Shown: piece by piece, positions 1-64,000 of the stretch | Layout of the letters: each line of letters begins with the position of its first letter | Numbering within the stretch: position 1 is the stretch's first letter | From: a virus | Taxonomy: Duplodnaviria; Caudoviricetes | Virus record (IMG/VR): IMGVR_UViG_3300025383_000009 | Length of the DNA: 64,000 bases | Reading direction: 5' to 3' (one strand) | Notes under the pieces: model-generated | The model's input: the letters and a program-made list of their open reading frames with translations, nothing else | Databases searched by the model: none | Told to the model about the DNA's origin: nothing | Made by a program: the position numbers and the translations under genes

Positions 1-421
1 ATCCGGTGATGGTCTCACCTACTATGAATGCTGGTAGAAGCTCTGAAGTAAATTGATTTTGAGATGTAGTACCATCATTTTGGCCTGCTATCGTCATGTT
101 TTGACATACGATCTGTGTATCTACAGGATTACGACCATACTGCATGCATACCTTAGCTGTTGCACCAGATGTGCTTCCAGTGATCTTTGTACCTATGGGG
201 AAATCAGTTTGTGTAGGAGTAGTGATGTTGATGATTGAGCCAGTGATCTGTGCTTTAAGATACATACGTTCTGCACCATCAAAGTGGTATTGGTTCCAAT
301 AGTCAAGAGCTTCATCGATACGCTCATTTAGTTGGACATCGTCCACGTTGATTTCAACTACTGGTTCGCCTAGAGCTCTAAGGCAATATTGAGTTAATTC
401 TTCTCTGCTAGTAACGGCCAT
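1..421 (-). CDS. gp13: Neck protein gp13 (N-terminal part; runs off the left edge; absent from the ORF track)
   Basis: Manual translation from ATG at 421: MAVTSREELTQYCLRALGEPVVEINVDDVQLNERIDEALDYWNQYHFDGAERMYLK, matching the T4 gp13 N-terminal pattern (RxLGxP..NVE...ALE....YHFDG). Confidence 0.88.
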   Translation of the reverse strand, partial: MAVTSREELTQYCLRALGEPVVEINVDDVQLNERIDEALDYWNQYHFDGAERMYLKAQITGSIINITTPTQTDFPIGTKITGSTSGATAKVCMQYGRNPVDTQIVCQNMTIAGQNDGTTSQNQFTSELLPAFIVGETITG

Positions 422-445
422 TATACACTTCCTAGTTTATTGTAT

Positions 446-453
446 TATTTATA
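446..453 (-). promoter_or_regulatory. T4-type late promoter TATAAATA upstream of gp13 (a second copy lies at 463-470)
   Basis: Exact TATAAATA on the minus strand about 25 nt upstream of the gp13 start. Confidence 0.7.
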
Positions 454-454
454 A

Positions 455-859
455 CTATAAGGTATTTATAATGGAGTGTATAGAGTAATCATGATCCTGG
501 ATACGAAGGTTATATTTAGTAGGTGGTTCAAATATCTTATCAGTGTCTTCATACTTTGATATGACTACTGTATCCATCCAGATAATAAAGTCAGCATCAA
601 ATATGTCTCTACTTTCTTGTAATGGAGCTATAAAATCTACGATAGTATAGTCATCATCAACATTAGCTAAGTCGGCTAGTCTTTTGGCTTGTCTAATTCG
701 TCCTTCATATGAGAAGTCCCAGTCTTGATATAGAGACCTTATCTTATCAGCATTTAACCATGTGACAGACTTTCCTTCTTGTTTAAGACTAGCCTCAAGT
801 CTACCTGCAAGAGTAGTCTTACCAGATCCAGGAAGACCCATGATTAATATTTTAAACAT
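455..859 (-). CDS. Adenylylsulfate (APS) kinase-like P-loop protein, short form
   Basis: Walker A GLPGSGKTT, LNADKIR (cf. CysC LDGDNIR), FSYEGRIRQAKRL; 134 aa; directly downstream of a sulfotransferase. Confidence 0.72.
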   Translation of the reverse strand: MFKILIMGLPGSGKTTLAGRLEASLKQEGKSVTWLNADKIRSLYQDWDFSYEGRIRQAKRLADLANVDDDYTIVDFIAPLQESRDIFDADFIIWMDTVVISKYEDTDKIFEPPTKYNLRIQDHDYSIHSIINTL

Positions 860-1640
860 ATTGTTTTTCTATCTCAACGAACCTATTGTATAGCTCTTCA
901 CCAAGAACTTCCTTTGCAGGCTTTGATATCTTTTCTAGTTTAGGTCTAATAGTATGTAAACCTTCAAATCCCCAAGCTAATAAGTCATCATCGTTGGTGT
1001 CATTCTGGATATTATTAAAGTCGTACTCATGTTTTGGTAACTCTAAGAATTGTTCTATACGAGCGATCTCATGTTTAGGATCGTTAACTATATCATCGTA
1101 CTTAACAACTATGATCTGATCTGGAACATCTTTCTTGATCTGTTGAGCACCTTCCATACAATCTTTAACCATATTAAACCACATCTCTGCCATCCGATTA
1201 TCATCAGTTGCTGGATAACCTTTTAATATAAGGTTCTTATCAAAGTCTGATTTAGTTTGGTTTTTAATGATAGTTAACCAGCTTGCCATGATACTAGGAA
1301 GATCACGTTCCACTACAATAACCTTGATCTTTTCCCCGAATAAAGCATTGACTGTAGGCATGTTTTTAGCCCATCCACGACCTTTATCTATGATGATTGG
1401 TTCTGACCTATGCTGCCAAAATGCCGGTAATATCGCCTTAGTTAAGTTTCTTGCTTGTTCTTCAAAGTAGTTAGCTTTAACTGTTGGATCCTCTCTCCAC
1501 GCTTCTTGCATCTTTACTGCTACGTTAAGCATAGGAGAAGTAGGAGTTACGTATATCGCTGGGTTTTGGTTAAGTATTGAAGATAAGACTGTTGAGCCAG
1601 ATCTTGGCAATCCCGATAGAAAGTGTAATTTTTGTTTCAT
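852..1640 (-). CDS. PAPS-dependent sulfotransferase family protein
   Basis: FLSGLPRSGSTVL (5'-PSB loop), IIDK, VIVVERDLPSIMASW (3'-PB motif), VKYDDIVNDP. Confidence 0.85.
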   Translation of the reverse strand: MKQKLHFLSGLPRSGSTVLSSILNQNPAIYVTPTSPMLNVAVKMQEAWREDPTVKANYFEEQARNLTKAILPAFWQHRSEPIIIDKGRGWAKNMPTVNALFGEKIKVIVVERDLPSIMASWLTIIKNQTKSDFDKNLILKGYPATDDNRMAEMWFNMVKDCMEGAQQIKKDVPDQIIVVKYDDIVNDPKHEIARIEQFLELPKHEYDFNNIQNDTNDDDLLAWGFEGLHTIRPKLEKISKPAKEVLGEELYNRFVEIEKQYV

Positions 1641-2494
1641 AATATAGACTTGATAGATGAGTGGATTAACTCTCTTTGTTCTGTATTTATAGATGCATTC
1701 CTGTATATGTCTATGAGCTGCGTGCTTATCTTCTTATACCAATCATCATCACGTTTATGATGGTCGACAAATAAACATGCAGCTGGTATATATTTGTCGA
1801 TCTGATTACTATTTTTATAATGATAGAGAAGATACCAAAGGTTCCATGTATTAGTCGGGTTATCTCGATACTCGTCTTCCATCATCTTAACGTATAGTTC
1901 AGGTCTTTCTTTCTTTTGAAAGTCTTGATCATGTACTAAGAATATCTCATCAGCATATAGTTCATTCTCATTACGATCTTTATGTATCCAACTTAGGTGT
2001 TCATAGATGGGTTGGTTCCATGTGTAATCAGCTCTAAGGTGGATCTTGTTAGTAGCTATAAAGTTTGGTGGTCCGACACGAACAGTCTTAGAGTAGATGT
2101 CTAGTCTATCACACGCTATGTTTGTTATAGTAGGTACAGCAGCTATGATGATATCCATCTGTTCACGTGTATTGATAGAGAAGTACTCATCAAGGTCTGG
2201 AGATAAACACCAAGTAACCTCTTCAGGCACCATAGCAAGGTTATGTCTACGAGCAACATCAAACCTCCATGGAGTAAACGTCTTTTGTTCGATGATTAAG
2301 TTTGGATCTTTCTTAGCATACTCTTGTAGTAGTTCCCATGAACCATCAGTAGAACCAGTATCTAACAGGACTCTATAATCATAAGGCTGAGTATAGTACA
2401 TCCATTTTTCAATGAACTTCTTTTCGTTCTTAAGTATAGTATATGCGGCTGTCTTAAACTTTTTCATTACCAAATTTTTCTCTTGCATGATCAA
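1637..2494 (-). CDS. Glycosyltransferase family 2 (SunS/flagellin-glycosyltransferase-like) with helical C-terminus
   Basis: ILKNE..FI, LLDTGSTDGS, WRFDVARRHNL, WCLSPDLDE (DxD), PIYEHL. Confidence 0.8.
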   Translation of the reverse strand: MIMQEKNLVMKKFKTAAYTILKNEKKFIEKWMYYTQPYDYRVLLDTGSTDGSWELLQEYAKKDPNLIIEQKTFTPWRFDVARRHNLAMVPEEVTWCLSPDLDEYFSINTREQMDIIIAAVPTITNIACDRLDIYSKTVRVGPPNFIATNKIHLRADYTWNQPIYEHLSWIHKDRNENELYADEIFLVHDQDFQKKERPELYVKMMEDEYRDNPTNTWNLWYLLYHYKNSNQIDKYIPAACLFVDHHKRDDDWYKKISTQLIDIYRNASINTEQRELIHSSIKSIL

Positions 2495-2831
2495 TTAATG
2501 AAGGATGATGACCCTTACGACAATCAAACTGTCGACATGATATTGGTCTATAACTATATATAGAACATTTCCCATCTATAAACATACCACAACCGCCCTC
2601 TTTCTTACGATACAGTGTGACTATAGGCCCGACTTGTGAGTTGTCAGCTCTATGCTGGTCAGTGGGGTTAATGAAGCTTAAAGGGTATAATCCAGAAGCT
2701 ATCTCTTCAGGTGTTAAGTATGGTGTTAACTTCTCACAACACAGTGAGCATGTACCACATGGCACATCTTCTATAGGCTCATCAGAACCTACTGAAGTTA
2801 AGTTGATGTTTATGATCTTATAACTATGCAT
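2454..2831 (-). CDS. YkgJ-family cysteine-cluster protein (CxxCxxCC; FliB-like putative Fe-S/Zn protein)
   Basis: PCGTCSLCC...GCGMF...KCSIYSYRPISCRQFDC. Confidence 0.75.
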   Translation of the reverse strand: MHSYKIININLTSVGSDEPIEDVPCGTCSLCCEKLTPYLTPEEIASGLYPLSFINPTDQHRADNSQVGPIVTLYRKKEGGCGMFIDGKCSIYSYRPISCRQFDCRKGHHPSLIDHAREKFGNEKV

Positions 2832-3444
2832 CTTGTTTTATAAAGAATACTTGTGTTAATCGGCCATCTTGTAAGGTGTCTCCAAAATAATCATTCGACT
2901 TATGATACGTATTACCTGGATAAAGTACTAACCTATTGAAAACGTTTCCTATAACATCTATAGGTTCAAATAGATCTTGATATAGCTGCGTATTTTCTAC
3001 CCTATTAATGGTCTTAAGCGTGTTATAACCTTCACCAGTTGACATATATGACTGCCATCTTTGTTCGTCTTTACACCTATAAAGTGATGTTCCTGAAGAT
3101 ACAGGCGCATCTGGATTAAGATACAGTATAGCGGCAAGATCCGTATCGTTGTCTTGATGAACCCAACTATCACCATCATCTTTTGTAGTTAGTTGAAAAT
3201 ACGATCGAATCGATACGTTAGTTAAGCCAAAGTGTTTATTAGCAAGACTAGCTATGTTTGTTAATACAGTGTTAGCATATATCTGGTCCAGATCCATCAC
3301 GTGTTTCGTTCTTTTTCCTGGCCAATCAGTGTGTTTACCATACATCTCTGTAAATTCTTTAGAATCATAAAATTGTTGGTTGATCGCCCATGTCCTAACT
3401 TGATTAGGAAACATTATGAAGTTATCAATGATCATCACACTCAT
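2824..3444 (-). CDS. 2OG-Fe(II) oxygenase-like protein (DUF6445-like)
   Basis: SWVHQD (HxD), AAILYLNP, FNRLVLYPGNTYHKS (distal His), GRLTQVFF. Confidence 0.7.
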   Translation of the reverse strand: MSVMIIDNFIMFPNQVRTWAINQQFYDSKEFTEMYGKHTDWPGKRTKHVMDLDQIYANTVLTNIASLANKHFGLTNVSIRSYFQLTTKDDGDSWVHQDNDTDLAAILYLNPDAPVSSGTSLYRCKDEQRWQSYMSTGEGYNTLKTINRVENTQLYQDLFEPIDVIGNVFNRLVLYPGNTYHKSNDYFGDTLQDGRLTQVFFIKQDA

Positions 3445-4133
3445 CTTAGTTCCTTTATTAATAAGTCTGCTACTTTAATATGCTCTTCCTTTGTCCAATA
3501 TTCTTTATCAGTATCTTTTCCAGCGATACCTCTAGAAGCGTTTAGTAAGTTTGTACCTCTTAGTATATAGTTTGGTACATCTGTAAAAACATCATCATCA
3601 CACTGATCACACCATACATCAAATGCTAACCATCTACATTCAGATTTATCTAGTATATTTTGGCAAGAAGTAAACATGACCTTAAACATCTCTTTATACC
3701 ATGCTTCTGAATTAAACGGTCCATATGCACCCCACATAAATTGTTTTGCATATGGACATGTGGTTGAGTCCATAAGATGGTATGACATGCGCTTAGTCTT
3801 TATACCATCATCTTCATTCATGTCAGTTATCCTATAATGGATATCAGGATGACTTGGTATACTATCATAATCATCAGCTAACCCAAATTCAAACCTTGTA
3901 GGAGCTGTCCATCCTATCAACACGATATCGTCTTTTGTTAGGTTTAAAGACTGTAGTTTTCTAGCTATACGCCAGTTACTAGATGCTGGCAAAGAGAAGT
4001 CTGTAAGCGGTTGACCTAACTTATCAGCAAGCACTGATGGCCATATCAATCGTTTTTGTTCCTCATCGTTTATACTTGCATCTATATAGAAGTTCCAGCC
4101 CCATGTATAGCTATCACCAAAAGTATATATCAT
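3441..4133 (-). CDS. SGNH/GDSL-like hydrolase fold protein (possible sugar acyl esterase/transferase)
   Basis: N-terminal YTFGDSYTWG (GDS motif), WPSVLA, SSNWRIAR, DIVLIGWT. Confidence 0.55.
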   Translation of the reverse strand: MIYTFGDSYTWGWNFYIDASINDEEQKRLIWPSVLADKLGQPLTDFSLPASSNWRIARKLQSLNLTKDDIVLIGWTAPTRFEFGLADDYDSIPSHPDIHYRITDMNEDDGIKTKRMSYHLMDSTTCPYAKQFMWGAYGPFNSEAWYKEMFKVMFTSCQNILDKSECRWLAFDVWCDQCDDDVFTDVPNYILRGTNLLNASRGIAGKDTDKEYWTKEEHIKVADLLIKELR

Positions 4134-5428
4134 AGCATGTCTTTTAATTCTTTTAGAGGAGCGTTCCAGTTATCATACTCACGCTGTCTAAGTACGGTTA
4201 AGTTATCACCATACCATTTTGTGTGGTAGCCTAATTTTGCCCACGTATAATAAGTTAGTATAGGTATGATGACTATAGATTCTTTACCTATAGCTCCAGC
4301 CGCATGGATCAAAGATGTGCAACTCGATACGATGATATCCATCTGATTGATATAATCTAATGTATCGTCCCATGTCTTGATCTTGTCTTTCAATGGTATG
4401 ACTCGTGGATGAGTAAAGTCCTCGTCTATATGAAAGGAGTATATCTCATAGTCTTCAGGTATAGAGTCGATCAGCTGTTCGAATGGTATGGTTCTATGTA
4501 AGTCTTGATCATACTTAGGATTTCCCATACACTTGATACCAATTCGTTTCTTGCGGTTATTTGGAAGTAGAGGTGCTTTGTTTAATGGAGTTAAGTATGG
4601 ACCATACCATAGATCGTCTTCTTCTAGGTCTAAGTATGTGGGCGATGGCATAGAGTATGTCCATAGCCAATCATGCGGTATAGCATTGATGTTAGAAACA
4701 GTCTTGAAACCGTTCCTCTCAAATATAGCAGCGATATCTTTTCTATCAGTATACCATATAGGATTCATACCAACATCTTTAAAGTGTTTCATGAACCGTA
4801 CTGATATGATCTCGTCACCTATACCGCCTTCTGCACAGAGGATTATAGTCTTTCCTGGCTGTGGAGTACCTTCCCATAGTTGACTCTTAGGAAATTTAAA
4901 CTCGTGCCAGATATTCAACTTACGACCATCGAGTAACACATGACGAAGGCCTTCTTTAAACTTACCGTTCCTTAAGTCGTATGTTCCTAGGTTAAAGTTG
5001 ACTCTAAAGTTAATATCTTGTGTATGTGGTTCTGTAAGTATCTTGCGAAGGATCTTTTCTCCTTCATCCTTCTTATCAAGCAAAAAGAAACACATGGCTT
5101 TGTCCATCTGGTTTGGATGGTCGTTGGGTTGTTCTTTCTCGTTAATACCCACATACGTTAATGCTTCTATGGGTTTATTTAAGTTGAGGTATGCTCTGAT
5201 GATGTTGACTCGTGCATCAAACTTAGCGTGTGGAGTTTGTACTAATGCATAGATCCTTTCAGCAAGCTCTAACGTATCATTGAACTCTCGAATATCTGCA
5301 TAAAGCTTCCCGATCTGATCGATCTCTTCTATCCGTTGAGCATAAGGCTTTAGTAGATCGAGGACGATCTTAGCTTTGTCAAACTGTTTGAGATGTATAA
5401 AAAACTCAGCTGTTGCTAGGGGATTCAT
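4130..5428 (-). CDS. TPR-repeat protein fused to a GT9-like glycosyltransferase domain
   Basis: Helical TPR-like N-terminal half, then LWEG...AEGGIGDEI..VRF, RIGIKCMGNP, TWDDTLDYINQMDIIVSSCTSLIHAAGAIGK. Confidence 0.72.
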   Translation of the reverse strand: MNPLATAEFFIHLKQFDKAKIVLDLLKPYAQRIEEIDQIGKLYADIREFNDTLELAERIYALVQTPHAKFDARVNIIRAYLNLNKPIEALTYVGINEKEQPNDHPNQMDKAMCFFLLDKKDEGEKILRKILTEPHTQDINFRVNFNLGTYDLRNGKFKEGLRHVLLDGRKLNIWHEFKFPKSQLWEGTPQPGKTIILCAEGGIGDEIISVRFMKHFKDVGMNPIWYTDRKDIAAIFERNGFKTVSNINAIPHDWLWTYSMPSPTYLDLEEDDLWYGPYLTPLNKAPLLPNNRKKRIGIKCMGNPKYDQDLHRTIPFEQLIDSIPEDYEIYSFHIDEDFTHPRVIPLKDKIKTWDDTLDYINQMDIIVSSCTSLIHAAGAIGKESIVIIPILTYYTWAKLGYHTKWYGDNLTVLRQREYDNWNAPLKELKDML

Positions 5429-6116
5429 TAGGTATCACGAAGTAGTTCACGAATATGTCACGCTTAATCTCTTGATGCACACTATGTATCTTGTAGTTAT
5501 TATCTATAAGCCATTGATCAAAGTCTTCATAGTTTTGTTTGGATACTTCTATGAACATCTTTGGTCTACACCTATCGATAGTTTCTTTTAGACCAGCAAG
5601 AGCTACCATCTCCATGCGCTCTACGTCCATCTTAATAAAATTAACATCGATGTCTTTAAACAATGAATCACCTGTTACTACACGGACAGGTTCAAGAGCT
5701 AAATCATTCTCGCTGTCATATAGAGTAGGACTGATGGTCGCTGCACCTAAGTTGTCTTTACCATATATTAAATGTGGGTAACCAACGCACTCTCTATCTC
5801 CCAGTGCTAGTCCAATAAAATCTAAGTTGACGTTATGACAATAGTTCAGAGCTACGTTAGCAAGCAACAACCTATAGGAGCGTGGGACTGGTTCAACGAC
5901 ATAAATGGTCTTAGCGTCTGTGAACTTACTGAAGTAAACAGTATGATTACCGATGTTAGCACCAATGTCTATCAATACTGTATCAGCATCGATGTGCTGC
6001 TTCATGAACTCTAGTTCCTGTATCTCAAAGAACCTATTATTGACTAGATGAGATTGTATGATATCTTTTGGATTATCTAGTATCCATCTCATGTCTTTTT
6101 TGATTTCATAACTCAT
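5406..6116 (-). CDS. FkbM-family SAM-dependent methyltransferase
   Basis: IDIGANIGNH, VVEPVP, FIKMDVERME, RPKMFIEV. Confidence 0.88.
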   Translation of the reverse strand: MSYEIKKDMRWILDNPKDIIQSHLVNNRFFEIQELEFMKQHIDADTVLIDIGANIGNHTVYFSKFTDAKTIYVVEPVPRSYRLLLANVALNYCHNVNLDFIGLALGDRECVGYPHLIYGKDNLGAATISPTLYDSENDLALEPVRVVTGDSLFKDIDVNFIKMDVERMEMVALAGLKETIDRCRPKMFIEVSKQNYEDFDQWLIDNNYKIHSVHQEIKRDIFVNYFVIPNESPSNS

Positions 6117-6676
6117 CGTGTACTCACCTTTTCTTTATTAACGTACCACTTGATATGGTACTCAACGACTACATTATTAAACGTCCTTGCTGTATAGTCA
6201 CACTGTTCTTCAGTCATCTCTTTAAATCTTGGTAACCAATACTCGTCTAACACTGGTTGATAATCTAATACATACATGTCTACATTATATATGAACCCTA
6301 TTGGTGTCTCAGTTCCACCCGCATCCATGTCTTTTTGGTTTCGTGTCTTAGAGAACATATCAAGGGTATGTGGATAGATAGGACGCCTGTGTGTGGGGTC
6401 TATGAGGAAAGTATCATGGTTGGGGTGTGGGACATGGACATCGATGATCGTGCCGTGCTTACATACTCGGTATAGCTCTTGTACGCAGTTGAAGAACCCT
6501 TGACCAAGGTGTTCTAGGATATGATGTGCTATGACTCCATCAATAGAGTCATCATCAAATGGGAGTCTTTCATTCTCGATATCGACAACAAAGTCTGGAT
6601 TAGATCCAGCATCGATGTCTATATTCAAGTAACCAGGATATCGTTTAGTACCAGAACCAAGATTTATCTTCATCAT
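6113..6676 (-). CDS. Class I SAM-dependent methyltransferase (Methyltransf_11-like)
   Basis: KINLGSG..YLNID, LPFDDDSIDGVIAHHILEHL, ELYRVCKHG. Confidence 0.82.
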   Translation of the reverse strand: MMKINLGSGTKRYPGYLNIDIDAGSNPDFVVDIENERLPFDDDSIDGVIAHHILEHLGQGFFNCVQELYRVCKHGTIIDVHVPHPNHDTFLIDPTHRRPIYPHTLDMFSKTRNQKDMDAGGTETPIGFIYNVDMYVLDYQPVLDEYWLPRFKEMTEEQCDYTARTFNNVVVEYHIKWYVNKEKVSTR

Positions 6677-6692
6677 TCACCTTTTATTTCAT

Positions 6693-6730
6693 ATTATATA
6701 CCATATTATATATAATGTAAAATTATTTAT
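6693..6730 (-). promoter_or_regulatory. Composite promoter: late-type CATAAATA overlapping a sigma70-type TTTACA-N17-TATAAT
   Basis: -35 TTTACA at 6721-6716, 17-nt spacer, -10 TATAAT at 6698-6693; heads the 6676-to-455 enzyme cassette. Confidence 0.65.
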
Positions 6731-7911
6731 GTGATGCTTGTTAACGCGGCCATATGACTATAAAATTTTCCAGATCCCACCGACTTCCAGTTAGTACCAC
6801 CCGCGACAGTCTGGACTGGGCTGGATCTATGAGTTGTAGTATTATCACCTAGTGTACCATTACTGTTGTTACCCCAGGTCCATAATGTGCCATCTGTCTT
6901 GATGGCTGCTGAGTAATAAGCACCACATGCTACTAGTTTCCAGTTAGTACCACCAGCAACAGTCTGGATTGGACTGGATCTATGGACTAAAGTATTGTCA
7001 CCTAGTGTACCATAGCCATAATAATTACCTCCCCAGAGCCATAATGTGCCATCTGTCTTGATGGCTGCTGTATGATAGGATCCACATGCTACTAGGTTCC
7101 AGTTAGTGCCACCTGCGACGGTCTGGATAGGACTAGATCTATGGACTTTAGTATTGTCACCTAGTTGACCAGCGTTATTATCACCCCAAAGCCATAAAGT
7201 ACCATCAGTCTTAACAGCCGCTGTATAAGTTGATCCACACGCAACCTGTTTCCAATTAGTGCCACCAGCTACGGTTTGGATAGGACTAGATACAAGGGTT
7301 GTAGTATTGTTACCTAGTTGACCATAGCTACCAAGCCCCCATGTCCATAGCGTACCGTCTGTCTTAATGGCTGTTGTAAAATTGCTTCCAGCTGCGACTT
7401 GTTTCCAGATAGCTCCACCGGCTACTGTTTGAACCGGACTAGATTTACGAACACTCGTATTGTCACCCAGTTGACCAAAGGGGTTCTGTCCCCAAGTCCA
7501 TAGTGTGCCATCAGTCTTGATGGCTGCTGTATATAAAGATCCACAAGCCACTTGTTTCCAGTTAGTGCCACCAGAAACAGTCTGGACAGGACTGGATCTA
7601 TGGGTTATGGTATTGTCACCTAGTCCACCATAGCTGTTTTGTCCCCAAAGCCATAGTGTACCGTCTGTCTTGATGGATGATGTATGATATTGTCCACCTG
7701 CTACTAGTTTCCAAATAGTACTACCAGCAATAGTTTGGACTGGACTAGATCTAGGAGTTGTAGTATTGTCACCTAAAGTTCCAATGTTGAAGTTATATCC
7801 CCAAAGCCATAAACCCGCATCAGAGAACAAGTTGATGTTGACAAAGGCATCAGCGAAGTCTGCTGGATATCCGCCGTTATTAAACTTAAAGTTAGTTGGG
7901 TTCTTTGCCAT
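6727..7911 (-). CDS. RCC1/BLIP-II-type seven-bladed beta-propeller protein (copy 1)
   Basis: About 7 tandem ~52-aa repeats of consensus SSPVQTVAGGTNWKQVAxGxxxTAAIKTDGTLWxWGxNxxGxLGDNT. Confidence 0.85.
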   Translation of the reverse strand: MAKNPTNFKFNNGGYPADFADAFVNINLFSDAGLWLWGYNFNIGTLGDNTTTPRSSPVQTIAGSTIWKLVAGGQYHTSSIKTDGTLWLWGQNSYGGLGDNTITHRSSPVQTVSGGTNWKQVACGSLYTAAIKTDGTLWTWGQNPFGQLGDNTSVRKSSPVQTVAGGAIWKQVAAGSNFTTAIKTDGTLWTWGLGSYGQLGNNTTTLVSSPIQTVAGGTNWKQVACGSTYTAAVKTDGTLWLWGDNNAGQLGDNTKVHRSSPIQTVAGGTNWNLVACGSYHTAAIKTDGTLWLWGGNYYGYGTLGDNTLVHRSSPIQTVAGGTNWKLVACGAYYSAAIKTDGTLWTWGNNSNGTLGDNTTTHRSSPVQTVAGGTNWKSVGSGKFYSHMAALTSIT

Positions 7912-8404
7912 CTTTTTCTCTTAACCTAAATGTTTGTATTAGTCCTGAGTCAAACGAATGAAACAGCCATGGTCTAAACATCACGCCTTGTCCTGGTTTT
8001 AATAAGTAGTTTATCGTTAAGTCCCATGCAAATAAATCTCTGTAAGGTAACTCATGCCCTTCTAATGCGTTCTTTGGACCTTTCAAGCTCTCGTATACGT
8101 TGAAGGTACTGTTATCAAGAGCTACAGCAAACACCCATTCATTTAGTGTATCAAAGCCCTCAAAGTGTATGAATAAGCTAGGATACCTAAACCTACCCGA
8201 GTATTCCTCTAACACTTCTACCTCTGCACCTAGTATAGCACTAAACTGTTCGTTGGCATCAGGCGCTATCAGGTAAAATTCTGGTATCTCCTTACCAAAC
8301 TCTGACTCTTTGTACTGGAGATCTCGCACACAGTTATGCATCTGTGTCGCTTGGTCCTGATTAAAGAACCCGTCTATAGTAACGATCTTGACCAGAGGAT
8401 GCAT
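7892..8404 (-). CDS. Divergent 2OG-Fe(II) oxygenase-like (DUF6445-like) protein
   Basis: IDGFFN start, VMFRPWLFHS, LIQTF resemble ORF 2824-3444; a canonical HxD is not evident (IHFE). Confidence 0.45.
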   Translation of the reverse strand: MHPLVKIVTIDGFFNQDQATQMHNCVRDLQYKESEFGKEIPEFYLIAPDANEQFSAILGAEVEVLEEYSGRFRYPSLFIHFEGFDTLNEWVFAVALDNSTFNVYESLKGPKNALEGHELPYRDLFAWDLTINYLLKPGQGVMFRPWLFHSFDSGLIQTFRLREKDGKEPN

Positions 8405-9612
8405 TACATGTCGTCCATCGAGTCATCACGGATGCATGCTGTATGATAGACTCCAGCTGTCACTAGTATCCAGTTAGTGCCACCTGAAACAGTCTGGATA
8501 GGACTGGATCTATGGACTATACTAGAACCATCACCTAGTTGACCTTGGCTGTTATGTCCCCAGGTCCATAGTGTACCATCTGTCTTGATGGCTGCTGTAT
8601 GATAGAATCCACTCGCTACTTGTTTCCAGTTAGTACCACTAGCAATAGTCTGGACAGGACTGGATTTAGCGGCTGCAGTATTATCACCTAGTTGACCATA
8701 GGTGTTATATCCCCAGAGCCATAGTGTACCGTCAGTCTTGATGGATATTGTATAATACCGTCCACATGCCACCTGTTTCCAATTAGTACCACCGGCAACA
8801 GTCTGGATAGGACTGGATTTAGCGGCTGCAGTATTATCACCTAGTGCTCCATAGAAGTTATTTCCCCAGGTCCATAGTGTACCATCGGTCTTGATGCATG
8901 CTGTATGATAGGTTCCACCTGCCACCTGTTTCCAGTTAGTACCACCAGCAACAGTCTGGACAGGACTGGATTTAGGAACTGTAGTATTATCACCTAGTTG
9001 ACCATAGGTGTTATATCCCCAGAGCCATAAGGTACCGTCTGTCTTGATGCATGCTGTATGATATTGTCCACCCGCCACTTGTTTCCAGTTAGTACCACCA
9101 GCAACAGTCTGGACAGGACTGGATTTAGCGGCTGCAGTATTATCACCTAGTGCACCAACGCCGTTATGTCCCCAGGTCCATAGGGTACCGTCTGTCTTGA
9201 TGCATGCTGTATGATAGTAACCGCCCGCCACTTGTTTCCAGTTAGTACCACCAGCAATAGTCTGGATAGGACTGGATCTATGGACTATACTAGAACCATC
9301 ACCTAGTTGACCATAGGCGTTCTGTCCCCAGGTCCATAGTGTACCATCGGTCTTGATGCATGCTGTATGACCGTAGCCACCCGCCACCTGTTTCCAGTTA
9401 GTACCACCAGCAACAGTCTGGACAGGACTGGATTTAGCGGCCGCAGTATTATCACCTAGTGCACCAAGGGAGTTAAATCCCCAGAGCCACAACCCAGCAA
9501 ACCTGAAAGTATCGACTAGTTCAGGATACCTGTCTATGAGGTATGACTTCTCGACCAATGTTGACCCGATGTCAATACCGGCACTATTCTTATAGTTGGT
9601 GGTTAATCCCAT
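8404..9612 (-). CDS. RCC1/BLIP-II-type beta-propeller protein (copy 2)
   Basis: Same ~52-aa repeat, about 7 copies, after a unique ~38-aa N-terminus. Confidence 0.85.
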   Translation of the reverse strand: MGLTTNYKNSAGIDIGSTLVEKSYLIDRYPELVDTFRFAGLWLWGFNSLGALGDNTAAAKSSPVQTVAGGTNWKQVAGGYGHTACIKTDGTLWTWGQNAYGQLGDGSSIVHRSSPIQTIAGGTNWKQVAGGYYHTACIKTDGTLWTWGHNGVGALGDNTAAAKSSPVQTVAGGTNWKQVAGGQYHTACIKTDGTLWLWGYNTYGQLGDNTTVPKSSPVQTVAGGTNWKQVAGGTYHTACIKTDGTLWTWGNNFYGALGDNTAAAKSSPIQTVAGGTNWKQVACGRYYTISIKTDGTLWLWGYNTYGQLGDNTAAAKSSPVQTIASGTNWKQVASGFYHTAAIKTDGTLWTWGHNSQGQLGDGSSIVHRSSPIQTVSGGTNWILVTAGVYHTACIRDDSMDDM

Positions 9613-9615
9613 GGT

Positions 9616-10239
9616 TTACTCGGTTATGTTGATACCAGCTAAGTCTTCTGAACTAGCACAAGCATCGATAGCTTGTAGCTTGGTGTATTCCCAGTCAAAA
9701 GATGATTGTACGTGTACTAACACTGTAGACAACACTGTCTGAACATCAGAAGGAGCCAATGTTACCCATGTCTCTCTGTCTTGTTTCCAGTTGATGTTAT
9801 CGGTACTAGCTTGTGCGTTCATTAAGACAAGACGTGTAGCTCTGTCAGTACCGAAACTATAGTCAGTCCCGTTTAAGTTTACTGTAACACCGCTGTTTTC
9901 TTTGGTCCATCGTTCTGCTGCGACTCGGTCTTTTAGCATAGCCTTGGCTGCGTCTAATGGTAGAGGTTGTACAATGTAACTCATGATAGCTACGGTGTCT
10001 GTGAATTCCCAGAATGGACCATGTAACATCTCTATCGTGGGGTTGAACTCGGGATTCTCTGTACCTTGGACTGGTAGGATCTTGATGTTATCTGATACTG
10101 TGATAGGGTCTAAGTTATCATTAGTAGCAGGCAAAGTAGTATCTACCTCACACTCCTCTAAGATAGTGTTCTCAAACTTAAATCGGCTCCAACGCATCGG
10201 GCCTAAGATTACTGTGTTATCGTGAACTATTACAAACAT
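9616..10239 (-). CDS. DUF4376-like tail-fibre-assembly/chaperone-type protein
   Basis: C-terminal half LKDRVAAERWTKENSGVTV...TDRATR...INWK...WVTL...HVQSSFDWE is the DUF4376 pattern found beside fibre genes. Confidence 0.6.
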   Translation of the reverse strand: MFVIVHDNTVILGPMRWSRFKFENTILEECEVDTTLPATNDNLDPITVSDNIKILPVQGTENPEFNPTIEMLHGPFWEFTDTVAIMSYIVQPLPLDAAKAMLKDRVAAERWTKENSGVTVNLNGTDYSFGTDRATRLVLMNAQASTDNINWKQDRETWVTLAPSDVQTVLSTVLVHVQSSFDWEYTKLQAIDACASSEDLAGINITE

Positions 10240-10253
10240 TTTTATTTTCCTTT

Positions 10254-11456
10254 TTAACTTGATGGGTATAGTTTTCCTGCTTCGTAGAAGAATACGGCTG
10301 CTGTATACACTCCACCCGCCACCTGTTTCCAGTTAGTACCGCCAGCAATAGTCTGGATAGGACTGGATTTACTGACTAGAGTGTTGTCGCCTAGGTAACC
10401 TTGGGCGTTATTTCCCCAGATCCATAGTGTACCATCGGTCTTGATAGCTGCTGTAGCACCAAGATTAGCCACCTGTTTCCAGTTAGTACCACCAGCAACA
10501 GTTTGCACAGGACTGGATTTATCGACTACAGTATTGTCACCTAGTTGACCAACGATGTTATATCCCCAGATCCATAGTGTACCGTCCGTCTTGATAGCTG
10601 CTATATTATAGCCTCCACCTGCCAACTGTTTCCAGTTAGTACCACTAGCAACAGTCTGGACAGGACTGGATTTATTGACTATAGTGTTGTCACCTAATTG
10701 GCCATTGGAGTTCTGTCCCCAGGTCCATAGTGTACCATCTGTCTTGATAGCTGCTATATAAGAGATTCCACTTACCACCTGTTTCCAGTTAGTACCGCCA
10801 GCAATAGTCTGGATAGGACTAGATCTATGGGTTATACTAGTACCATCACCTAGTTGACCTTGTTGGTTCCATCCCCAGGTCCATAGTGTACCATCTGTCT
10901 TGATAGCTGCTGTATTAGTATATCCACAACCCACCTGTTTCCAGTTAGTACCACCAGCAACAGTCTGGACAGGGCTGGATTTTAGGCTTGCAGTATTGTC
11001 ACCTAGTTGACCATATAAGTTATGTCCCCAGGTCCATAGTGTACCATCTGTCTTGATAGCTGCTGTATGATATTGTCCACCTGCCACCTGTTTCCAGTTA
11101 GTACCACCAGAAACAGTTTGGATAGGACTAGATCTATGGGTTATACTAGAACCATCACCTAGTGCACCATAGGTGTTACGTCCCCAGGTCCATAGCGTAC
11201 CATCTGTCTTGATACATGCTATATGATAGTTTCCACCCGCCACTAGTTTCCAGTTAGTACCACCAGCAACAGTTTGCACAGGACTGGATTTATCGGCTGC
11301 ATTAGTAAGTGCTGCAGTATTGTCACCTAGTTGACCATAGGTGTTACGTCCCCAGGTCCACAGTGTTCCAGTCGCAGCGTACTGGTCGATCATAGCATAG
11401 TCGGTGACGAATAGCTGTTCTAGGTCGCCTTGACGGCTTTGGAATTGTCCGGCCAT
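10254..11456 (-). CDS. RCC1/BLIP-II-type beta-propeller protein (copy 3)
   Basis: Same ~52-aa repeat, about 7 copies. Confidence 0.85.
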   Translation of the reverse strand: MAGQFQSRQGDLEQLFVTDYAMIDQYAATGTLWTWGRNTYGQLGDNTAALTNAADKSSPVQTVAGGTNWKLVAGGNYHIACIKTDGTLWTWGRNTYGALGDGSSITHRSSPIQTVSGGTNWKQVAGGQYHTAAIKTDGTLWTWGHNLYGQLGDNTASLKSSPVQTVAGGTNWKQVGCGYTNTAAIKTDGTLWTWGWNQQGQLGDGTSITHRSSPIQTIAGGTNWKQVVSGISYIAAIKTDGTLWTWGQNSNGQLGDNTIVNKSSPVQTVASGTNWKQLAGGGYNIAAIKTDGTLWIWGYNIVGQLGDNTVVDKSSPVQTVAGGTNWKQVANLGATAAIKTDGTLWIWGNNAQGYLGDNTLVSKSSPIQTIAGGTNWKQVAGGVYTAAVFFYEAGKLYPSS

Positions 11457-11579
11457 CCTATGCTCCTACAACTTTAATGCTTATATTAAACTGCATGTAT
11501 TATATCATCCTGTTGTTAACCAGAATATCAATAATAAAGGTACACCGCCACTTATATTAGGTTATATTTGTTATCCTAT

Positions 11580-11587
11580 TATTTATA
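11580..11587 (-). promoter_or_regulatory. T4-type late promoter TATAAATA upstream of the RCC1 cluster
   Basis: Exact motif in the 140-nt intergenic gap; a TGnTATAAT extended -10 also occurs at 11507-11499. Confidence 0.6.
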
Positions 11588-11598
11588 AGAAAAACTAC

Positions 11599-12765
11599 CT
11601 AGTACTTGCGACCAGGATACTTCTTAAGTGCATAGTCCATGTCTGTACGACCAGGATTCTCTTCGTACCAGCCTTTACCAGTATGGATATTAAGCACGGC
11701 TTGGAAGTATTCCTCATACATCTTAGCCACATGATCTAATGAGAAGTTATTGATAGCCCAATCTCTACAGTCTTGAGGTTTGATACGATCGATGTTCTTG
11801 AGAGCCCATACGAACTCTTCAAACGTACGGCATCTGTAACCTGTAACACCATGGATATTGTTTTCTGTGAATGAACCCCAGTCAGTGGTGATGGTTGGTG
11901 TACCAGAGAATAAGTTCTCGATCTGTACTCCACCAAATGGCTCAACGTACATAGAAGCGACCATAGAGACTTTAGCTTTTGACATAAGCTCTCTGCGTTT
12001 CTCTACGTCTGCATAACCGATGAACTCTACATGAGATGGGATCTCTTTATAACCACATGCTTGTAGGTTATTCTGACCTGCAACCTTAAGTTTCATGCCA
12101 GCTTTCTCTGTAGCCTGGATAGCTATATGGATACCTTTACCTTCATACACTCGACCTAAGAATAAGCAGTAGTCTTCCTTAGTTTCAGGTGCAAAAGTAA
12201 AGTCATCTGGGTTGAAATAATTTGGTATTACTGTGTCATAGAAGTTGTTTTTACATGTACCGACAGCCTCAAGACCATAGTATGCATGCATGATAGCATA
12301 TGATTCAAAGATCTTAAACCTTGCCCAGTGTCCACCAGCGTATCCGATACCGGGTTCTACGCAAATTAAGTCTGGATGTGCATCACACACTGGACGAGTA
12401 CCTGATCCCCAGAATGGTAAAATAAAATCGTGTTTTTGTTTTCTAAGTCCTACTTCTCGAATCGCGTTTTTGTAAAATGTCTGATAAGCATGGTCGTTTG
12501 TGGCAAACTTGAAGAAGTTCTTACGCCAATCATAAGAACCATATGCTATCTCTAGATCTTTATTAGTAGTAACTGTAACGTGTTCAGTGGCTTCAACAAT
12601 TGAATCTTCATGACCATAATGAATCACTTCATGACCGCGTTCGGTCATCATCTTACAGAACTTTAGAACTTTCATTGTATATGCACAGGCCACATATTCT
12701 GGAGAAGTTACTGTATGAGGGAGGCCTAGTGCATGGAATCTAAATTTATTACTCATTGTTATCAC
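11599..12765 (-). CDS. Glycosyltransferase family 4 (GT-B); true start is probably the second Met (MSNKF)
   Basis: LFLGRVYEGKGIHIAI, VEFIGYAD, EPFGGVQIE..SGTPTITTDWG (ExFG...E motif). Confidence 0.85.
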   Translation of the reverse strand: MITMSNKFRFHALGLPHTVTSPEYVACAYTMKVLKFCKMMTERGHEVIHYGHEDSIVEATEHVTVTTNKDLEIAYGSYDWRKNFFKFATNDHAYQTFYKNAIREVGLRKQKHDFILPFWGSGTRPVCDAHPDLICVEPGIGYAGGHWARFKIFESYAIMHAYYGLEAVGTCKNNFYDTVIPNYFNPDDFTFAPETKEDYCLFLGRVYEGKGIHIAIQATEKAGMKLKVAGQNNLQACGYKEIPSHVEFIGYADVEKRRELMSKAKVSMVASMYVEPFGGVQIENLFSGTPTITTDWGSFTENNIHGVTGYRCRTFEEFVWALKNIDRIKPQDCRDWAINNFSLDHVAKMYEEYFQAVLNIHTGKGWYEENPGRTDMDYALKKYPGRKY

Positions 12766-13429
12766 CTTTTAATTTACAATTATTGAAATGCCATCTATAC
12801 ATGTTATTTGAACCGCCTAACATGTTACAGTGGGGACATACTATTTTTGTTTTAGGTTTTCTCATGGCAATTTTTGCTTCTTCTGTCACTATCTTGCCTT
12901 TATGAGAATCACTAATCTTTTTCTTGGTTTCTTCTGAATGCATTATTACTTGTTTACTTCGTGCTGATTTTATTTTTGATTTAGTTTCTTCTGTTCTTTT
13001 TCTATCTTTTAATTTTGATTTAGTTTCTTCTTTACATGGTACACCTTTATTCCATGCAGCAAATCCTTTTCTTGCTTGACTCATTCTTTGTTTTTCTTCA
13101 TCTGTTCTTGGAATACCTTTATTCCATGGTGTAATACCAGGTATAGCACCATCTAATCCATTCTCTATCTTAAGATTAGCCCATTTGTCAGAGTTAACTA
13201 TGTCCATCTCTTCAGATATTAGTGTTGCAAACTCAACCAATTTACTTTTATCTGTAAATGGTTCAGAAACCCAAATCGTCTTAACATGATATAAACCATG
13301 TTTATTGATATGTCTAACCCAGTGTTTACCAGATCCTTGATACTTATATGGATCAGATTTAGTAGTCTTACCAAGATATCTCATCCCAGTAATACTATGT
13401 TCTTTTATATAAAGGTAAGTTGGTTTCAT
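12749..13429 (-). mobile_element. Free-standing GIY-YIG-like (Seg-type) homing endonuclease with NUMOD3-like repeats
   Basis: TYLYIK...RYLGKT, YQGSG, basic PWNKG/HSEETKKKIS repeats, terminal CPHC..HFNNC; AT-rich and wedged between two enzyme genes. Confidence 0.75.
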
Positions 13430-14053
13430 CTATTCCTTATAGTGTTCAAATAATTTTGTTATCAACGCTTTATGTGATAAAGCACCATTTAAACCTTTTA
13501 ACTCTACAACTTTTTCTGGCTTGTCTGCAAAGAACTCGTCTACTGCTTTCTTTACACCAGGCCAATATTCATCACCATAATCATCTACTAATATGACACC
13601 ACCAGGAACCACACGATCGTATATCAACTTAAGTGGATCCATTATACTTATATATAAATCCCCGTCAAGGTGTGCAAAGGAAATCTTTTCTGGTACTTGT
13701 TCTGGCTTGATATCACTGAACCAACCCTTACGTATATATGGTATTCTTATACCATCATAGGTAAAGTTCTCACATAGTAGATCGAGCGATGTCTTCATCT
13801 CACCCGGTAAGTTCTCTTCCGATTCTGGTAATCCTTCAAAGCTATCATATACATATAGCCATTTATCTGAGATGTATGATATCAACTTTGAGGTGTGACC
13901 GCAGTAGCAGCCAAACTCAACTATATCACCTTCAAGGTGTTGCGTCTCAAGCACATAATGACATATATGAACTATCCTTGAGAAGTCTTGCATCTCAAGT
14001 GTGTTCCTTAGTAAGACATCAGCCTTACGTGAAACGTTTATATCATGCGCCAT
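13430..14053 (-). CDS. TylF/MycF-family sugar O-methyltransferase
   Basis: GDIVEFGCYCG, YDSFEGLP, KGWF, FAHLDGDLY, PGGVILVDDY. Confidence 0.88.
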   Translation of the reverse strand: MAHDINVSRKADVLLRNTLEMQDFSRIVHICHYVLETQHLEGDIVEFGCYCGHTSKLISYISDKWLYVYDSFEGLPESEENLPGEMKTSLDLLCENFTYDGIRIPYIRKGWFSDIKPEQVPEKISFAHLDGDLYISIMDPLKLIYDRVVPGGVILVDDYGDEYWPGVKKAVDEFFADKPEKVVELKGLNGALSHKALITKLFEHYKE

Positions 14054-15654
14054 TATCTATTCCTGATAGTATTCAAGTAGTTTTTGATATCACCATTAGG
14101 CATAGCAAACCTACTTACTAATTCTGGCTTCATCATCTCTACCATCGTATATACGGCTTCTTCTGTTCCGATAGTACCTTGATCTAGTAGCTGTCTTATT
14201 GTGTCATAGTAGTACTTATTAAACTCTGTAACCTGATCCTTTGACCCACCAAATAATGTTGCACGACATACATAACTTGGTTTAGTTCCTACTATATTTG
14301 TCATGACATTGATATTACAACCATGGATCTCAGAGTTTGTTTGGTACGGGTATGATGTTAAGAAGAACTTATCTTTAGGTAGGAACAAGAAGTTATATGT
14401 ACCGATAGGTTCTGTAATACCAAAGCTGTTTGACATACCTGAATCTATCCAATAGAATCGTTTAGATCCTAGCGGGTTTTGTTCTGCCACGTCTTGTAGT
14501 AACTTGTTCTTAATGAGTGTTAGTGGTATGTAGTATGGGTTTCTTAGTGCAGAGTCTTTGATCCAATCAGATTGATTAATGAACGCATCGCTGTTGATGA
14601 TGGTTTGTATCTCTTGGAACGGCGTGTTGTTCTGGATATCTTGTAGTGTTAATACTCTACACTCAATACGATTGTTTGATGTAGCAATGCTTAGTTGTTT
14701 GCGTCTTAAACGTATATAGTCATGATACTTAGGATCTGCATAGACTACTAATGGGTTACGTACAGATAATAGATGATCTAGACCTTTGATATAGTGTTCT
14801 TCGAATGATCGATCTCCACGTGATATATCAACTGCCATGGTAACTAGTGTTACATCACCAGGATACTCATACGTATAGTCCATGGCTCTGAAATCAATAT
14901 AAGGAGCAGTGCGATTCTTTAGTAGTTCCTTAGGATAGAAGTCATATGGAACTTTAGAATCGTCTGGTCTTTGTCCAGCCATCTTAGAGCAATGGTCACC
15001 AAGGTGTCGAGCATACTCGCCATTAAGATAAACACCTTTGAATCCTAATGCAGTAAACTTACGATCGATGTTCCATTCATTATGCCACTTCTCTACTCGA
15101 CCTAACATGATAAGGTCATCTCTGCGTCTTAAGTTAGGAGAGCCGCACCATGCATGCCATGCTAAGTGATGGTCAGTTATCTTCCATGGTTTCTTCCAAA
15201 AGAACTCACCGTCTACAAGACCTTTTTGATAGGAGTCTATACCTTGGAACTCGAATGTTCTCCATGAGATGTCAACAACACCGACTTCTCGATACTTTTG
15301 TAGGATTGCTTTAGATTTATTCAGGTAACCTGGTTGTGTAAGTTCCCAGTCGTCTTCAAGGTAAAAGATGTAATCTGAATCACAATATGAGCACATAAAA
15401 TCCATCGCCCACCATTGTGATCTGTTTCTTGGGAAGCATATGACGTCACATATATCTCCATACTCTTCAACTAACTTCTCAAATACACCTTCCTCAGCGG
15501 AGTCATCTACGATCACCATCTTGGTGACATAGTCTTGGGTATCAAAGAATGATTGAAGTGTCTTGGCTAAGACATCTAGTCTGTTACAGGATAGTACAAA
15601 GGTAGTTGTATCTGAATCTGGTTGGTCAACGGTGTGGAACTTCACTTGTGACAT
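14053..15654 (-). CDS. Two-domain glycosyltransferase: GT2-like N-terminus fused to an HtrL/WlaTC-like domain
   Basis: N-terminal SCNR...VIVDDS...YIFYLEDDW; C-terminal VTLVTM.VDI.R, YWIDSG, LFGG, GTEE. Confidence 0.65.
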   Translation of the reverse strand: MSQVKFHTVDQPDSDTTTFVLSCNRLDVLAKTLQSFFDTQDYVTKMVIVDDSAEEGVFEKLVEEYGDICDVICFPRNRSQWWAMDFMCSYCDSDYIFYLEDDWELTQPGYLNKSKAILQKYREVGVVDISWRTFEFQGIDSYQKGLVDGEFFWKKPWKITDHHLAWHAWCGSPNLRRRDDLIMLGRVEKWHNEWNIDRKFTALGFKGVYLNGEYARHLGDHCSKMAGQRPDDSKVPYDFYPKELLKNRTAPYIDFRAMDYTYEYPGDVTLVTMAVDISRGDRSFEEHYIKGLDHLLSVRNPLVVYADPKYHDYIRLRRKQLSIATSNNRIECRVLTLQDIQNNTPFQEIQTIINSDAFINQSDWIKDSALRNPYYIPLTLIKNKLLQDVAEQNPLGSKRFYWIDSGMSNSFGITEPIGTYNFLFLPKDKFFLTSYPYQTNSEIHGCNINVMTNIVGTKPSYVCRATLFGGSKDQVTEFNKYYYDTIRQLLDQGTIGTEEAVYTMVEMMKPELVSRFAMPNGDIKNYLNTIRNR

Positions 15655-15678
15655 AGTTACTCCTCAGGGTATTATATG

Positions 15679-15716
15679 ATTATAATATAGATTGTGTTTA
15701 ATGTAAAATTATTTAT
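15679..15716 (-). promoter_or_regulatory. Composite promoter: late-type GATAAATA overlapping a sigma70-type TTTACA-N17-TATAAT
   Basis: -35 at 15707-15702, 17-nt spacer, -10 at 15684-15679; 18 nt identical to the 6713-6730 element. Confidence 0.65.
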
Positions 15717-18700
15717 CTATCTTTTTAGATAGCTCATCTATTTGTTTTTGTTGTTCTTTGATAGCGTTGATTAGGAAACCAAACAAGCCGTTGTAGTTAA
15801 CTGACTTATTACCAGCATCGTCTGTCGTTACGAGGTCTGGTATCACTTCTTCAAGCTCTTGAGCAATAACACCGTAAGACTTCATGCCGTTGTTTTTCCA
15901 TTGGAACTCAACACCGTTTAACTGTGTTATAGTATCAGCAGCGTTCTTGATCTTCTTGATGTTCTTTTTCTTACGCTTATCTGATAGAGAGTTGAATATC
16001 GTAGCGTTGATAGTACCAGTAGATGGGTTAAAGTATAATCCAGCGCTTGCAGTGTATGCAGTAGAGAAAGTACCAGATGTCGCAGATGACATAACTGGAT
16101 AGTATGGACCAGCTGACGCATTATCATTAGTGATCGTAGCACCACCACCTGATGCAGATAATGCAACACCGTTAAGATATATGCTACTGAAGTAACCAGC
16201 TTGTGAAGACATAGAACCGGTAGCACCAACAAAGCCTGTGGCACCTGTTGCACCAGTAACTAAAGCAGGACCAGTAATATTACCAGTTGCAGTGATAGAT
16301 CCTGTAGCTCCTACTGTCGCAGTTCCAACTCCTAATGAACCTAGTATGTATACAGCACCAGTCGCGCCTGTAGCACCAGTAAGTGTACCAAATTGTGCAG
16401 TAAATGCTGAGTTATATGCTGTAGATTGTGTTCCTGCAGGACCAGTAGCACCGTTAGTTCCTGCAGGACCAGTGGCACCGTTAGTTCCTGCTGTACCTGT
16501 AGCTCCGTTAGTTCCGTTAGTTCCTGCAGGACCAGTGGCACCGTTAGTTCCTGCTGTACCTGTAGCTCCGTTAGTTCCGTTAGTTCCTGCAGGACCAGTG
16601 GCACCGTTAGTTCCTGCAGGACCAGTAGCACCTGCAGCGCCAGATGCGCCAGTAACTGATACACCACCAACAGTTAGTGTATTAAAGTATCCTGATAAAC
16701 CTGATATAGAGCCAGTAGCTCCAATAAATCCTGTAGCACCTGTTGCACCAGCAACTATGTTTGATGATGTTAATATATTAGTAGTAACGCCTGTTGCACC
16801 AATCGTACCAACACTTAATGTATTAGTGGTAACACCTGTCGCACCAATAGTTCCAGCAGATAGTGTTGCGATAGTACCAAGTGATGTTAAGCTTGACGCT
16901 GTGATACCAGAACCCAATGTATTTGCACTAAGCACTGACACACCATTGATATAGTATGCTTTGTTTGTACCAGATAAGTTCCAGTTTTCTGAAGCATTCC
17001 AGTAACCAGTGTTTGTTCCACCAGTAGTAGCTGATGATTGCCAGATTAATGTCTTATCTGCTGTACCATGTAATGTTATACCACCGCCTGCTGCTGTAGT
17101 ATCTGTAGGTGTTGTTACTTTACCAAGCTCAACGTTTATATCATTAACGGTTAGAGTAGTTGTATTGATTGTAGTAGTTGTACCATTAACTGTAAGGTTA
17201 CCAGTAACCACTGCATTACCACCAACGTTAAGATCACCTGAGGCATTAATAGAACCTGTTGCACCAGTAGCTCCTGTGCCAATTTCAAGAGTTTGCAGTG
17301 CTGCGTTAGTGGATACTAATGTATTTGTTGTAACACCTGTTGCACCGACTGTGAATGCTGTCAATGCACCAGTAGCACCAAGTGTTGTAGATCCAACTGC
17401 AAGACCACCACCATGTGCAGCTCCACCGCTTGATACGATAGAACCTGTAGCACCAAGTGTTGTAGATCCAACTGCAAGACCACCACCATGTGCAGCTCCA
17501 CCGCTTGATACGATAGAACCTGTAGCGCCAACAGTTCCTCCACCAACGTTTAGTGGAGCGTTCATGTTGATGGCACCAGATGCACCGATAACCATCGCCG
17601 CTGTAGATAAGCTATTAATTACAAAGTAGATAGCATTAGATCCGTATGTACCGATAGCTAGGTCTTGTGACTGTGAACCTAAGTATGCTATACCAGGATT
17701 ACTGAATATACCTGTACCAGAGAACGTTGGTGAGTTGATACCAAGCTCTGCATAGTTAGTTGAGTTTGTAGCAAGTGCATTTGATACAACGAAGTTCGTT
17801 GATGCATTAGCTGTGTTGCTTGTATTTTGTAAAAGTAGTTGGTTATAGTTATCGACTGATGATGACCATGAACCCATGATGTTACCATCTGCATAGTTTA
17901 GTGTACCGTATGCAAACGCACCTTGTGTGCCTGATGCACCTATAGATGCTGTCGCTACATGTGTAGGTGCAGAGAATATACCTGTGCTTGGAGTAAATGA
18001 GTATGTAGTTGCAAGATAGCCGTTAGGCATCGGGCCAGTAGCACCTGTCATGACTGGATAGTATGTTACACCAGTCGCACCTAATCCAATACTACCGATG
18101 ATACCTGTTGCGCCAGTGGCACCATTTATTCCTGCTGTACCGGTCGCACCAGTTGCACCATTTATCCCTGCTGTACCTGTAGCACCATTAGTTCCGTTGG
18201 TTCCTGCTGGACCAGTGGCACCTGTTGCACCATTGATACCTGTCGAACCTGACGCACCTTGTGAACCATTAGTTCCTGCTGGACCGGTTGCACCAGTCGC
18301 TCCACTAATACCTGTCGAACCTGATGCACCTTGCACACCTTGAATACCTTGGATACCTTGAGGACCTGTAGCTCCTGTATTACCGGTAACACCAGTCGCA
18401 CCATTAGTTCCTGCAGAACCAGTCGCACCGTTTGTTCCTGCAGAACCAGTCGCACCGTTTGTACCTGCACTTCCAGTTGCACCTGCAGTCCCTGTTGCAC
18501 CGTTTGTACCGTTAATTCCTGCAGAACCAGTCGCACCGTTTGTTCCTGCTGTACCTGTGGCGCCTGTTAAACCCGTTAATCCTGTAGCACCTTGTACACC
18601 TTGAACTCCAGTAGCTCCGGTTAATCCAGTAGAACCTGATGCACCTTGTACACCTTGAGAACCTGTAGCACCGCTTGCACCTTGTACACCTTGAGAACCT

Positions 18701-19737
18701 GTAGCACCGCTTGCACCTTGGATACCTTGAGAACCTGTTGCACCACTAATACCGGTGGCACCTGTTAAACCAGTAGAACCTGAAGCACCTTGCGTTCCTG
18801 ATACTATACCAAGGAATAACTGGTGATCATTTGCAAAGTTGCTTGTTCCTGTACCTCCGCTAGATACTAAGGTTACAGGTATATCGTACCAGCTATTAGT
18901 ACCGCTTGTTTGGTTTGTTACTGTCCCTGATATTGTCCATATCTGGTAGTTATTAGACAAATTTGCATCTTGAATGATGAACTCTTGACCTTGTTGAAGC
19001 AAAGCAAGATAGATGTCGATGTCAATAGCATTAGTAGAACCACCACTTATAGTGTCTTCTGTTAGGTGACTGACCCAGATGTTTGTTGAACTTATCTGTG
19101 TAGAGTTATTCCATACGATGTATCCATCACCAACGTATGTAGAACCGCTTTGAGTCGTTGTCTTTGCTTGATAGTTGAATATACTGTTTGATTGGCCTGC
19201 TGCACCTTGAGAACCTGTGGCTCCAGTATAACCAGTAGCACCAGTTAATCCTGTACCAGTGGCACCGGTTAAACCTGTAGAACCTGAAGCACCTTGAATA
19301 CCTTGAGCACCTGTTGCACCGGTTAAACCTGTAGAACCTGAAGCACCTTGAATACCTTGAGCACCTGTTGCACCGGTTAAACCTGTAGAACCTGAAGCAC
19401 CTTGAATACCTTGAGTGCCTGTTGCACCAGTATAACCAGTCGCACCAGTTAAACCAGTACTTCCACTTGCTCCTTGAATACCTTGAGAACCTGTAGCTCC
19501 TGTTAAACCTGTGGAACCACTAGCACCTTGAACACCGCTTGCACCTTGAACACCTGTAGCACCAGTATTACCTGTGACTCCAGTTGCTCCTGTTAAACCT
19601 GTTGAGCCTGATGCACCTTGAAGAGTTCCGGTCGCGCCGATCCAATTACCGTATTGGTCGATGACGTCGACGATGCCTGAGGCACCACCAACGGATAGTC
19701 CGTTCTTGATGACGAACGATTTATTGCTTGTAGACAC
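15709..19737 (-). CDS. Long tail fibre: collagen-like Gly-X-Y segments plus C-terminal intramolecular chaperone (peptidase S74)
   Basis: Long GAT/GAS/GPA triplet runs; C-terminal SDKRKKKNI...[12 protein letters not shown]...VNYNGL..LINAIKE; GTG start. Confidence 0.82.
17372..17521. repeat. Perfect 75-bp tandem duplication (2 copies) inside the fibre gene
   Basis: Encodes [25 protein letters not shown] twice; copies start at 17372 and 17447. Confidence 0.9.
19262..19415. repeat. Perfect 54-bp tandem repeat (about 2.9 copies) in the collagen region
   Basis: Unit starts at 19262, 19316 and 19370; encodes [18 protein letters not shown]. Confidence 0.88.
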
Positions 19738-19776
19738 GGTTCATTTTCCCCAGTGTTTATGTGTATATGTTATTTA

Positions 19777-22700
19777 TTAGTACCCGTATGTGATCTTATC
19801 TAAATCTGTCCTTGATTGGAAGTTACCAGATACGATGTTCACTATCAATGTACTGCCATCCCATGATACTATTGTACCAGCTGCAGGGTTTTGTGGACCT
19901 ATGCCAGCAGAATCAACTGTGATCTCTGTGCCGACCAATGAAGCGAAGTCGATTAAGTTAGACCAGTATGTATCTGGGTATAAGTATGCTTTACCTAATG
20001 GTATCGCGCCGTTATCAGAGTTATTTAATGAGTAGAATAAGTTTAATCCGCTTGGGTCATCAACAGTTGTTCCACCGATACGACCTTGTACAGACTCTCT
20101 TACCCAACTAATCGCTGTGCCAGAAGATGTTGGAGTTACCTTCAATGATATCACTGAACCGTTTGTTACTGCTGTTACATCCATGACTTTCGTAGCTTTA
20201 TCTGATCTTAATGTCGCATACTCAGTCATGTAAACTGCAGACGCATTTTGTGTTAAGATAACTTCTGTAGCTTGTACTTTGTTTGTTGTGCTAACACCTT
20301 GTACGATATACTTAGCTGTACCAACTTCGTTAGCAGCAAACATATCTACTGTTGTTTGTGATGTGCCAGATAATCCTGTTGAACCGTTTGCTAGGCTGTA
20401 ACCTTGTAGACCTGTGTAACCTTGATCACCGTCAGGACCAGTAGCACCTGAAGCACCAGTAATACCAGTAGCACCATCTAAACCGGTTTCACCTTGTATA
20501 CCTTGGTCTCCGTCTAAACCTGTTTGACCTTGTTCACCAGTTACACCTGAAGCACCTTGTACACCAGTAGCACCAGTTGAACCTGTATAACCTTGTTCAC
20601 CGAAAGCACCAGTTGCACCTTTATATCCATTAATACCTGTGGCACCATCTTGACCTGTTACACCTGATGCACCTTCCATACCGACTGCACCGTCAAGGTT
20701 AACATAAAGTGTATCAACTCCTGGAGTACTGTTACCTACTTCTGTTACGATAGTAATATTAATAGTACCAGTAATATTATCATAACTGTTTACTAAAGCT
20801 GTAGCAAAGTTCTCTGAATCTTTAGAGATGATGATAGTTTGACCAGCAGCATATGAATATGAGTAGTCAAGTGTTTGTGAATCTATTTGTATATTGATAT
20901 CACCACTTACATTGATATTTACACCGTTATCAATGTAGTAGTCAGTGTTAAGTAATATTGCTTTGAATCTATGACCATATGAACCAGTTGCACCATCAGT
21001 ACCAGTCTCACCTGTTGGACCTGATGCACCATCGATACCTTGTACACCAGTAGCACCTGTTGCACCGTCTTGACCTGTAGGACCAGTCGCTGCGTCATAA
21101 CCTAAGATACCTTGTTGACCGTCTGGACCTGTTGGACCTTGTACACCTGTAGCACCTGTCTCACCAGTTTGACCTTGATCACCAGTTATACCGATTCCGC
21201 CATCGATACCAGTTGCACCGTCTTGACCTGTTGGACCTGATGCACCATCAATGCCTTGGTTACCGTCTGGACCAGTAGCACCTGTTGCACCAGTTGAACC
21301 TGTGTAACCTATGTTAGTTGCAGCTGTATTACCTAAATATGTGTATCCACTTGGAACATCATGTTGTGGAGTAGTTATTAATTCAAACACAGCACCATCG
21401 AGTGTGCTTACTGCTGGATAACTATGCGATTGAGCTAATAAGAATGGTGAACCGTTAGTATTAGTTGCTGGATCACCGCCTTTTGACCATGCTCCACCGT
21501 TAACTCTTGCCCAAAATACTCCTGTATTATAATTATAATTAACTGCAACTTCTACTAAATCTCCAACGCCCCAATTAATACCTAATGAATCAGTTTGGAT
21601 ACCATTTATCCAAACAGTACCATCTTGTTGGAATCCTTGCGATTGGTCATCATATCTTCCTAATGCATTATTAACATCAATGCCAGATGTTCCTAAGCCA
21701 ATGCGATTAGTAGTAGCAGGTATATCAGCATCTAACCTTACACCAAACATACTTAAACCAGAGTTAGCGTATGTTGCCATTTCAGCAGTAGTTATTGCTG
21801 ATTCAACATAACCAACTGTACCACTTAATATTGTATTTGCGCCGTTACTGCCGCTTGAAATTGTTTGATTAGGCCCATAATGACCATAACCAGTATCAAA
21901 TTGAATTGCAGCTGATGAACCATCACCACCTTGAGCACCAGTAGCACCAGTATAACCTGTTGCACCATCTACACCTGTGTAACCTTGTTCGCCATCAGGA
22001 CCTGTTGCACCATCTAAACCTGTTGAACCTTGGATACCATCAGCACCAGAAGCTCCGTCTATACCAGCTTCACCAGTTGCACCTTGAAATCCTCGTTCAC
22101 CTGTAGCACCAGCAACACCAGTTGCACCAGTTAAACCTACTGTACCTGTAGCACCATCAGCACCAGTTGCACCTCTGGCATTATATGTACGACCTTGCAA
22201 TCCTCGTTCGCCATCGATACCTTGTGCGCCGTCTTGACCGGTAACACCAGTAGCACCAATTTGACCTACTGCTCCGTCAAGGTTGATTACCCATGCGTTA
22301 TGTGAACCAGTACCTACGTGATCTGTTTGTGTAAATGCAAGGATGTTTGTTACTGGATCGTAACTTGTAACTGTACCATGTTGATGTATACCACCACCAT
22401 CGGTAAGAATAATTGTTTCACCACCACCATAACTTAATCTTTCATCTACGACTACAACTCCTGTAGCACCTGTAGATGCAAGTGTAAATGCAGTGGTTGA
22501 AGAAGTTTTGTATCTGTGACCATATGAACCAGTTGCACCAACTTCACCTGTTTGACCTGTTGCACCTATGTAACCAGCATTTCCTGTTACACCACGACGT
22601 AAGAATGTGAATCCGCTTGGAACACCGTATTCAGCAACATCATTGATAGTAAATTGTGCAGGACCATTAGAACCATAGATACCTACTGCTGGATAAACAC

Positions 22701-23886
22701 CAGCACTAAATACAGAATTATCAACTGATAAACCGCCAACACCAGTAGCTGGATCATTAGAGATATTACCATTCCAGTAACCATTGTTTACTCTGAACCA
22801 TATTAAATGGTTATCAGTGTCTACAGCTATATCAATCTTGTCTCCACTAGTATAGCTATCATAATGAGTTACATATGAACCAGCATAATAGATATCACCG
22901 TTTTGCGTATAAGCTATGGAGTTTTCATCAGGACCACCAAGCATAGCATTAAGATCAACATTACTGTTTGCGATACCAACTGAATTAGCGTTGTCACTAA
23001 AGTAATCGAAGGTAAAGCTGAACATGTAAGCATTGCCGCCGGCAATGTTTTGAGTACCTAGCGCATTATAGTAACCTTCGTTATCATCTGAAATTGTGAA
23101 GTAGTCGTCATTTGGGTAATATAACTGACTACCGATATAAGCTGGATCGAATACGTATGTGTTTGCAATGTAACCACCGAATCCACCTGTAGCACCATCA
23201 AGACCTGTTGGACCTTGATCACCTGTTACACCTTGAACACCAGTAGCACCGTCATAACCTTGTGCACCATCTTGACCAGTTACACCTTGAGAACCTGTAG
23301 CACCTTGGGCGCCTGTTGCTCCTGTAGCACCTGTCTCACCAGTTGGGCCAGTTGCACCTGCATAACCTGTATTTGTAGCAGCGCTATATCCTGTAATTGT
23401 GATTGTTGCATTTACTGGAATATCACCTAAAGTTATAGGTGTGTTTGTTAAACCTAAGAAAGATATATCACCTTGATCTACATAATTATAAACTGTGTAT
23501 GTAACTGAGTTATATACAAACGTCATTCCTGGTGCAGGAGTAGCTGATAGCGCTCTACCATCAATACGAATGTAGCTACCGTAGAGCGTTGGATATACTA
23601 ACCAAGCGTTATCTAATGCAGCTGTTACAGTTGCATCGATTGATACATATGTACCACCATTACCGCCTGTAGCACCTGTTTGACCAGTTACACCAGAAGC
23701 ACCATCAATACCGGTAGCACCAGTAGATCCTGTCTCTCCTCTAACACCTGTTGCACCGTATGGTGATTCACCTGGACCAGAAGCTCCGACCCATTCACCA
23801 GCTGTGTTGATGACCTCAAATCCAGAGGCACCGACCGCTAGTCCGTTCTTGACGTTAAACTTTATATCATTGGTTGGTAGTGACAC
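19777..23886 (-). CDS. Collagen-like fibre protein with two SPRY/ConA-like domains and a shared C-terminal domain
   Basis: Gly-X-Y runs; two domains with GDxIxIAV....[10 protein letters not shown]..G.DPAT; C-terminal TAKYIVQ...TEYA; GTG start. Confidence 0.72.
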
Positions 23887-23914
23887 GTGCCTATCTCCTG
23901 AATTTTATTTGTTA

Positions 23915-26191
23915 TTAAGCTAGTACTGCTTCTCTTAAGAAGTCGATTGTTGTGTTTGTATTTACTGGTGATACTTTAACGTATACTGTACCAGAGTCAT
24001 AGTTTGCACTTACAGTCATTAGAGACGCTGTTGAGTACATCGTTGCATACTCTGTAACTGAAGCATCTGAACCATCATGCGTTACCAATACTTCTGTTGA
24101 GTGTACATCGCTACCATGTGTAGCTTGGATGATATACTTAGCTGTCCTGTAAACTGTAGCATCATATGAATCGATAGTTTGGTTAGCAACTGTAGTTGTT
24201 AATGGATCGTTTCCTGCAGTTAAACCTGTACCTGTAGCACCAGTTAAACCTGTTGAACCACTTGCACCTTGGTAACCAGTAGCTCCATCTAATCCTTGAG
24301 GACCTGTTGCTCCTGTGAAACCTGAAGCACCTTGGATACCAGTTGCACCAGTATAACCTGTTGCACCAGTATAACCAGTCGCACCATCTACACCTTGAGG
24401 ACCTGTTGCACCAGTGAAACCTGTAGCACCTGATGCACCTTGGAAACCAGTGGCACCTGAAGCACCATCGATACCTGTTGCACCTGTGTAACCAGTTGCA
24501 CCTTGAACACCTTGTGCACCATCAAGGTTAACTGTCCATGCTGTATGTTCACCTGAACCAACTGCTGTTGTCTTGTCGAATACTAATTGGTCACCGCTGT
24601 AACTTACAACTGTACCTAATTGATAATTTGTATCATCGTAAGCAACTACGATTGATTGAGCTGGAGTATAAGCTAAACCAGAATCAACTGTTAATGTGAT
24701 TTGACCAGTTCCGCCGATAGTGAATCTTGAAGTTGATGATGTTGCATAGAGGTCACCGTTAGCACCGCTAGCACCAGCAATACCTGTTGCACCTGTGTAA
24801 CCAGTTGCACCATCGATACCTGTAGCACCTGAAGCGCCGTCAATACCAGTTGCACCAGTATAACCGGTTGCACCATCGATACCTGAAGCACCGTCAATAC
24901 CTGTCGCACCTGTGTAACCTGTAGCACCATCGATACCAGTTGCACCTGTATAACCTGTAGCACCAGTATAACCTGTCGCGCCACTTGCACCGTCGATACC
25001 TGTAGCACCTGTATAACCTGTTGCACCATCGATACCAGTTGCGCCTGAAGCACCTTGATATCCTTGTACACCATCGTTACCTTGAGCACCTGTTGCACCA
25101 CTTGCACCTACTGGACCAGTAGCACCTGTATCACCAGTATAACCTGTAGCGCCGTCAGCACCAGTTGCACCTGAAGCTCCTTGAATACCTGTCGCACCGC
25201 TTGCACCATCAGCACCGGTTGCACCAGAAGCACCATCAATGCCTGTTGCACCGCTAGCACCTTGAAAACCAGTAGCACCTGATGCACCTTGATCTCCTTG
25301 AGAACCGGTTGCACCTGTGTAACCAGTGGCGCCTGAAGCACCTTGGAAACCTGTAGCACCTGATGCACCATCGGCACCTGTAGCACCGCTTGCACCTTGA
25401 ATACCTGTTGCACCTGTATAACCTGTAGCACCTTGAACACCGACAGCACCATCAAGGTTTACTGTCCATGCTGTATATTGTGTGCCTGTTGCATGATCTG
25501 CGGTTGTGATGATTAAATCTAATTGACCAGTACCTGAATTGTAGTTATCTACATAACCGATTACATAATCGGTAGGATTAGTTTGAGAAGCAACTAATAC
25601 TGATTGTTGTGGAGTATATGAAAGACCAGTTTCTACATTAATTGTTAATGTAACACCAAGAGCGTAGTCTGTAAGTGTTAATGGATCAGTTGAGGTTGTT
25701 GCGTATTTGTCACCGTTAAGACCGGCAGAACCTGTTGCACCTGTTTGACCAGTTGCACCTGTATAACCTGTAGCACCTGATGCACCATCGATACCAGTTG
25801 CACCAGTATAACCTGTAGCACCTGTGTAACCTGTTGCGCCGTCAATACCTGTTGCACCTGTAACACCAGTAGCACCTGTATAACCTGTAGCACCATCTAT
25901 ACCAGTTGCACCACTTGCACCATCAATACCAGTAGCACCTGTATAACCTGTGGCACCATCAGCACCCGTGGCACCTGATGCACCATCGATACCGGTTGCA
26001 CCGGTATAACCGGTTGCACCGTCAATACCTTGGACACCTGTTGCACCTGTGTAACCTGTGGCACCTGTAGCTCCAGCAGGAAGTTCGGCTCCTATCCAAT
26101 TACCGTTTTCGTCAATGACGTCAATTATGCCTGACGCACCCCCTACGGATAGCCCGTTTCTTACTACAAAAGTTGAATTATTCGTTGCCAC
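23915..26191 (-). CDS. Collagen-like fibre protein
   Basis: Mostly GAT/GYT/GID/GAS triplets, two inserted beta domains ending WTVNLDGA, C-terminal RTAKY...TEYA domain; GTG start. Confidence 0.78.
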
Positions 26192-26232
26192 AGTTTGATC
26201 TCCTTGATGATGGTGTTAGTGCTTTATACTAT

Positions 26233-26240
26233 TATTTATA
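26233..26240 (-). promoter_or_regulatory. T4-type late promoter TATAAATA
   Basis: Exact motif in the intergenic gap upstream of the 26191 fibre gene. Confidence 0.7.
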
Positions 26241-26250
26241 ATAAATTTAT

Positions 26251-27855
26251 TTAGAGTCCTATCGTAGTTCTTATGTATTTTATATCAGTATAAGGACTTT
26301 GGGGCGTAAATCTTAACTCAATATAGCCTGTCCCAGACCATTGAATACGTGATACTATTAATAAAGGTGATCTACTTTCAACAGTAGATGCTACGTATAC
26401 ACCTGGGCTAGTCATGATAAACTTACTACTAAGAGTCGCTGATATAGCTCCTCCATTTAATGATATTACTGTTGTAGGTATTGCTGATAGTAATGCTTGT
26501 ACTGCTGAATTTGATGTAGAGTATATAGTTAATGTTGTTCCAGTCCAGAACGACAGAGCCGAAATGTTGATATCTGGTGATGAATAGTCATTATCTACAG
26601 GTGAGTAATACGTAGCGAATGATCCTAATGATTCACCCATACCTGCATACTCTGTAAAGAATACGTTTGCTTTATCCCATAAGAGTAATAACTCTTCAGC
26701 ATAGTAGTTTGTACCTTTTGTCAGCTGTACCTGATACTTTGCACTCCTATATATTGAGGTATCTAAGATGTCTATTAGCTGTTCATCTGTTGTGTTATTG
26801 GTGGTAAAGTCAATTACGTTGTCTACACCAATACCAGATGCACCTACAGGACCTTCGATACCTGTTGCACCTGTAATACCTATAGGTCCAGTAGCACCAG
26901 TCGCTCCAGCACCCTGTGCACCTGTGGCACCGTATGGACCAGTAGCACCTGGTAAACCTACTCCAGTTGCTCCTGCAATACCGCTTGCTCCTTGTGTACC
27001 AGAAGCACCTTGAATTCCAGTAGCACCTGTTTGACCTGTGGCACCTTGTGTACCTGTCGCTCCAGTTAAACCTGTTGAACCACTTGCACCTTGAATTCCA
27101 GTAGCACCTGTTTGACCTGTGGCACCTTGTGTACCTGTCGCTCCATCCAAACCAATAGTACCAGAAGCACCATCGATACCACTAGCTCCTTGTGGACCAG
27201 TAGCACCTGTTGCACCAGAACCTGATGCTGTTGCAGATATAGTTAATGATTGTGGGTTTGCTGAATGATCTGTTGTGATGGTGATACCAGTACCACCAAT
27301 GATATGTAGTGTATCTTCTGCTACAGCTACGAGGTCTGTCTGACCGTCTACTTTGATAGTCTTGAACGCAGAACCAAGACTTACTTTAACTTCACCGCCA
27401 CCAAGATCTGATACGTTGAATCCTGTATCCCTATCGAACCTTAGAGCGTTTACACCTGTTACTTCGTTAGTGATTGATCCTGTAGCACCACCAGTTGCAC
27501 CACTGATGTTACTTACCGTGATGTTTGCAACACCAACACCGCTCGCACCAGTTACACCGCTTGCACCTTGTGCACCGCTGGCTCCGATACCAGATGCACC
27601 TTGTGTACCTATTGCACCGCTTGCACCTTGAATGCCTTGTTGACCTTGTGCACCTGATGCACCAATACCTGAAGCGCCTTGTTCTCCTTTAGGACCTGTA
27701 GCACCGCTTGCACCCTGTGGGCCTGATGCACCACCTGTATCTCCCTGTGGGCCTGTTGCACCAGTAGGACCGGTAGCACCAAAGCCAGCACCGTTACCTG
27801 ATAGCCCTTGTATACCAACGGCCGCGACTTCTACGTATACGTCTCCTAATGCCAT
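26251..27855 (-). CDS. Collagen-like fibre/structural protein
   Basis: Gly-X-Y runs; C-terminal RSAKYQVQ...TEYA domain shared with the two neighbouring fibre genes. Confidence 0.72.
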
Positions 27856-27864
27856 TCTTATTCC

Positions 27865-28218
27865 TTATATGATCTCTGGAGGATCAGATTGCGTTATTTG
27901 TGGTGTGAATATAATAACACCTTCTGAGACTCTTAATGATTCTCCAAAAGGTGATGTCACGTATACATCATACATGTATCTTCCAGGTTTAATCGATGCA
28001 GTATCAGCTGCAGACAATGATAGTCTTACTTGTCCACCTGTAGTAGAGTATACTTCAGCATGAAAGTCAATATGATTATGAGCTATATAAGACTTACGTA
28101 TGTAAGCCCGAGTAGTAAAACCCGATAAGTTTAGTGGCAGTCCGTCTGAACCCACCACAGTGATTACTGCACCAAAGTTTGATCCAGTGTCAATATAAAA
28201 ATTTGTTATAGCTGCCAT
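27865..28218 (-). CDS. Small virion structural protein (BppU-N-like Ig fold, common in T4-like aquatic phages)
   Basis: NFYIDTGSNF...LNLSGFT.RAYIRKSY...GQVRLSLSAADTASIKPGRYMYDV...RVSEG. Confidence 0.6.
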   Translation of the reverse strand: MAAITNFYIDTGSNFGAVITVVGSDGLPLNLSGFTTRAYIRKSYIAHNHIDFHAEVYSTTGGQVRLSLSAADTASIKPGRYMYDVYVTSPFGESLRVSEGVIIFTPQITQSDPPEII

Positions 28219-28246
28219 AGTTATTATTTATACGACACTGGTTCCT

Positions 28247-29623
28247 TTAAATTGGTTGTATGCTTATAATCTTCTTACCAGTCTTAGGTTCTGGTATCCC
28301 TTTTACAGCTCCGATGATGTCTTTTCTAGACTCATCAAGGTCTCCGTCAATATAGTATGGGAGACATCCTGTTAACATCTCAAACGCAGCCATGAAGAAC
28401 GGTATGTTATCAGAGTAAGCGTTATCACATGCTAGGCTCCACATATCTCCATGTAAAAACATGCATGAACCTTGACATATCTGTAATACTGGACATGTAG
28501 GACACTCTTCTCTATGACTCCAGTGTGTACTAGTCTTTAACTTGATGTTGTCAAAGTCATTAACGTTACCGATAAGGTGACTCTCACCATTAAATCCTAT
28601 AGCTACAGAGCTAACGTTTTGACATGTTAGCACGTTACCTTTTAAATCTACTGCAATATTGTGTTCATCATCCATCGTACACTTCTGACCTACAGCAACA
28701 GCTGGTCTTTTGGTTTGTATAGATGTTATGAACTCGTTGATCTTCTTCTTAGTGGCACCAACATTAGTTCCAAGTCCACTTCTTACTTCTTTAAACGTAT
28801 TAGCTCGATAGTTAAGGTGATCGTGTTCATCAGTAAAACAAACGCTAGCACCACCTTCATCATATGGATCAATGAACCCACCTTCTCCGATAGGTACATC
28901 AAACCCAAGTTTATCTTTAAACCATTGACTTATGGCTGCACGGCTTTGGTTATCTTTATTCACCATAGCGTTAAAGCTCATACGATTCTTTGGTCCTAAC
29001 CTATTCCATAGATCCATGATCATCGCGAATTGTTCTGGATCATCGAATGGGTCTAACCCTCTAACATGATAACCTGGTCCATCATGTGATATACCAACAC
29101 TAAACCCTAAGTTATCAAGCCATTCATTCTTTTCTAAGTCTAATATAGTACCATTAGTCACTATACCAAATGCTATGTTTGGATACATCTTCCTCATGCC
29201 TTCAGCAAGAGGCTTTAGACTCTTCCAATATACAAAGGGCTCACCACCCCAAAATTCTACTTTAACTCCAGTACCGTCTTTATTATCACCACCATCAAAC
29301 CATGTTGGTAGTTGATCTAAGAACGGACCTACATCATCCTTTGTCATCTCATCAGCTTTAGGTACAAACCTTTGACTGCAGTAGACACATTCATAATTAC
29401 AAGATAAGCCTAGCTGTATCTTGAGGATCTTAATATCTTTACTCTTTTTTGCTGGAGTGTCTTTACTTGTAGTAAACACTTCTTTATAGGAACGAGTATT
29501 ACCGTTACTAAAATCTATCACGTTTCCATTTGCATCTGATATCTCAGAAGTCATGTTATCATACCAAAACTCTACATCTTCATTTGTTACAGGTCTCACA
29601 CATTTTATATTAAACTTCGCCAT
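28247..29623 (-). CDS. Radical SAM enzyme with C-terminal SPASM domain (peptide/protein maturase-like)
   Basis: CNYECVYC (CxxxCxxC), FWGGEP, IVTNG, KC...VDLKGNVLTC, and ECPTCPVLQICQGSC...AC (SPASM cysteines). Confidence 0.9.
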   Translation of the reverse strand: MAKFNIKCVRPVTNEDVEFWYDNMTSEISDANGNVIDFSNGNTRSYKEVFTTSKDTPAKKSKDIKILKIQLGLSCNYECVYCSQRFVPKADEMTKDDVGPFLDQLPTWFDGGDNKDGTGVKVEFWGGEPFVYWKSLKPLAEGMRKMYPNIAFGIVTNGTILDLEKNEWLDNLGFSVGISHDGPGYHVRGLDPFDDPEQFAMIMDLWNRLGPKNRMSFNAMVNKDNQSRAAISQWFKDKLGFDVPIGEGGFIDPYDEGGASVCFTDEHDHLNYRANTFKEVRSGLGTNVGATKKKINEFITSIQTKRPAVAVGQKCTMDDEHNIAVDLKGNVLTCQNVSSVAIGFNGESHLIGNVNDFDNIKLKTSTHWSHREECPTCPVLQICQGSCMFLHGDMWSLACDNAYSDNIPFFMAAFEMLTGCLPYYIDGDLDESRKDIIGAVKGIPEPKTGKKIISIQPI

Positions 29624-29643
29624 TTCATGTCCTTAATTATAAA

Positions 29644-30288
29644 TTATAATGTAACGTAATTCCTTACAGATTCAACAACCTTTATGTTAGTAACTAATGC
29701 AATAGTATCAACGCTTCCTAAGTTAACTTCAGTAGTATGGAATATTGAAGAAGGATGTATAGTAAATGTTCCTAGTACAGGACTTATTGGGAATAACATC
29801 TCATGATTCAATAATCTACTTCTTGAAGAAATAGGATCGATTATGTGTAACCTATTTCCTGCAGGTTTTTGATGAGTATTATTATTTGGAAAGTCTGTGA
29901 CTTCCATAGATACCCATAAAACTGCCACGTAGTCAACGCTTCTATGATTGTGAGGCTTTGCATACTCACCAGGAGCAAACTTACGTAAGCTAGTGATAGC
30001 TTCAAACTCTACTTCTTCTGGATTAATAAAACCTTCAGCTGCAGCTAACTGAGCCATCCTAGATTTTAACATACTTTTAAATAGCTGGCATTCTGGACGA
30101 GGATCAGCTAGTAAGTTATAAGCTGCCTCTTTTGACTTACGCATATAATAAGGGACATGAGCCTCAGGATGCTGAGCTTCATATTCTTCACCAATACTAA
30201 TAATATTCTTTAAAAAATCATCAGTAGCTTCAACCGCTCTTTGTTCAATAAGAATATTGGTTGGCCATAGTTGTGCAATATTAGTCAA
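29644..30288 (-). CDS. 2OG-Fe(II) oxygenase-like protein (TIGR02466-like)
   Basis: YAKPHNH..DYVAVLWV, LHIIDP, PSSIFHTT (distal His). Confidence 0.65.
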   Translation of the reverse strand: MTNIAQLWPTNILIEQRAVEATDDFLKNIISIGEEYEAQHPEAHVPYYMRKSKEAAYNLLADPRPECQLFKSMLKSRMAQLAAAEGFINPEEVEFEAITSLRKFAPGEYAKPHNHRSVDYVAVLWVSMEVTDFPNNNTHQKPAGNRLHIIDPISSRSRLLNHEMLFPISPVLGTFTIHPSSIFHTTEVNLGSVDTIALVTNIKVVESVRNYVTL

Positions 30289-31057
30289 GTGTTACTACCT
30301 TAGTAGATACGCCAGTCCAGTATTTGTATCCAGTTTTAATTGTTACTACTTCACCAGCATTTAATCCAGTAGTGTCTAAGTTAAATGTACCACCATTCGT
30401 TACACGTGATCTATTAATTACACCAATATCAGATGAAAGATAAACCGTAGTGTTTGCTGGAGCCGTCACTGTATATGCATGTGTATCACCAGCTTTAATA
30501 GTACTTGGTCCATTAACTATGATAGGTAACCATGATTCTAAGAATGCATGCATCGATACTATAGATGTAGATGAAGGAGCTGATCCGTTAACTGTGATGT
30601 TTGCACCATCTCTAAATATGATAGTTAGTTCGCTGGTAGGACAATCCTTATATGGTGTTAAGATATACAAGTAACCATATGAAGAGTATCTACTGTTGAT
30701 AACTGACCATGGTGAACCTGGATATGTTTTACCTTCTGCCGCTGGTGTCACATCAGTTTTTTGATAGATCATACCTGGATCACCTCCGCCCTTTTCACTT
30801 AATGAAAGTTGTGTAGTCTCCATAGCCATGAATTCTTGAGTATCTGGGATATGCATTGCTTTTGGAAACAACGCGATACATCCATGATCCTGAGAATATT
30901 TTTGTACTAGTTCTGCTAGATTGAATGTACCAACAGCATTGGTTGTTCCAATTGCAGTAACAGTAGTATCAGAAATCTCCAATGTCAAGATATCATTTTT
31001 GATAGTGACATCGTTTTTTGATAACGTTCTTGTTGTACTTAGTGAGTAAAAATTCAT
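30281..31057 (-). CDS. Hypothetical protein with a C-terminal Ig-like beta domain, co-transcribed with the rSAM gene
   Basis: Beta-rich C-terminus IIVNGPSTIKAG...VYLSSDIG...GLNAGEVVTIKTGYKYW; overlaps the oxygenase start. Confidence 0.5.
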   Translation of the reverse strand: MNFYSLSTTRTLSKNDVTIKNDILTLEISDTTVTAIGTTNAVGTFNLAELVQKYSQDHGCIALFPKAMHIPDTQEFMAMETTQLSLSEKGGGDPGMIYQKTDVTPAAEGKTYPGSPWSVINSRYSSYGYLYILTPYKDCPTSELTIIFRDGANITVNGSAPSSTSIVSMHAFLESWLPIIVNGPSTIKAGDTHAYTVTAPANTTVYLSSDIGVINRSRVTNGGTFNLDTTGLNAGEVVTIKTGYKYWTGVSTKVVTLD

Positions 31058-31081
31058 TGTTTTTTCCTTTTTATCTATTTA

Positions 31082-31447
31082 TTAGCAATTACATGCACAG
31101 TTACAGTTATAGTTTTGTAAAGTTAAAGCTCCGGAAGCACCAGTAGCACCGTTCCAATATAATCCCCAAACTCCACTTGTAAGGTGACCTACTCCTCCTC
31201 TTCCGCTACCGCATGCGCTAATAACACCACTGTTAAGGTTATCACCGCTTATGAGGTTTCCAGCTGATAAGAATGGTCCATAGTTACCAAGATCATTAGT
31301 AAACTGACTTAGTGCTGTTGGTCTTCCAACTATACCTGTGGCTCCTGTAGCGCCTGATGCACCTACAGTGCCCCATACAAATGATGCTGTACTTAAAGTA
31401 GTACCATCACCAAATTTTATATCACCATTTTCTAATATCGTTGCCAT
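31082..31447 (-). CDS. Small fibre-like protein with Cys-rich C-terminus (..NYNCNCACNC); putative rSAM substrate
   Basis: N-terminal NGDIKFGDGTTLSTA, internal PTALSQFTNDLGNYGPF, terminal Asn-Cys repeat. Confidence 0.7.
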   Translation of the reverse strand: MATILENGDIKFGDGTTLSTASFVWGTVGASGATGATGIVGRPTALSQFTNDLGNYGPFLSAGNLISGDNLNSGVISACGSGRGGVGHLTSGVWGLYWNGATGASGALTLQNYNCNCACNC

Positions 31448-31456
31448 TTATTATCC

Positions 31457-31960
31457 TTAGCAGTTACAGTTGCAATTACAATTATTAGCATTGATTGACA
31501 AAGTTGTACCATTCCAGTTTAAGTGTCTTGGACCATATTCATTATATGCATAGTAACCTGATAATGTCATCTGATAAAGTTTTGTACTAGCTAAATTTTG
31601 TGAAACGCTGACCACATATACTCCAGTACCTCCTGTAGCGCCTGAAGTCTGTGATACAAAATATGTACCGTTTGCAACACCAACACCGTTTAATGCATTA
31701 GGACCAAGATTATTGCCGATAGCTATGCTACCAGATATGATACTTGTTACAGTTAGATTGGTTCCTGATATACTTCCAATAAAAACTGCAGCATGACTTA
31801 AATTATCAATTGTAATAAATGGATAGTAGTTGCCAAGATTATTAGTAAACTGACTAAGATTAGTAGGAGCACTAGTTAATTGTGATTGTGTAACATTTGC
31901 AGAAGATAGTGTGGTGTTATCTCCAAAAACTAATGATCCATTTGTTATTTTTGTTGACAT
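31457..31960 (-). CDS. Small fibre-like protein with Cys-rich C-terminus (..NNCNCNCNC); putative rSAM substrate
   Basis: N-terminal KITNGSLVFGDNTTLSSA, PTNLSQFTNNLGNYYPF, inserted GSISGTNLTVT domain, terminal (NC)4. Confidence 0.7.
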   Translation of the reverse strand: MSTKITNGSLVFGDNTTLSSANVTQSQLTSAPTNLSQFTNNLGNYYPFITIDNLSHAAVFIGSISGTNLTVTSIISGSIAIGNNLGPNALNGVGVANGTYFVSQTSGATGGTGVYVVSVSQNLASTKLYQMTLSGYYAYNEYGPRHLNWNGTTLSINANNCNCNCNC

Positions 31961-31968
31961 CTATTATC

Positions 31969-32253
31969 CTAACAATTACAGTTACAGTTACAGTTGCAAT
32001 TACCATCAGTTATCAATGTTAAATTGCCCGCACTGTTTACTCCAACACCTATATTAGCAAAAGCACCAGTACTGTACGCGGTAGTATCTACACCTGTGAC
32101 AGGGAAAAAACCACCATAGTTACCCAAGTCATTAGTAAATTGACTAAGGTTTGTTTTTTTGTTTGTTATATTTGCATATGGTAAATTAGCGCTACTTAGT
32201 GATGTGTTATCACCAAATGTTATATTACCATTACCTATCTTAGTTGTTGCCAT
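31969..32253 (-). CDS. Small fibre-like protein with Cys-rich C-terminus (..GNCNCNCNCNC); putative rSAM substrate
   Basis: N-terminal KIGNGNITFGDNTSLSSA, KTNLSQFTNDLGNYGGF, terminal (NC)5. Confidence 0.7.
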   Translation of the reverse strand: MATTKIGNGNITFGDNTSLSSANLPYANITNKKTNLSQFTNDLGNYGGFFPVTGVDTTAYSTGAFANIGVGVNSAGNLTLITDGNCNCNCNCNC

Positions 32254-32261
32254 CTTTTATC

Positions 32262-33173
32262 CTAGTTACCTTTTAAAGAGTTAACTTCTGCTCTTAATTC
32301 TTTGATAGCTTCGATCAACAGTGGTACTAATCTTTCATATCGTACGGTTAAGTACTGTGTATCTACTGGAGCGTCTGTAACGATCTCTGGTAGTACTGCT
32401 TGAACTTCTTGTGCAGATACGCCAACTTCCCTCTTAACAGCAAAACCTAAAGCTTGAGCTGATTCATTAGCTTCATAGTAGAAGCCAGATAAAGCATCAA
32501 CCTTATCAAGTGCATTTTCTATACCACCTAACTTTGTCTTTAATCTTTCGTCTGAGTAGTATGATGTGATTTGGTTTGTAGCACGGATCTCACCGACAGT
32601 ACCAGATGCAGTTGTACCAACACCAAGGCTGCTATATTGTATATTTGATGAACTACCAGGAATATCAAACCCTGTAGCTCCAGTAACTCTACCTGCGGTA
32701 TCAACTGTAATTCCTGGGATAACTGTAGCAGAACCGTATGTTGCAGCAGAAATACCAGTCGTAGTAAGCTTAGAACTTGGGATACTTCCAGCTAACATGG
32801 TAGCTGTCACTGTACCAGTATCTGTAGTATACACACCGTTTGTAACTGTACCAGCATTACCTGATACACTACCTGTGACGTTACCTGTTAAGTTTGCTGT
32901 GATGACGTTTGCAGCAAAGTTACCAGATCCATCCCTCTGTACGATCGTGTTTACTGTACTAGTAGTGGCGGGTAAGTAACCATGAAGCTTATCAGCGTCA
33001 AGCCCTGAACCAGAACCATCTACTGTTTCTAATTTAGTTAATATATCAGATGCTGTATAAGCTGATGCGAGCAACCTTGTACCAATATCTGTACTCAGAT
33101 TGGTAAAGTTAGTATCCATCTCAGTGTTTGTTAAAGGTGCACCTTTTACTGATCTAAGCGTTAGTGTTGTCAT
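32262..33173 (-). CDS. Short tail fibre with C-terminal peptidase S74 intramolecular chaperone
   Basis: LTLRSVKGAPLTNTEMDTNF anchor, GSGSGLDADKLHG, YYSDERLK...GVSAQEVQAVLPE..VRYERLVPLLIEAIKEL. Confidence 0.82.
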   Translation of the reverse strand: MTTLTLRSVKGAPLTNTEMDTNFTNLSTDIGTRLLASAYTASDILTKLETVDGSGSGLDADKLHGYLPATTSTVNTIVQRDGSGNFAANVITANLTGNVTGSVSGNAGTVTNGVYTTDTGTVTATMLAGSIPSSKLTTTGISAATYGSATVIPGITVDTAGRVTGATGFDIPGSSSNIQYSSLGVGTTASGTVGEIRATNQITSYYSDERLKTKLGGIENALDKVDALSGFYYEANESAQALGFAVKREVGVSAQEVQAVLPEIVTDAPVDTQYLTVRYERLVPLLIEAIKELRAEVNSLKGN

Positions 33174-33360
33174 TTGTCATCCGTTCTATGATTGTTTCTA
33201 GTTTATTTATTCTTTCTGCAAGATCGTCTATCTTGTTTTCTCTCTCAGCTATAGCGTTTTGTATAGCTCTATGCCTATTTAACTTTACAACATCAGTCTC
33301 TAGGATAGCTCCTGTATTAAGGTCCCTTACTAAAGTCTGGTTTTGTATCTTTGCTCTCAT
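33154..33360 (-). CDS. Small coiled-coil hypothetical protein typical of T4-like aquatic phages
   Basis: LVRDLNTGAIL followed by a coiled-coil; tightly coupled to its neighbours. Confidence 0.55.
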   Translation of the reverse strand: MRAKIQNQTLVRDLNTGAILETDVVKLNRHRAIQNAIAERENKIDDLAERINKLETIIERMTNDNTNA

Positions 33361-36300
33361 TATGTATCCAATGCAATGATTCTAAGGTTTTGTAGCAATG
33401 GTGTCACTGCTGTATTGCTTGATAATAATACTATCTTGATTTGGAAAGCATTAAACCTTGTTGCAATAGGTGAGTTTTGTGGCACACCATACTGATCAAA
33501 AGCACCAGTTGGGAAGAAACTATACTCTGAGAACTTATAGTTAGATGTTGATGGAGCTGCTGTGCTCTCAAGGTTCATTAGTACCCAATATTCATCAGTG
33601 ATAGGTGTCGTAGCAGAAGTTGGTAGTGTTCTATAGTAACACTTGATACTTGTACCAGCTGGAGCGTTGACATCAACCCTAACGTTTAAGTTTGTTGATT
33701 CAAACCCAGATGCAAGGTTGATAGGTTTACTTACGTATCTTGCAAAGGCTGTACCACCTGCAGATACTCCAGCTTCACCTGATGCATCATTGTTGATCTT
33801 ATTAAGAGCTGTCACTACAGCAACGCTTGATGTATCAATGAATGGAGATACTTGGTCGTTTGTAGTTGTTAGTGTAGCTTGTAACCTTAAGCTTGGAGTG
33901 CCACCGATACCAGCTGCAGCAGCTATCTGTTTCAATGATGGGTAGTCAATGTTTTGACTTAAGTTGATAGATGCCCATGCAGAGTCAAAGGCCGAACCGT
34001 TATATGCTTTTGCAGCCCATGTTAGTGTTGTACCTGTTGGGGTAACAGCCGCGATGTTAGTATATAATGTTTGATAGCTGAGTGCAGATGCAGGGTCTTC
34101 TATATCAAACTCAATGGTACCTGTAGAAGTAAAGCTTGCTCTGTTGATATTAAACATGAGGTCTGAGTTTTGATCAGCAGTCCATGTAGAAGCATTTTGT
34201 GATCTAAATAGAGAACCAATGTATGGTTGTTTATCTATCAACCTTGTACCATTTAATAGTGTTGAACCTACAGTTGCAGTAAACACTTCGTATTGGTTAG
34301 AGTTAGATGATACAACGATAGCATATTCACCAGGAACTAAATGGATAGGGCTTGGGAACATAAAGTTAGTAGCTACTGTTGCAGTATCAGAAACGTTTAC
34401 ATCTTCAGCGTTTAACGTTACAGAAGCAAATGGTATAGTACCAACTGAACTTGGATAACCATTAGCTGTAGTCCTGATCTCTACTGTTACAGGAACTGAA
34501 GTATCTGCAGACTTAAAGTATAAGTCGATAGATGTAACATGCATGCCTTGTGGGTATAATCCAGCATCTACAAGGAATGACTCTGCTGTAGGGTCATAAT
34601 AGTAACCAGTTGTAGTTGTTACTTGTTGGTTTTGTACAGCACGTGTAGTTAACAACGTTGTTTGTTCTTTTTGTAGTAGACCTACAGCTGTATACGTTGC
34701 TTGACCAACAGACTCTTCAAGAGCCATATCGTTTGTATTGTTATCAATTAGTCTGATGACTCTTTGACCTGTTGCAAAAGTATTAGCTGGAACATCAAAC
34801 TCAAATGCAACATTGCCATGTTCATCAGGGACTAATGCATCACCAAGAGCTGGTACAGCACTAACCGCTGTTATTTGTCCATATACACCACTAGATGAAC
34901 CTACAACGTATTGACCATTACTTGGAGTTACAGATGCACCAAATATGTATAGTAGTCTCTTTGTAGGATCAGATGCTAAAGGAGCAGAGAACAACGCTGC
35001 GCTAGCAGTACCTGTCTGTGTACCAGTATAACTTGTATTATGGAAAGTTAATGTCTCATAGTTAGCTGCATCAAACATACCTGTAGCACCATTTACTGTA
35101 AGCACTAGTAATGGTTTAACATACGATGAGATGCTTGTATTATCAAAGAATGGGTATAGACGAGCATTAGGTTTAAACTTGGTACCGACACCGATGATAG
35201 TACTTGGTCTGATATAAGGCACAGATTGAACTGATACAACGCTTGTTCCTAGTGTTGTAGTGCTTGTACTTACTAAGTTTGTATTTACTGTGCTTGATGT
35301 AGAAGTTGTAGCCCAACGCATACCAGGATGAACACCATAGTAACCAGTAACGACTGTATCACTAAGTGATGATGCATCAGGTAATTGGATAGTCACCACG
35401 TCATTTACTGATGGTAACACTGAGGTATCTACCCATTGATCAAATGGAGGGTCTAACTGGATATCACCTACATATCTGATAACATTGAATGGGTTGATGT
35501 TAGTGTATTCACTAGCAAGAGGTTGATTGATAGCTGATGTCTCAGTATATGATAGCGTTGCTATGTCACCTGTAACTTGTGTAGATACAGGATTAGCTGG
35601 AGTAAATTGATGATAGTTAACATCAAATGTTGCTCGTGCGTTTTGGTTATATGGATCAATAGCTACCTTAAAGTCAAGGTCTGCTGCGTTAGCGATTGAG
35701 TTGTTATTATAGTTTGTGGATGCAGAGTTCCATGTATTTGATCCATTGAACCATGCTGCCCACCAACCCCATGACTTCTTATCCCAATCTACTTGTGATG
35801 AAGCATATATGTCTGAGCTTGTAAAAGCATCTACTGCAAAGCCGTTCTTAAACTTCTCAAGGTTTGATGCATCAGTGATTGATGTACCTTGCGCTTGAGA
35901 TTCTAGTAATGATAGTTGTGTGTAGTATTCTAGATTTGCGATACGTTTTTCAAGACCGCCGATGTCATGCATGGTGTATCGTTCGTTGTTGATGTACTCA
36001 ACTTGAATGTCTGATACCTTTGCTGTATATGGAGGTATGACAAGGTTATAGATCGCCATGCTATTACCAATATTTGTGGGCACCGTGGGGTAGACTGCAG
36101 GAATGCCTGATAATACGGTAAGGTTTTTATCTGCCGTAGCAAGGATAGTGTCGATACGTGCAAGGTAATACTGGTATGCTGTAGTTAAACCAGTAGAGCT
36201 AGTTGGGTCTGGTACTTGACCGTTAGTTAATGATGTATCACCATCAGCCCTTCTAGGTCTGAAGTCAATACAATCTCTAAGGTTATACGTTACACCTGAT

Positions 36301-38522
36301 GAAGGGTCTATAAATGTTGGGATGTCTTCGTATGCTACAGGATATGAGTTTACTGCTAAGTATCCATTGCCACTATGACTAAAGTTTTTATATATCACTA
36401 ATAGGTAATTAGTATCTGTAGGTGCCGTACCTGTCAATACTAAGTTACCATGATCATAGATCTCTGAACGCTGACCGTTATCAACTATGTAGTTTGATGT
36501 AACTTCTGTATATGCTACTCCGTTCCAGTCAATAACCATTGTATTACTATCTACGTTAACAGCGGTAGGATTTGTTGAACCAGTGTTATATACAGCATAT
36601 ACTTGATATATGTCTGACACGCTTAGTGTATCTTTACCACCATAAGTTGTATTTAATCCAGATGCAGAACCAGTACCTAAGATAGCTGTAGAGTATCCGC
36701 TTAACCCTTTGGTCTTATATGATTGTGTAGTTAATGTAACTTCTGCGATGATTGTAGCAGTACATGAGAAGCCTGTATCATTAACATTAAATTGTGCCTG
36801 TGAAGCACTACCTGTAGATGATACTACGATCGATCTTGAGTTTGCATCTTCAAATGAGATGATAGACCCTACACTTAAACCTGTGGAACTCGCAGTTAAG
36901 TTTCCTGTGATGACAACATGGTAAGATTTATTCTTTATAGAATCTGTTAGTCCACCACCAAAACCTGTCGTTACGCCATCACCCTCAAAGTTTTCTGTAC
37001 TGTCTTCTGTGTCTATATGTGCAACTCCACCTGAGAAACTTACACCAGTAAATGTTCTTTGGATAGAATAACTGCCGTTTTGTATAGTCTTAACATATTG
37101 GTTAGGTATTGGGAATACTAAACCTGGACTGTCAGAGCCGTATAGGATAGTATTACCAGAACCACCTACTTTACTTGATGCATCGATGTCAGCTGATGAT
37201 GTAGATGTGATGATAGACTTAACGCTCTCAAACTTTTGACCACTATTCATCGTGATGTTGAATAGGTACATCGCATAGACCGCTGAAGTTCCTGGGATAC
37301 CTGAAACTTGCTGTAAGAACCTTACTTGTGCAGTACCGATCTTATATGTTGATCCAGACACTGAAGCAGTCACTACGCTATGTAGTTCTACAGACGTGTA
37401 TGGTACAGTTGAAAGTTCAGTTATCTTTTTATTTGTGACGAATGGACCAACTAAGTTTGTAACGTTTACATAGTTACCGTAGTTTGTATTAACATCTTTA
37501 CTGATTAAACTTGAAGGAGTCCTTGCTCTAGGTACAGACAAAGGCGTTGTACTGATAGTTTCAAATTCATATCCTTGAACATAACCTTTACCAGGACCTA
37601 ATGCGGCAGTGAAGAACCCTGTGGCTCCATCAACTGCATCTGTGATATGAAGAGGCCATACATTAACTGTATAGTTACCTGCTTCATCGAATGTCCTTTG
37701 TGCCATCTCATTGCCGATAGCAGAGTATACAGTGTTAGTTTTATTAACTACTAATGCTCCATCAACTATACGAGCGATCTCCGTGAAACCATCAACAGAG
37801 TCTGTTAAACCTTTTGCTGTTAAAGTTAAGCTTGCATGGTAGCGATCTGCACCAGGAGCTGCATAGTTTGGTGTACCAGTAGCATTATCAAGTAATGATG
37901 TATCTGTGTTTGATGATGCAAAGCTTTCATTGAGTACAAGACCTACTGATGCTGAAGATGTATTGGAGTACGCATCTACTGCAATGGTTTGTGGTTCAAC
38001 ATATACGAACATACCGTTAACAAAGAATACACCTGAATCAATAGAGAATGCCATTGACTTATTGAGTGATGAACCAGTTTGGATAGTTGCTACAGCTGTA
38101 CCTGAGATAGTTAAGTTCTCACCAACAGAAAATGCAGAACCAGAAGTGATTGATACTAATAAGGTTTTAGGTTGTGTAGAAGTAGCGTCTAAGCTTAGCT
38201 TGACTAAAGCTTTAGTACCAGAAGAAGCACCAACGATGGTAGCTCCATTAAATATAGCCATGTTGACAGCATTACCGCCAAATGATGGGTCAATCTTGAT
38301 TGACTGTAGAGTATTTTCAAATAAACGGCTGCAACCAGTAACCACTGTACCGTTAACAAATATATTCTTACCAAACTTGGCTATTTGGTCTTGGATCTGT
38401 GTCTGGAGTTGTGTTAACTCACGGGCTTGGACAGCATATCCAGGTTTAAATAGTATACGATGATAGTTCTTGGTATCATCAAAGTCATCAAAGTATGGAT
38501 TTGTGGTAAAATTAAGTGACAT
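33360..38522 (-). CDS. Large baseplate-associated structural protein (DUF4815 / VrlC-like)
   Basis: N-terminal NPYFDDFD..KNYHRILFKPGYAVQARELTQLQT, NYAAPGADR, FKNGFAVDAF; 1720 aa. Confidence 0.8.
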   Translation of the reverse strand: MSLNFTTNPYFDDFDDTKNYHRILFKPGYAVQARELTQLQTQIQDQIAKFGKNIFVNGTVVTGCSRLFENTLQSIKIDPSFGGNAVNMAIFNGATIVGASSGTKALVKLSLDATSTQPKTLLVSITSGSAFSVGENLTISGTAVATIQTGSSLNKSMAFSIDSGVFFVNGMFVYVEPQTIAVDAYSNTSSASVGLVLNESFASSNTDTSLLDNATGTPNYAAPGADRYHASLTLTAKGLTDSVDGFTEIARIVDGALVVNKTNTVYSAIGNEMAQRTFDEAGNYTVNVWPLHITDAVDGATGFFTAALGPGKGYVQGYEFETISTTPLSVPRARTPSSLISKDVNTNYGNYVNVTNLVGPFVTNKKITELSTVPYTSVELHSVVTASVSGSTYKIGTAQVRFLQQVSGIPGTSAVYAMYLFNITMNSGQKFESVKSIITSTSSADIDASSKVGGSGNTILYGSDSPGLVFPIPNQYVKTIQNGSYSIQRTFTGVSFSGGVAHIDTEDSTENFEGDGVTTGFGGGLTDSIKNKSYHVVITGNLTASSTGLSVGSIISFEDANSRSIVVSSTGSASQAQFNVNDTGFSCTATIIAEVTLTTQSYKTKGLSGYSTAILGTGSASGLNTTYGGKDTLSVSDIYQVYAVYNTGSTNPTAVNVDSNTMVIDWNGVAYTEVTSNYIVDNGQRSEIYDHGNLVLTGTAPTDTNYLLVIYKNFSHSGNGYLAVNSYPVAYEDIPTFIDPSSGVTYNLRDCIDFRPRRADGDTSLTNGQVPDPTSSTGLTTAYQYYLARIDTILATADKNLTVLSGIPAVYPTVPTNIGNSMAIYNLVIPPYTAKVSDIQVEYINNERYTMHDIGGLEKRIANLEYYTQLSLLESQAQGTSITDASNLEKFKNGFAVDAFTSSDIYASSQVDWDKKSWGWWAAWFNGSNTWNSASTNYNNNSIANAADLDFKVAIDPYNQNARATFDVNYHQFTPANPVSTQVTGDIATLSYTETSAINQPLASEYTNINPFNVIRYVGDIQLDPPFDQWVDTSVLPSVNDVVTIQLPDASSLSDTVVTGYYGVHPGMRWATTSTSSTVNTNLVSTSTTTLGTSVVSVQSVPYIRPSTIIGVGTKFKPNARLYPFFDNTSISSYVKPLLVLTVNGATGMFDAANYETLTFHNTSYTGTQTGTASAALFSAPLASDPTKRLLYIFGASVTPSNGQYVVGSSSGVYGQITAVSAVPALGDALVPDEHGNVAFEFDVPANTFATGQRVIRLIDNNTNDMALEESVGQATYTAVGLLQKEQTTLLTTRAVQNQQVTTTTGYYYDPTAESFLVDAGLYPQGMHVTSIDLYFKSADTSVPVTVEIRTTANGYPSSVGTIPFASVTLNAEDVNVSDTATVATNFMFPSPIHLVPGEYAIVVSSNSNQYEVFTATVGSTLLNGTRLIDKQPYIGSLFRSQNASTWTADQNSDLMFNINRASFTSTGTIEFDIEDPASALSYQTLYTNIAAVTPTGTTLTWAAKAYNGSAFDSAWASINLSQNIDYPSLKQIAAAAGIGGTPSLRLQATLTTTNDQVSPFIDTSSVAVVTALNKINNDASGEAGVSAGGTAFARYVSKPINLASGFESTNLNVRVDVNAPAGTSIKCYYRTLPTSATTPITDEYWVLMNLESTAAPSTSNYKFSEYSFFPTGAFDQYGVPQNSPIATRFNAFQIKIVLLSSNTAVTPLLQNLRIIALDT

Positions 38523-38547
38523 ATCTACTCTTTCAATTGATTATATC

Positions 38548-38555
38548 TATTTATA
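38548..38555 (-). promoter_or_regulatory. T4-type late promoter TATAAATA
   Basis: Exact motif overlapping the gp8 stop, about 26 nt upstream of the 38522 start. Confidence 0.7.
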
Positions 38556-41379
38556 CGGTTAAAAGGGTTCTTACTGTAACAATTTGCTGTGCAGAAGGAG
38601 CAAACGGCTCCATGACTTCAACAAAGAGGAAGTCCCCAGAGAATGGGTTTATAGTCCTATTTGTAACAGCTGTAACATCTATTGTAGTAATCGGCACTGT
38701 AGGGTTTGGTATCAATGCAATACCAGTAACTGGATTAATATCAAAAGGATCTGAGATCAGTGTATCACCCACTTCTATAGAGAAGTCATTGAATACTGAT
38801 AACAAGATCTGGGTTGAATTAAAGTCAACCACCCTATACTTCTTATAGTTTGCTGAGCCGTTACTTTCTACTTTATACAACAGCATGTCATGCAATATCT
38901 TTGAGACATCAAAACTACCAGTGATTAGTACACAACCAGAACCTACAGATCCTGTGAACTTAGGTCCACTGTTTCCTGTATACCCTTGAACATTAGACTG
39001 CTGTGATTGTAAGTTTCTAATCAGACCACACTTACGGTAGTCATTATTGATGATGAATCCTTGGTTAACTTCTGAAGCAAATGAACTATAGAAAGCTAAT
39101 GTATTTGCATATAGCTCTTCAACAGCGTTTGAACCGTGACCACCTAATGGTGACATGATTGCTCTTGCTACAGCTCCTGTACCGTTACCTTCAATGATCA
39201 CGTCTGTCCAAGTATATCCAGAACCTACATTTGTCATCTCGATAGCTACTACTTTACCTCCAGAACATACAGCACGTGCTGTAGCACCTGTACCATCACC
39301 TTTGATAGTTATTGTGGCAGAACCATAACCTGTGCCTTGATCTACTACTTTGATGACTTCAATCGTTCCAGGTACAGCGAGTAACTCAACGTTTGCTTGA
39401 AGCGTGTTGATATTACCAATATTTAGATTAGGCGTTAATACTGCACCAGAACCGGATCCAGATGTGTCTATCACCGTGATGTTAGCTGATGTATACCCTA
39501 TACCACCATCTAAGATAGCATAACCAACGATATTTCCACCAGTACCTAAACTAGCAAAAGCGGTTGCCCTAGAAGCAGATGTTTGTATTACTAACTTATG
39601 ATCTGCACCAGTACCAGCTGTTATTGATATGTATGTACCGTTAGTTGCATCAAGAGCTGAAGTTGCTAGTTGGATTGTATTTGTATCAACGACTATGACA
39701 TAGTAGTTAAATGTAGAAGTTAAACCTCCAACACCAGTACCACCATTATCGATATACTCTACTTCATCACCAGTATTAAACAGATGACCATCATAAGTTA
39801 TGGTGTGATTAGTATTATTAACTGCAGTCGCTGCATTAAACGTATAAGTTGGGCGATCTATAGTAACGCTAGGAGCAGTGAGGTATCCATTACCAGCTAG
39901 AGTTACTCCCACATATGTCACTACACCGTTTGATACGTTAGCTATAGCATTAGCTGTAGTACCACTTGGTGGGTCTGAAATAGTTACGTTAGGAGTCTCA
40001 ACGTATTGTGCACCTTCATTAGTTAAAGATACAGTGTATAAGCTATCAACCCCTGCACTAATGATTAAGGATATCTCTGCTTCTGTCTTTGTGATATGAG
40101 GTGTTATGACTGCATCAGCACCTATATACTGTATGCTTGCAGTACCATCTGTAATGATGTTACCAGTAGTATCAATAGGAGCTACAGTGCCTGTTGTGCC
40201 AGCAGTAGTAACTTCATAATAGATACCATTTGAATTTAATATCTCGCCCAGAGTCACTGTAGTTAGTCGACTCCAGTTTGTACTTCCTGATATGGCTTGT
40301 GATACAGTGATGGTAGGAGCAGAGCTATATCCATATCCAGAATCTATTAAGTTAACTTGGCTAACAGATTCAGAAGTGATGACAGCATTGGCCACAGCTG
40401 TAGTACCAACATATTGAAGTTGTGCTGTACCATTATTGACTGTGCCACTTGTATGGATTGGTCCAGCATTACCTAACTGGGTACCAGAAATTACAAGGTA
40501 AAAGTTTGTACGGTTAGTAGCTGGGTTTGTGTATGCTACGTAGCTTCCAGTATTAAGGTTAAAGTATGCAGACCATTCAATATAGTTTGTGATAGGAGGA
40601 GATACCGTAAGCGTGATAGTAGAATAACCATAACCAGGGTTTTGTATGATTAACGAGTCGATAGTATATGGGTTTGCTTCTAAGTAACCATCACCGCTGA
40701 TGACAGCAGAAGTAGTGCCTTGATTATATCCATAACCACCATTGACGATGTTGATGTTATTGATAGTACCATTAGAATAGAACTGGTTAGTTAAAGCTGT
40801 AGATACTGGCATCCAAGTAGAGGATAAGAACCTATTCCTTAATGACACAGGGATGGTATACATGAACTTCCACTTATAACCATCAGCTGTAGTAAATATG
40901 TTTTGCGTTGTACCTATAGGCATATAGGTTGATTTTGCATTGTAGTTGTTATCAATACACTTGTATACGTTATAGTCAGTTGTTAATACATAGAAGTTAG
41001 CTGTATCTAAACCACCTGCACCAGAGTATGCTGGACCGTATCCATAACCTTCTGTTGGGTTGATAGCATCATCATACATATCATATACTGTATCACTAAC
41101 CCAATCAATACGACGGATAACTAATGATACATCACCAGATGTGATCTTCTTAGCAGTTAGTATATCTCGACGTACGTGTAGTTCATACCTAAAGTTGTCT
41201 TGTGGTGCACCTGGATAATCACCATCAGATGAAGGGATGAAAGGGCTTAAGAAGTCCTGCCATGTATTCTCTTTACCAATCCAATGATAATAACTTGATG
41301 TGTTAGATACCACCTCATTATAGACAGCTTGTGCTATAGTGGTCTTAAAGATTGGCTTGAATATTGAGTATGAGATCAT
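38551..41379 (-). CDS. gp8: Baseplate wedge protein gp8, expanded by inserted repeats
   Basis: VIRRIDW, NFYVLTTDYNVYKCIDNN, DGYKWKFMYTI; middle holds many NxGxGYxxAPxVTI repeats. Confidence 0.82.
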   Translation of the reverse strand: MISYSIFKPIFKTTIAQAVYNEVVSNTSSYYHWIGKENTWQDFLSPFIPSSDGDYPGAPQDNFRYELHVRRDILTAKKITSGDVSLVIRRIDWVSDTVYDMYDDAINPTEGYGYGPAYSGAGGLDTANFYVLTTDYNVYKCIDNNYNAKSTYMPIGTTQNIFTTADGYKWKFMYTIPVSLRNRFLSSTWMPVSTALTNQFYSNGTINNINIVNGGYGYNQGTTSAVISGDGYLEANPYTIDSLIIQNPGYGYSTITLTVSPPITNYIEWSAYFNLNTGSYVAYTNPATNRTNFYLVISGTQLGNAGPIHTSGTVNNGTAQLQYVGTTAVANAVITSESVSQVNLIDSGYGYSSAPTITVSQAISGSTNWSRLTTVTLGEILNSNGIYYEVTTAGTTGTVAPIDTTGNIITDGTASIQYIGADAVITPHITKTEAEISLIISAGVDSLYTVSLTNEGAQYVETPNVTISDPPSGTTANAIANVSNGVVTYVGVTLAGNGYLTAPSVTIDRPTYTFNAATAVNNTNHTITYDGHLFNTGDEVEYIDNGGTGVGGLTSTFNYYVIVVDTNTIQLATSALDATNGTYISITAGTGADHKLVIQTSASRATAFASLGTGGNIVGYAILDGGIGYTSANITVIDTSGSGSGAVLTPNLNIGNINTLQANVELLAVPGTIEVIKVVDQGTGYGSATITIKGDGTGATARAVCSGGKVVAIEMTNVGSGYTWTDVIIEGNGTGAVARAIMSPLGGHGSNAVEELYANTLAFYSSFASEVNQGFIINNDYRKCGLIRNLQSQQSNVQGYTGNSGPKFTGSVGSGCVLITGSFDVSKILHDMLLYKVESNGSANYKKYRVVDFNSTQILLSVFNDFSIEVGDTLISDPFDINPVTGIALIPNPTVPITTIDVTAVTNRTINPFSGDFLFVEVMEPFAPSAQQIVTVRTLLTV

Positions 41380-41382
41380 TTA

Positions 41383-42090
41383 TTATCCTACAGAAACTAC
41401 CCATTGAATCGCGATGGTTTCAGATGATGATTTAGAGATTACTGGGAATGTTGTCCTTGCAAGCATATAACCATGCCTAATAGTGTGGTTGATTCCAGAA
41501 CCAGGAGTTATAGTTAATGCTGTGTTTGATCCAGCATGGGCATAAGTGTCAGCTAACTTGATATTATCACCATCTACTTTGATTACATAGTAGATGCCGC
41601 CTTCTGATAGTCCACCTATAGCGGTACCACCGCCTGCAGAGTATGCGATCTGATCACCAGTATTTAAACCATGGCTCGATATGGTGATCTCATTGTTTGA
41701 ACCACCCACTGCTGTAGCAGCATTGAATGTTAATAACGTTGAAGAAGATTCATTGAATATACCAGCTTCTGTGATTGAACCTATACCTACACCATTACCA
41801 AAAGTAGCAGTAAACACTGCGCTTGTACCTGAAACTGTAGCAGTAGATAAGCTAACTCGTGCTAGCTCATTGAATAGTTGGATCTGTGTAGAGTCAGCTG
41901 TAGTGGAGCTTGAACCGATAGCCATATAGTTCATCACGTCAAGCGTGTTACTGGCTAACCTTGATGCTATGAAGTTTTTACCCAACGTCACTATAAGGTT
42001 ATTAAACTCTTCTGAATAGATTAGTTCTTTATTTTCATTGTATTTTTGTATCAACAACTTACCAGTTAATACAACGCTGTCTTTTAACAT
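41383..42090 (-). CDS. Baseplate-region structural protein with an inserted beta domain
   Basis: NNLIVTLGKNFIASRL..MAIGS...ITEAGIFN | insert | MLARTTFPVISK. Confidence 0.55.
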   Translation of the reverse strand: MLKDSVVLTGKLLIQKYNENKELIYSEEFNNLIVTLGKNFIASRLASNTLDVMNYMAIGSSSTTADSTQIQLFNELARVSLSTATVSGTSAVFTATFGNGVGIGSITEAGIFNESSSTLLTFNAATAVGGSNNEITISSHGLNTGDQIAYSAGGGTAIGGLSEGGIYYVIKVDGDNIKLADTYAHAGSNTALTITPGSGINHTIRHGYMLARTTFPVISKSSSETIAIQWVVSVG

Positions 42091-42106
42091 TTAGTGCTCC
42101 TTTATT

Positions 42107-43576
42107 CTATCCAGTAAACGTATGTGTCTCTGGAGGATTATAGTGTTCTGATGGGTCCATGTATACTTGTGAATCGTATGGATCAATACCGATTAGACCA
42201 CTACCAGTACCAGGTGTTAGATAGTCTGTTATCGTAGGTATATTTATAGTGGTAAATGTAGCTTGTGATATCCATTGACCTACTTCATTTGTAGCCCCAA
42301 CTATTGGTCCATAAGTATTTTGTATCTGGAACTCTCCAAACAAGGCAGTACCTGCTGGATGTAGGTAAGACTTAAGTATGTTTATGTAGTCACTTAGTCT
42401 TTCGTTTACTGTTACTATGTATGAGTACTTTTGATACTTATAGCTGTCTTGGATGACTATATCATCATCAAGGAACCCGTTATTGGAACTGTAGTAGCCT
42501 TGGTATTTTGCTACAGCTCCTATAGTAAAACCAATCAATAAGTAGTTAGGAGCTACTGTCTTACTAGTGTTAGCTTCTTGATAGAACTGCTGTAGTATTT
42601 CGCCCACATATGTAGGGTCTTGATAATCAGTCTCATCATAGTTAGGGTTAATGATATAACCATAGTCAGCAAATTGGTTTATGATACTATCATTGTTCAA
42701 GCTGTATTGGGTAGTTCCATCTTTGTCTATCTGTAACGTGGATGGTGTAGATATGGCTTGGTTTGACTGTAATAAGTAAAAGTCAGTGGTATACCCGCAA
42801 CCAAACTCAATGTTTGTTACAGCAGTTACCCCTCCCACATTATTGACGGCTGTCACCTTAAGCTTTTGTGTTATGATAGAACCATTTGATATCGTATTAC
42901 CAACTATCAAGTCACCTACCCTGAACCCGTTACCAGGATTTGCTATGTAGTATGATACGGTAGTTGGGATTATCTTACCGGTTACACCTGTGAAGGTAAC
43001 AGTATAGCCAGTCTTTATATCACCATAGTAGTTTCTATCAATAAAGATCTCATAGATGTTATCTCTCACATAGTTTACACGTACTACTATGACCTTTATG
43101 ATTTGGTTTGGGCCGTTGATATCGATCCTATTTCCAGGAAGTGTATTGATATCAGCAGTAGATCCTGTAGTATCAACGAAGATTGATATGTCTTGTTGCC
43201 ATTGACCGCTTGATGGGATCAATACTGATTTCCATGGGTATGATACATCAGCTGTCTTATTATATAAGATCTTAAATAAGAACTTGTATGCTTCTTCAAC
43301 ACCCTTCTTAGTGAATAACTCTTTAGCTTTCCTTAAGAATAGCCTTTGATCGATGTATGGGTATGTTGTGCCATAGATATCAAGTTCGTTCTTAAAGTAC
43401 TGTATGAAAGAATCTAACGTCTCGTCGATGTCTCTTAAGCTTTGGATATCTTTATACTCATACTCATCTTGATAAGCATAGTAAGCTTCTATAAACTCTA
43501 CGAATAAAGGGTACTGAGACCTGATAAATTCAGGTATCTGTTTAGTGACCGCAGTATGTAGAGGTATGTTTGACAT
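42107..43576 (-). CDS. gp7: Baseplate wedge initiator gp7-like
   Basis: QIPEFIRSQYPLFVEFIEAYY, KKGVEEAYKFLFKILYN, IQDSYKYQKYSY...LHPAG; position after gp6. Confidence 0.7.
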   Translation of the reverse strand: MSNIPLHTAVTKQIPEFIRSQYPLFVEFIEAYYAYQDEYEYKDIQSLRDIDETLDSFIQYFKNELDIYGTTYPYIDQRLFLRKAKELFTKKGVEEAYKFLFKILYNKTADVSYPWKSVLIPSSGQWQQDISIFVDTTGSTADINTLPGNRIDINGPNQIIKVIVVRVNYVRDNIYEIFIDRNYYGDIKTGYTVTFTGVTGKIIPTTVSYYIANPGNGFRVGDLIVGNTISNGSIITQKLKVTAVNNVGGVTAVTNIEFGCGYTTDFYLLQSNQAISTPSTLQIDKDGTTQYSLNNDSIINQFADYGYIINPNYDETDYQDPTYVGEILQQFYQEANTSKTVAPNYLLIGFTIGAVAKYQGYYSSNNGFLDDDIVIQDSYKYQKYSYIVTVNERLSDYINILKSYLHPAGTALFGEFQIQNTYGPIVGATNEVGQWISQATFTTINIPTITDYLTPGTGSGLIGIDPYDSQVYMDPSEHYNPPETHTFTG

Positions 43577-45423
43577 TAGTTATAGCTTGATGTGAATACG
43601 AAGTTAGAACCACCTGATGAGTTACCAACTGATGGCTTATCAATCACCACGTTAACGTTGATGTTAGCCGTTGGTATAGTAACTAGTTGGTTACGGACAG
43701 ACACCACGTCATTTGATTGAGGTTTGATGTTTAATAAGAATAACCCACCAGCTTGACTTAGATCGATGCCTGTGATCTCAAGGTCCGACATGATGATGTC
43801 ACCATTACTATAGTTGACTGAACCAAAAGTACGTACGTACGTCTTCACGTCTCCATTATAGTAGAACATCCTTAGCTGCCCAGTCGTACCACTTCCTGGC
43901 AAGTCTTCTATGTACATCTTGTTAGTGTTATTAGGGATATAGAAAGCTGTTGATAGGATAGATTGTTCTGCAACACCTGCATTATAGATCGGGTTACCAA
44001 GGTTGATGGTATAAGTTGCAGTAGTGTTATACTGTACAGCAACTTCCCTTTGTAGCTTAATAGTAGTGATGTTAGATACGATCGATGGCTCTGTCGCGTC
44101 TATCTGTGATGATAAGTTTGAGAACCTAAAGATACCAGTAAATGATTCAAGGTTCTTAGTATTATAAGCTTGGATAGTTTGAGATACCAATGTCTTGATA
44201 TCACTGCTTTGTAGAGATGTTAAGTTAGGGTTATAGTATACTGTAGTGTTTACCTCAAGGTTGATGTACTCCGGATCAACGATGACCGGTGTTATGGATA
44301 CTACGTTTAATGGCGCTAGCAATTCATTGATGATGTATGTCTTATCAGTCTCAGTTAAGTATTGTGATGACTTTGGTTGGATAGATAAGAATACTTGACC
44401 ATACACTGGAGGGACATTACTCTCTCCTCCCCATACGTTGACTGACTGGGCGTTTGAGTAGTTATTGAGGATGATGGTTTGATAATCGTTTGCAGTTACA
44501 GCTCTATTCTGTGTATTGAATGCTCTTGGTGCATTGAACCTAATTGATTCGATCGGCTCAACGTCTGAACCACCTTCTGCAGGTGTGAGTGTAGTTACAG
44601 CTACTGATCCACCCAATAGTGTTGGACCAGTGTATAAGAATATGTTTGCACCGTTTGGAGCATCAAGGTGTGTTATCATGTAGTTGATGTTAACTACGTT
44701 GCCGTTTGATAGTGCTTTACCTATGACTCCGTTACCAAACTCTATCTCATACTGTTGTCCTTGTATCTCTTTTACAAAGTATACTGCTGATTCACCGTTT
44801 AAGTTTGTTATGTTCTCTTCGTTTATGAAGGAAGTAAACACTGATGAAGTAGAGTTATCTTGTACACGCACGTTTAATGTAGATAAGTCAACTGGATTAT
44901 TAGGTATGATGTATTGTACACCATCCGCTACAGTATAGCTATAGTTTAAATTTACACCTTCTGTTAACTTAACATTTGTAAAAGTATATGTAGACCCACT
45001 CAATGATGCTTGGATAGCTTCCATGTTATAGAAAGTATAAGTAGTGCCGTTTACGTTTGATGTAAATGAGCTCATCGCTGGGATGATAAGGGTTGCTGGT
45101 GTAGTAGTAGTTGCAGACACAGTGATGTTGACTGTTGCTGTCGCGCATCTTGCAGAGTAAGGTACGTAACCGATCTCCTTAGCTCGTGATACAACAGATG
45201 CCCTCTTACTTGCAGAGTCAAGGAACGATTCGTTTACAGCAAGATTAGTGTATAAGCCGTTGTAGTGTGTATTGTAGGCAAGGATGTCTAGTAGTACTGA
45301 TAAGCCAGAACCATTGAAGTTATAGTCAGAAAACGTGCTTTGACCTTGTAAGTATGTTTGGATGTTAGCCTTGATCTTGTCAAAGTCTAATTCAGATACT
45401 GATATGTTGTTATTTGCTGGCAT
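43576..45423 (-). CDS. gp6: Baseplate wedge protein gp6
   Basis: ELDFDKIKANI..YL..Q..FSDYNFNGSGLSVLLDILAYNTHY, ESFLDSA..R.SVVS.AK.IGY, QNRAVTANDY. Confidence 0.93.
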   Translation of the reverse strand: MPANNNISVSELDFDKIKANIQTYLQGQSTFSDYNFNGSGLSVLLDILAYNTHYNGLYTNLAVNESFLDSASKRASVVSRAKEIGYVPYSARCATATVNITVSATTTTPATLIIPAMSSFTSNVNGTTYTFYNMEAIQASLSGSTYTFTNVKLTEGVNLNYSYTVADGVQYIIPNNPVDLSTLNVRVQDNSTSSVFTSFINEENITNLNGESAVYFVKEIQGQQYEIEFGNGVIGKALSNGNVVNINYMITHLDAPNGANIFLYTGPTLLGGSVAVTTLTPAEGGSDVEPIESIRFNAPRAFNTQNRAVTANDYQTIILNNYSNAQSVNVWGGESNVPPVYGQVFLSIQPKSSQYLTETDKTYIINELLAPLNVVSITPVIVDPEYINLEVNTTVYYNPNLTSLQSSDIKTLVSQTIQAYNTKNLESFTGIFRFSNLSSQIDATEPSIVSNITTIKLQREVAVQYNTTATYTINLGNPIYNAGVAEQSILSTAFYIPNNTNKMYIEDLPGSGTTGQLRMFYYNGDVKTYVRTFGSVNYSNGDIIMSDLEITGIDLSQAGGLFLLNIKPQSNDVVSVRNQLVTIPTANINVNVVIDKPSVGNSSGGSNFVFTSSYN

Positions 45424-45815
45424 TATCGGCTTCTCGTTAAAATGATATCTACAGCTATCGGTGTAGATGTGTTTACAATAGTAAATGTTACTGACACATA
45501 GACTTCATTATTATCTGGTGAGAGTGTGACTAGTACATCTATCAAGTTAACTCTTGGTTCAAAGTTGATGATGACGTCTTGTATAGCTCTCTTAAGTAAT
45601 ACGTTGAGCATCGGTGTTGCTGGCTCAAATAATAAACCTCTTACCTGTGATCCAATCTCTGAATGGAATGGCCTCTCATAGTTTTGTGTAAGCACTAGGT
45701 TCTTTACAGAAGCCTTGATGTCTTCTGCATCATACTTGATATTAACATCATGCGTGACAGGGTGCATCGCGAACGATAAGTCTATATCAGAGAATGTCCT
45801 TGTATTACGTGCCAT
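45423..45815 (-). CDS. gp25: Baseplate wedge protein gp25
   Basis: FSDIDLSF, IKASVKNLVLT..ERPF..EIGS, FEPRV. Confidence 0.93.
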   Translation of the reverse strand: MARNTRTFSDIDLSFAMHPVTHDVNIKYDAEDIKASVKNLVLTQNYERPFHSEIGSQVRGLLFEPATPMLNVLLKRAIQDVIINFEPRVNLIDVLVTLSPDNNEVYVSVTFTIVNTSTPIAVDIILTRSR

Positions 45816-45828
45816 TTATTATTTATGC

Positions 45829-46113
45829 CTATCCAAAGAATACGTTTTGTGAGCCTTGTGCTACTACAGACCCACAATCTATCGGGTCACCTATACGCAT
45901 AGCAGCTCTTCCATTAATGAATACTTTACTTGATCCTTCTTGTCCTCTCCCATCATGACATATGATGGTACAACAATGTGTTTCCCATAGATCACCTACA
46001 CGTGCAATACCTACACCGTTTGCAAACACGTTGCTAGATCCTTCCATCACAGTACGTGGTGGGAAACAACCATGTCCTGAACAAACATCACCAATCCTAG
46101 TTCCAGCTGCCAT
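45829..46113 (-). CDS. gp5.4: PAAR-domain spike tip protein gp5.4
   Basis: RIGD.CSGHGCFPP...GSSNVFANG..ARVGD...HCC...GSSKVFING.AAMRIGD.IDCGS. Confidence 0.9.
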   Translation of the reverse strand: MAAGTRIGDVCSGHGCFPPRTVMEGSSNVFANGVGIARVGDLWETHCCTIICHDGRGQEGSSKVFINGRAAMRIGDPIDCGSVVAQGSQNVFFG

Positions 46114-47447
46114 TATGCAATAGTACCATAAGAAGTAACACTTTGTACAGTAGTGAGGTTACCGTTTGAATCAAGCATAGCTACATGTACACCAGTAGTT
46201 CCAGTTAAGTACATGAATATTAGTTGTCCACTTGCACCTTGTAATACAGTCCAATTTGTTGTTCCGAATCCTGGTCCTGTTGGTCCTGATGCACCACCCG
46301 TTGGACCTTGAATACCTGTAGCTCCTGTTAAACCCGATGCACCTTGAGTTCCTGTAGCACCTGTAGCACCTGTTTTACCTGTGGATCCGCTTGCACCTGA
46401 TGCACCACCAGTTGGACCTTGAATACCTGTTGCACCAGGCAAACCTGTAGATCCACTCGAACCTTGAGTTCCTGTAGCACCGCTTGCACCTATTGGTCCT
46501 GTTGAACCAGTAGCTCCTCTACCAGTCGCACCTATTGGTCCTGTTGCACCTGGAATGTTTGATACACCCGCTGGACCTGTAGATCCTGTCGGACCAGTAG
46601 CACCTGATGCACCGCTTGCACCCTGTGGACCTGATGCACCACCTGTATCTCCTTGCGGGCCTGTTGCTCCTGTATAACCTGTCGCTCCTGTCGCACCAGT
46701 ATAACCTGTTGCACCTGTCGAACCAACAGGTCCTGATGCACCACCAGTTGGACCTTGAATACCTGTTGCGCCAGGCAAACCTGTCGCTCCACTTGCACCA
46801 GTAACACCTGTTGCACCTGTATATCCTGTAGCACCGCTTGCACCTTGATAACCTGTAGCACCTGTAGCACCAACACCGCTTGCACCTTGTGGACCTGTAG
46901 ATCCTGTTGAACCTGGTAACCCTGCACCTGTAGCGCCAACACCGCTTGCACCTTGTGGACCCGTAGATCCTGTAGCGCCCGTTAATCCTGCACCTGTCGC
47001 ACCTGTCGAACCTGTTAAGCCCGTCGATCCGCTCGAACCTTGGATACCTGTGGCACCTGTCGAACCTGTTAAACCTGTTGAACCACTCGCACCTTGATAA
47101 CCCGTCGCTCCTGTAGTTCCAGTATAACCTGTGGCACCTTGTGGACCAGTTGCACCTTGTGGACCTGTAACGTTACCTACGTCAACCCATGATGCACCTT
47201 GCCAAACCCATAAGTGACCAGTATTAGTCGTGATGTATCCATCACCTATTGTATTTCCAGTGAGTGGTAGTAATGATGAGTTAGCAACAGAACCTTTAAT
47301 CGTTACTGATTGACCGATAGGACCTTGTGCACCTGTTGCACCTGGAGTTCCTGTAGCTCCTGTGTATCCTGTGGCTCCAGTAGAACCTGTAGAACCTATC
47401 GGTCCTTGTATCGTTCCTGAAGCTAGTTGTTGTAGAGTTATCGTCAT
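46113..47447 (-). CDS. Collagen-like fibre protein
   Basis: About 330 aa of Gly-X-Y triplets flanking a small HLWVW..WVDVG domain. Confidence 0.75.
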
Positions 47448-47456
47448 TTATTTTCC

Positions 47457-49079
47457 CTATACATACTCATAGATGATTACTATACCTGAACCACCTTGTC
47501 CGCCCGTTTGATATCCTGGAGTTCCAGCTCCACCACCTCCACCACCGCCTGCAGAACCAGGCCCAGCGTTTCCACCACCGTGTCCACCACCAAACCCGCT
47601 TCCAGATCCGAGGTAACCAGCACCGCCTTCACCACCACCTGTAGTAGAGTATATACCACCGCCACCTGCAGAGCCACCTGATCCAATCAAGTTAACGTCA
47701 CCGCCTGTCGCAGTACCACCAGCACCACCCGCGTTTGTTCCTGCACCGCTGTTACCGTTTGATCCACCTGTACATGTTAGGAAACTACCAAACGTTGTCG
47801 TACCAGCTGGTCCACCCACAGTTATAGCAGTGATAGTAGATAGCACGTTTGACATGATCTTCTTGATCGCCATACCACCTCCACCTCCACCACCTCCACC
47901 ATAGTATGCGGATCCTGCTGTGGTACCGTTTCCACCATTACCGCCTCCACCTACAGTGTGTACTACGATATAACCTGGGTTATTAACCGTCTTATCATAT
48001 CCTGTTGCACCAGCAGTATTGAATGATGTTATACCTATTAAGATACCACTTAAACCTTGTGGGCCTGTCGCTCCACTTGCTCCTGTAATCCCTGTTGCAC
48101 CCGTATAACCAGTCGCTCCTGTAGCTCCTGTAAACCCTGTTGCACCTGATGCACCGTCAATACCTTGTGGACCTGTAGAACCTTGTGGTCCTGTTGCTCC
48201 TTGATAACCAGTAGCACCACTTGCACCTGTGTCTCCTTGAAGACCACTTGCACCTATAGGACCTGTTGCTCCTGTATAACCAGTAGCTCCGCTTGCTCCA
48301 TCTATACCAGTGGCACCGCTCGCGCCTTGGTATCCTGTAGCACCTGTATAACCTGTTGCACCTGTATATCCTGTCGCTCCAGTAGAACCATCATATCCAC
48401 TAGCACCTGTTAACCCGGTAGAACCGCTTGCTCCTTGATAACCAGTGGCACCTTGTGGACCTGTAGCTCCTGTGTAACCTGTCGCACCCGTTGCTCCACT
48501 ATATCCTGTAGCACCTGTTGAACCCGTATAACCTGTCGCACCTGTTGCACCAAACCCTGTAGCACCTGTCGCTCCTGGACCACCCGTTGCACCTGTTGCA
48601 CCAGAAGGACCAACTGTTGATACTACTAACCATTGTGAACCGTCAAAGGTAAAGTATACTAGCACTCTAGCTATGTTGATGAGTAAGTCGTCATCATACC
48701 CATCGATGTTATGTCCATTACGTAGTATGGTTAATGGGTTTTGTTGCCAATTACCACCATCTTGTAATAGTATTGACATACCAGTCGTTGGTGTTGCTGG
48801 TAGTGTTATGCTAAAAGAACCACCGCTTGTATCAGCTATGATCTGGTCATACGCATACAAGGATGGGTCTAATACGATTGAATTCGTAACCCTCTGCCAA
48901 TGTAGACCTGGTTGTACCCAACTCCTTGTACCATCAACGTTTGATGCTAGTACATAGCCGCTGTACGCTGGTAGTCCTAAGTTAGGTTCTGCTTCTGATA
49001 GTTGTAAAAACTCATACCTGTCTGGTGATACACCAGATGGCGGTATGACTTTAACTTTACCAGATAATATTCTAGCCAT
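47457..49079 (-). CDS. Fibre protein: gp9/10/34-like baseplate-binding repeat, collagen segment and glycine-rich tip
   Basis: [17 protein letters not shown]...D..NW...PLTI.RNG..IDG motif; Gly-X-Y run; poly-Gly GGGGGGG C-terminal domain. Confidence 0.68.
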
Positions 49080-49403
49080 TTACTGATTCCAAGATACTTA
49101 ATGTTATTTTAAATTTACTGTTATCACTCGCTGATACTGATATTGAGTGACCGGTTTCAAGTACTAGTTTACCCGTAATTGCAGAAGCTGAATCATTGCC
49201 AGGTATAAGAAAGTCTTTGATAAGCTCTGTAGTAGTTGAATTAAATTGATGTGTAAACGTTACTGTGCCAGAAGTACCAGAGACGTTAGCTATCTGCGCC
49301 ATCAATATGATAGATGATTTACCAGCTGGTGCAGTATAGATGACTGTATCAGCTGTGGTTATTTCTGCTGTCGTGGTTTTAAATACGTTTAATGCTATAG
49401 CCA

Positions 49404-49404
<1 letters not shown>
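49072..49404 (-). CDS. Small structural hypothetical protein
   Basis: LNVFKT...[17 protein letters not shown]...KLVLETG pattern common in T4-like structural clusters. Confidence 0.5.
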
Positions 49405-52068
<2,664 letters not shown>

Positions 52069-52072
<4 letters not shown>

Positions 52073-52647
52073 AGTAGTAAGTTATTCTCCCAATCTACGG
52101 AGTCCAGTAGTTTGTTTATCCAGCCAACTTTATCTTTATTATTATTTATCCATTCTACCAGGATCTTTTGCTGATATCTGGTTAAATGAGTGAATTTAAT
52201 TAGTTGGTTCCGGCCAGTCTGCCAGTTGTTCTCTACAACTATAGTATACGTTTGCTGCTCATTATTTGCCTTAGCTATATAGCTATAAGTCTTGCTTACA
52301 GTAGGGTCTGCATGGTAGTAGTATACTTCTGATAGTGTACCATCAGCCACAGCCATGACTATATCACTCCAATGTGATACCGTCTTAAACTTATCATCAA
52401 CAGTCCTATAATGGATCTCGTTATTGAACGCATCCGTATAGTAACCAGTGATGGTATTACCCGATACATTAATAGTCGTGTTAGGTTCTACTGCAGTGAT
52501 AGTCACAGGGTATGCTTGTCCTCCTGTGGATACACCCACACCTGTAGCTCCATAAGTCGGTGTAGTACTAGCAACGTAAGTTACGTTTTGTTTTACGTTC
52601 TCAAGCTCATGGACTGTAGTTAGTCTTGTAGGTACTGGTGAAAACAT
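52069..52647 (-). CDS. Hypothetical protein downstream of gp5
   Basis: Intact, coupled ORF; no recognised motif. Confidence 0.5.
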
Positions 52648-55007
52648 TATTGAATCAGTAAGTACTGTCCTATGTTACCTACACGCGCATGATCCCTCAT
52701 AGTAAACGACTGCTTCCTGTTATTTGTATATGAGAACGATACATGGATCCATACAGTCGATGCACCTGAATACTCAAGTAATAGTTGGTCATATGGTATG
52801 ATCTGCTGTATAGCTTGGATAGCTTCATAATGTTTTTGCCTATCAAATCCTGGTATGACTAAGTCCGCAGCTTGACCCAAATAATGCTGTGAAGTAGGCG
52901 AAGACTGAGCTACATCACCAGGTCTCCTGAATCCAGAAGTTATTTGGATATTAGGGTACAAACCAATGATTGCTTCAAGGCAGTTCTCTGCAAGCCCTTT
53001 AAGGTTGCATACGATCTGTTGTGGTGTTAACCCTTGTTGGGCAACGGGCATACGGGTACCGTTCTGTGTAAACGTTGCAAGCTTAAAGTGTGTTGATAAC
53101 TGTAGGTCTGGACTAAAGTCACTCATACCGTTTATGATGTTACAGCTTTGTGGTAATGGTGCCACATCATTTGGTTTGACATCAGTCGTACCGTTAGTAG
53201 TACCAGAGTTAACTTCATTAGCGTCAAGCGTACCATCGCTGATTTGTTTTGCTATGTAGTCTGCAGGGTCACCTTCGTCAGGCGTCTCAAACACTGATGC
53301 AGCTTCAAGACCTCGTGTCACAACGACAAGGTTTGGAAACTCTGGTTCACCTTCTACAGTTGGTATAGATAATCCAGTCTTGTTAGCAGAACCTGCACGA
53401 CCATCGCCCAAGTCTAGACGCACACCGTCCATGTTAAGTGTTGCACCAGCTAGTACGTTCGTAGAAGCAGATGACTCAAGGTTTAAACTGTTACCAGAGT
53501 ATATGTTTGTGGCTCCAGTAGATTCGATGTTGACTGATCCAGCCATGAGGTTGAATGCACCAGCCACAGCAACGTTCATGTTGTTATTGACTTGTAAGTT
53601 AACATCACCTTCTACAGTAACGTTGAGTGCGCCCTTGATATGTACAAAGCCGTTACGCTCCATTATCTCATACCCATCACCAACTATACGGTTAACTTGT
53701 GTACCGTTTGCGTCTATCTCTGTAAATGTACCTGACTTATGGTAAGTATGGATACGTTCGGATCCTTTTGTATCATCAAACTCCATAACATGGCCAGACT
53801 CGGTCATCATTACATGGTTAAACGGGTACTTGGCATTGTACGGTATCTGTGATTGGTCCCATGTAACACCAACAGACTTGACTCCCTTATCTCGCGTTTG
53901 CTCTTTAGTGTATACGATGGTCTTACGGATGTCTTCAGCTCTCGCTAACTTATTGGTGTCTGCTTCATTGATGTATAGAGGGTACTTACCGTTTGGGTCT
54001 TTAAATCCTATAACTGAAGCTGAAGCAGTATTACTTAACCCTGATGCATTTGGAGTAGAGTCTACTGGTGGGTTTACAGGTGTATTGACAGGGGATAGAT
54101 CACCTGATACAGTTGGCACGCCATCCTTCAAGAATAGTTGTGACTCTGCAGATCTGCGCTTTGTTAATCCTGCTAACACTTGTCCACCAGCTTTATTATA
54201 GTTTGAGAACTGGTTTGCACACCCCATATAATCGGGTATGTTTAGTGTTGATAGAAGCGTTGACTTAGAGTATGTACCAGAACCAAGGTTATACACGAAT
54301 GAACACATAGAATCAAACATCGATTGGGTTATTGGTGCTTTCGTTGCAGAGTATAGTATTGGGTATACAGACTTAGTGAAGTGTGCTAGTAAGTATTCGT
54401 TTGCTTGGCTTTCAGTTATAGTCATACCTGCTGTTACAGGTGATCCATTGATTGTGGTAGTACCATAACCAATCGTCCATACACCCACAGAGTCTTGATA
54501 AGAAGTTAGTCTCAACCCTTCAAACTGCTTGATGAGTGATATAGCATCTGATGAAGCTGTATACGTATTTGCTGGGTTTAATCCTGGTGTATCTGTAGGA
54601 GGGTTTGAGTCAGTATTAGCAACTATATTACCGTTTACGTCTGTAGTGGTTTGCTGTGATGTAGGAGCAAGAAAACCATCTGACTTTAATATCATTTGGT
54701 TATTGTCTTGATCTATAGATCCTTGTGCTTGAGGGATACCACCGATGACACCAAGCATGATAGGCTGTTGTTCTGCCTCGTCCCTGAACATGATGATCAC
54801 CCATGTGCCTTCGACTGGACCTAACGGTGTGGTACCAATACCAGATATACCAGCAGAGGTGACTGGTTGCATTGGGAATGCCCATGGTAGTTCATAAGTT
54901 GGTAGTACACTAGCATCGTAGTTATGTAGACCTACGACACGAACTTGACACCTACCAAGTTTTAATGGGTCTTGTCTATTCTCAACGCATCCTGTATACA
55001 ACTTCAT
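52647..55007 (-). CDS. gp5: Baseplate hub spike gp5 with GH24 lysozyme and C-terminal M15-type peptidase
   Basis: OB fold VENRQDPLKLGRCQVRV.G.H...LPWA; lysozyme FEGLRLTSYQDSVGVWT (E-x8-D-x5-T); beta-helix ESGHVMEFDDT.GSERI; C-terminal SGFR..SQH..GQAAD..WIHVS. Confidence 0.9.
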   Translation of the reverse strand: MKLYTGCVENRQDPLKLGRCQVRVVGLHNYDASVLPTYELPWAFPMQPVTSAGISGIGTTPLGPVEGTWVIIMFRDEAEQQPIMLGVIGGIPQAQGSIDQDNNQMILKSDGFLAPTSQQTTTDVNGNIVANTDSNPPTDTPGLNPANTYTASSDAISLIKQFEGLRLTSYQDSVGVWTIGYGTTTINGSPVTAGMTITESQANEYLLAHFTKSVYPILYSATKAPITQSMFDSMCSFVYNLGSGTYSKSTLLSTLNIPDYMGCANQFSNYNKAGGQVLAGLTKRRSAESQLFLKDGVPTVSGDLSPVNTPVNPPVDSTPNASGLSNTASASVIGFKDPNGKYPLYINEADTNKLARAEDIRKTIVYTKEQTRDKGVKSVGVTWDQSQIPYNAKYPFNHVMMTESGHVMEFDDTKGSERIHTYHKSGTFTEIDANGTQVNRIVGDGYEIMERNGFVHIKGALNVTVEGDVNLQVNNNMNVAVAGAFNLMAGSVNIESTGATNIYSGNSLNLESSASTNVLAGATLNMDGVRLDLGDGRAGSANKTGLSIPTVEGEPEFPNLVVVTRGLEAASVFETPDEGDPADYIAKQISDGTLDANEVNSGTTNGTTDVKPNDVAPLPQSCNIINGMSDFSPDLQLSTHFKLATFTQNGTRMPVAQQGLTPQQIVCNLKGLAENCLEAIIGLYPNIQITSGFRRPGDVAQSSPTSQHYLGQAADLVIPGFDRQKHYEAIQAIQQIIPYDQLLLEYSGASTVWIHVSFSYTNNRKQSFTMRDHARVGNIGQYLLIQ

Positions 55008-56302
55008 TATTGTCCACCTTTATTCAAATCAACTATAAACGAATCTTTAATTAGTTCCATCTTACATTGATGTGCATCCCTATCTATCGAATGGTTGATA
55101 GCTGATATCACATAGTTACCTGAGAACATCTTATCTTGTATATCTTTTGATGAGTCAGATGATTGTATTGGATTAAACTTATTTAAGTTAAGGAATACCT
55201 TTTGTCCTACTGTATAATCTGTCCTACCAGGAACCAAGATCTCAACCCTTGTAGCCATAGCTTGCTGCATCAATGACATCCTTTGTTGTATGCCAGCAGT
55301 GTTGGTCGTATCAGTATAGCTGTTAAAGCTGCCGTAGTATTTACTGTAGTCAAACACTGTGGATGCAGACCTACGAACAGAGGCGTTAGAAGCAACAGGA
55401 TAATCGTTTAAGTGTTTGTTGTTCTTAAAGTCTGTAAGCATATCATAGTTCTTTACGACGAACTTCTTAGTAGTCACATCAAAGGTAATCATCTTAGAAG
55501 CATACATACCAGACCTTGCTCTGTCAAGGTAATCAAAAGCTTTTGGTATACTTATCTCAATGATACGTTGGTACTCTGCAGGTATATCACGATAGCTTCG
55601 ACCATCTGGTGTAAACGTACGCATGAAGTTATCTGATATAAATGTTTGTACTACATTAGAAGTATATAGGTTTTCAAGAGATACGAAGTTTAAACCTTTC
55701 CTGCTCTCAAAGAATAGGTACGATAAGGAATTGTTTTGGTTTAAAGAATACTCTGCCACATGGTTGATACTCTTTACAGGAGACCAATAGTTTGCGATGA
55801 ACTTTGTACTATTCGCTGTGTCTTCTATGTTAATGTTTTTCTTTGACTCTAAGCCATTGACAGTATCTTTAATGATAGTCTTTATTATGTCAGAACACTT
55901 GCCTTTATACGGTACACTGACTTTCTTATTAACATCGACTAAAGCTTCCCTTGATATGAAGTGTAGTTCATAGATAGCATTCCTATTACCCTGTGTCTCT
56001 CTGTTTGTCATCTTATAGATGTAGAACTGGTCATTGATGACGTTAGCTGGTCCTGTCATAGAAGGGGTATGGATAGCTATATTAACATACTCTTCACCAA
56101 CAAATGGGAATAAGTTAGCAAGGTCTAATGAGTCTTTAAACGCCATTACACCAGATATGAACGGAGAGAATAAGTCTTCATAGATCTCAAGAGCTATGAC
56201 TTGGTTGGTGACTTCCTGACCATACCCGTTTGCAGATATGATCTGTATCTTGTCTATGCTGACGTCGCCAGCAAACCGTATGACTTCAGCGGTCGCGCTC
56301 AT
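55007..56302 (-). CDS. Baseplate hub protein (gp27-like)
   Basis: IYEDLFSPFISG, YLFFE..GLNFVSLE, VPG...TVG..V.L, SGNYVISAINH; lies between gp53 and gp5. Confidence 0.55.
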   Translation of the reverse strand: MSATAEVIRFAGDVSIDKIQIISANGYGQEVTNQVIALEIYEDLFSPFISGVMAFKDSLDLANLFPFVGEEYVNIAIHTPSMTGPANVINDQFYIYKMTNRETQGNRNAIYELHFISREALVDVNKKVSVPYKGKCSDIIKTIIKDTVNGLESKKNINIEDTANSTKFIANYWSPVKSINHVAEYSLNQNNSLSYLFFESRKGLNFVSLENLYTSNVVQTFISDNFMRTFTPDGRSYRDIPAEYQRIIEISIPKAFDYLDRARSGMYASKMITFDVTTKKFVVKNYDMLTDFKNNKHLNDYPVASNASVRRSASTVFDYSKYYGSFNSYTDTTNTAGIQQRMSLMQQAMATRVEILVPGRTDYTVGQKVFLNLNKFNPIQSSDSSKDIQDKMFSGNYVISAINHSIDRDAHQCKMELIKDSFIVDLNKGGQ

Positions 56303-56796
56303 TATATAATGTCTTGGAAGTTTTGTAAGATTGTATTAAGTAGCGAAGGAGAGATTAGTTTGATTCGTCGTTTACTTTCATTGACAGATATTTCATAATC
56401 AAAGTTACTTACCGATGCTGCACCCTCTGCGTTTGAGTTAACTACATATCCATTACGATCTACATAATGATGGGTGTTATACTCATTACCTGCACCATAC
56501 TTGTTTGTTACGTATTGACTTAGTTCTTGCTGTGGTAGTGGAAAGTCGTTTATATAGTCAAAGTTTTCATTGCATAGCATGACTACCCAATGATAGTATG
56601 GGCTACCATATACTTTCTCAGCTATGATCTCAGGAGTCTCACCATCCACAACGTCATATTGATCATATAGTGTAACGTTTGAAAGGATAGCAGTCCTTAC
56701 CCTAACGTTTGTAGTTACGTCAGTGACTAATTTATAGACAGTCTTACCATTGATCTGGTAGGGATATAAGAACGTTGGAAATTGATCGAAGTACAT
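56302..56796 (-). CDS. gp53: Baseplate wedge protein gp53 (LysM-like)
   Basis: YFDQFP, YDVVDGETPEIIAEKVYGSPYYHWVVML.N, NE.KRRIKL. Confidence 0.9.
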   Translation of the reverse strand: MYFDQFPTFLYPYQINGKTVYKLVTDVTTNVRVRTAILSNVTLYDQYDVVDGETPEIIAEKVYGSPYYHWVVMLCNENFDYINDFPLPQQELSQYVTNKYGAGNEYNTHHYVDRNGYVVNSNAEGAASVSNFDYEISVNESKRRIKLISPSLLNTILQNFQDII

Positions 56797-56799
56797 ATA

Positions 56800-57816
56800 T
56801 TATAGACCGTCCTGAATCTTCTCTTTTGTAAGGGTTGCAAGTTCTTTAAACACAAGAGTTATGTTGATTTGTGTAGGGTTACCATTATCAAACGAAGTAA
56901 ACTGACCGTTTGGTGAATAGTCAACTGTCATGTCTGTAAGTACACATGATGTATGTCTATTGATGTATAAGTTTTCCTGTGTACCATTATAGTAGAATAT
57001 ATCAAACTCAGAAGGATAGACGTATAAGAAGTTCTGTGCATCTTTAAACTCAGGATGCATATGAAGCTTAAACTGGTAGATGATGTTCTGTACATTTGCT
57101 GCTTCTTGAGCGTTTCTTGGATAGAATTGGTACTCAAACGTAAAGTCTCGGAACTCTACGCCTTTAAATATCTGTTCTTTCCTTGGATTTGGTGCTAGTC
57201 CAGTAAGCTTAGAGAACCCACCTGTACCAGGTATACTTAATCCAGCAGCAATAGCTGCAGCAGTTCCTTGGTTTGCTGCATCTTTTGAGATGTTAGATCC
57301 GCCTTTCTTCTCAGAGGCTTTCTTGAGTGCAGCTGTACCAGCTATGATACCTCCAATGATCTCATTATTTTCTGGTTCATAGTTAATAGTATACTTTGTA
57401 GACATCGTATTAGGATTGTGTAAAGCTATGGCTGTAGCTAATCGTCTTGTTTGTGCTGAGAACGAAGCTCCAAGTTTTTGTTCAGCTTCAGCTATTGGAC
57501 CTGATGCACCTTGTGTAGCAGTAGCTTGTCTTACTTGAGCAGCAAGGTCACTGTTATCTCGTGGAGTTAAGTCTTGTACTGTCTGTACTTGACCGTCTTT
57601 GATTAGCTTTGAGTCTGCTTGAGCGTTGATATAGAATATAACGTAGTTATTACCATACTCACCCAATGAACCCATTAAGTCTAAAGGATAAGAGAATGAA
57701 TCTACTTTATACTTGTTACTATCAAATGTAGCTGGTCCACCTCTAGCTGCATAAGTACTACTTCCAGAGTAATCACCTAACTTAACAGGGGTACCAGTAG
57801 TTTGGGTCGTTGCCAT
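56800..57816 (-). CDS. gp48: Baseplate tail-tube cap gp48
   Basis: APNP.KEQIFKGVEFRDFTFEYQFYPRN.QEA..V.NII..FK, YPSEFDI, VLTDMTVDYSPNG. Confidence 0.85.
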   Translation of the reverse strand: MATTQTTGTPVKLGDYSGSSTYAARGGPATFDSNKYKVDSFSYPLDLMGSLGEYGNNYVIFYINAQADSKLIKDGQVQTVQDLTPRDNSDLAAQVRQATATQGASGPIAEAEQKLGASFSAQTRRLATAIALHNPNTMSTKYTINYEPENNEIIGGIIAGTAALKKASEKKGGSNISKDAANQGTAAAIAAGLSIPGTGGFSKLTGLAPNPRKEQIFKGVEFRDFTFEYQFYPRNAQEAANVQNIIYQFKLHMHPEFKDAQNFLYVYPSEFDIFYYNGTQENLYINRHTSCVLTDMTVDYSPNGQFTSFDNGNPTQINITLVFKELATLTKEKIQDGL

Positions 57817-57840
57817 TTATAATCCTAAACGTTTATTGTT

Positions 57841-57848
57841 TATTTATA
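57841..57848 (-). promoter_or_regulatory. T4-type late promoter in the divergent gp48/gp4 intergenic region
   Basis: TATAAATA on the minus strand; a near-consensus AATAAATA overlaps it on the plus strand facing gp4. Confidence 0.65.
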
Positions 57849-57861
57849 ATAAATACCATAG

Positions 57862-58299
57862 ATGTTCCATAAACGAATGTACAAGCCAATGTTTCCTGAG
57901 AAGTACGAGGGAGACCCCACTAATATAGTGATGAGATCAAGCTGGGAGACCCGCTTTGCATCATGGTGTGATAAGAACCCATCAGTAGTCAAGTGGCTGT
58001 CAGAGGAGACAATCATACCTTATAGGTGTCCCACTGATAACAGGATCCACAGGTACTTTGTAGACTTTAAGATAAAGGTTCGTACGAAAGATAACCAGAT
58101 CAAGACATACCTCGTTGAGGTTAAACCTGCCAAACAAACCCAACCACCAGAGTTTCCAGGTCGTCAGACCAAAAGATACCTCACAGAGTCACTCACGTTC
58201 ATGAAGAACCAAGCAAAGTGGAGAGCTGCAAACGAATGGTGTAAAGACCGGAATTGGGAATTCATCATCATAACCGAGAACGAACTAGGTCTAAATTAG
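57862..58299 (+). CDS. gp4: Head completion nuclease gp4
   Basis: YKP..PEKY.GDPTNIV.RSSWE..F..WCD.NP.V..W.SEE..IPY, HRYFVDF, EVKP, NQAKW.AA..WC. Confidence 0.93.
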   Translation: MFHKRMYKPMFPEKYEGDPTNIVMRSSWETRFASWCDKNPSVVKWLSEETIIPYRCPTDNRIHRYFVDFKIKVRTKDNQIKTYLVEVKPAKQTQPPEFPGRQTKRYLTESLTFMKNQAKWRAANEWCKDRNWEFIIITENELGLN

Positions 58300-58301
58300 C
58301 A

Positions 58302-58309
58302 TATAAATA
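58302..58309 (+). promoter_or_regulatory. T4-type late promoter TATAAATA upstream of gp2
   Basis: Exact motif between the gp4 stop and the gp2 start. Confidence 0.65.
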
Positions 58310-58313
58310 ACAA

Positions 58314-58907
58314 ATGGCTACAAAACAACAACTAAGAGATGTATTTGCTAAAAACCAATACGAGTTAAAAGACGCAGCAAAGAGATCTCGTACATGGTTC
58401 CAGCAGCAAGCTAGGTTATTACAGACACAAGCTATAACTCCAAATAAAGTATTAAAGGGAGATGCAAGCGCTAACGTGACTTCTATACAACCTGGAAGCT
58501 TGTACATGTTCTTATATGATCCAAAGACAAAAGACGACCTACCATACTATGACGTGTTTCCTCTTGTATTCCCATATAAGAAGATAGGTAACAAAGGGTT
58601 TATTGGGTTAAACATGCATTATCTACCATACTACCATCGTGTACAGCTATTACAAAGACTGATGGAGTATGCAAGTAATACAAAGATGAATGATACAACA
58701 AAGCTTAAGTATTCATGGAACTTAATAAATGGGGTGTCTAGGTTTAAATGGGCAGAACCATGTATCCACCAGTATCTAAATAGTCATATTAAATCAAATA
58801 TGAGGAAGATATCACCACAAGACTGGACGACAGCTATGCTATTACCTGTAGAGCAGTTTGTAGGTGCAAATAAAGCAACAGTCTGGAAGGACTCAGTAGG
58901 AGCATAA
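58314..58907 (+). CDS. gp2: DNA end-protector protein gp2
   Basis: PGSLYMFLYDPKTK..LPYYDVFPLV, GFIGLNMHYLP, PCIHQYL..HI.S, DW..A.LLP.EQF. Confidence 0.92.
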   Translation: MATKQQLRDVFAKNQYELKDAAKRSRTWFQQQARLLQTQAITPNKVLKGDASANVTSIQPGSLYMFLYDPKTKDDLPYYDVFPLVFPYKKIGNKGFIGLNMHYLPYYHRVQLLQRLMEYASNTKMNDTTKLKYSWNLINGVSRFKWAEPCIHQYLNSHIKSNMRKISPQDWTTAMLLPVEQFVGANKATVWKDSVGA

Positions 58908-59584
58908 TGGCTACTTTAAACCAATTCATATCATCTATAGCTAATGAAGGCCTAATGAAGATGTCACGTTTCAACGTGACCTTTACTCCGCCTAATGCTA
59001 TAGCTGATGGTCCTTACTTAAGGGATCTCAGGAAAATATTACTGTACTGTGATACTATCAGCTTACCAGGTTTATCATTAGCTACCACAGAAGCAAAGAC
59101 GTTTGGTGAAATAAGAGAGATGCCATATCAAAAGCTCTTTGAAACTACCAACATGACTTTCTATGTAGATAACGCTATGATAGTTAAACTTCTGTTTGAT
59201 AATTGGATTGGAGCAGTACAAGATCCTGTAACAAGGTCTTTTAATTACTATGATGACTACATAACAGATATGTCAGTAGAAGTATTTGATGTCAATGAAA
59301 ACAGTAGATACACACTAAACATGTATCAGTGTTATCCTAAGGCCATAGGCGCTATACAAATGGACTATCAAAGTAAAGACCTAATGAAAGTAAGCGTTAC
59401 GATGAACTATAAATACTGGACTGCTGTAGGTTCTAAGAGCTCTATAAATGGAGATATATCTCCTGTACCTAATGCATACTTTACTAATTTTAATCAGTTC
59501 CAAACTGGAGTAAATCAAGGCATGCCACCTCCGCCTCCTCCAATACAGAACGTAACTAATACAATACCAACGCCACAATTTTAA
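58907..59584 (+). CDS. gp54: Tail tube initiator gp54 (gp19 fold)
   Basis: SRFNV, CDTISLPG, MPY, TFYVD, FDNW...QDP, CYP..IG.I...Y. Confidence 0.72.
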   Translation: MATLNQFISSIANEGLMKMSRFNVTFTPPNAIADGPYLRDLRKILLYCDTISLPGLSLATTEAKTFGEIREMPYQKLFETTNMTFYVDNAMIVKLLFDNWIGAVQDPVTRSFNYYDDYITDMSVEVFDVNENSRYTLNMYQCYPKAIGAIQMDYQSKDLMKVSVTMNYKYWTAVGSKSSINGDISPVPNAYFTNFNQFQTGVNQGMPPPPPPIQNVTNTIPTPQF

Positions 59585-59594
59585 GGAGAGAGAA

Positions 59595-60071
59595 ATGGCT
59601 GCAGCAAAAGAAGATTTTATGACCACAAAATGGAGACCGATGATGGCTATGACATACATGGCTACTATCATATTTGACTTCATTGTAGGACCGATCATAT
59701 TCAACGTATTACAATACTGGAATCCAGGTCAGGCAGTTACAAGTTGGACACCACTAACACTACAAGGCGGTGGTCTATATCACCTTGCAATGGGTGCTAT
59801 CCTTGGTATCTCAGCTCTTACACGCGGACAAGAGAAGATCGCTCAAATTAATGCAGGTGCAAATGATCCAGCACCACAAGCTCCTGTGATGAACTTACCA
59901 GTTGGTAATACACCACAACAAACATGGGCACAAGATCCAGTACAACAACAATCAGTACAACAAGCTCCTGTGACAGTTGATGTCTCAGTTGGTGCTCCAC
60001 CTCCAGCATTTGGTGCACCACCAGTTGCAGATCCAACAGTAAGAGCAACACCTACACGTAAGATTACGTAA
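59595..60071 (+). CDS. Holin-like membrane protein (GTA 3TM-holin-like family)
   Basis: WRPMMAMTYM..IIFDF, hydrophobic helices, W.PLTLQGGGLYHLAMGAILG, RGQEK; Pro/Gln-rich tail. Confidence 0.6.
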   Translation: MAAAKEDFMTTKWRPMMAMTYMATIIFDFIVGPIIFNVLQYWNPGQAVTSWTPLTLQGGGLYHLAMGAILGISALTRGQEKIAQINAGANDPAPQAPVMNLPVGNTPQQTWAQDPVQQQSVQQAPVTVDVSVGAPPPAFGAPPVADPTVRATPTRKIT

Positions 60072-60086
60072 TATAAAGGTATTATT

Positions 60087-60521
60087 ATGAAAGCTGATGA
60101 AAATTTATCAAAGATTTTTGATGTAGAACCTCTTAAACAGGGTGAAGTTGCAAGCACGGGACAAGAGATTGTCCCAGCTTCAAACAAGATGGAAGAGAAC
60201 GTGGATTATGACTATGACTCAGCTCGTAATAATCTACATAAATTATTGAATCAAGGACAAGATGCATTATATCATGCTTTGGAAATAGCCAAGCAATCTG
60301 AGCATCCAAGAGCCTTTGAGGTTGTAGGTAACTTAATGAAACAGTTAGCTGACACTAATGAACAACTGTTAACACTAAGTGAACGTAAGCAAAAACTAGA
60401 TGCTCCTAAGCAGCAAGATGGAAATGCATCTGGTAAGCAAGTGACGAATAACAACGCGATATTCGTGGGATCTACTTCAGAACTATCTAAAATGATTAAA
60501 AACCTGAATAAAAATGATTAA
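60087..60521 (+). CDS. gp16: Terminase small subunit gp16
   Basis: DYDSARNNL..L...GQDAL..ALE.A..SEHPRAFEV...L.K..AD....L..L, NNNAIFVGSTSEL.KM. Confidence 0.82.
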   Translation: MKADENLSKIFDVEPLKQGEVASTGQEIVPASNKMEENVDYDYDSARNNLHKLLNQGQDALYHALEIAKQSEHPRAFEVVGNLMKQLADTNEQLLTLSERKQKLDAPKQQDGNASGKQVTNNNAIFVGSTSELSKMIKNLNKND

Positions 60522-61086
60522 ACCTACATATCTTTATATTAAACATCATACTATAACTGGAATGAATTATTTCGGTAAAACTACACGAAATGATATTGAT
60601 AAGTATTTAGGATCTGGTAAATATTGGATTAATCATATAAACAAGCATGGTAAAGAGCATGTTATAACTATGTGGGTTTCTGAGCCATTTATTGATAAAA
60701 GCAAATTAATTAAATATGCTAAGCTTATATCAGAAGAATTTAATATAGTTAACTCTGATAAATGGGCAAATTTAAGAGAAGAAAATGGAATTGATGGTGC
60801 ACCTATAGGATACAGTCATTCAGACGAATCTAGAAAAATAATGTCTGAATCACACAAAGGTATTAGTAATAAAATCAGTGATGAAGCAAAAAAGAGAATG
60901 TCAGAAGCACAAAAGAAAAGAATTATTACTAAGGAACACAGAGCTAAAATTGGACTTAGTATATCGCAAAACACAAAGGGCAAATTGAAACCTAAAACAA
61001 TATGTCCAGTATGTGGTGTGACAGGAGGAAACAACGTTATGAAACGTTGGCATTTTAATAATTGTAAAAATAATGTAGGAGAATAG
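60514..61086 (+). mobile_element. Free-standing GIY-YIG-like homing endonuclease (paralog of 12749-13429)
   Basis: Same N-terminal domain (TYLYIK...YFGKT..YLGSG) and same CPxC..WHFNNC end; AT-rich. Confidence 0.75.
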
Positions 61087-61087
61087 T

Positions 61088-61801
61088 ATGGCATTACCAA
61101 TTAATACCACGCCGGTATATACGTTAACGTTACCTTCAACAGGTAAAGATATTAAGTATAGGCCATTTTTAGTAAAAGAAGAGAAAGCATTACTGATCGC
61201 TAATCAATCAGAAGACATTAAGGTCATGGTTGAGTCTCTTAAACAAGTCATCAAGGCTTGTATTAAGGATACAGTAGATGTCAATACATTCTCTACGTTT
61301 GACCTTGAATACGTGTTTACACAGATTCGAGCAAAGTCTGTAGGTGAGATGGTTGACTTGTATCTTAAATGCGATACATGTGAAGATGAAAAAGCAGTAG
61401 CAAAGGTTACTATTGATCTTACTACTCTAACTGTTGAAAAAGATCCAAGTCATACAAATAAGATAGGATTATTTAGTGATGTAGGTGTCATCATGAAATA
61501 TCCTACAGTTGATGTAGTTAATAGATTACAAAACATCGATCAAACCGACATGGATGAAGTATTTTCATTAGTGATTGATTGTATAGATTCAATTTATACA
61601 TCTGACGAGATGTTTTCAACTAAAGATCAGACAAAAGCAGAATTAATGGAGTTCTTAAACAACCTTACTTCTGATCAGTTTGCAAAGATCCAGGCATTCT
61701 TTGAGACTATGCCTAAGTTGCAACACACTATTGATTATACATGCCCGGTATGTAACAAAGAGCATCATAAAGTATTAGAGGGACTCAACAGTTTTTTTTA
61801 A
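61088..61801 (+). CDS. gp26: Baseplate hub assembly protein gp26
   Basis: ALP....P.Y...LPS.G..IKYRPFLVKEEK.LL.A, FDLEY.F..IRAKSVGE, CxxC twice, ends EGLNSFF. Confidence 0.9.
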   Translation: MALPINTTPVYTLTLPSTGKDIKYRPFLVKEEKALLIANQSEDIKVMVESLKQVIKACIKDTVDVNTFSTFDLEYVFTQIRAKSVGEMVDLYLKCDTCEDEKAVAKVTIDLTTLTVEKDPSHTNKIGLFSDVGVIMKYPTVDVVNRLQNIDQTDMDEVFSLVIDCIDSIYTSDEMFSTKDQTKAELMEFLNNLTSDQFAKIQAFFETMPKLQHTIDYTCPVCNKEHHKVLEGLNSFF

Positions 61802-61839
61802 TTAATCTCTCTCATGAGTCATTGCATAATTACTATAAG

Positions 61840-61980
61840 ATGAATTTTGCACTGATGCAGTATCACCATTATGCACTAAGTGATATAGAAAACATGATAC
61901 CATTTGAGAGAGAAATCTATGTGGCTATGTTGATTAAGTACTTAGAAGAAGAAAAGAAAAGGATAGAGAGTAGAAGGTAA
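61840..61980 (+). CDS. gp51: Baseplate hub assembly catalyst gp51-like (absent from the ORF track; may be expressed as a gp26 -1 frameshift fusion)
   Basis: Manual translation MNFALMQYHHYALSDIENMIPFEREIYVAMLIKYLEEEKKRIESRR; frame is open back to the T8 run at 61792. Confidence 0.78.
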   Translation: MNFALMQYHHYALSDIENMIPFEREIYVAMLIKYLEEEKKRIESRR

Positions 61981-63611
61981 TGGCAAAGAAACAAGATCCT
62001 AGTATGAACTTATCTTATATACTTAAGAAGCAGGAAGAAGAAAAACTTTCTGGCTTAAGTGCTAATGTTGCGTCTCAGTTGACAGAAGCTGGAGTAAATC
62101 CTACAGCTACACCGAAAGAAGCTACTCGACAATCAACTAAAGAAAAGCCAACACCTCAACTTAATATAACTCCAGTATTAACTGAACTAAAATCACTTAA
62201 CAATAATATGTTAAAAGTAGTAAAATCCATGGCAGAAAACAATGGATTACTTAAGACTCTTGTTAAGAATTCTAAGGAAGCTAAGTCATCTAAAAATAAT
62301 CTTACTGAAGATAAACTTGAAGATCAAAACTTTAAAGACAAGTTAATGGATTTAATAATTGGTATCAAAGCTGGTACTGATAAGATTGAGAAGCCTAAGA
62401 AAGGTTTCTTTGATGATTTAGGTAAATGGGCTGCAGGACTTGCTTTAGCTCTTGGTGCACTTATTGGTTGGATTCAAGCTAAAGTTAAGTTCTTGTCTAG
62501 ATTTATCCCAGATAACTTATTAGAATCAGTTAAAAAAAGGTTTGCAAATATTGGTAAGTTCTTTGAAGAACTAATAGCTCCACTTAAAGAAAGATTTGGT
62601 AAAGCATTTGGAAAAATAGCAGCATTCTTTGAACAAACTTTTAGTAAAATTAAGAAGTTACTTAGCTTTGATAAAGAGGCTAGTATTTTTGCAGAACTAG
62701 GTAAAGCTTTTAAAGCGTTCATATCACCATTTAAAAATGCATTTAGGATCTTAAGAGTCTTAGTATCTGGCCCTATAAAAGAAGTTGAAGGCATATTTAG
62801 TGGTATAGCAAAGTTTGTTAAGACATTTAGCGGAGTTATAGGTAAAGTAGCATCAATAATAAAAATTATTGGAGAACCAATCCTAATCATCATGGCTATC
62901 TATGATACGGTAAAAGGTGCAATTGAAGGGTTCAAAAAAGAAGGTATAGTTGGTGCAGTTAAAGGTGCATTAAAAGGATTATTCGATGCAACTATTGGAG
63001 GGTTCTTAGACTTAATTAAAGATATAGGATCTTGGGTACTAGAAAAGATTGGGTTTAAATCAGCTGCTAAGTTTTTAGATTCATTCTCGTTTAAAGATTT
63101 ATACAGTAAATTCTTGGACTTAATGTTTGCCCCAGCAAAATGGTTCCAAGATATGCTATTATCTTTATGGAATACTGTTAAGAGTATACAGATAGGACCA
63201 TTTAGTATATTCGGTAAGAAACTTGGTCCATGGAAACCTTTTGCATCTTTAGGTGGAAGTGATACATCGACACCGTCTGATAATACAAGTGCATCACCAA
63301 CTTCTTCAGAATCATCTGATAATACAAGTGCAACACCTACGCCGACACCTGCGACATCAGTAAGTCCAGCATCAAATAGTGTACAATCATCTGATCTAGC
63401 TCCATCAAGCAGACAAACAGCTGATACTGTTTATACAAGATCTGGAGAAAATGCTGGTATAGCACAAGCTTCTCCAGCTTCAGCACCAGTTTCAGTGGTT
63501 AATGCACCAACGACAATAACAAAACAAACATCTAATAACTTGATTAAGCTCCCGGTACGGGATGAAGATACTACTATCCAGCAGTATTATAGATCAAGGT
63601 TCGCATATTAA
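61980..63611 (+). CDS. Tape-measure-like protein (gp29-like)
   Basis: Long amphipathic helical repeats with periodic F/W residues, Ser/Thr-rich C-terminus; follows gp26/gp51. Confidence 0.55.
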   Translation: MAKKQDPSMNLSYILKKQEEEKLSGLSANVASQLTEAGVNPTATPKEATRQSTKEKPTPQLNITPVLTELKSLNNNMLKVVKSMAENNGLLKTLVKNSKEAKSSKNNLTEDKLEDQNFKDKLMDLIIGIKAGTDKIEKPKKGFFDDLGKWAAGLALALGALIGWIQAKVKFLSRFIPDNLLESVKKRFANIGKFFEELIAPLKERFGKAFGKIAAFFEQTFSKIKKLLSFDKEASIFAELGKAFKAFISPFKNAFRILRVLVSGPIKEVEGIFSGIAKFVKTFSGVIGKVASIIKIIGEPILIIMAIYDTVKGAIEGFKKEGIVGAVKGALKGLFDATIGGFLDLIKDIGSWVLEKIGFKSAAKFLDSFSFKDLYSKFLDLMFAPAKWFQDMLLSLWNTVKSIQIGPFSIFGKKLGPWKPFASLGGSDTSTPSDNTSASPTSSESSDNTSATPTPTPATSVSPASNSVQSSDLAPSSRQTADTVYTRSGENAGIAQASPASAPVSVVNAPTTITKQTSNNLIKLPVRDEDTTIQQYYRSRFAY

Positions 63612-63612
63612 A

Positions 63613-63634
63613 AAAGGGAGCTTTCGCTCCCTTT
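63613..63634. terminator. Bidirectional rho-independent terminator between convergent genes
   Basis: AAAGGGAGC-TTTC-GCTCCCTTT; on the minus strand a GAAA tetraloop followed by T6. Confidence 0.85.
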
Positions 63635-63637
63635 CTC

Positions 63638-64000
63638 TTATCCTTCGTCAGCTATCTTCTGAAAGAAACTCATATCGAATTCATCATCCGCATTGATCTC
63701 AGGCGCCTTTGATGCTATCGTAGGGGCTGGAGCCGATGGGTATGATGGAGGTGGAGCTACTGGCAACGGATCAGCTGATAGTTGTTCTGCTGTCGGTGTT
63801 GCTGTACCACCACTCAATACTGCATCTAACTTAGCTTTTAACTCGTCATATGACTTAAAGTTAGAAGCAGCAAGAAACTCTGACAGTTTGTGTTGAGCGT
63901 TTACTACTTCAAGGATACCTTCATCTGTAGATGCCACTGAAGTAGGTTCTGCAAACACTGATTGGTCATAGTTAGGATAACCTTCAACAGTACGCATACG
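63638..64000 (-). CDS. gp32: Single-stranded DNA-binding protein gp32 (C-terminal part; runs off the right edge)
   Basis: NYDQSVF, LSEF....FKSYDELKAKLDAVL, acidic end DDEFDMSFFQKIADEG. Confidence 0.88.
   Translation of the reverse strand, partial: RMRTVEGYPNYDQSVFAEPTSVASTDEGILEVVNAQHKLSEFLAASNFKSYDELKAKLDAVLSGGTATPTAEQLSADPLPVAPPPSYPSAPAPTIASKAPEINADDEFDMSFFQKIADEG

Follow-up and report, generated by a model that had tools for sequence, protein, structure and literature searches.

What is modified by the two enzyme cassettes that lie amid the tail-fibre genes of IMGVR_UViG_3300025383_000009, in a hypervariable tail-fibre region? The source is a freshwater T4-like phage related to the Kyanoviridae, and the window (the whole stretch of DNA analysed, 64,000 nucleotides) covers both cassettes and their flanks. 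Starting from enzyme identities, synteny, a promoter motif and solubility, all of which are established, we give about an even chance to a reading in which virion fibre proteins, mainly propellers, are glycosylated (possibly heptosylated) in the cytoplasm, methylated and sulfated; we infer both the acceptor and the donor sugar.

Two cassettes among fibre genes

Enzymes were assigned from Pfam, PHROGs and NCBIfam profiles (Table 1). Every enzyme named in an earlier, sequence-only reading was found in place on the minus strand, with the TPR-GT9 and SGNH calls resting on predicted fold and motifs and not on Pfam. An ORF check of cassettes A (11599-15654) and B (455-6676) placed all of their ORFs on the minus strand, tightly packed and in many cases overlapping. 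Both cassettes are bounded by four collagen-like fibre genes on one side (15709-27855) and the neck gene gp13 on the other, as had been proposed; the gp13-like gene, preceded 25 nt upstream by an ATAAATA motif, is the boundary of the hypervariable region. The reported lack of nucleotide-sugar synthesis genes also holds across the whole 127.6-kb contig (74% complete), on which no ADP-heptose genes were found. No membrane segment or signal peptide was found in any cassette protein, all of the enzymes being soluble, and the cassette genes include no flippase, polymerase, lipid-carrier or export genes.

Table 1. Features of the cassettes and their flanks, by position in the window
Feature	Position	Strand	Evidence
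gp13-like neck / head-tail adaptor gene, C-terminal part	2..421	-	phrog_211 'head-tail adaptor Ad2', 5.6e-12
Short APS-kinase-like P-loop kinase, 134 aa	455..859	-	Pfam APS_kinase 51.8 bits, GA 21.1
PAPS-type sulfotransferase	852..1640	-	Sulfotransfer_3 1.8e-19; Sulfotransfer_1 4.8e-12
GT2-family glycosyltransferase	1637..2494	-	Glyco_tranf_2_4 2.8e-8; phrog_13126 1.1e-28
YkgJ-type CxxCxxCC Fe-S/Zn protein	2454..2831	-	PF03692 2.7e-8
DUF6445, putative 2OG-Fe(II) oxygenase	2824..3444	-	PF20043 5e-15
SGNH/GDSL-like esterase or acyltransferase	3441..4133	-	motifs and predicted fold
TPR-GT9: TPR domain (residues 1-167) and compact GT9-like GT-B glycosyltransferase (residues 187-432)	4130..5428	-	predicted fold
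FkbM-family methyltransferase	5406..6116	-	Methyltransf_21 8e-19; TIGR01444 2.2e-25
Class I SAM methyltransferase	6113..6676	-	Methyltransf_11 1.1e-6
18-nt element with T4-late-promoter-like motif, head of cassette B	6713..6730	-	exact repeat
RCC1-type seven-blade propeller protein (a)	6727..7911	-	WD40_RLD 2.5e-73; RCC1 2.1e-60
orf170, small DSBH (2OG-oxygenase-like) protein within propeller array	7892..8404	-	hhalign
RCC1-type propeller protein (b)	8404..9612	-	WD40_RLD 4.3e-112
DUF4376 tail-fibre-type protein	9616..10239	-	PF14301 6.5e-11; phrog_10508 'tail fiber protein'
RCC1-type propeller protein (c)	10254..11456	-	WD40_RLD 7.1e-91
GT4 glycosyltransferase	11599..12765	-	Glycos_transf_1 2.2e-16; phrog_3408 8.2e-196
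NUMOD3 homing endonuclease	12749..13429	-	NUMOD3 6.6e-10; phrog_314
TylF-family O-methyltransferase	13430..14053	-	PF05711 2e-23
GT2 domain fused to HtrL/YibB domain	14053..15654	-	Glycos_transf_2 8.7e-9; HtrL_YibB 7.6e-12; TIGR02192 1.1e-14
Second 18-nt late-promoter-like copy, head of cassette A	15699..15716	-	identical to 6713..6730
Four collagen-like fibre genes	15709-19737, 19777-23886, 23915-26191, 26251-27855	-	Collagen Pfam 1e-22 to 1e-68; Peptidase_S74, SPRY

The 18-nt element at the head of each cassette, ATAAATAATTTTACATTA, contains the motif ATAAATA and has 2 matches in the window versus 0.21 expected, the cassette B copy lying 48 nt upstream of a start codon. A TATAAATA-like motif is also present at 11580-11586, upstream of propeller protein (c). 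Just upstream of gene starts are 13 of the 16 coding-strand ATAAATA motifs, with intergenic DNA making up 2.8% of the block, an enrichment that may be partly compositional because the motif coincides in part with stop codons and AT-rich spacers. Such motifs head structural genes as well as both cassettes, and the cassettes are, judging by these motifs, probably expressed late.

Several cassette B proteins have telling features. The sulfotransferase carries a PRSGS 5'-PSB motif, and its closest PDB sequences are protein-tyrosine sulfotransferases, a weak relatedness (E 3.6e-4) that leaves both sugar and protein as candidate sulfate targets. The kinase does match APS_kinase, as had been claimed, but is a short protein: the match is limited to profile positions 4-91 of 152, and NCBIfam scores fall far under the cut-offs. 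When it is aligned with PDB APS kinases the P-loop is matched, NAD replaces DGD and FIAP replaces FISP, whose serine is missing. About half of the relatives have this protein as a fusion with an HxGH nucleotidyltransferase-like domain. The GT2 enzyme, whose real start probably lies inside the listed TTG ORF, is accessory (12 of 78 loci). The label 'SunS-like' for GT2 enzymes was not supported: the sole PDB sequence matches, GmaR included, reach E values of only about 0.05.

The SGNH-like protein had no match in a Pfam search. Its residues G6-D7-S8, N53 and H218 are invariant, and among the best 50 Foldseek rows for its AF2 model (pLDDT 78; best E 2.4e-3) nearly all are GDSL/SGNH-type esterases, lipases or acyltransferases, including carbohydrate esterases and PatB. 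The DUF6445 protein retains an invariant H96-x-D98...H181...R195 set. It is matched by orf170 in an hhalign comparison (probability 61%, E 8e-5), where HxE...H in orf170 pairs with HxD...H; the Atlas leads for orf170, which is found in 33 of 45 lineages, are DUF6445 and 2OG-FeII_Oxy_3.

In cassette A, the GT2-HtrL, TylF and GT4 assignments hold (Table 1), and a previously unmentioned homing endonuclease splits the cassette; the same slot is filled in L159 and L177. GT2-HtrL is paired with GT4 at about 38 of 44 loci, and the two constitute an independently mobile pair, separate from cassette B.

A conserved core beside propeller genes

The central enzyme of cassette B is TPR-GT9, for which the AF2 model has a pLDDT of 85 and a pTM of 0.82. 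Its TPR domain was confirmed by profile (E 2.5e-27). The GT-B domain yields VIA Z values of 14.3 to GT9 structure 3tov, 14.2 to WaaF, 13.7 to TibC and 13 to WaaC; a sequence-level search did not recognise it as GT9, and there is no Pfam GT9 match. Residues G202, G204, D205, E206, R211, R312 and H375 are invariant. The full model is similar to SPINDLY and bacterial OGT, both of which are protein O-glycosyltransferases, and some bacterial structural relatives carry fused FkbM domains.

Viral contigs with TPR-GT9 were dereplicated into 45 lineages that are 32-99% identical. In 39 of these, RCC1-type propeller genes lie no more than 3 kb from TPR-GT9; among the 38 with 3 kb or more of upstream sequence the figure is 35, and the adjacency is kept even in L025, L026 and L072, where the RCC1 array is inverted. 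A reverse scan from RCC1 found TPR-GT9 at 54 of 77 loci, most negatives being truncated contigs. Among 50,697 deposited phage records, TPR-GT9 occurs in three phages or viruses (four records, S-SRM01 appearing twice), which are exactly the three best RCC1 matches and have both genes close together; propeller protein (b) is 57.7% identical to an S-SRM01 protein.

Other neighbours are also retained. The most constant is a class I methyltransferase, found no more than 1 kb from TPR-GT9 in 39 of 45 lineages; a sulfotransferase is within 3 kb in 34, and the YkgJ-type gene adjoins TPR-GT9 in 22 of 45. The conserved core consists of the class I methyltransferase, TPR-GT9 and the PAPS-type sulfotransferase, to which YkgJ and the APS-kinase-like protein are often added. 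This core tracks RCC1 propellers and not collagen fibres, and it would appear to be their dedicated partner. At least 15 related loci have, beside the module, an ADP-heptose cassette with HldE (3.6e-87), heptose 6-epimerase (HldD, 3.2e-61), a HAD phosphatase and a cupin; in lineages carrying HldE and HldD the donor is probably ADP-heptose and the sugar heptose.

Acceptors and alternative readings

Modification of the virion, as the sequence-only reading had it, gains circumstantial and partial support from the TPR fusion, the late-promoter-like heads, the soluble enzymes and the tight synteny with fibre genes, whereas its choice of acceptors had to be revised: propellers are favoured by the RCC1 synteny, and collagen fibres are not borne out for cassette B. 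Some observations count against the preferred reading. GT9 enzymes and HtrL classically belong to the LPS core, FkbM/RfbT-type methyltransferases act on O-antigens, the source contig lacks ADP-heptose genes and the GT domain is not GT9 by sequence; the short kinase without the FISP serine and the possibly compositional ATAAATA enrichment weigh in the same direction.

A different use of the same enzymes, which we regard as possible but rather unlikely, would be remodelling of the host surface. Host LPS or exopolysaccharide would gain heptose, methyl and sulfate groups, and superinfection might be blocked or progeny kept from sticking to debris, the fibre neighbourhood being a mere permissive hypervariable region. 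The fold shared with the LPS heptosyltransferases WaaC and WaaF fits this, as do the LPS-core locus family of the HtrL/YibB domain, the match of FkbM to the V. cholerae RfbT O-antigen methyltransferase family (3e-5), the ADP-heptose cassettes of relatives and some jumbo contigs in which cassette A is distant from any fibre gene. In marine T4-like phages (pelagimyophages, cyanomyophages), the glycosyltransferases encoded in this region have also been read as host O-chain modifiers (PMC7029224). However, LPS-core enzymes have no use for a fused TPR domain, and membrane, flippase and lipid-carrier components are absent. A permissive region by itself hardly accounts for the near-obligate RCC1 adjacency, which is maintained across such divergent lineages and after inversion, and late-promoter-like heads common to structural genes and cassettes also speak against it.

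It seems doubtful that both cassettes act chiefly on the Thr/Ser-rich collagen-like fibres, yielding a methylated, sulfated coat like giant-virus fibrils or BclA. Thr or Ser occupies position Y in 52-68% of their Gly-X-Y triplets and Pro makes up only 1-3% of residues. In BclA and Riftia collagen, helices poor in Pro are known to be stabilised or decorated by Thr-linked glycans. Of the 25 lineages with sufficient sequence, 17 have a collagen/S74 fibre gene upstream of the RCC1 array, but RCC1 genes always separate it from the enzymes. Two 100%-complete relatives carry the cassette B core with adjoining RCC1 genes and no collagen repeat anywhere, so collagen fibres are not an obligatory acceptor of the module. 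In cassette A, GT2-HtrL/GT4 directly follows a collagen gene at about 9 of 44 loci, and in ACG-2014f two small genes separate the GT4 homologue (72% identity) from a collagen-repeat gene upstream of it, whereas the cassette is often found beside gp13, its flank free of collagen genes. Collagen genes are present in all 5 tested jumbo records having the pair; since large phages frequently carry collagen-like genes, such genome-level co-occurrence is weak evidence.

Very improbable is a sulfated and methylated glycan, free or on a carrier (assembly glue, decoy or shield), bound by RCC1 propellers acting as lectins, which the synteny would fit equally well as a ligand-receptor pair and which accords with the frequent carbohydrate binding of beta-propellers, but for which carrier, polymerase and export genes are absent from the cassettes and the TPR fusion indicates a protein partner.

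Known systems and a proposed route

Mimivirus fibrils and BclA are surface fibres, some collagen-like, with methylated sugars from dedicated gene clusters. Those clusters include full nucleotide-sugar pathways, however, and the strongest genetic link in the phage is to propellers, not collagen. In mycobacteriophages, phage-encoded glycosyltransferase genes reportedly adjoin structural genes and modify virion proteins; that system differs in enzyme families, host phylum and targets (capsid, tail tube), and we know of no report of a sulfotransferase, TPR-GT or heptose pathway in it. The LPS inner-core heptosyltransferases WaaC and WaaF, among the best structural matches of the GT domain (Z 13-14.2), go with HldE/HldD, ADP-heptose pathway genes that are also seen in phage relatives. 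They lack a TPR domain, whereas the phage enzyme is TPR-fused and unmatched by Pfam GT9, and its genomic partners are fibre proteins, not lipid A-core genes.

Two classes of protein glycosyltransferases offer further parallels. TibC and AAH (bacterial autotransporter heptosyltransferases, BAHTs) hyperglycosylate a repetitive adhesin in the cytoplasm from ADP-heptose (PMC4358343), and likewise the phage GT domain is GT9-like (Z 13.7 to TibC) with ADP-heptose genes beside it in relatives. BAHTs are iron-binding dodecamers without a TPR domain, and no sequence similarity between them and TPR-GT9 was found. The Caulobacter flagellin O-glycosyltransferase FlmG, OGT and SPINDLY combine an N-terminal TPR with a C-terminal GT-B domain, as does TPR-GT9; FlmG binds its flagellin substrate via the TPR domain (PMC7591256). 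This class also resembles the phage system in its soluble cytoplasmic enzymes and, under the preferred reading, in a surface-filament protein modified before export or assembly. In contrast, the phage GT domain is compact (about 245 aa) and nearest to GT9, not GT41, its donor is probably heptose, which we infer, rather than pseudaminic acid, GlcNAc or fucose, and no sequence-level homology was detected.

Under the preferred reading, the TPR domain would bind a newly made fibre protein in the cytoplasm, most likely a propeller, and the GT-B domain would then add a sugar, probably heptose where HldE and HldD are present. Methyltransferases and the sulfotransferase might cap the added sugar or the protein, and the APS-kinase-like kinase may raise the supply of PAPS. 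FkbM, SGNH, DUF6445 and GT2 genes could represent lineage-specific elaborations, and cassette A may modify the collagen fibres, which are rich in Thr, or lengthen the same glycan. This order of steps, like any benefit to the phage, is tentative. Because a core of TPR-GT, methyltransferase and sulfotransferase recurs beside propeller genes in dozens of related phages, self-decoration of fibre proteins is probable.

Arrangement of the enzyme cassettes

The window belongs to a contig of 127.6 kb (74% complete) that occurs in freshwater metagenomes. Every gene from 2 to 57816 lies on the minus strand, with tight packing and frequent overlaps. The sequence-only reading had placed two cassettes of glycan-building and decorating enzymes among fibre genes, and gene identities from Pfam, PHROGs and NCBIfam bear this out (see the table). 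The homing endonuclease gene within cassette A had escaped that reading. The TTG start listed for the GT2 open reading frame overlaps the YkgJ gene by 41 nt (2454-2494), and an internal ATG is more likely to be the true start.

Genes of the two cassettes and their neighbours in the window
Feature	Coordinates	Strand	Remark
gp13-like neck gene	2-421	minus	directly after cassette B
APS-kinase-like protein, 134 aa	455-859	minus	cassette B
Sulfotransfer_3 enzyme	852-1640	minus	cassette B
GT2	1637-2494	minus	cassette B
CxxCxxCC YkgJ-type protein	2454-2831	minus	cassette B
DUF6445 protein	2824-3444	minus	cassette B
SGNH candidate, 230 aa	3441-4133	minus	cassette B; no match in Pfam, PHROGs or NCBIfam
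TPR-GT9, 432 aa	4130-5428	minus	cassette B; weak TPR matches only in Pfam, PHROGs and NCBIfam
FkbM methyltransferase	5406-6116	minus	cassette B
Class I methyltransferase	6113-6676	minus	cassette B
Three RCC1-type propellers	6727-11456	minus	between the cassettes
170-aa ORF (orf170)	7892-8404	minus	between the cassettes
DUF4376 fibre-type protein		minus	between the cassettes
GT2 + HtrL/YibB, TylF, GT4	15654 to 11599	minus	cassette A
NUMOD3 homing endonuclease	12749-13429	minus	between TylF and GT4
Four collagen-repeat proteins	15709-27855	minus	upstream of the RCC1/cassette region
Second collagen-like fibre protein	19777-23886	minus	SPRY domain (9.1e-9) between collagen segments
Radical-SAM gene and 2OG-FeII_Oxy_5 gene	28247-30288	minus	after the collagen fibres

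In the collagen Gly-X-Y triplets, Thr or Ser occupies the Y position in 52-68%, and proline makes up 1-3% of residues. A megablast search of the region against deposited phages returned no match, and a distant blastn search returned fragments of S-SRM01 and S-SKS1 and nothing else. Because psbA was not found on the contig, the assignment to a cyanobacterial host derives from relatives alone.

Gene neighbourhoods in related phages

TPR-GT9 is the central enzyme of the cassette B core, referred to here as the module, and more than 1000 of its homologues are present in metagenomes. Among 50,697 deposited phage records, it is found only in S-SRM01, BUCT-ZZ01 and one single-cell marine virus. These three carriers are exactly the three best RCC1 matches, and the two genes are adjacent. 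For a broader comparison, 78 viral loci with TPR-GT9 homologues (32-99% identical) were annotated using the proteins of the window, and dereplication at 90% identity reduced them to 45 lineages.

The usual order in these loci begins with a collagen or S74 fibre gene, continues with RCC1 propellers accompanied by DUF4376 and the 170-aa ORF, and proceeds through the enzymes to gp13. The enzymes themselves run from methyltransferase to TPR-GT9 to sulfotransferase, to which YkgJ and the kinase may be added. An RCC1 gene lies within 3 kb of TPR-GT9 in 39 of the 45 lineages, or in 35 of the 38 with enough upstream sequence. A class I methyltransferase is found within 1 kb in 39/45 and a sulfotransferase within 3 kb in 34/45, and FkbM, GT2, DUF6445 and SGNH proteins are occasional members. 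Inversion of the RCC1 array in three loci has left it abutting the TPR-GT9 gene. One exception, L070, is only apparent: in-frame TAG codons hid its RCC1 repeats, about 0.8 kb upstream of TPR-GT9, from ORF calling. When the scan was reversed to start from RCC1, TPR-GT9 was present in 54 of 77 loci, and most of the negatives were contigs ending at the RCC1 array.

Two observations from individual loci deserve mention. The RCC1 repeats of L070 (record G006, 276 kb, with direct terminal repeats) read through one or two in-frame TAG codons, a hint that this complete jumbo phage recodes TAG. In a close relative (L004:13926-16552), the module also includes a GT9 that Pfam recognises, a GT4, a carbamoyltransferase and a second sulfotransferase, so lineages differ strongly in their decoration chemistry.

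Collagen fibres had been proposed, together with the propellers, as the likely acceptors of the modifications, and cassettes in relatives that lack such fibres had been named as the finding that would speak against this. Two module carriers that are 100% complete, of 276 kb and 216 kb, lack collagen repeats altogether, and in both of them RCC1 repeats adjoin the module. By that criterion, collagen is refuted as the necessary acceptor of cassette B.

Cassette A follows a different distribution. Its GT2-HtrL and GT4 genes are conserved as a pair in about 38 of 44 loci. The pair sits immediately upstream of gp13, immediately behind a collagen gene, or in unrelated neighbourhoods of 234-388-kb contigs without RCC1 that carry collagen genes elsewhere. 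TylF is beside the pair in three loci only. Given these varied settings, cassette A is a mobile module in its own right, and any link to collagen fibres, while possible, is weak; in Synechococcus phage ACG-2014f, a GT4 homologue (72% identical) is two small genes downstream of a collagen-repeat gene and two genes upstream of a tail-fibre gene. Two other loci (L159 and L177) carry an endonuclease in the same GT2-HtrL/GT4 slot as the NUMOD3 gene of the window, which suggests a homing site.

Predicted enzymes and donor supply

The AlphaFold model of TPR-GT9, computed with 32 homologues as input (pLDDT 85, pTM 0.82), has a TPR array at residues 1-167 (helices 3-167) followed by an alpha/beta domain at 187-432. 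This is the architecture of FlmG, OGT and SPINDLY, in which an N-terminal TPR array precedes a C-terminal GT-B domain. The TPR part is confirmed by a profile (E 2.5e-27). SPINDLY and the bacterial (XcOGT) and human OGTs take the top Foldseek ranks for the whole model because they have the TPR plus GT-B architecture in common with it. When residues 187-432 are aligned as a separate domain, GT9 structures are on top, with Z scores of 14.3 to 3tov, 14.2 to WaaF (1psw), 13.7 to TibC and 13.0-13.1 to WaaC, and the two Rossmann lobes of the GT-B fold can be superposed on WaaC and WaaF. TibC, which the domain thus resembles in fold, is a protein heptosyltransferase.

Every sequence method tried failed to place this domain in CAZy GT9 or PF01075 (Glyco_transf_9). 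PF01075 matched none of 28 diverse members at E <= 0.01 and one of 32 close members (E 0.031), PDB sequences gave no match, and hhalign to a phage PF01075 member gave a probability of 0.7%. The term GT9-like is therefore a statement on fold only. Seven residues (G202, G204, D205, E206, R211, R312 and H375) do not vary even in homologues with 27% identity and so point to a conserved active site. Bacterial proteins in two AFDB clusters (A0A1U7IG50 and A0A7V4PD70) match the whole model with a TM of about 0.7 and are fused to FkbM methyltransferase domains, mirroring the FkbM gene that adjoins TPR-GT9 in the window.

A clue to the sugar donor comes from at least 15 related loci, where an ADP-heptose pathway cassette, often encoded on the opposite strand, stands next to the module and so adjoins an enzyme of heptosyltransferase fold. 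The cassette encodes HldE (3.6e-87), ADP-glyceromanno-heptose 6-epimerase (HldD; 3.2e-61), a small HAD phosphatase and a WbuC-type cupin, which may replace the GmhA isomerase. It lies between the module and gp13 in L013 (3113-5691), and the same cassette is seen in L014, L016, L032, L051, L053, L058, L064, L083, L084, L129 and L134. The contig of the window carries no gene for HldE, HldD, the phosphatase or the cupin, nor for an NTP-transferase or epimerase, in agreement with the earlier statement that nucleotide-sugar synthesis genes are absent from the window. The host, or genes in the quarter of the genome that is missing, must therefore supply the donor.

The sulfotransferase is of the PAPS-dependent type and scores 71.3 bits against Sulfotransfer_3 (gathering score 27). 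Its GLPRSGST motif aligns to the loop of protein-tyrosine sulfotransferases (TPSTs) and provides the 5'-phosphosulfate-binding PRSG(S/T) signature. TPSTs are the closest solved sequences, weakly (E 3.6e-4 to 0.06 against PDB sequences), and their GEE segment falls opposite TPT in this weak alignment; a TPST would have its catalytic Glu a short way past the phosphosulfate-binding loop. With similarity this weak and the aligned catalytic Glu missing, the acceptor could be either a sugar or a protein.

The kinase-like protein has a P-loop and scores 51.8 bits against Pfam APS_kinase (gathering score 21.1); its alignment to APS kinases of archaea, plants and fungi covers the P-loop and the segment that binds the substrate. 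It is shorter than a full-length CysC, having 134 aa and matching only positions 4-91 of the 152 in the profile; it has NAD in place of DGD and FIAP in place of FISP, and its NCBIfam scores are 34-48 bits against cut-offs of 127-244 for stand-alone APS-kinase models. Relatives conserve this short form, and about half of them (for example, L013:2341-3147 and L006:13319-14113) carry it fused to a nucleotidyltransferase-like domain of about 130 aa with the motifs HxGH...ISATKIR, perhaps a minimal sulfurylase-like or sugar-activating partner. The fused domain is missing from the contig of the window.

Among the remaining enzymes, the 230-aa SGNH candidate has residues G6-D7-S8 (block I), N53 (block III) and H218 (block V) invariant in 25 homologues, with EEH versus DxxH in block V. 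For its model, in which residues 85-140 form a low-confidence insert, GDSL/SGNH-type enzymes make up almost all of the best 50 Foldseek rows, though weakly matched (best E 2.4e-3, TM 0.4-0.5). Pfam gave no match, and a profile search against PDB sequences gave nothing useful, as was also the case for orf170 and DUF6445. The DUF6445 protein (Pfam 5e-15) has invariant H96, D98 and H181 in an HxD...H...R pattern and so carries the HxD/E...H iron triad of a DUF6445/DSBH-type 2OG-Fe(II) oxygenase. The orf170 family has an invariant H80, and at least 90% of its members retain E82 and H149; hhalign pairs the two families with HxE...H aligned (probability 61%, E 8e-5). Both are probably small 2OG-type oxygenases. 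The label SunS-like was not taken up for the GT2 enzyme of cassette B, as the PDB sequence matches of this enzyme, GmaR included, reach only E about 0.05; the GT2-HtrL protein of cassette A has no relative among PDB sequences. The possibility that the YkgJ protein is a flagellin lysine methylase of the FliB type was set aside as evidence, since the paper on FliB notes no more than a similar Cys motif, CX4CX3CC as against PF03692 (PMC8598068).

Fibre proteins or host surface as the target

The favoured interpretation is that the enzymes modify fibre proteins in the cytoplasm, chiefly the RCC1 propellers. The modifications would comprise glycosylation, possibly heptosylation, plus methylation and sulfation. 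This reading is favoured by the TPR fusion, the precedents of FlmG and TibC, and the near-obligate adjacency to RCC1. Putative late-type promoters and soluble enzymes favour it as well; no membrane segment was found in any cassette protein. Complex prediction for TPR-GT9 with RCC1a, both given as alignments, scored 0.01 and speaks neither for nor against binding.

The promoter evidence is suggestive only. An identical 18-mer, ATAAATAATTTTACATTA, is located 48 nt upstream of the first gene of cassette B and 56 nt upstream of that of cassette A, with no third match within the window. The ATAAATA sequence resembles the T4 late promoter, for which a TATAAATA-like element is expected a short way before late genes. 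Among 16 copies on the coding strand, 13 are just upstream of gene starts, mostly those of structural genes and including both cassettes, and intergenic DNA makes up only 2.8% of the block scanned. The overall count is at chance level and the motif overlaps stop codons, so its placement is suggestive of late-type promoters at the heads of the cassettes.

Remodelling of the host surface by the cassettes is a serious rival, and it is the published view for such genes (PMC7029224). The reading of fibre-protein modification challenges the usual view that glycosyltransferases of the hypervariable region modify the host O-antigen. Literature on cyanophage virion glycosylation and RCC1 tail-fibre propellers yielded no description of this module, and the S-SRM01 paper includes no virion proteomics.

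Taken to its full extent, the fibre-protein interpretation leads to a tentative proposal, possible but on balance unlikely in all its parts. The module would be a widespread, hitherto undescribed system by which T4-like phages of picocyanobacteria, both freshwater and marine, modify their fibre proteins after translation. TPR-GT9 would O-heptosylate RCC1-propeller receptor-binding proteins, dedicated enzymes would methylate and sulfate the glycan, and some phages would bring their own supply of ADP-heptose and PAPS. If true, phage virions would gain their first reported sulfated glycoprotein and their first reported protein heptosylation. Very common in metagenomes, the module is nearly absent from cultured phages, with S-SRM01 and BUCT-ZZ01 as its two cultured carriers. 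Because the host of BUCT-ZZ01 is a model cyanobacterium, S. elongatus PCC 7942, the idea is directly testable.

The host choice of a phage is decided by its tail fibres. If the propellers are coated with methylated and sulfated sugars, the receptor-binding surface is not described by sequence alone, and glycan decoration would be a hidden variable in the host range, particle stability, and grazing and adsorption losses of abundant aquatic phages.

Follow-up and report, generated by a model that had tools for sequence, protein, structure and literature searches.

Why would a tailed phage carry a radical SAM/SPASM enzyme beside three small fibre-like proteins that end in runs of Asn and Cys, and what might the enzyme do to them? 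The six-gene cassette that raises this question is located in the window, a 64,000-nt stretch of a large uncultured phage contig, and lies entirely within the baseplate and tail-fibre module. We lean, if only slightly, towards the reading that the locus represents a conserved two-gene module, in which a fibre tail of the form (Asn/Asp-Cys)3-9 is modified through thioether chemistry by a dedicated SPASM enzyme. In the phage studied here, the substrate would be split into three small paralogs, each with a docking motif, a fibre-repeat motif and a tail.

The cassette and its genomic context

The six cassette genes recovered by ORF calling and translation are all on the minus strand, in the order of three NC-tailed paralogs followed by genes for proteins of 258, 214 and 458 aa. 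Paralog 1 (94 aa; 31969-32253) ends in GNCNCNCNCNC, i.e., (NC)5, with tail codons at 31972-32001; paralog 2 (167 aa; 31457-31960) ends in NNCNCNCNC, i.e., (NC)4, encoded at 31460-31483; and paralog 3 (121 aa; 31082-31447) ends in NCNCACNC, encoded at 31085-31108, with the C-terminus reading NYNCNCACNC. Then come an accessory protein with a C-terminal Ig-like domain (258 aa; 30281-31057), a cupin/2OG-Fe(II)-oxygenase-like protein of the PF13759 type with a TTG start (214 aa; 29644-30288) and the radical SAM/SPASM enzyme (458 aa; 28247-29623). The ORF list confirms the coordinates, and the layout, strand and order are those of the original prediction, as is the tight spacing downstream, given there as about 25 nt or less and measured at 24 nt at most. 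From the fibre gene that precedes the cassette to the enzyme gene, the intergenic gaps are 8, 8, 9, 24, -8 and 20 nt, and AGGA-type ribosome sites overlap the preceding stop or come just after it.

The placement among tail-fibre genes, also predicted, holds on both sides. Paralog 1 is preceded, at a distance of 8 nt, by a 303-aa tail fibre (32262-33173, minus strand) with a C-terminal Peptidase_S74 intramolecular chaperone domain (PF13884, 45.6 bits vs cutoff 22) and matches to many tail-fibre PHROGs; in related contigs, the N-terminus of this fibre belongs to a fibre that itself bears the NC tail. Downstream of the enzyme are a 117-aa LtfC-like beta-sandwich protein of the tail-fibre assembly type (27865-28218, minus strand; PF23926, E 7e-5; phrog_1084 and phrog_3304, 'L-shaped tail fiber protein assembly') and collagen-like fibres, and Pfam and PHROG searches place baseplate wedge genes at 38.5-45.4 kb. 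The T4-type late-promoter-like motif TATAAATA is found on the minus strand at 38548-38555, just upstream of a 1720-aa structural gene, and its next same-strand copy is at 28225-28232, past the enzyme gene. These two motifs could possibly bracket a late transcription unit that contains the whole cassette, a reading drawn from motif position alone because the motif total (11 vs 6.5 +/- 2.8 expected) is not above chance.

The predicted motifs common to the three paralogs are evident in an alignment with nine orthologs from three related contigs. Throughout this alignment, N8, G9, F13, G14, D15 and T17 of the N-terminal motif NGxIxFGDxT are invariant, as are T34, L36, T40, N41, L43, G44, N45 and Y46 of TxLSQFTNxLGNY and the tail core NCNCxC. 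Paralog 1 forms one orthogroup with the first genes of the related triplets. Paralog 2 has an inserted middle domain, and it is this middle region that matches the tail-fibre family phrog_38233 (E 1.1e-9); the Atlas proteins closest to paralog 2 come from viruses, in part from structural families, with weak scores that make this a lead only; paralog 3 has a short collagen-like insert, GATGATG. TRF reported only a weak 6-nt array (31972-32003), and the tail codons mix AAT with AAC and TGT with TGC, as had been noted; given this synonymous variation of the Asn and Cys codons, the NC repeat is kept at the protein level. Judged from gene context only, the small NC-tailed proteins would be parts of the virion.

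Co-occurrence of the tail and the enzyme

The pairing extends far beyond this contig. We considered loci with a homologous enzyme gene and at least 3 kb of upstream sequence, and searched for same-strand ORFs with the motif [N/D/Q]CxCxC within 6 kb. Such an ORF was present upstream in 121 of 127 loci (~95%), at a median distance of 1.4 kb from the enzyme gene, compared to 26 of 21,609 other ORFs of the same loci. At least two of the six loci without the motif are still tailed, namely, RSP15, with a degenerate tail, and L021, where the tail is ~6 kb away, outside the 6-kb search. In the reverse direction, a DNA pattern for NCNCNCNC-stop matched 40 IMG/VR stretches, 35 of which carry the enzyme gene, in some cases ~50-100 nt past the stop of the tail gene; all 27 viral contigs with NCNCNCNC-stop and at least 3.5 kb downstream contain the enzyme. 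The two counts exclude chance association and bear out the co-occurrence proposed originally, supporting, at the level of gene content, a functional link between the radical SAM/SPASM enzyme and the (Asn-Cys)n tail.

Cultured phages are represented as well. In Ralstonia phage RSP15, a fibre ending in NCQCGN is followed by two genes and then the enzyme, and in Achromobacter phage JWF, a fibre with NCNCDCNCNCSC and then a Hint domain is followed by one gene and the enzyme, the latter labelled anSME in GenBank. We found six Hint fusions, with the Hint domain directly after the NC run or a few residues on, so that self-cleavage would put the NC run at or near a new C-terminus. The view that the tail carriers are tail-fibre proteins agrees with tail-fibre PHROG matches in 7 of 10 sampled tail-bearing proteins. 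A literature search found no paper describing a phage NC-tail/radical SAM pairing, just as the original prediction knew of no characterised phage example.

It is very improbable that the Cys-tailed proteins are instead precursors of a released RiPP, bacteriocin-like or signalling, encoded as a phage moron. Sactipeptide and ranthipeptide clusters do show a similar arrangement, with small Cys-rich ORFs ahead of a SPASM maturase, but no leader protease, exporter or immunity gene is present, the cassette has fibre genes on both sides and may belong to a late structural transcription unit, and most loci have the same tail at the end of a 200-690-aa fibre. Nor are the N-termini conserved in leader fashion: comparison across loci confines NGxIxFGD to the phage's own clade, and elsewhere the same tail stands on unrelated N-termini, in proteins of ~80 to 690 aa that include collagen-like and Hint-fused ones. 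The proposed architecture of conserved leader, variable passenger and core therefore has to be abandoned, and the N-terminal motif, rather than a RiPP leader, appears to be one for docking or assembly of the fibre.

The radical SAM/SPASM enzyme

The enzyme scores above the cutoffs for PF04055 (31.2 vs 29.5) and SPASM TIGR04085 (33.9 vs 27) and has more than 2400 homologs at E<=1e-20. It consists of a three-strand N-terminal extension (residues 1-60), a radical SAM core (~65-300) with the CX3CX2C motif at C75/C79/C82, and a SPASM region (315-399), in agreement with the predicted radical SAM/SPASM enzyme with an extra N-terminal domain. Seven SPASM Cys (C315, C334, C374, C377, C383, C387 and C399) are invariant among 50 homologs, and the ~60-aa extension is conserved, with Y21 and S26 invariant.

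In the structure model (pLDDT 88.6), the closest solved fold is the thioether synthase CteB (Z 22.5; the match spans residues 1-421 and takes in the N-terminal region), followed by ChlB and anSME, the last nearly as near (Z 19.7). As to the RRE/PqqD-like fold for which a test of the N-terminus had been suggested, the modelled domain occupies the position of the CteB RRE, but with three strands and no wHTH helices it is not a canonical PqqD-like RRE. Given only seven invariant Cys in the SPASM half and no equivalent of anSME C261 in the alignment, one auxiliary-cluster iron is likely not Cys-ligated, consistent with an open auxiliary-cluster site of the CteB/PapB kind. Grove et al. reportedly found in 2017 that CteB binds the substrate Cys at the auxiliary-cluster iron that has no Cys ligand. 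The ranthipeptide maturase PapB, which makes freyrasin, is the best near-full-length NCBIfam match, and TIGR04115 is absent among the best 25 matches listed. However, the scores (in bits) are far under every named maturase cutoff (PapB, 57 vs 340; anSME, TIGR03942, 42 vs 349; SCIFF, 36 vs 425; QhpD, TIGR03906, 35 vs 453), so that the reaction is not readable from family membership. The substrates differ from those of CteB and PapB too, being large structural proteins with CxC rather than CxxxD motifs.

Tail composition and candidate chemistry

Among 101 distinct tails, the residue between Cys is N in 71% of cases, D in 12%, A in 8% and Q in 2%. Because some non-Cys positions carry Ala, Tyr, Arg or Val, Asn/Asp is preferred but not required at every position. 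The native reaction of NxxcB couples Cys to the beta-carbon of Asn, with Ala, Gln and Asp also tolerated (PMC9389541); an NCNC run is a series of overlapping NxxC motifs, and N, D, A and Q are the acceptors that NxxcB uses or tolerates. This likeness between two SPASM-type systems is one of substrate logic. NxxcA differs in being a short peptide with a leader, controlled by quorum sensing, whereas the phage substrate is a fibre C-terminus with the motif iterated 3-9 times. QhpD offers a SPASM precedent for several Cys-Asp/Glu methylene thioethers in a protein subunit, QhpC, that stays in a larger assembly, rather than in a peptide (PMC10114670), although QhpC is a non-viral enzyme subunit with another motif and other partner proteins.

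By analogy with these systems, a thioether-type cross-link from Cys-S to the Asn/Asp beta-carbon is most likely, and is our best chemical guess. The thiolate of a tail Cys would coordinate auxiliary cluster I at its open iron site, an Asn or Asp close by would lose a beta-hydrogen to the 5'-deoxyadenosyl radical, and the Cys sulfur would then be joined to C-beta in a thioether, with further rounds of the reaction along the tail. The fibre end would thereby be stapled covalently into a compact form, within one chain or between fibre chains, and would resist unfolding and proteolysis. Judged by gene content, the core module is the tail plus the enzyme, and since this pairing recurs in well over a hundred phages and prophages, phages probably cross-link fibre tips by radical chemistry.

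We consider it rather unlikely that the enzyme acts on the tail by other radical chemistry, such as formylglycine formation, epimerisation, C-C or C-O cross-linking, or a reaction at the C-terminal Cys. In its favour, anSME, an enzyme that converts Cys to formylglycine by oxidation, ranks among the nearest matches both by solved structure and by sequence, with a similar fold and a full-length profile alignment, the phage enzyme belongs to no characterised maturase family, and in about half of the tails the very last residue is a Cys; moreover, SPASM enzymes catalyse many reaction types (PMC10114670). Yet none of the tails contains the sulfatase motif C/S-x-P/A-x-R, no sulfatase is encoded nearby, and both anSME auxiliary clusters are fully Cys-ligated, whereas the phage family, with seven invariant Cys, lacks the eighth cluster-ligating one. 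A donor-acceptor cross-link also accounts better than single-residue oxidation for the strict spacing of the Cys and for the N/D/A/Q spectrum.

Still less probable is that the tail serves chiefly to bind a metal or an iron-sulfur cluster along the fibre axis, with the enzyme or the cupin acting in assembly or loading, metallation having also been raised originally. Geometrically, alternating strand residues would put all Cys on one face, toward the trimer core, and, fibres usually being trimers, would form Cys3 layers; T4 gp37, with its HxH iron sites, is the natural comparison, and in many loci the module comes with a conserved metal-binding cupin. However, it is a complete SPASM enzyme with an invariant SAM-cluster motif, not the cupin, that is essentially obligatory for the tail, the Asn/Asp preference between Cys is left without explanation, and we know of no metal-loading pathway with a radical SAM/SPASM enzyme.

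Accessory genes

The Ig-like and oxygenase-like proteins, originally counted as parts of the system, proved not obligatory. The Ig-like family is found between the tail gene and the enzyme in 85 of 127 loci and the oxygenase-like family in 88 of 127, and some modules consist of the tail gene and the enzyme alone; by gene content, the accessory genes are frequent companions of the module that are dispensable in many lineages. We assign them, tentatively, roles in substrate presentation and in further metal-dependent oxidation.

The 214-aa protein matches phrog_81 (E 1.5e-12) and, under the cutoff, PF13759 (E 5e-5; 24 bits vs 27); its family profile matches PDB 3bvc and 2rg4, and its Atlas neighbours are PF13759 proteins. 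The metal triad (H113, H115 and H184) is kept, with H113 and H184 invariant and H-x-(H/D/E) at 113-115 in the family, but the RxS 2-oxoglutarate-binding motif, present in part of the family only, is missing from the protein of this phage, which leaves the suggested Asn beta-hydroxylation unsupported. The 258-aa protein has no Pfam, PHROG or NCBIfam match, and the fold comparison was likewise empty for its N-terminal alpha/beta domain (1-176); in the AlphaFold model (pLDDT 88.1), residues 177-258 form a Big_1/intimin-like Ig domain, with Z ~10, for that part only, to intimin and GH2 Ig domains.

An enzyme tied to Cys-rich fibre tails

Radical SAM/SPASM maturases have so far been described for peptide natural products and for a small number of enzyme subunits. 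Here, a SPASM enzyme and the C-terminal tip of phage tail fibres go together nearly always, whichever of the two is searched for first, and the tie spans hundreds of phages and prophages, from Burkholderiales and other Pseudomonadota to uncultured freshwater viruses. For the comparison, we gathered homologous loci in viral contigs and in prokaryotic genomes, taking one of the latter per species. In the forward direction, among the 127 enzyme loci with at least 3 kb of sequence upstream of the enzyme gene, a same-strand ORF encoding [N/D/Q]CxCxC was found upstream, within a 6-kb search window, in 121 (median distance, 1.4 kb); as a control, the motif occurs in 26 of the 21,609 other ORFs of the same loci. 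The six exceptions include Ralstonia phage RSP15, which has a degenerate tail, NCQCGN, and one locus (L021) in which the tail ORF falls outside the search window, ~6 kb from the enzyme gene. In the reverse direction, we looked for DNA encoding NCNCNCNC-stop in 2.9 million viral contigs and recovered 40 stretches, and the enzyme was present in all 27 that are followed by at least 3.5 kb of sequence; the five stretches lacking the enzyme each have less than 1.5 kb downstream. The co-occurrence of the enzyme with (Asn-Cys)-tailed genes, set as a check in the original prediction, is therefore borne out both ways, and it is very probable that the enzyme acts on the tail.

Several contigs place the start of the enzyme gene within ~50-100 nt after the tail-gene stop codon, so that the core module consists of two genes. 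In the two-gene modules (loci L174, L176, L181, L184, L185, L206, L173, L192, L197, L195, and L200), the tail protein measures about 130-170 aa and combines an NC tail with multiple N/C-rich runs, the enzyme shares about 44% identity with that of the window, and neither an Ig-like nor a cupin gene separates the two. Gene order can differ: in one contig (L063:4557-5463), the gene for an S74-type fibre ending in ...CSNCSCGSK lies downstream of the enzyme gene, so that the tail gene need not precede it. The module is carried by two cultured phages, Ralstonia phage RSP15 and Achromobacter phage JWF. We found no description of the tail-enzyme module in the literature searched; a radical SAM gene of cyanophage S-SCSM2R, described as an 'antibiotic synthesis' gene, was a literature match with a different gene context.

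Organization of the locus

The window belongs to a 127.6-kb IMG/VR viral contig with an estimated completeness of 74%, and all genes discussed here are on the minus strand. In transcription order, baseplate wedge genes (38.5-45.4 kb) are followed by genes for a 1720-aa structural protein, a 68-aa coiled-coil protein, and a 303-aa tail fibre with a Peptidase_S74 chaperone domain (32262-33173), and then by the cassette (28247-32253), which comprises three small paralogs of 94, 167, and 121 aa, a 258-aa protein (30281-31057), a 214-aa protein (29644-30288), and the 458-aa radical SAM enzyme (28247-29623). The enzyme gene is followed by that of an LtfC-like, fibre-assembly-type protein, and three collagen-like tail-fibre proteins with a G-x-T/S repeat (1369, 758, and 534 aa; 19777-27855) are encoded directly downstream of the cassette. 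The intergenic gaps within the block are 8, 8, 9, 24, -8, and 20 nt. Megablast against 50,697 phage records yielded no DNA nearly identical to the block.

A scan for sigma-70 promoters and terminators gave no excess over shuffled sequences. Minus-strand TATAAATA motifs lie at 38548-38555, 28225-28232, and 26233-26240, directly upstream of the genes for the 1720-aa protein, the LtfC-like protein, and the 758-aa collagen-like fibre, respectively. These sites fit T4-type late promoters, which suggests that the whole cassette would share one late transcript; because the overall count of TATAAATA is not above chance, it is the position of the sites that points to this putative transcription unit, the boundaries of which are set by two of them.

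Paralogs and carriers of the tail

Translation and alignment of the three paralogs confirmed the two motifs that they had been proposed to share. They end in (NC)5, (NC)4, and NCNCACNC in the 94-, 167-, and 121-aa proteins, respectively, and the tail codons indeed vary synonymously, with AAT mixed with AAC and TGT with TGC. Because of this variation and the weak support from TRF, we reject the possibility that the NC repeat is a DNA microsatellite artefact. The 121-aa paralog also contains a short GATGATG insert of the same kind as the repeats of the downstream collagen-like fibres.

Three small tail genes are present in each of the 8 related contigs that have enough upstream sequence (enzyme identity, 67-72%). 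In a tree across five related contigs, the paralogs cluster by gene position with moderate support (92/91, 94/93). This grouping rejects a recent tandem duplication; the triplication therefore predates these phages, and the three paralogs are best regarded as old and non-redundant. In the window, only the 167-aa paralog matches a fibre PHROG (E 1e-9), and the fibre assignment of the 94- and 121-aa proteins is based on paralogy and context. From the gene context, we infer that the small proteins are located in the virion.

Outside the clade of the window, the tail-bearing proteins range from about 80 to 690 aa and have N-termini that are unrelated between loci. Tail-fibre PHROGs were matched by 7 of 10 sampled tail-bearing proteins of relatives, and one is collagen-like (Collagen match). 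In six viral contigs (L052, L060, L061, L064, L082, and L083), the NC tail is on the fibre itself, a protein of 360-400 aa that shares an N-terminal motif with the S74 fibre of the window (32262-33173). Thus, the architecture looks split in the window, with the S74 domain ending the fibre and the tails placed on three separate small proteins.

Strictly defined, a RiPP comprises a precursor made up of a core and a conserved leader that the maturase recognizes, followed by removal of the leader or by export. The original prediction took the shared N-terminal motif for such a leader. This reading has to be rejected: the carriers of different loci have in common only the tail and the strand-like stretch before it, and because the N-termini of the carriers are unrelated, the NGxIxFGD-type motif is a clade-specific fibre feature. 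Nor did ORF, Pfam, and PHROG analyses reveal a protease or transporter in the cassette, so that the system is not a RiPP in the strict sense.

In six loci, including a Burkholderia paludis prophage, the tail-fibre gene extends beyond the NC run to encode a Hint-type, self-cleaving domain (JWF gp028, L002:4796-6244; L148; L033; L057; L122; L168). Between run and domain there are no or a few residues, as in NCNCDCNCNCSC followed by FPAGT...; the domain begins with CFPxxT or similar and is matched in Pfam at sub-threshold scores. If the domain is cut at its Cys, the NC run would come to lie at or close to the C-terminus of the fibre, possibly as a thioester, which argues that a C-terminal position of the tail is what counts. 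Many Burkholderiales prophage loci (e.g., L018, L044, L076, L130, L157, and L162) encode a longer tail variant with a second, upstream unit, NCNCG[AG]FNC[RVY][TS]NCNCNC..., often ending in CCGCC; its sequence suggests a two-part Cys module.

The radical SAM/SPASM enzyme

The enzyme belongs to the radical SAM superfamily (PF04055, 31.2 bits; cutoff, 29.5), in which a partial TIM barrel carries a CX3CX2C motif that binds the SAM-cleaving [4Fe-4S] cluster. This motif corresponds to C75/C79/C82 and is invariant in 50 homologs (52-81% identity). The prediction of a full SPASM Cys set proved correct: the enzyme matches TIGR04085 (33.9; cutoff, 27), and the seven-Cys motif (CX9-15GX4C, gap, CX2CX5CX3C, gap, C) is represented by C315-x13-G329-x4-C334, C374-x2-C377-x5-C383-x3-C387, and C399, all invariant in the same homologs. 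By contrast, the enzyme scores far under the cutoff of every named maturase family and is not a member of PapB (NF047865, 56.7 vs 340), its best near-full-length NCBIfam match, SCIFF/CteB (TIGR03974, 35.5 vs 425), or QhpD (TIGR03906, 35.4 vs 453). The 25 best NCBIfam matches listed include no model of PqqE, another SPASM enzyme, which matures PqqA. Judged by these profiles, the enzyme at best works like the named thioether maturases, without belonging to them.

In GenBank, the JWF homolog is annotated as an anaerobic sulfatase-maturating enzyme (anSME); the PHROGs class of the family is 'other'. The label is probably wrong for these phage genes: the enzyme scores 41.8 against the anSME model (TIGR03942; cutoff, 349), and the sulfatase motif C/S-x-P/A-x-R is absent from 101 tails. 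Furthermore, both auxiliary clusters of anSME are fully ligated by Cys, eight in all, whereas the SPASM half of the phage enzyme has seven invariant Cys, and profile alignment reveals no counterpart of anSME C261, a ligand of auxiliary cluster I. One cluster iron is thus left without Cys ligation; in the CteB structure, the substrate Cys is reportedly bound at such an open auxiliary-cluster site.

An AlphaFold model of the enzyme (pLDDT 88.6) matches solved radical SAM cores with Z scores of 15-22. The closest solved fold is that of the thioether synthase CteB (Z 22.5), and the alignments with CteB and TigE both start at model residue 1; the next folds, ChlB and anSME, are aligned from about residue 60 only. 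By this alignment, the N-terminal extension seems to take the place of the RRE in CteB and TigE. The canonical PqqD-like RRE, which binds the leader peptide, is a winged helix-turn-helix, with a three-stranded sheet and three helices. Residues 1-60 of the enzyme form three strands and no helix (pLDDT above 90), with no PqqD match in Pfam, and thus do not make up a canonical RRE. Co-folding of the enzyme with three 4Fe-4S clusters, SAM, and the 94-aa paralog gave a median score of 0.20 against a mark of 0.32, which speaks neither for nor against binding.

Proposed tail chemistry

The 101 distinct tails contain 3-9 repeats, most often 4-5, and the residues between the tail Cys are N (71%), D (12%), A (8%), and Q (2%). 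NxxcB forms its link between Cys and the beta-carbon of Asn, in whose place Ala, Gln, and Asp are also tolerated (PMC9389541). NCNC amounts to overlapping NxxC motifs of the kind found in NxxC ranthipeptides, with an acceptor spectrum that matches NxxcB. Moreover, the SPASM enzyme QhpD staples Cys to Asp/Glu in a protein subunit (PMC10114670). The enzyme would join tail Cys-S to Asn/Asp C-beta as thioethers, serially. Given the acceptor spectrum, the NxxcB and QhpD precedents, the CteB-like fold, and the open cluster site, we consider this the most likely reaction, with the chances evenly balanced. Possible alternatives are other radical chemistry on the Cys residues and a metal-binding role of the tail.

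Cross-linking of the tail by the enzyme, if it occurs, would add a new class to the post-translational modifications of virions and a new class of substrate to those of the SPASM family, and would be likely to help determine how stable the fibre is or which host it recognizes. Serial thioether formation could also extend between chains, with staples covalently locking a trimeric fibre tip that, in the clade of the window, would be a heterotrimer of the three paralogs; we regard this as doubtful, and the paralogs may instead form three separate fibres. If true, inter-chain stapling would provide the first example of a radical cross-link that an enzyme installs in a virus particle, as well as a new way of hardening a receptor-binding organelle, and the Hint-fused variants would show that the tail needs a free C-terminus before stapling. 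With two cultured phages, small substrates, and simple expected mass shifts, the module is well suited to testing, and a short (NC)n tag with a single enzyme could serve as a compact protein-stapling tool.

Accessory proteins

Families of the 258- and 214-aa proteins are encoded between the substrate and enzyme genes in 85 and 88 of the 127 loci, respectively, and both are present in 64. The Ig-like call on the 258-aa protein was upheld for its last 82 residues (177-258), which are of the Big_1/intimin type, a seven-strand beta-sandwich: in an AlphaFold model (pLDDT 88.1), they match Ig domains of intimin, invasin, and GH2 with Z scores of 9-10 and an rmsd of about 2.2 A. Residues 1-176 had no match among solved structures. 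The Atlas model of this protein is poor (pLDDT 0.45), and Foldseek against the PDB returned Ig-like partial matches only.

The 214-aa protein probably belongs with PF13759/TIGR02466-type cupins; it scores below the PF13759 cutoff (24 bits vs 27) and is supported by phrog_81 (E 1.5e-12), PDB entries 3bvc/2rg4, and Atlas neighbours in PF13759. Oxygenases of the PF13759 type, which depend on 2OG and Fe(II), are double-stranded beta-helices in which iron is bound by an HxD/E...H triad and 2-oxoglutarate by an RxS motif. All 32 homologs of the 214-aa protein keep H113 and H184, and at position 115 they have H, D, or E, whereas RxS is confined to some clades and is absent in the phage of the window, where the triad consists of three His. 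Such a three-His triad, lacking RxS, is more reminiscent of thiol dioxygenase-type cupins than of 2OG oxygenases. The family as a whole splits into H-x-H...H members, including that of the window, and H-x-D/E...H members.
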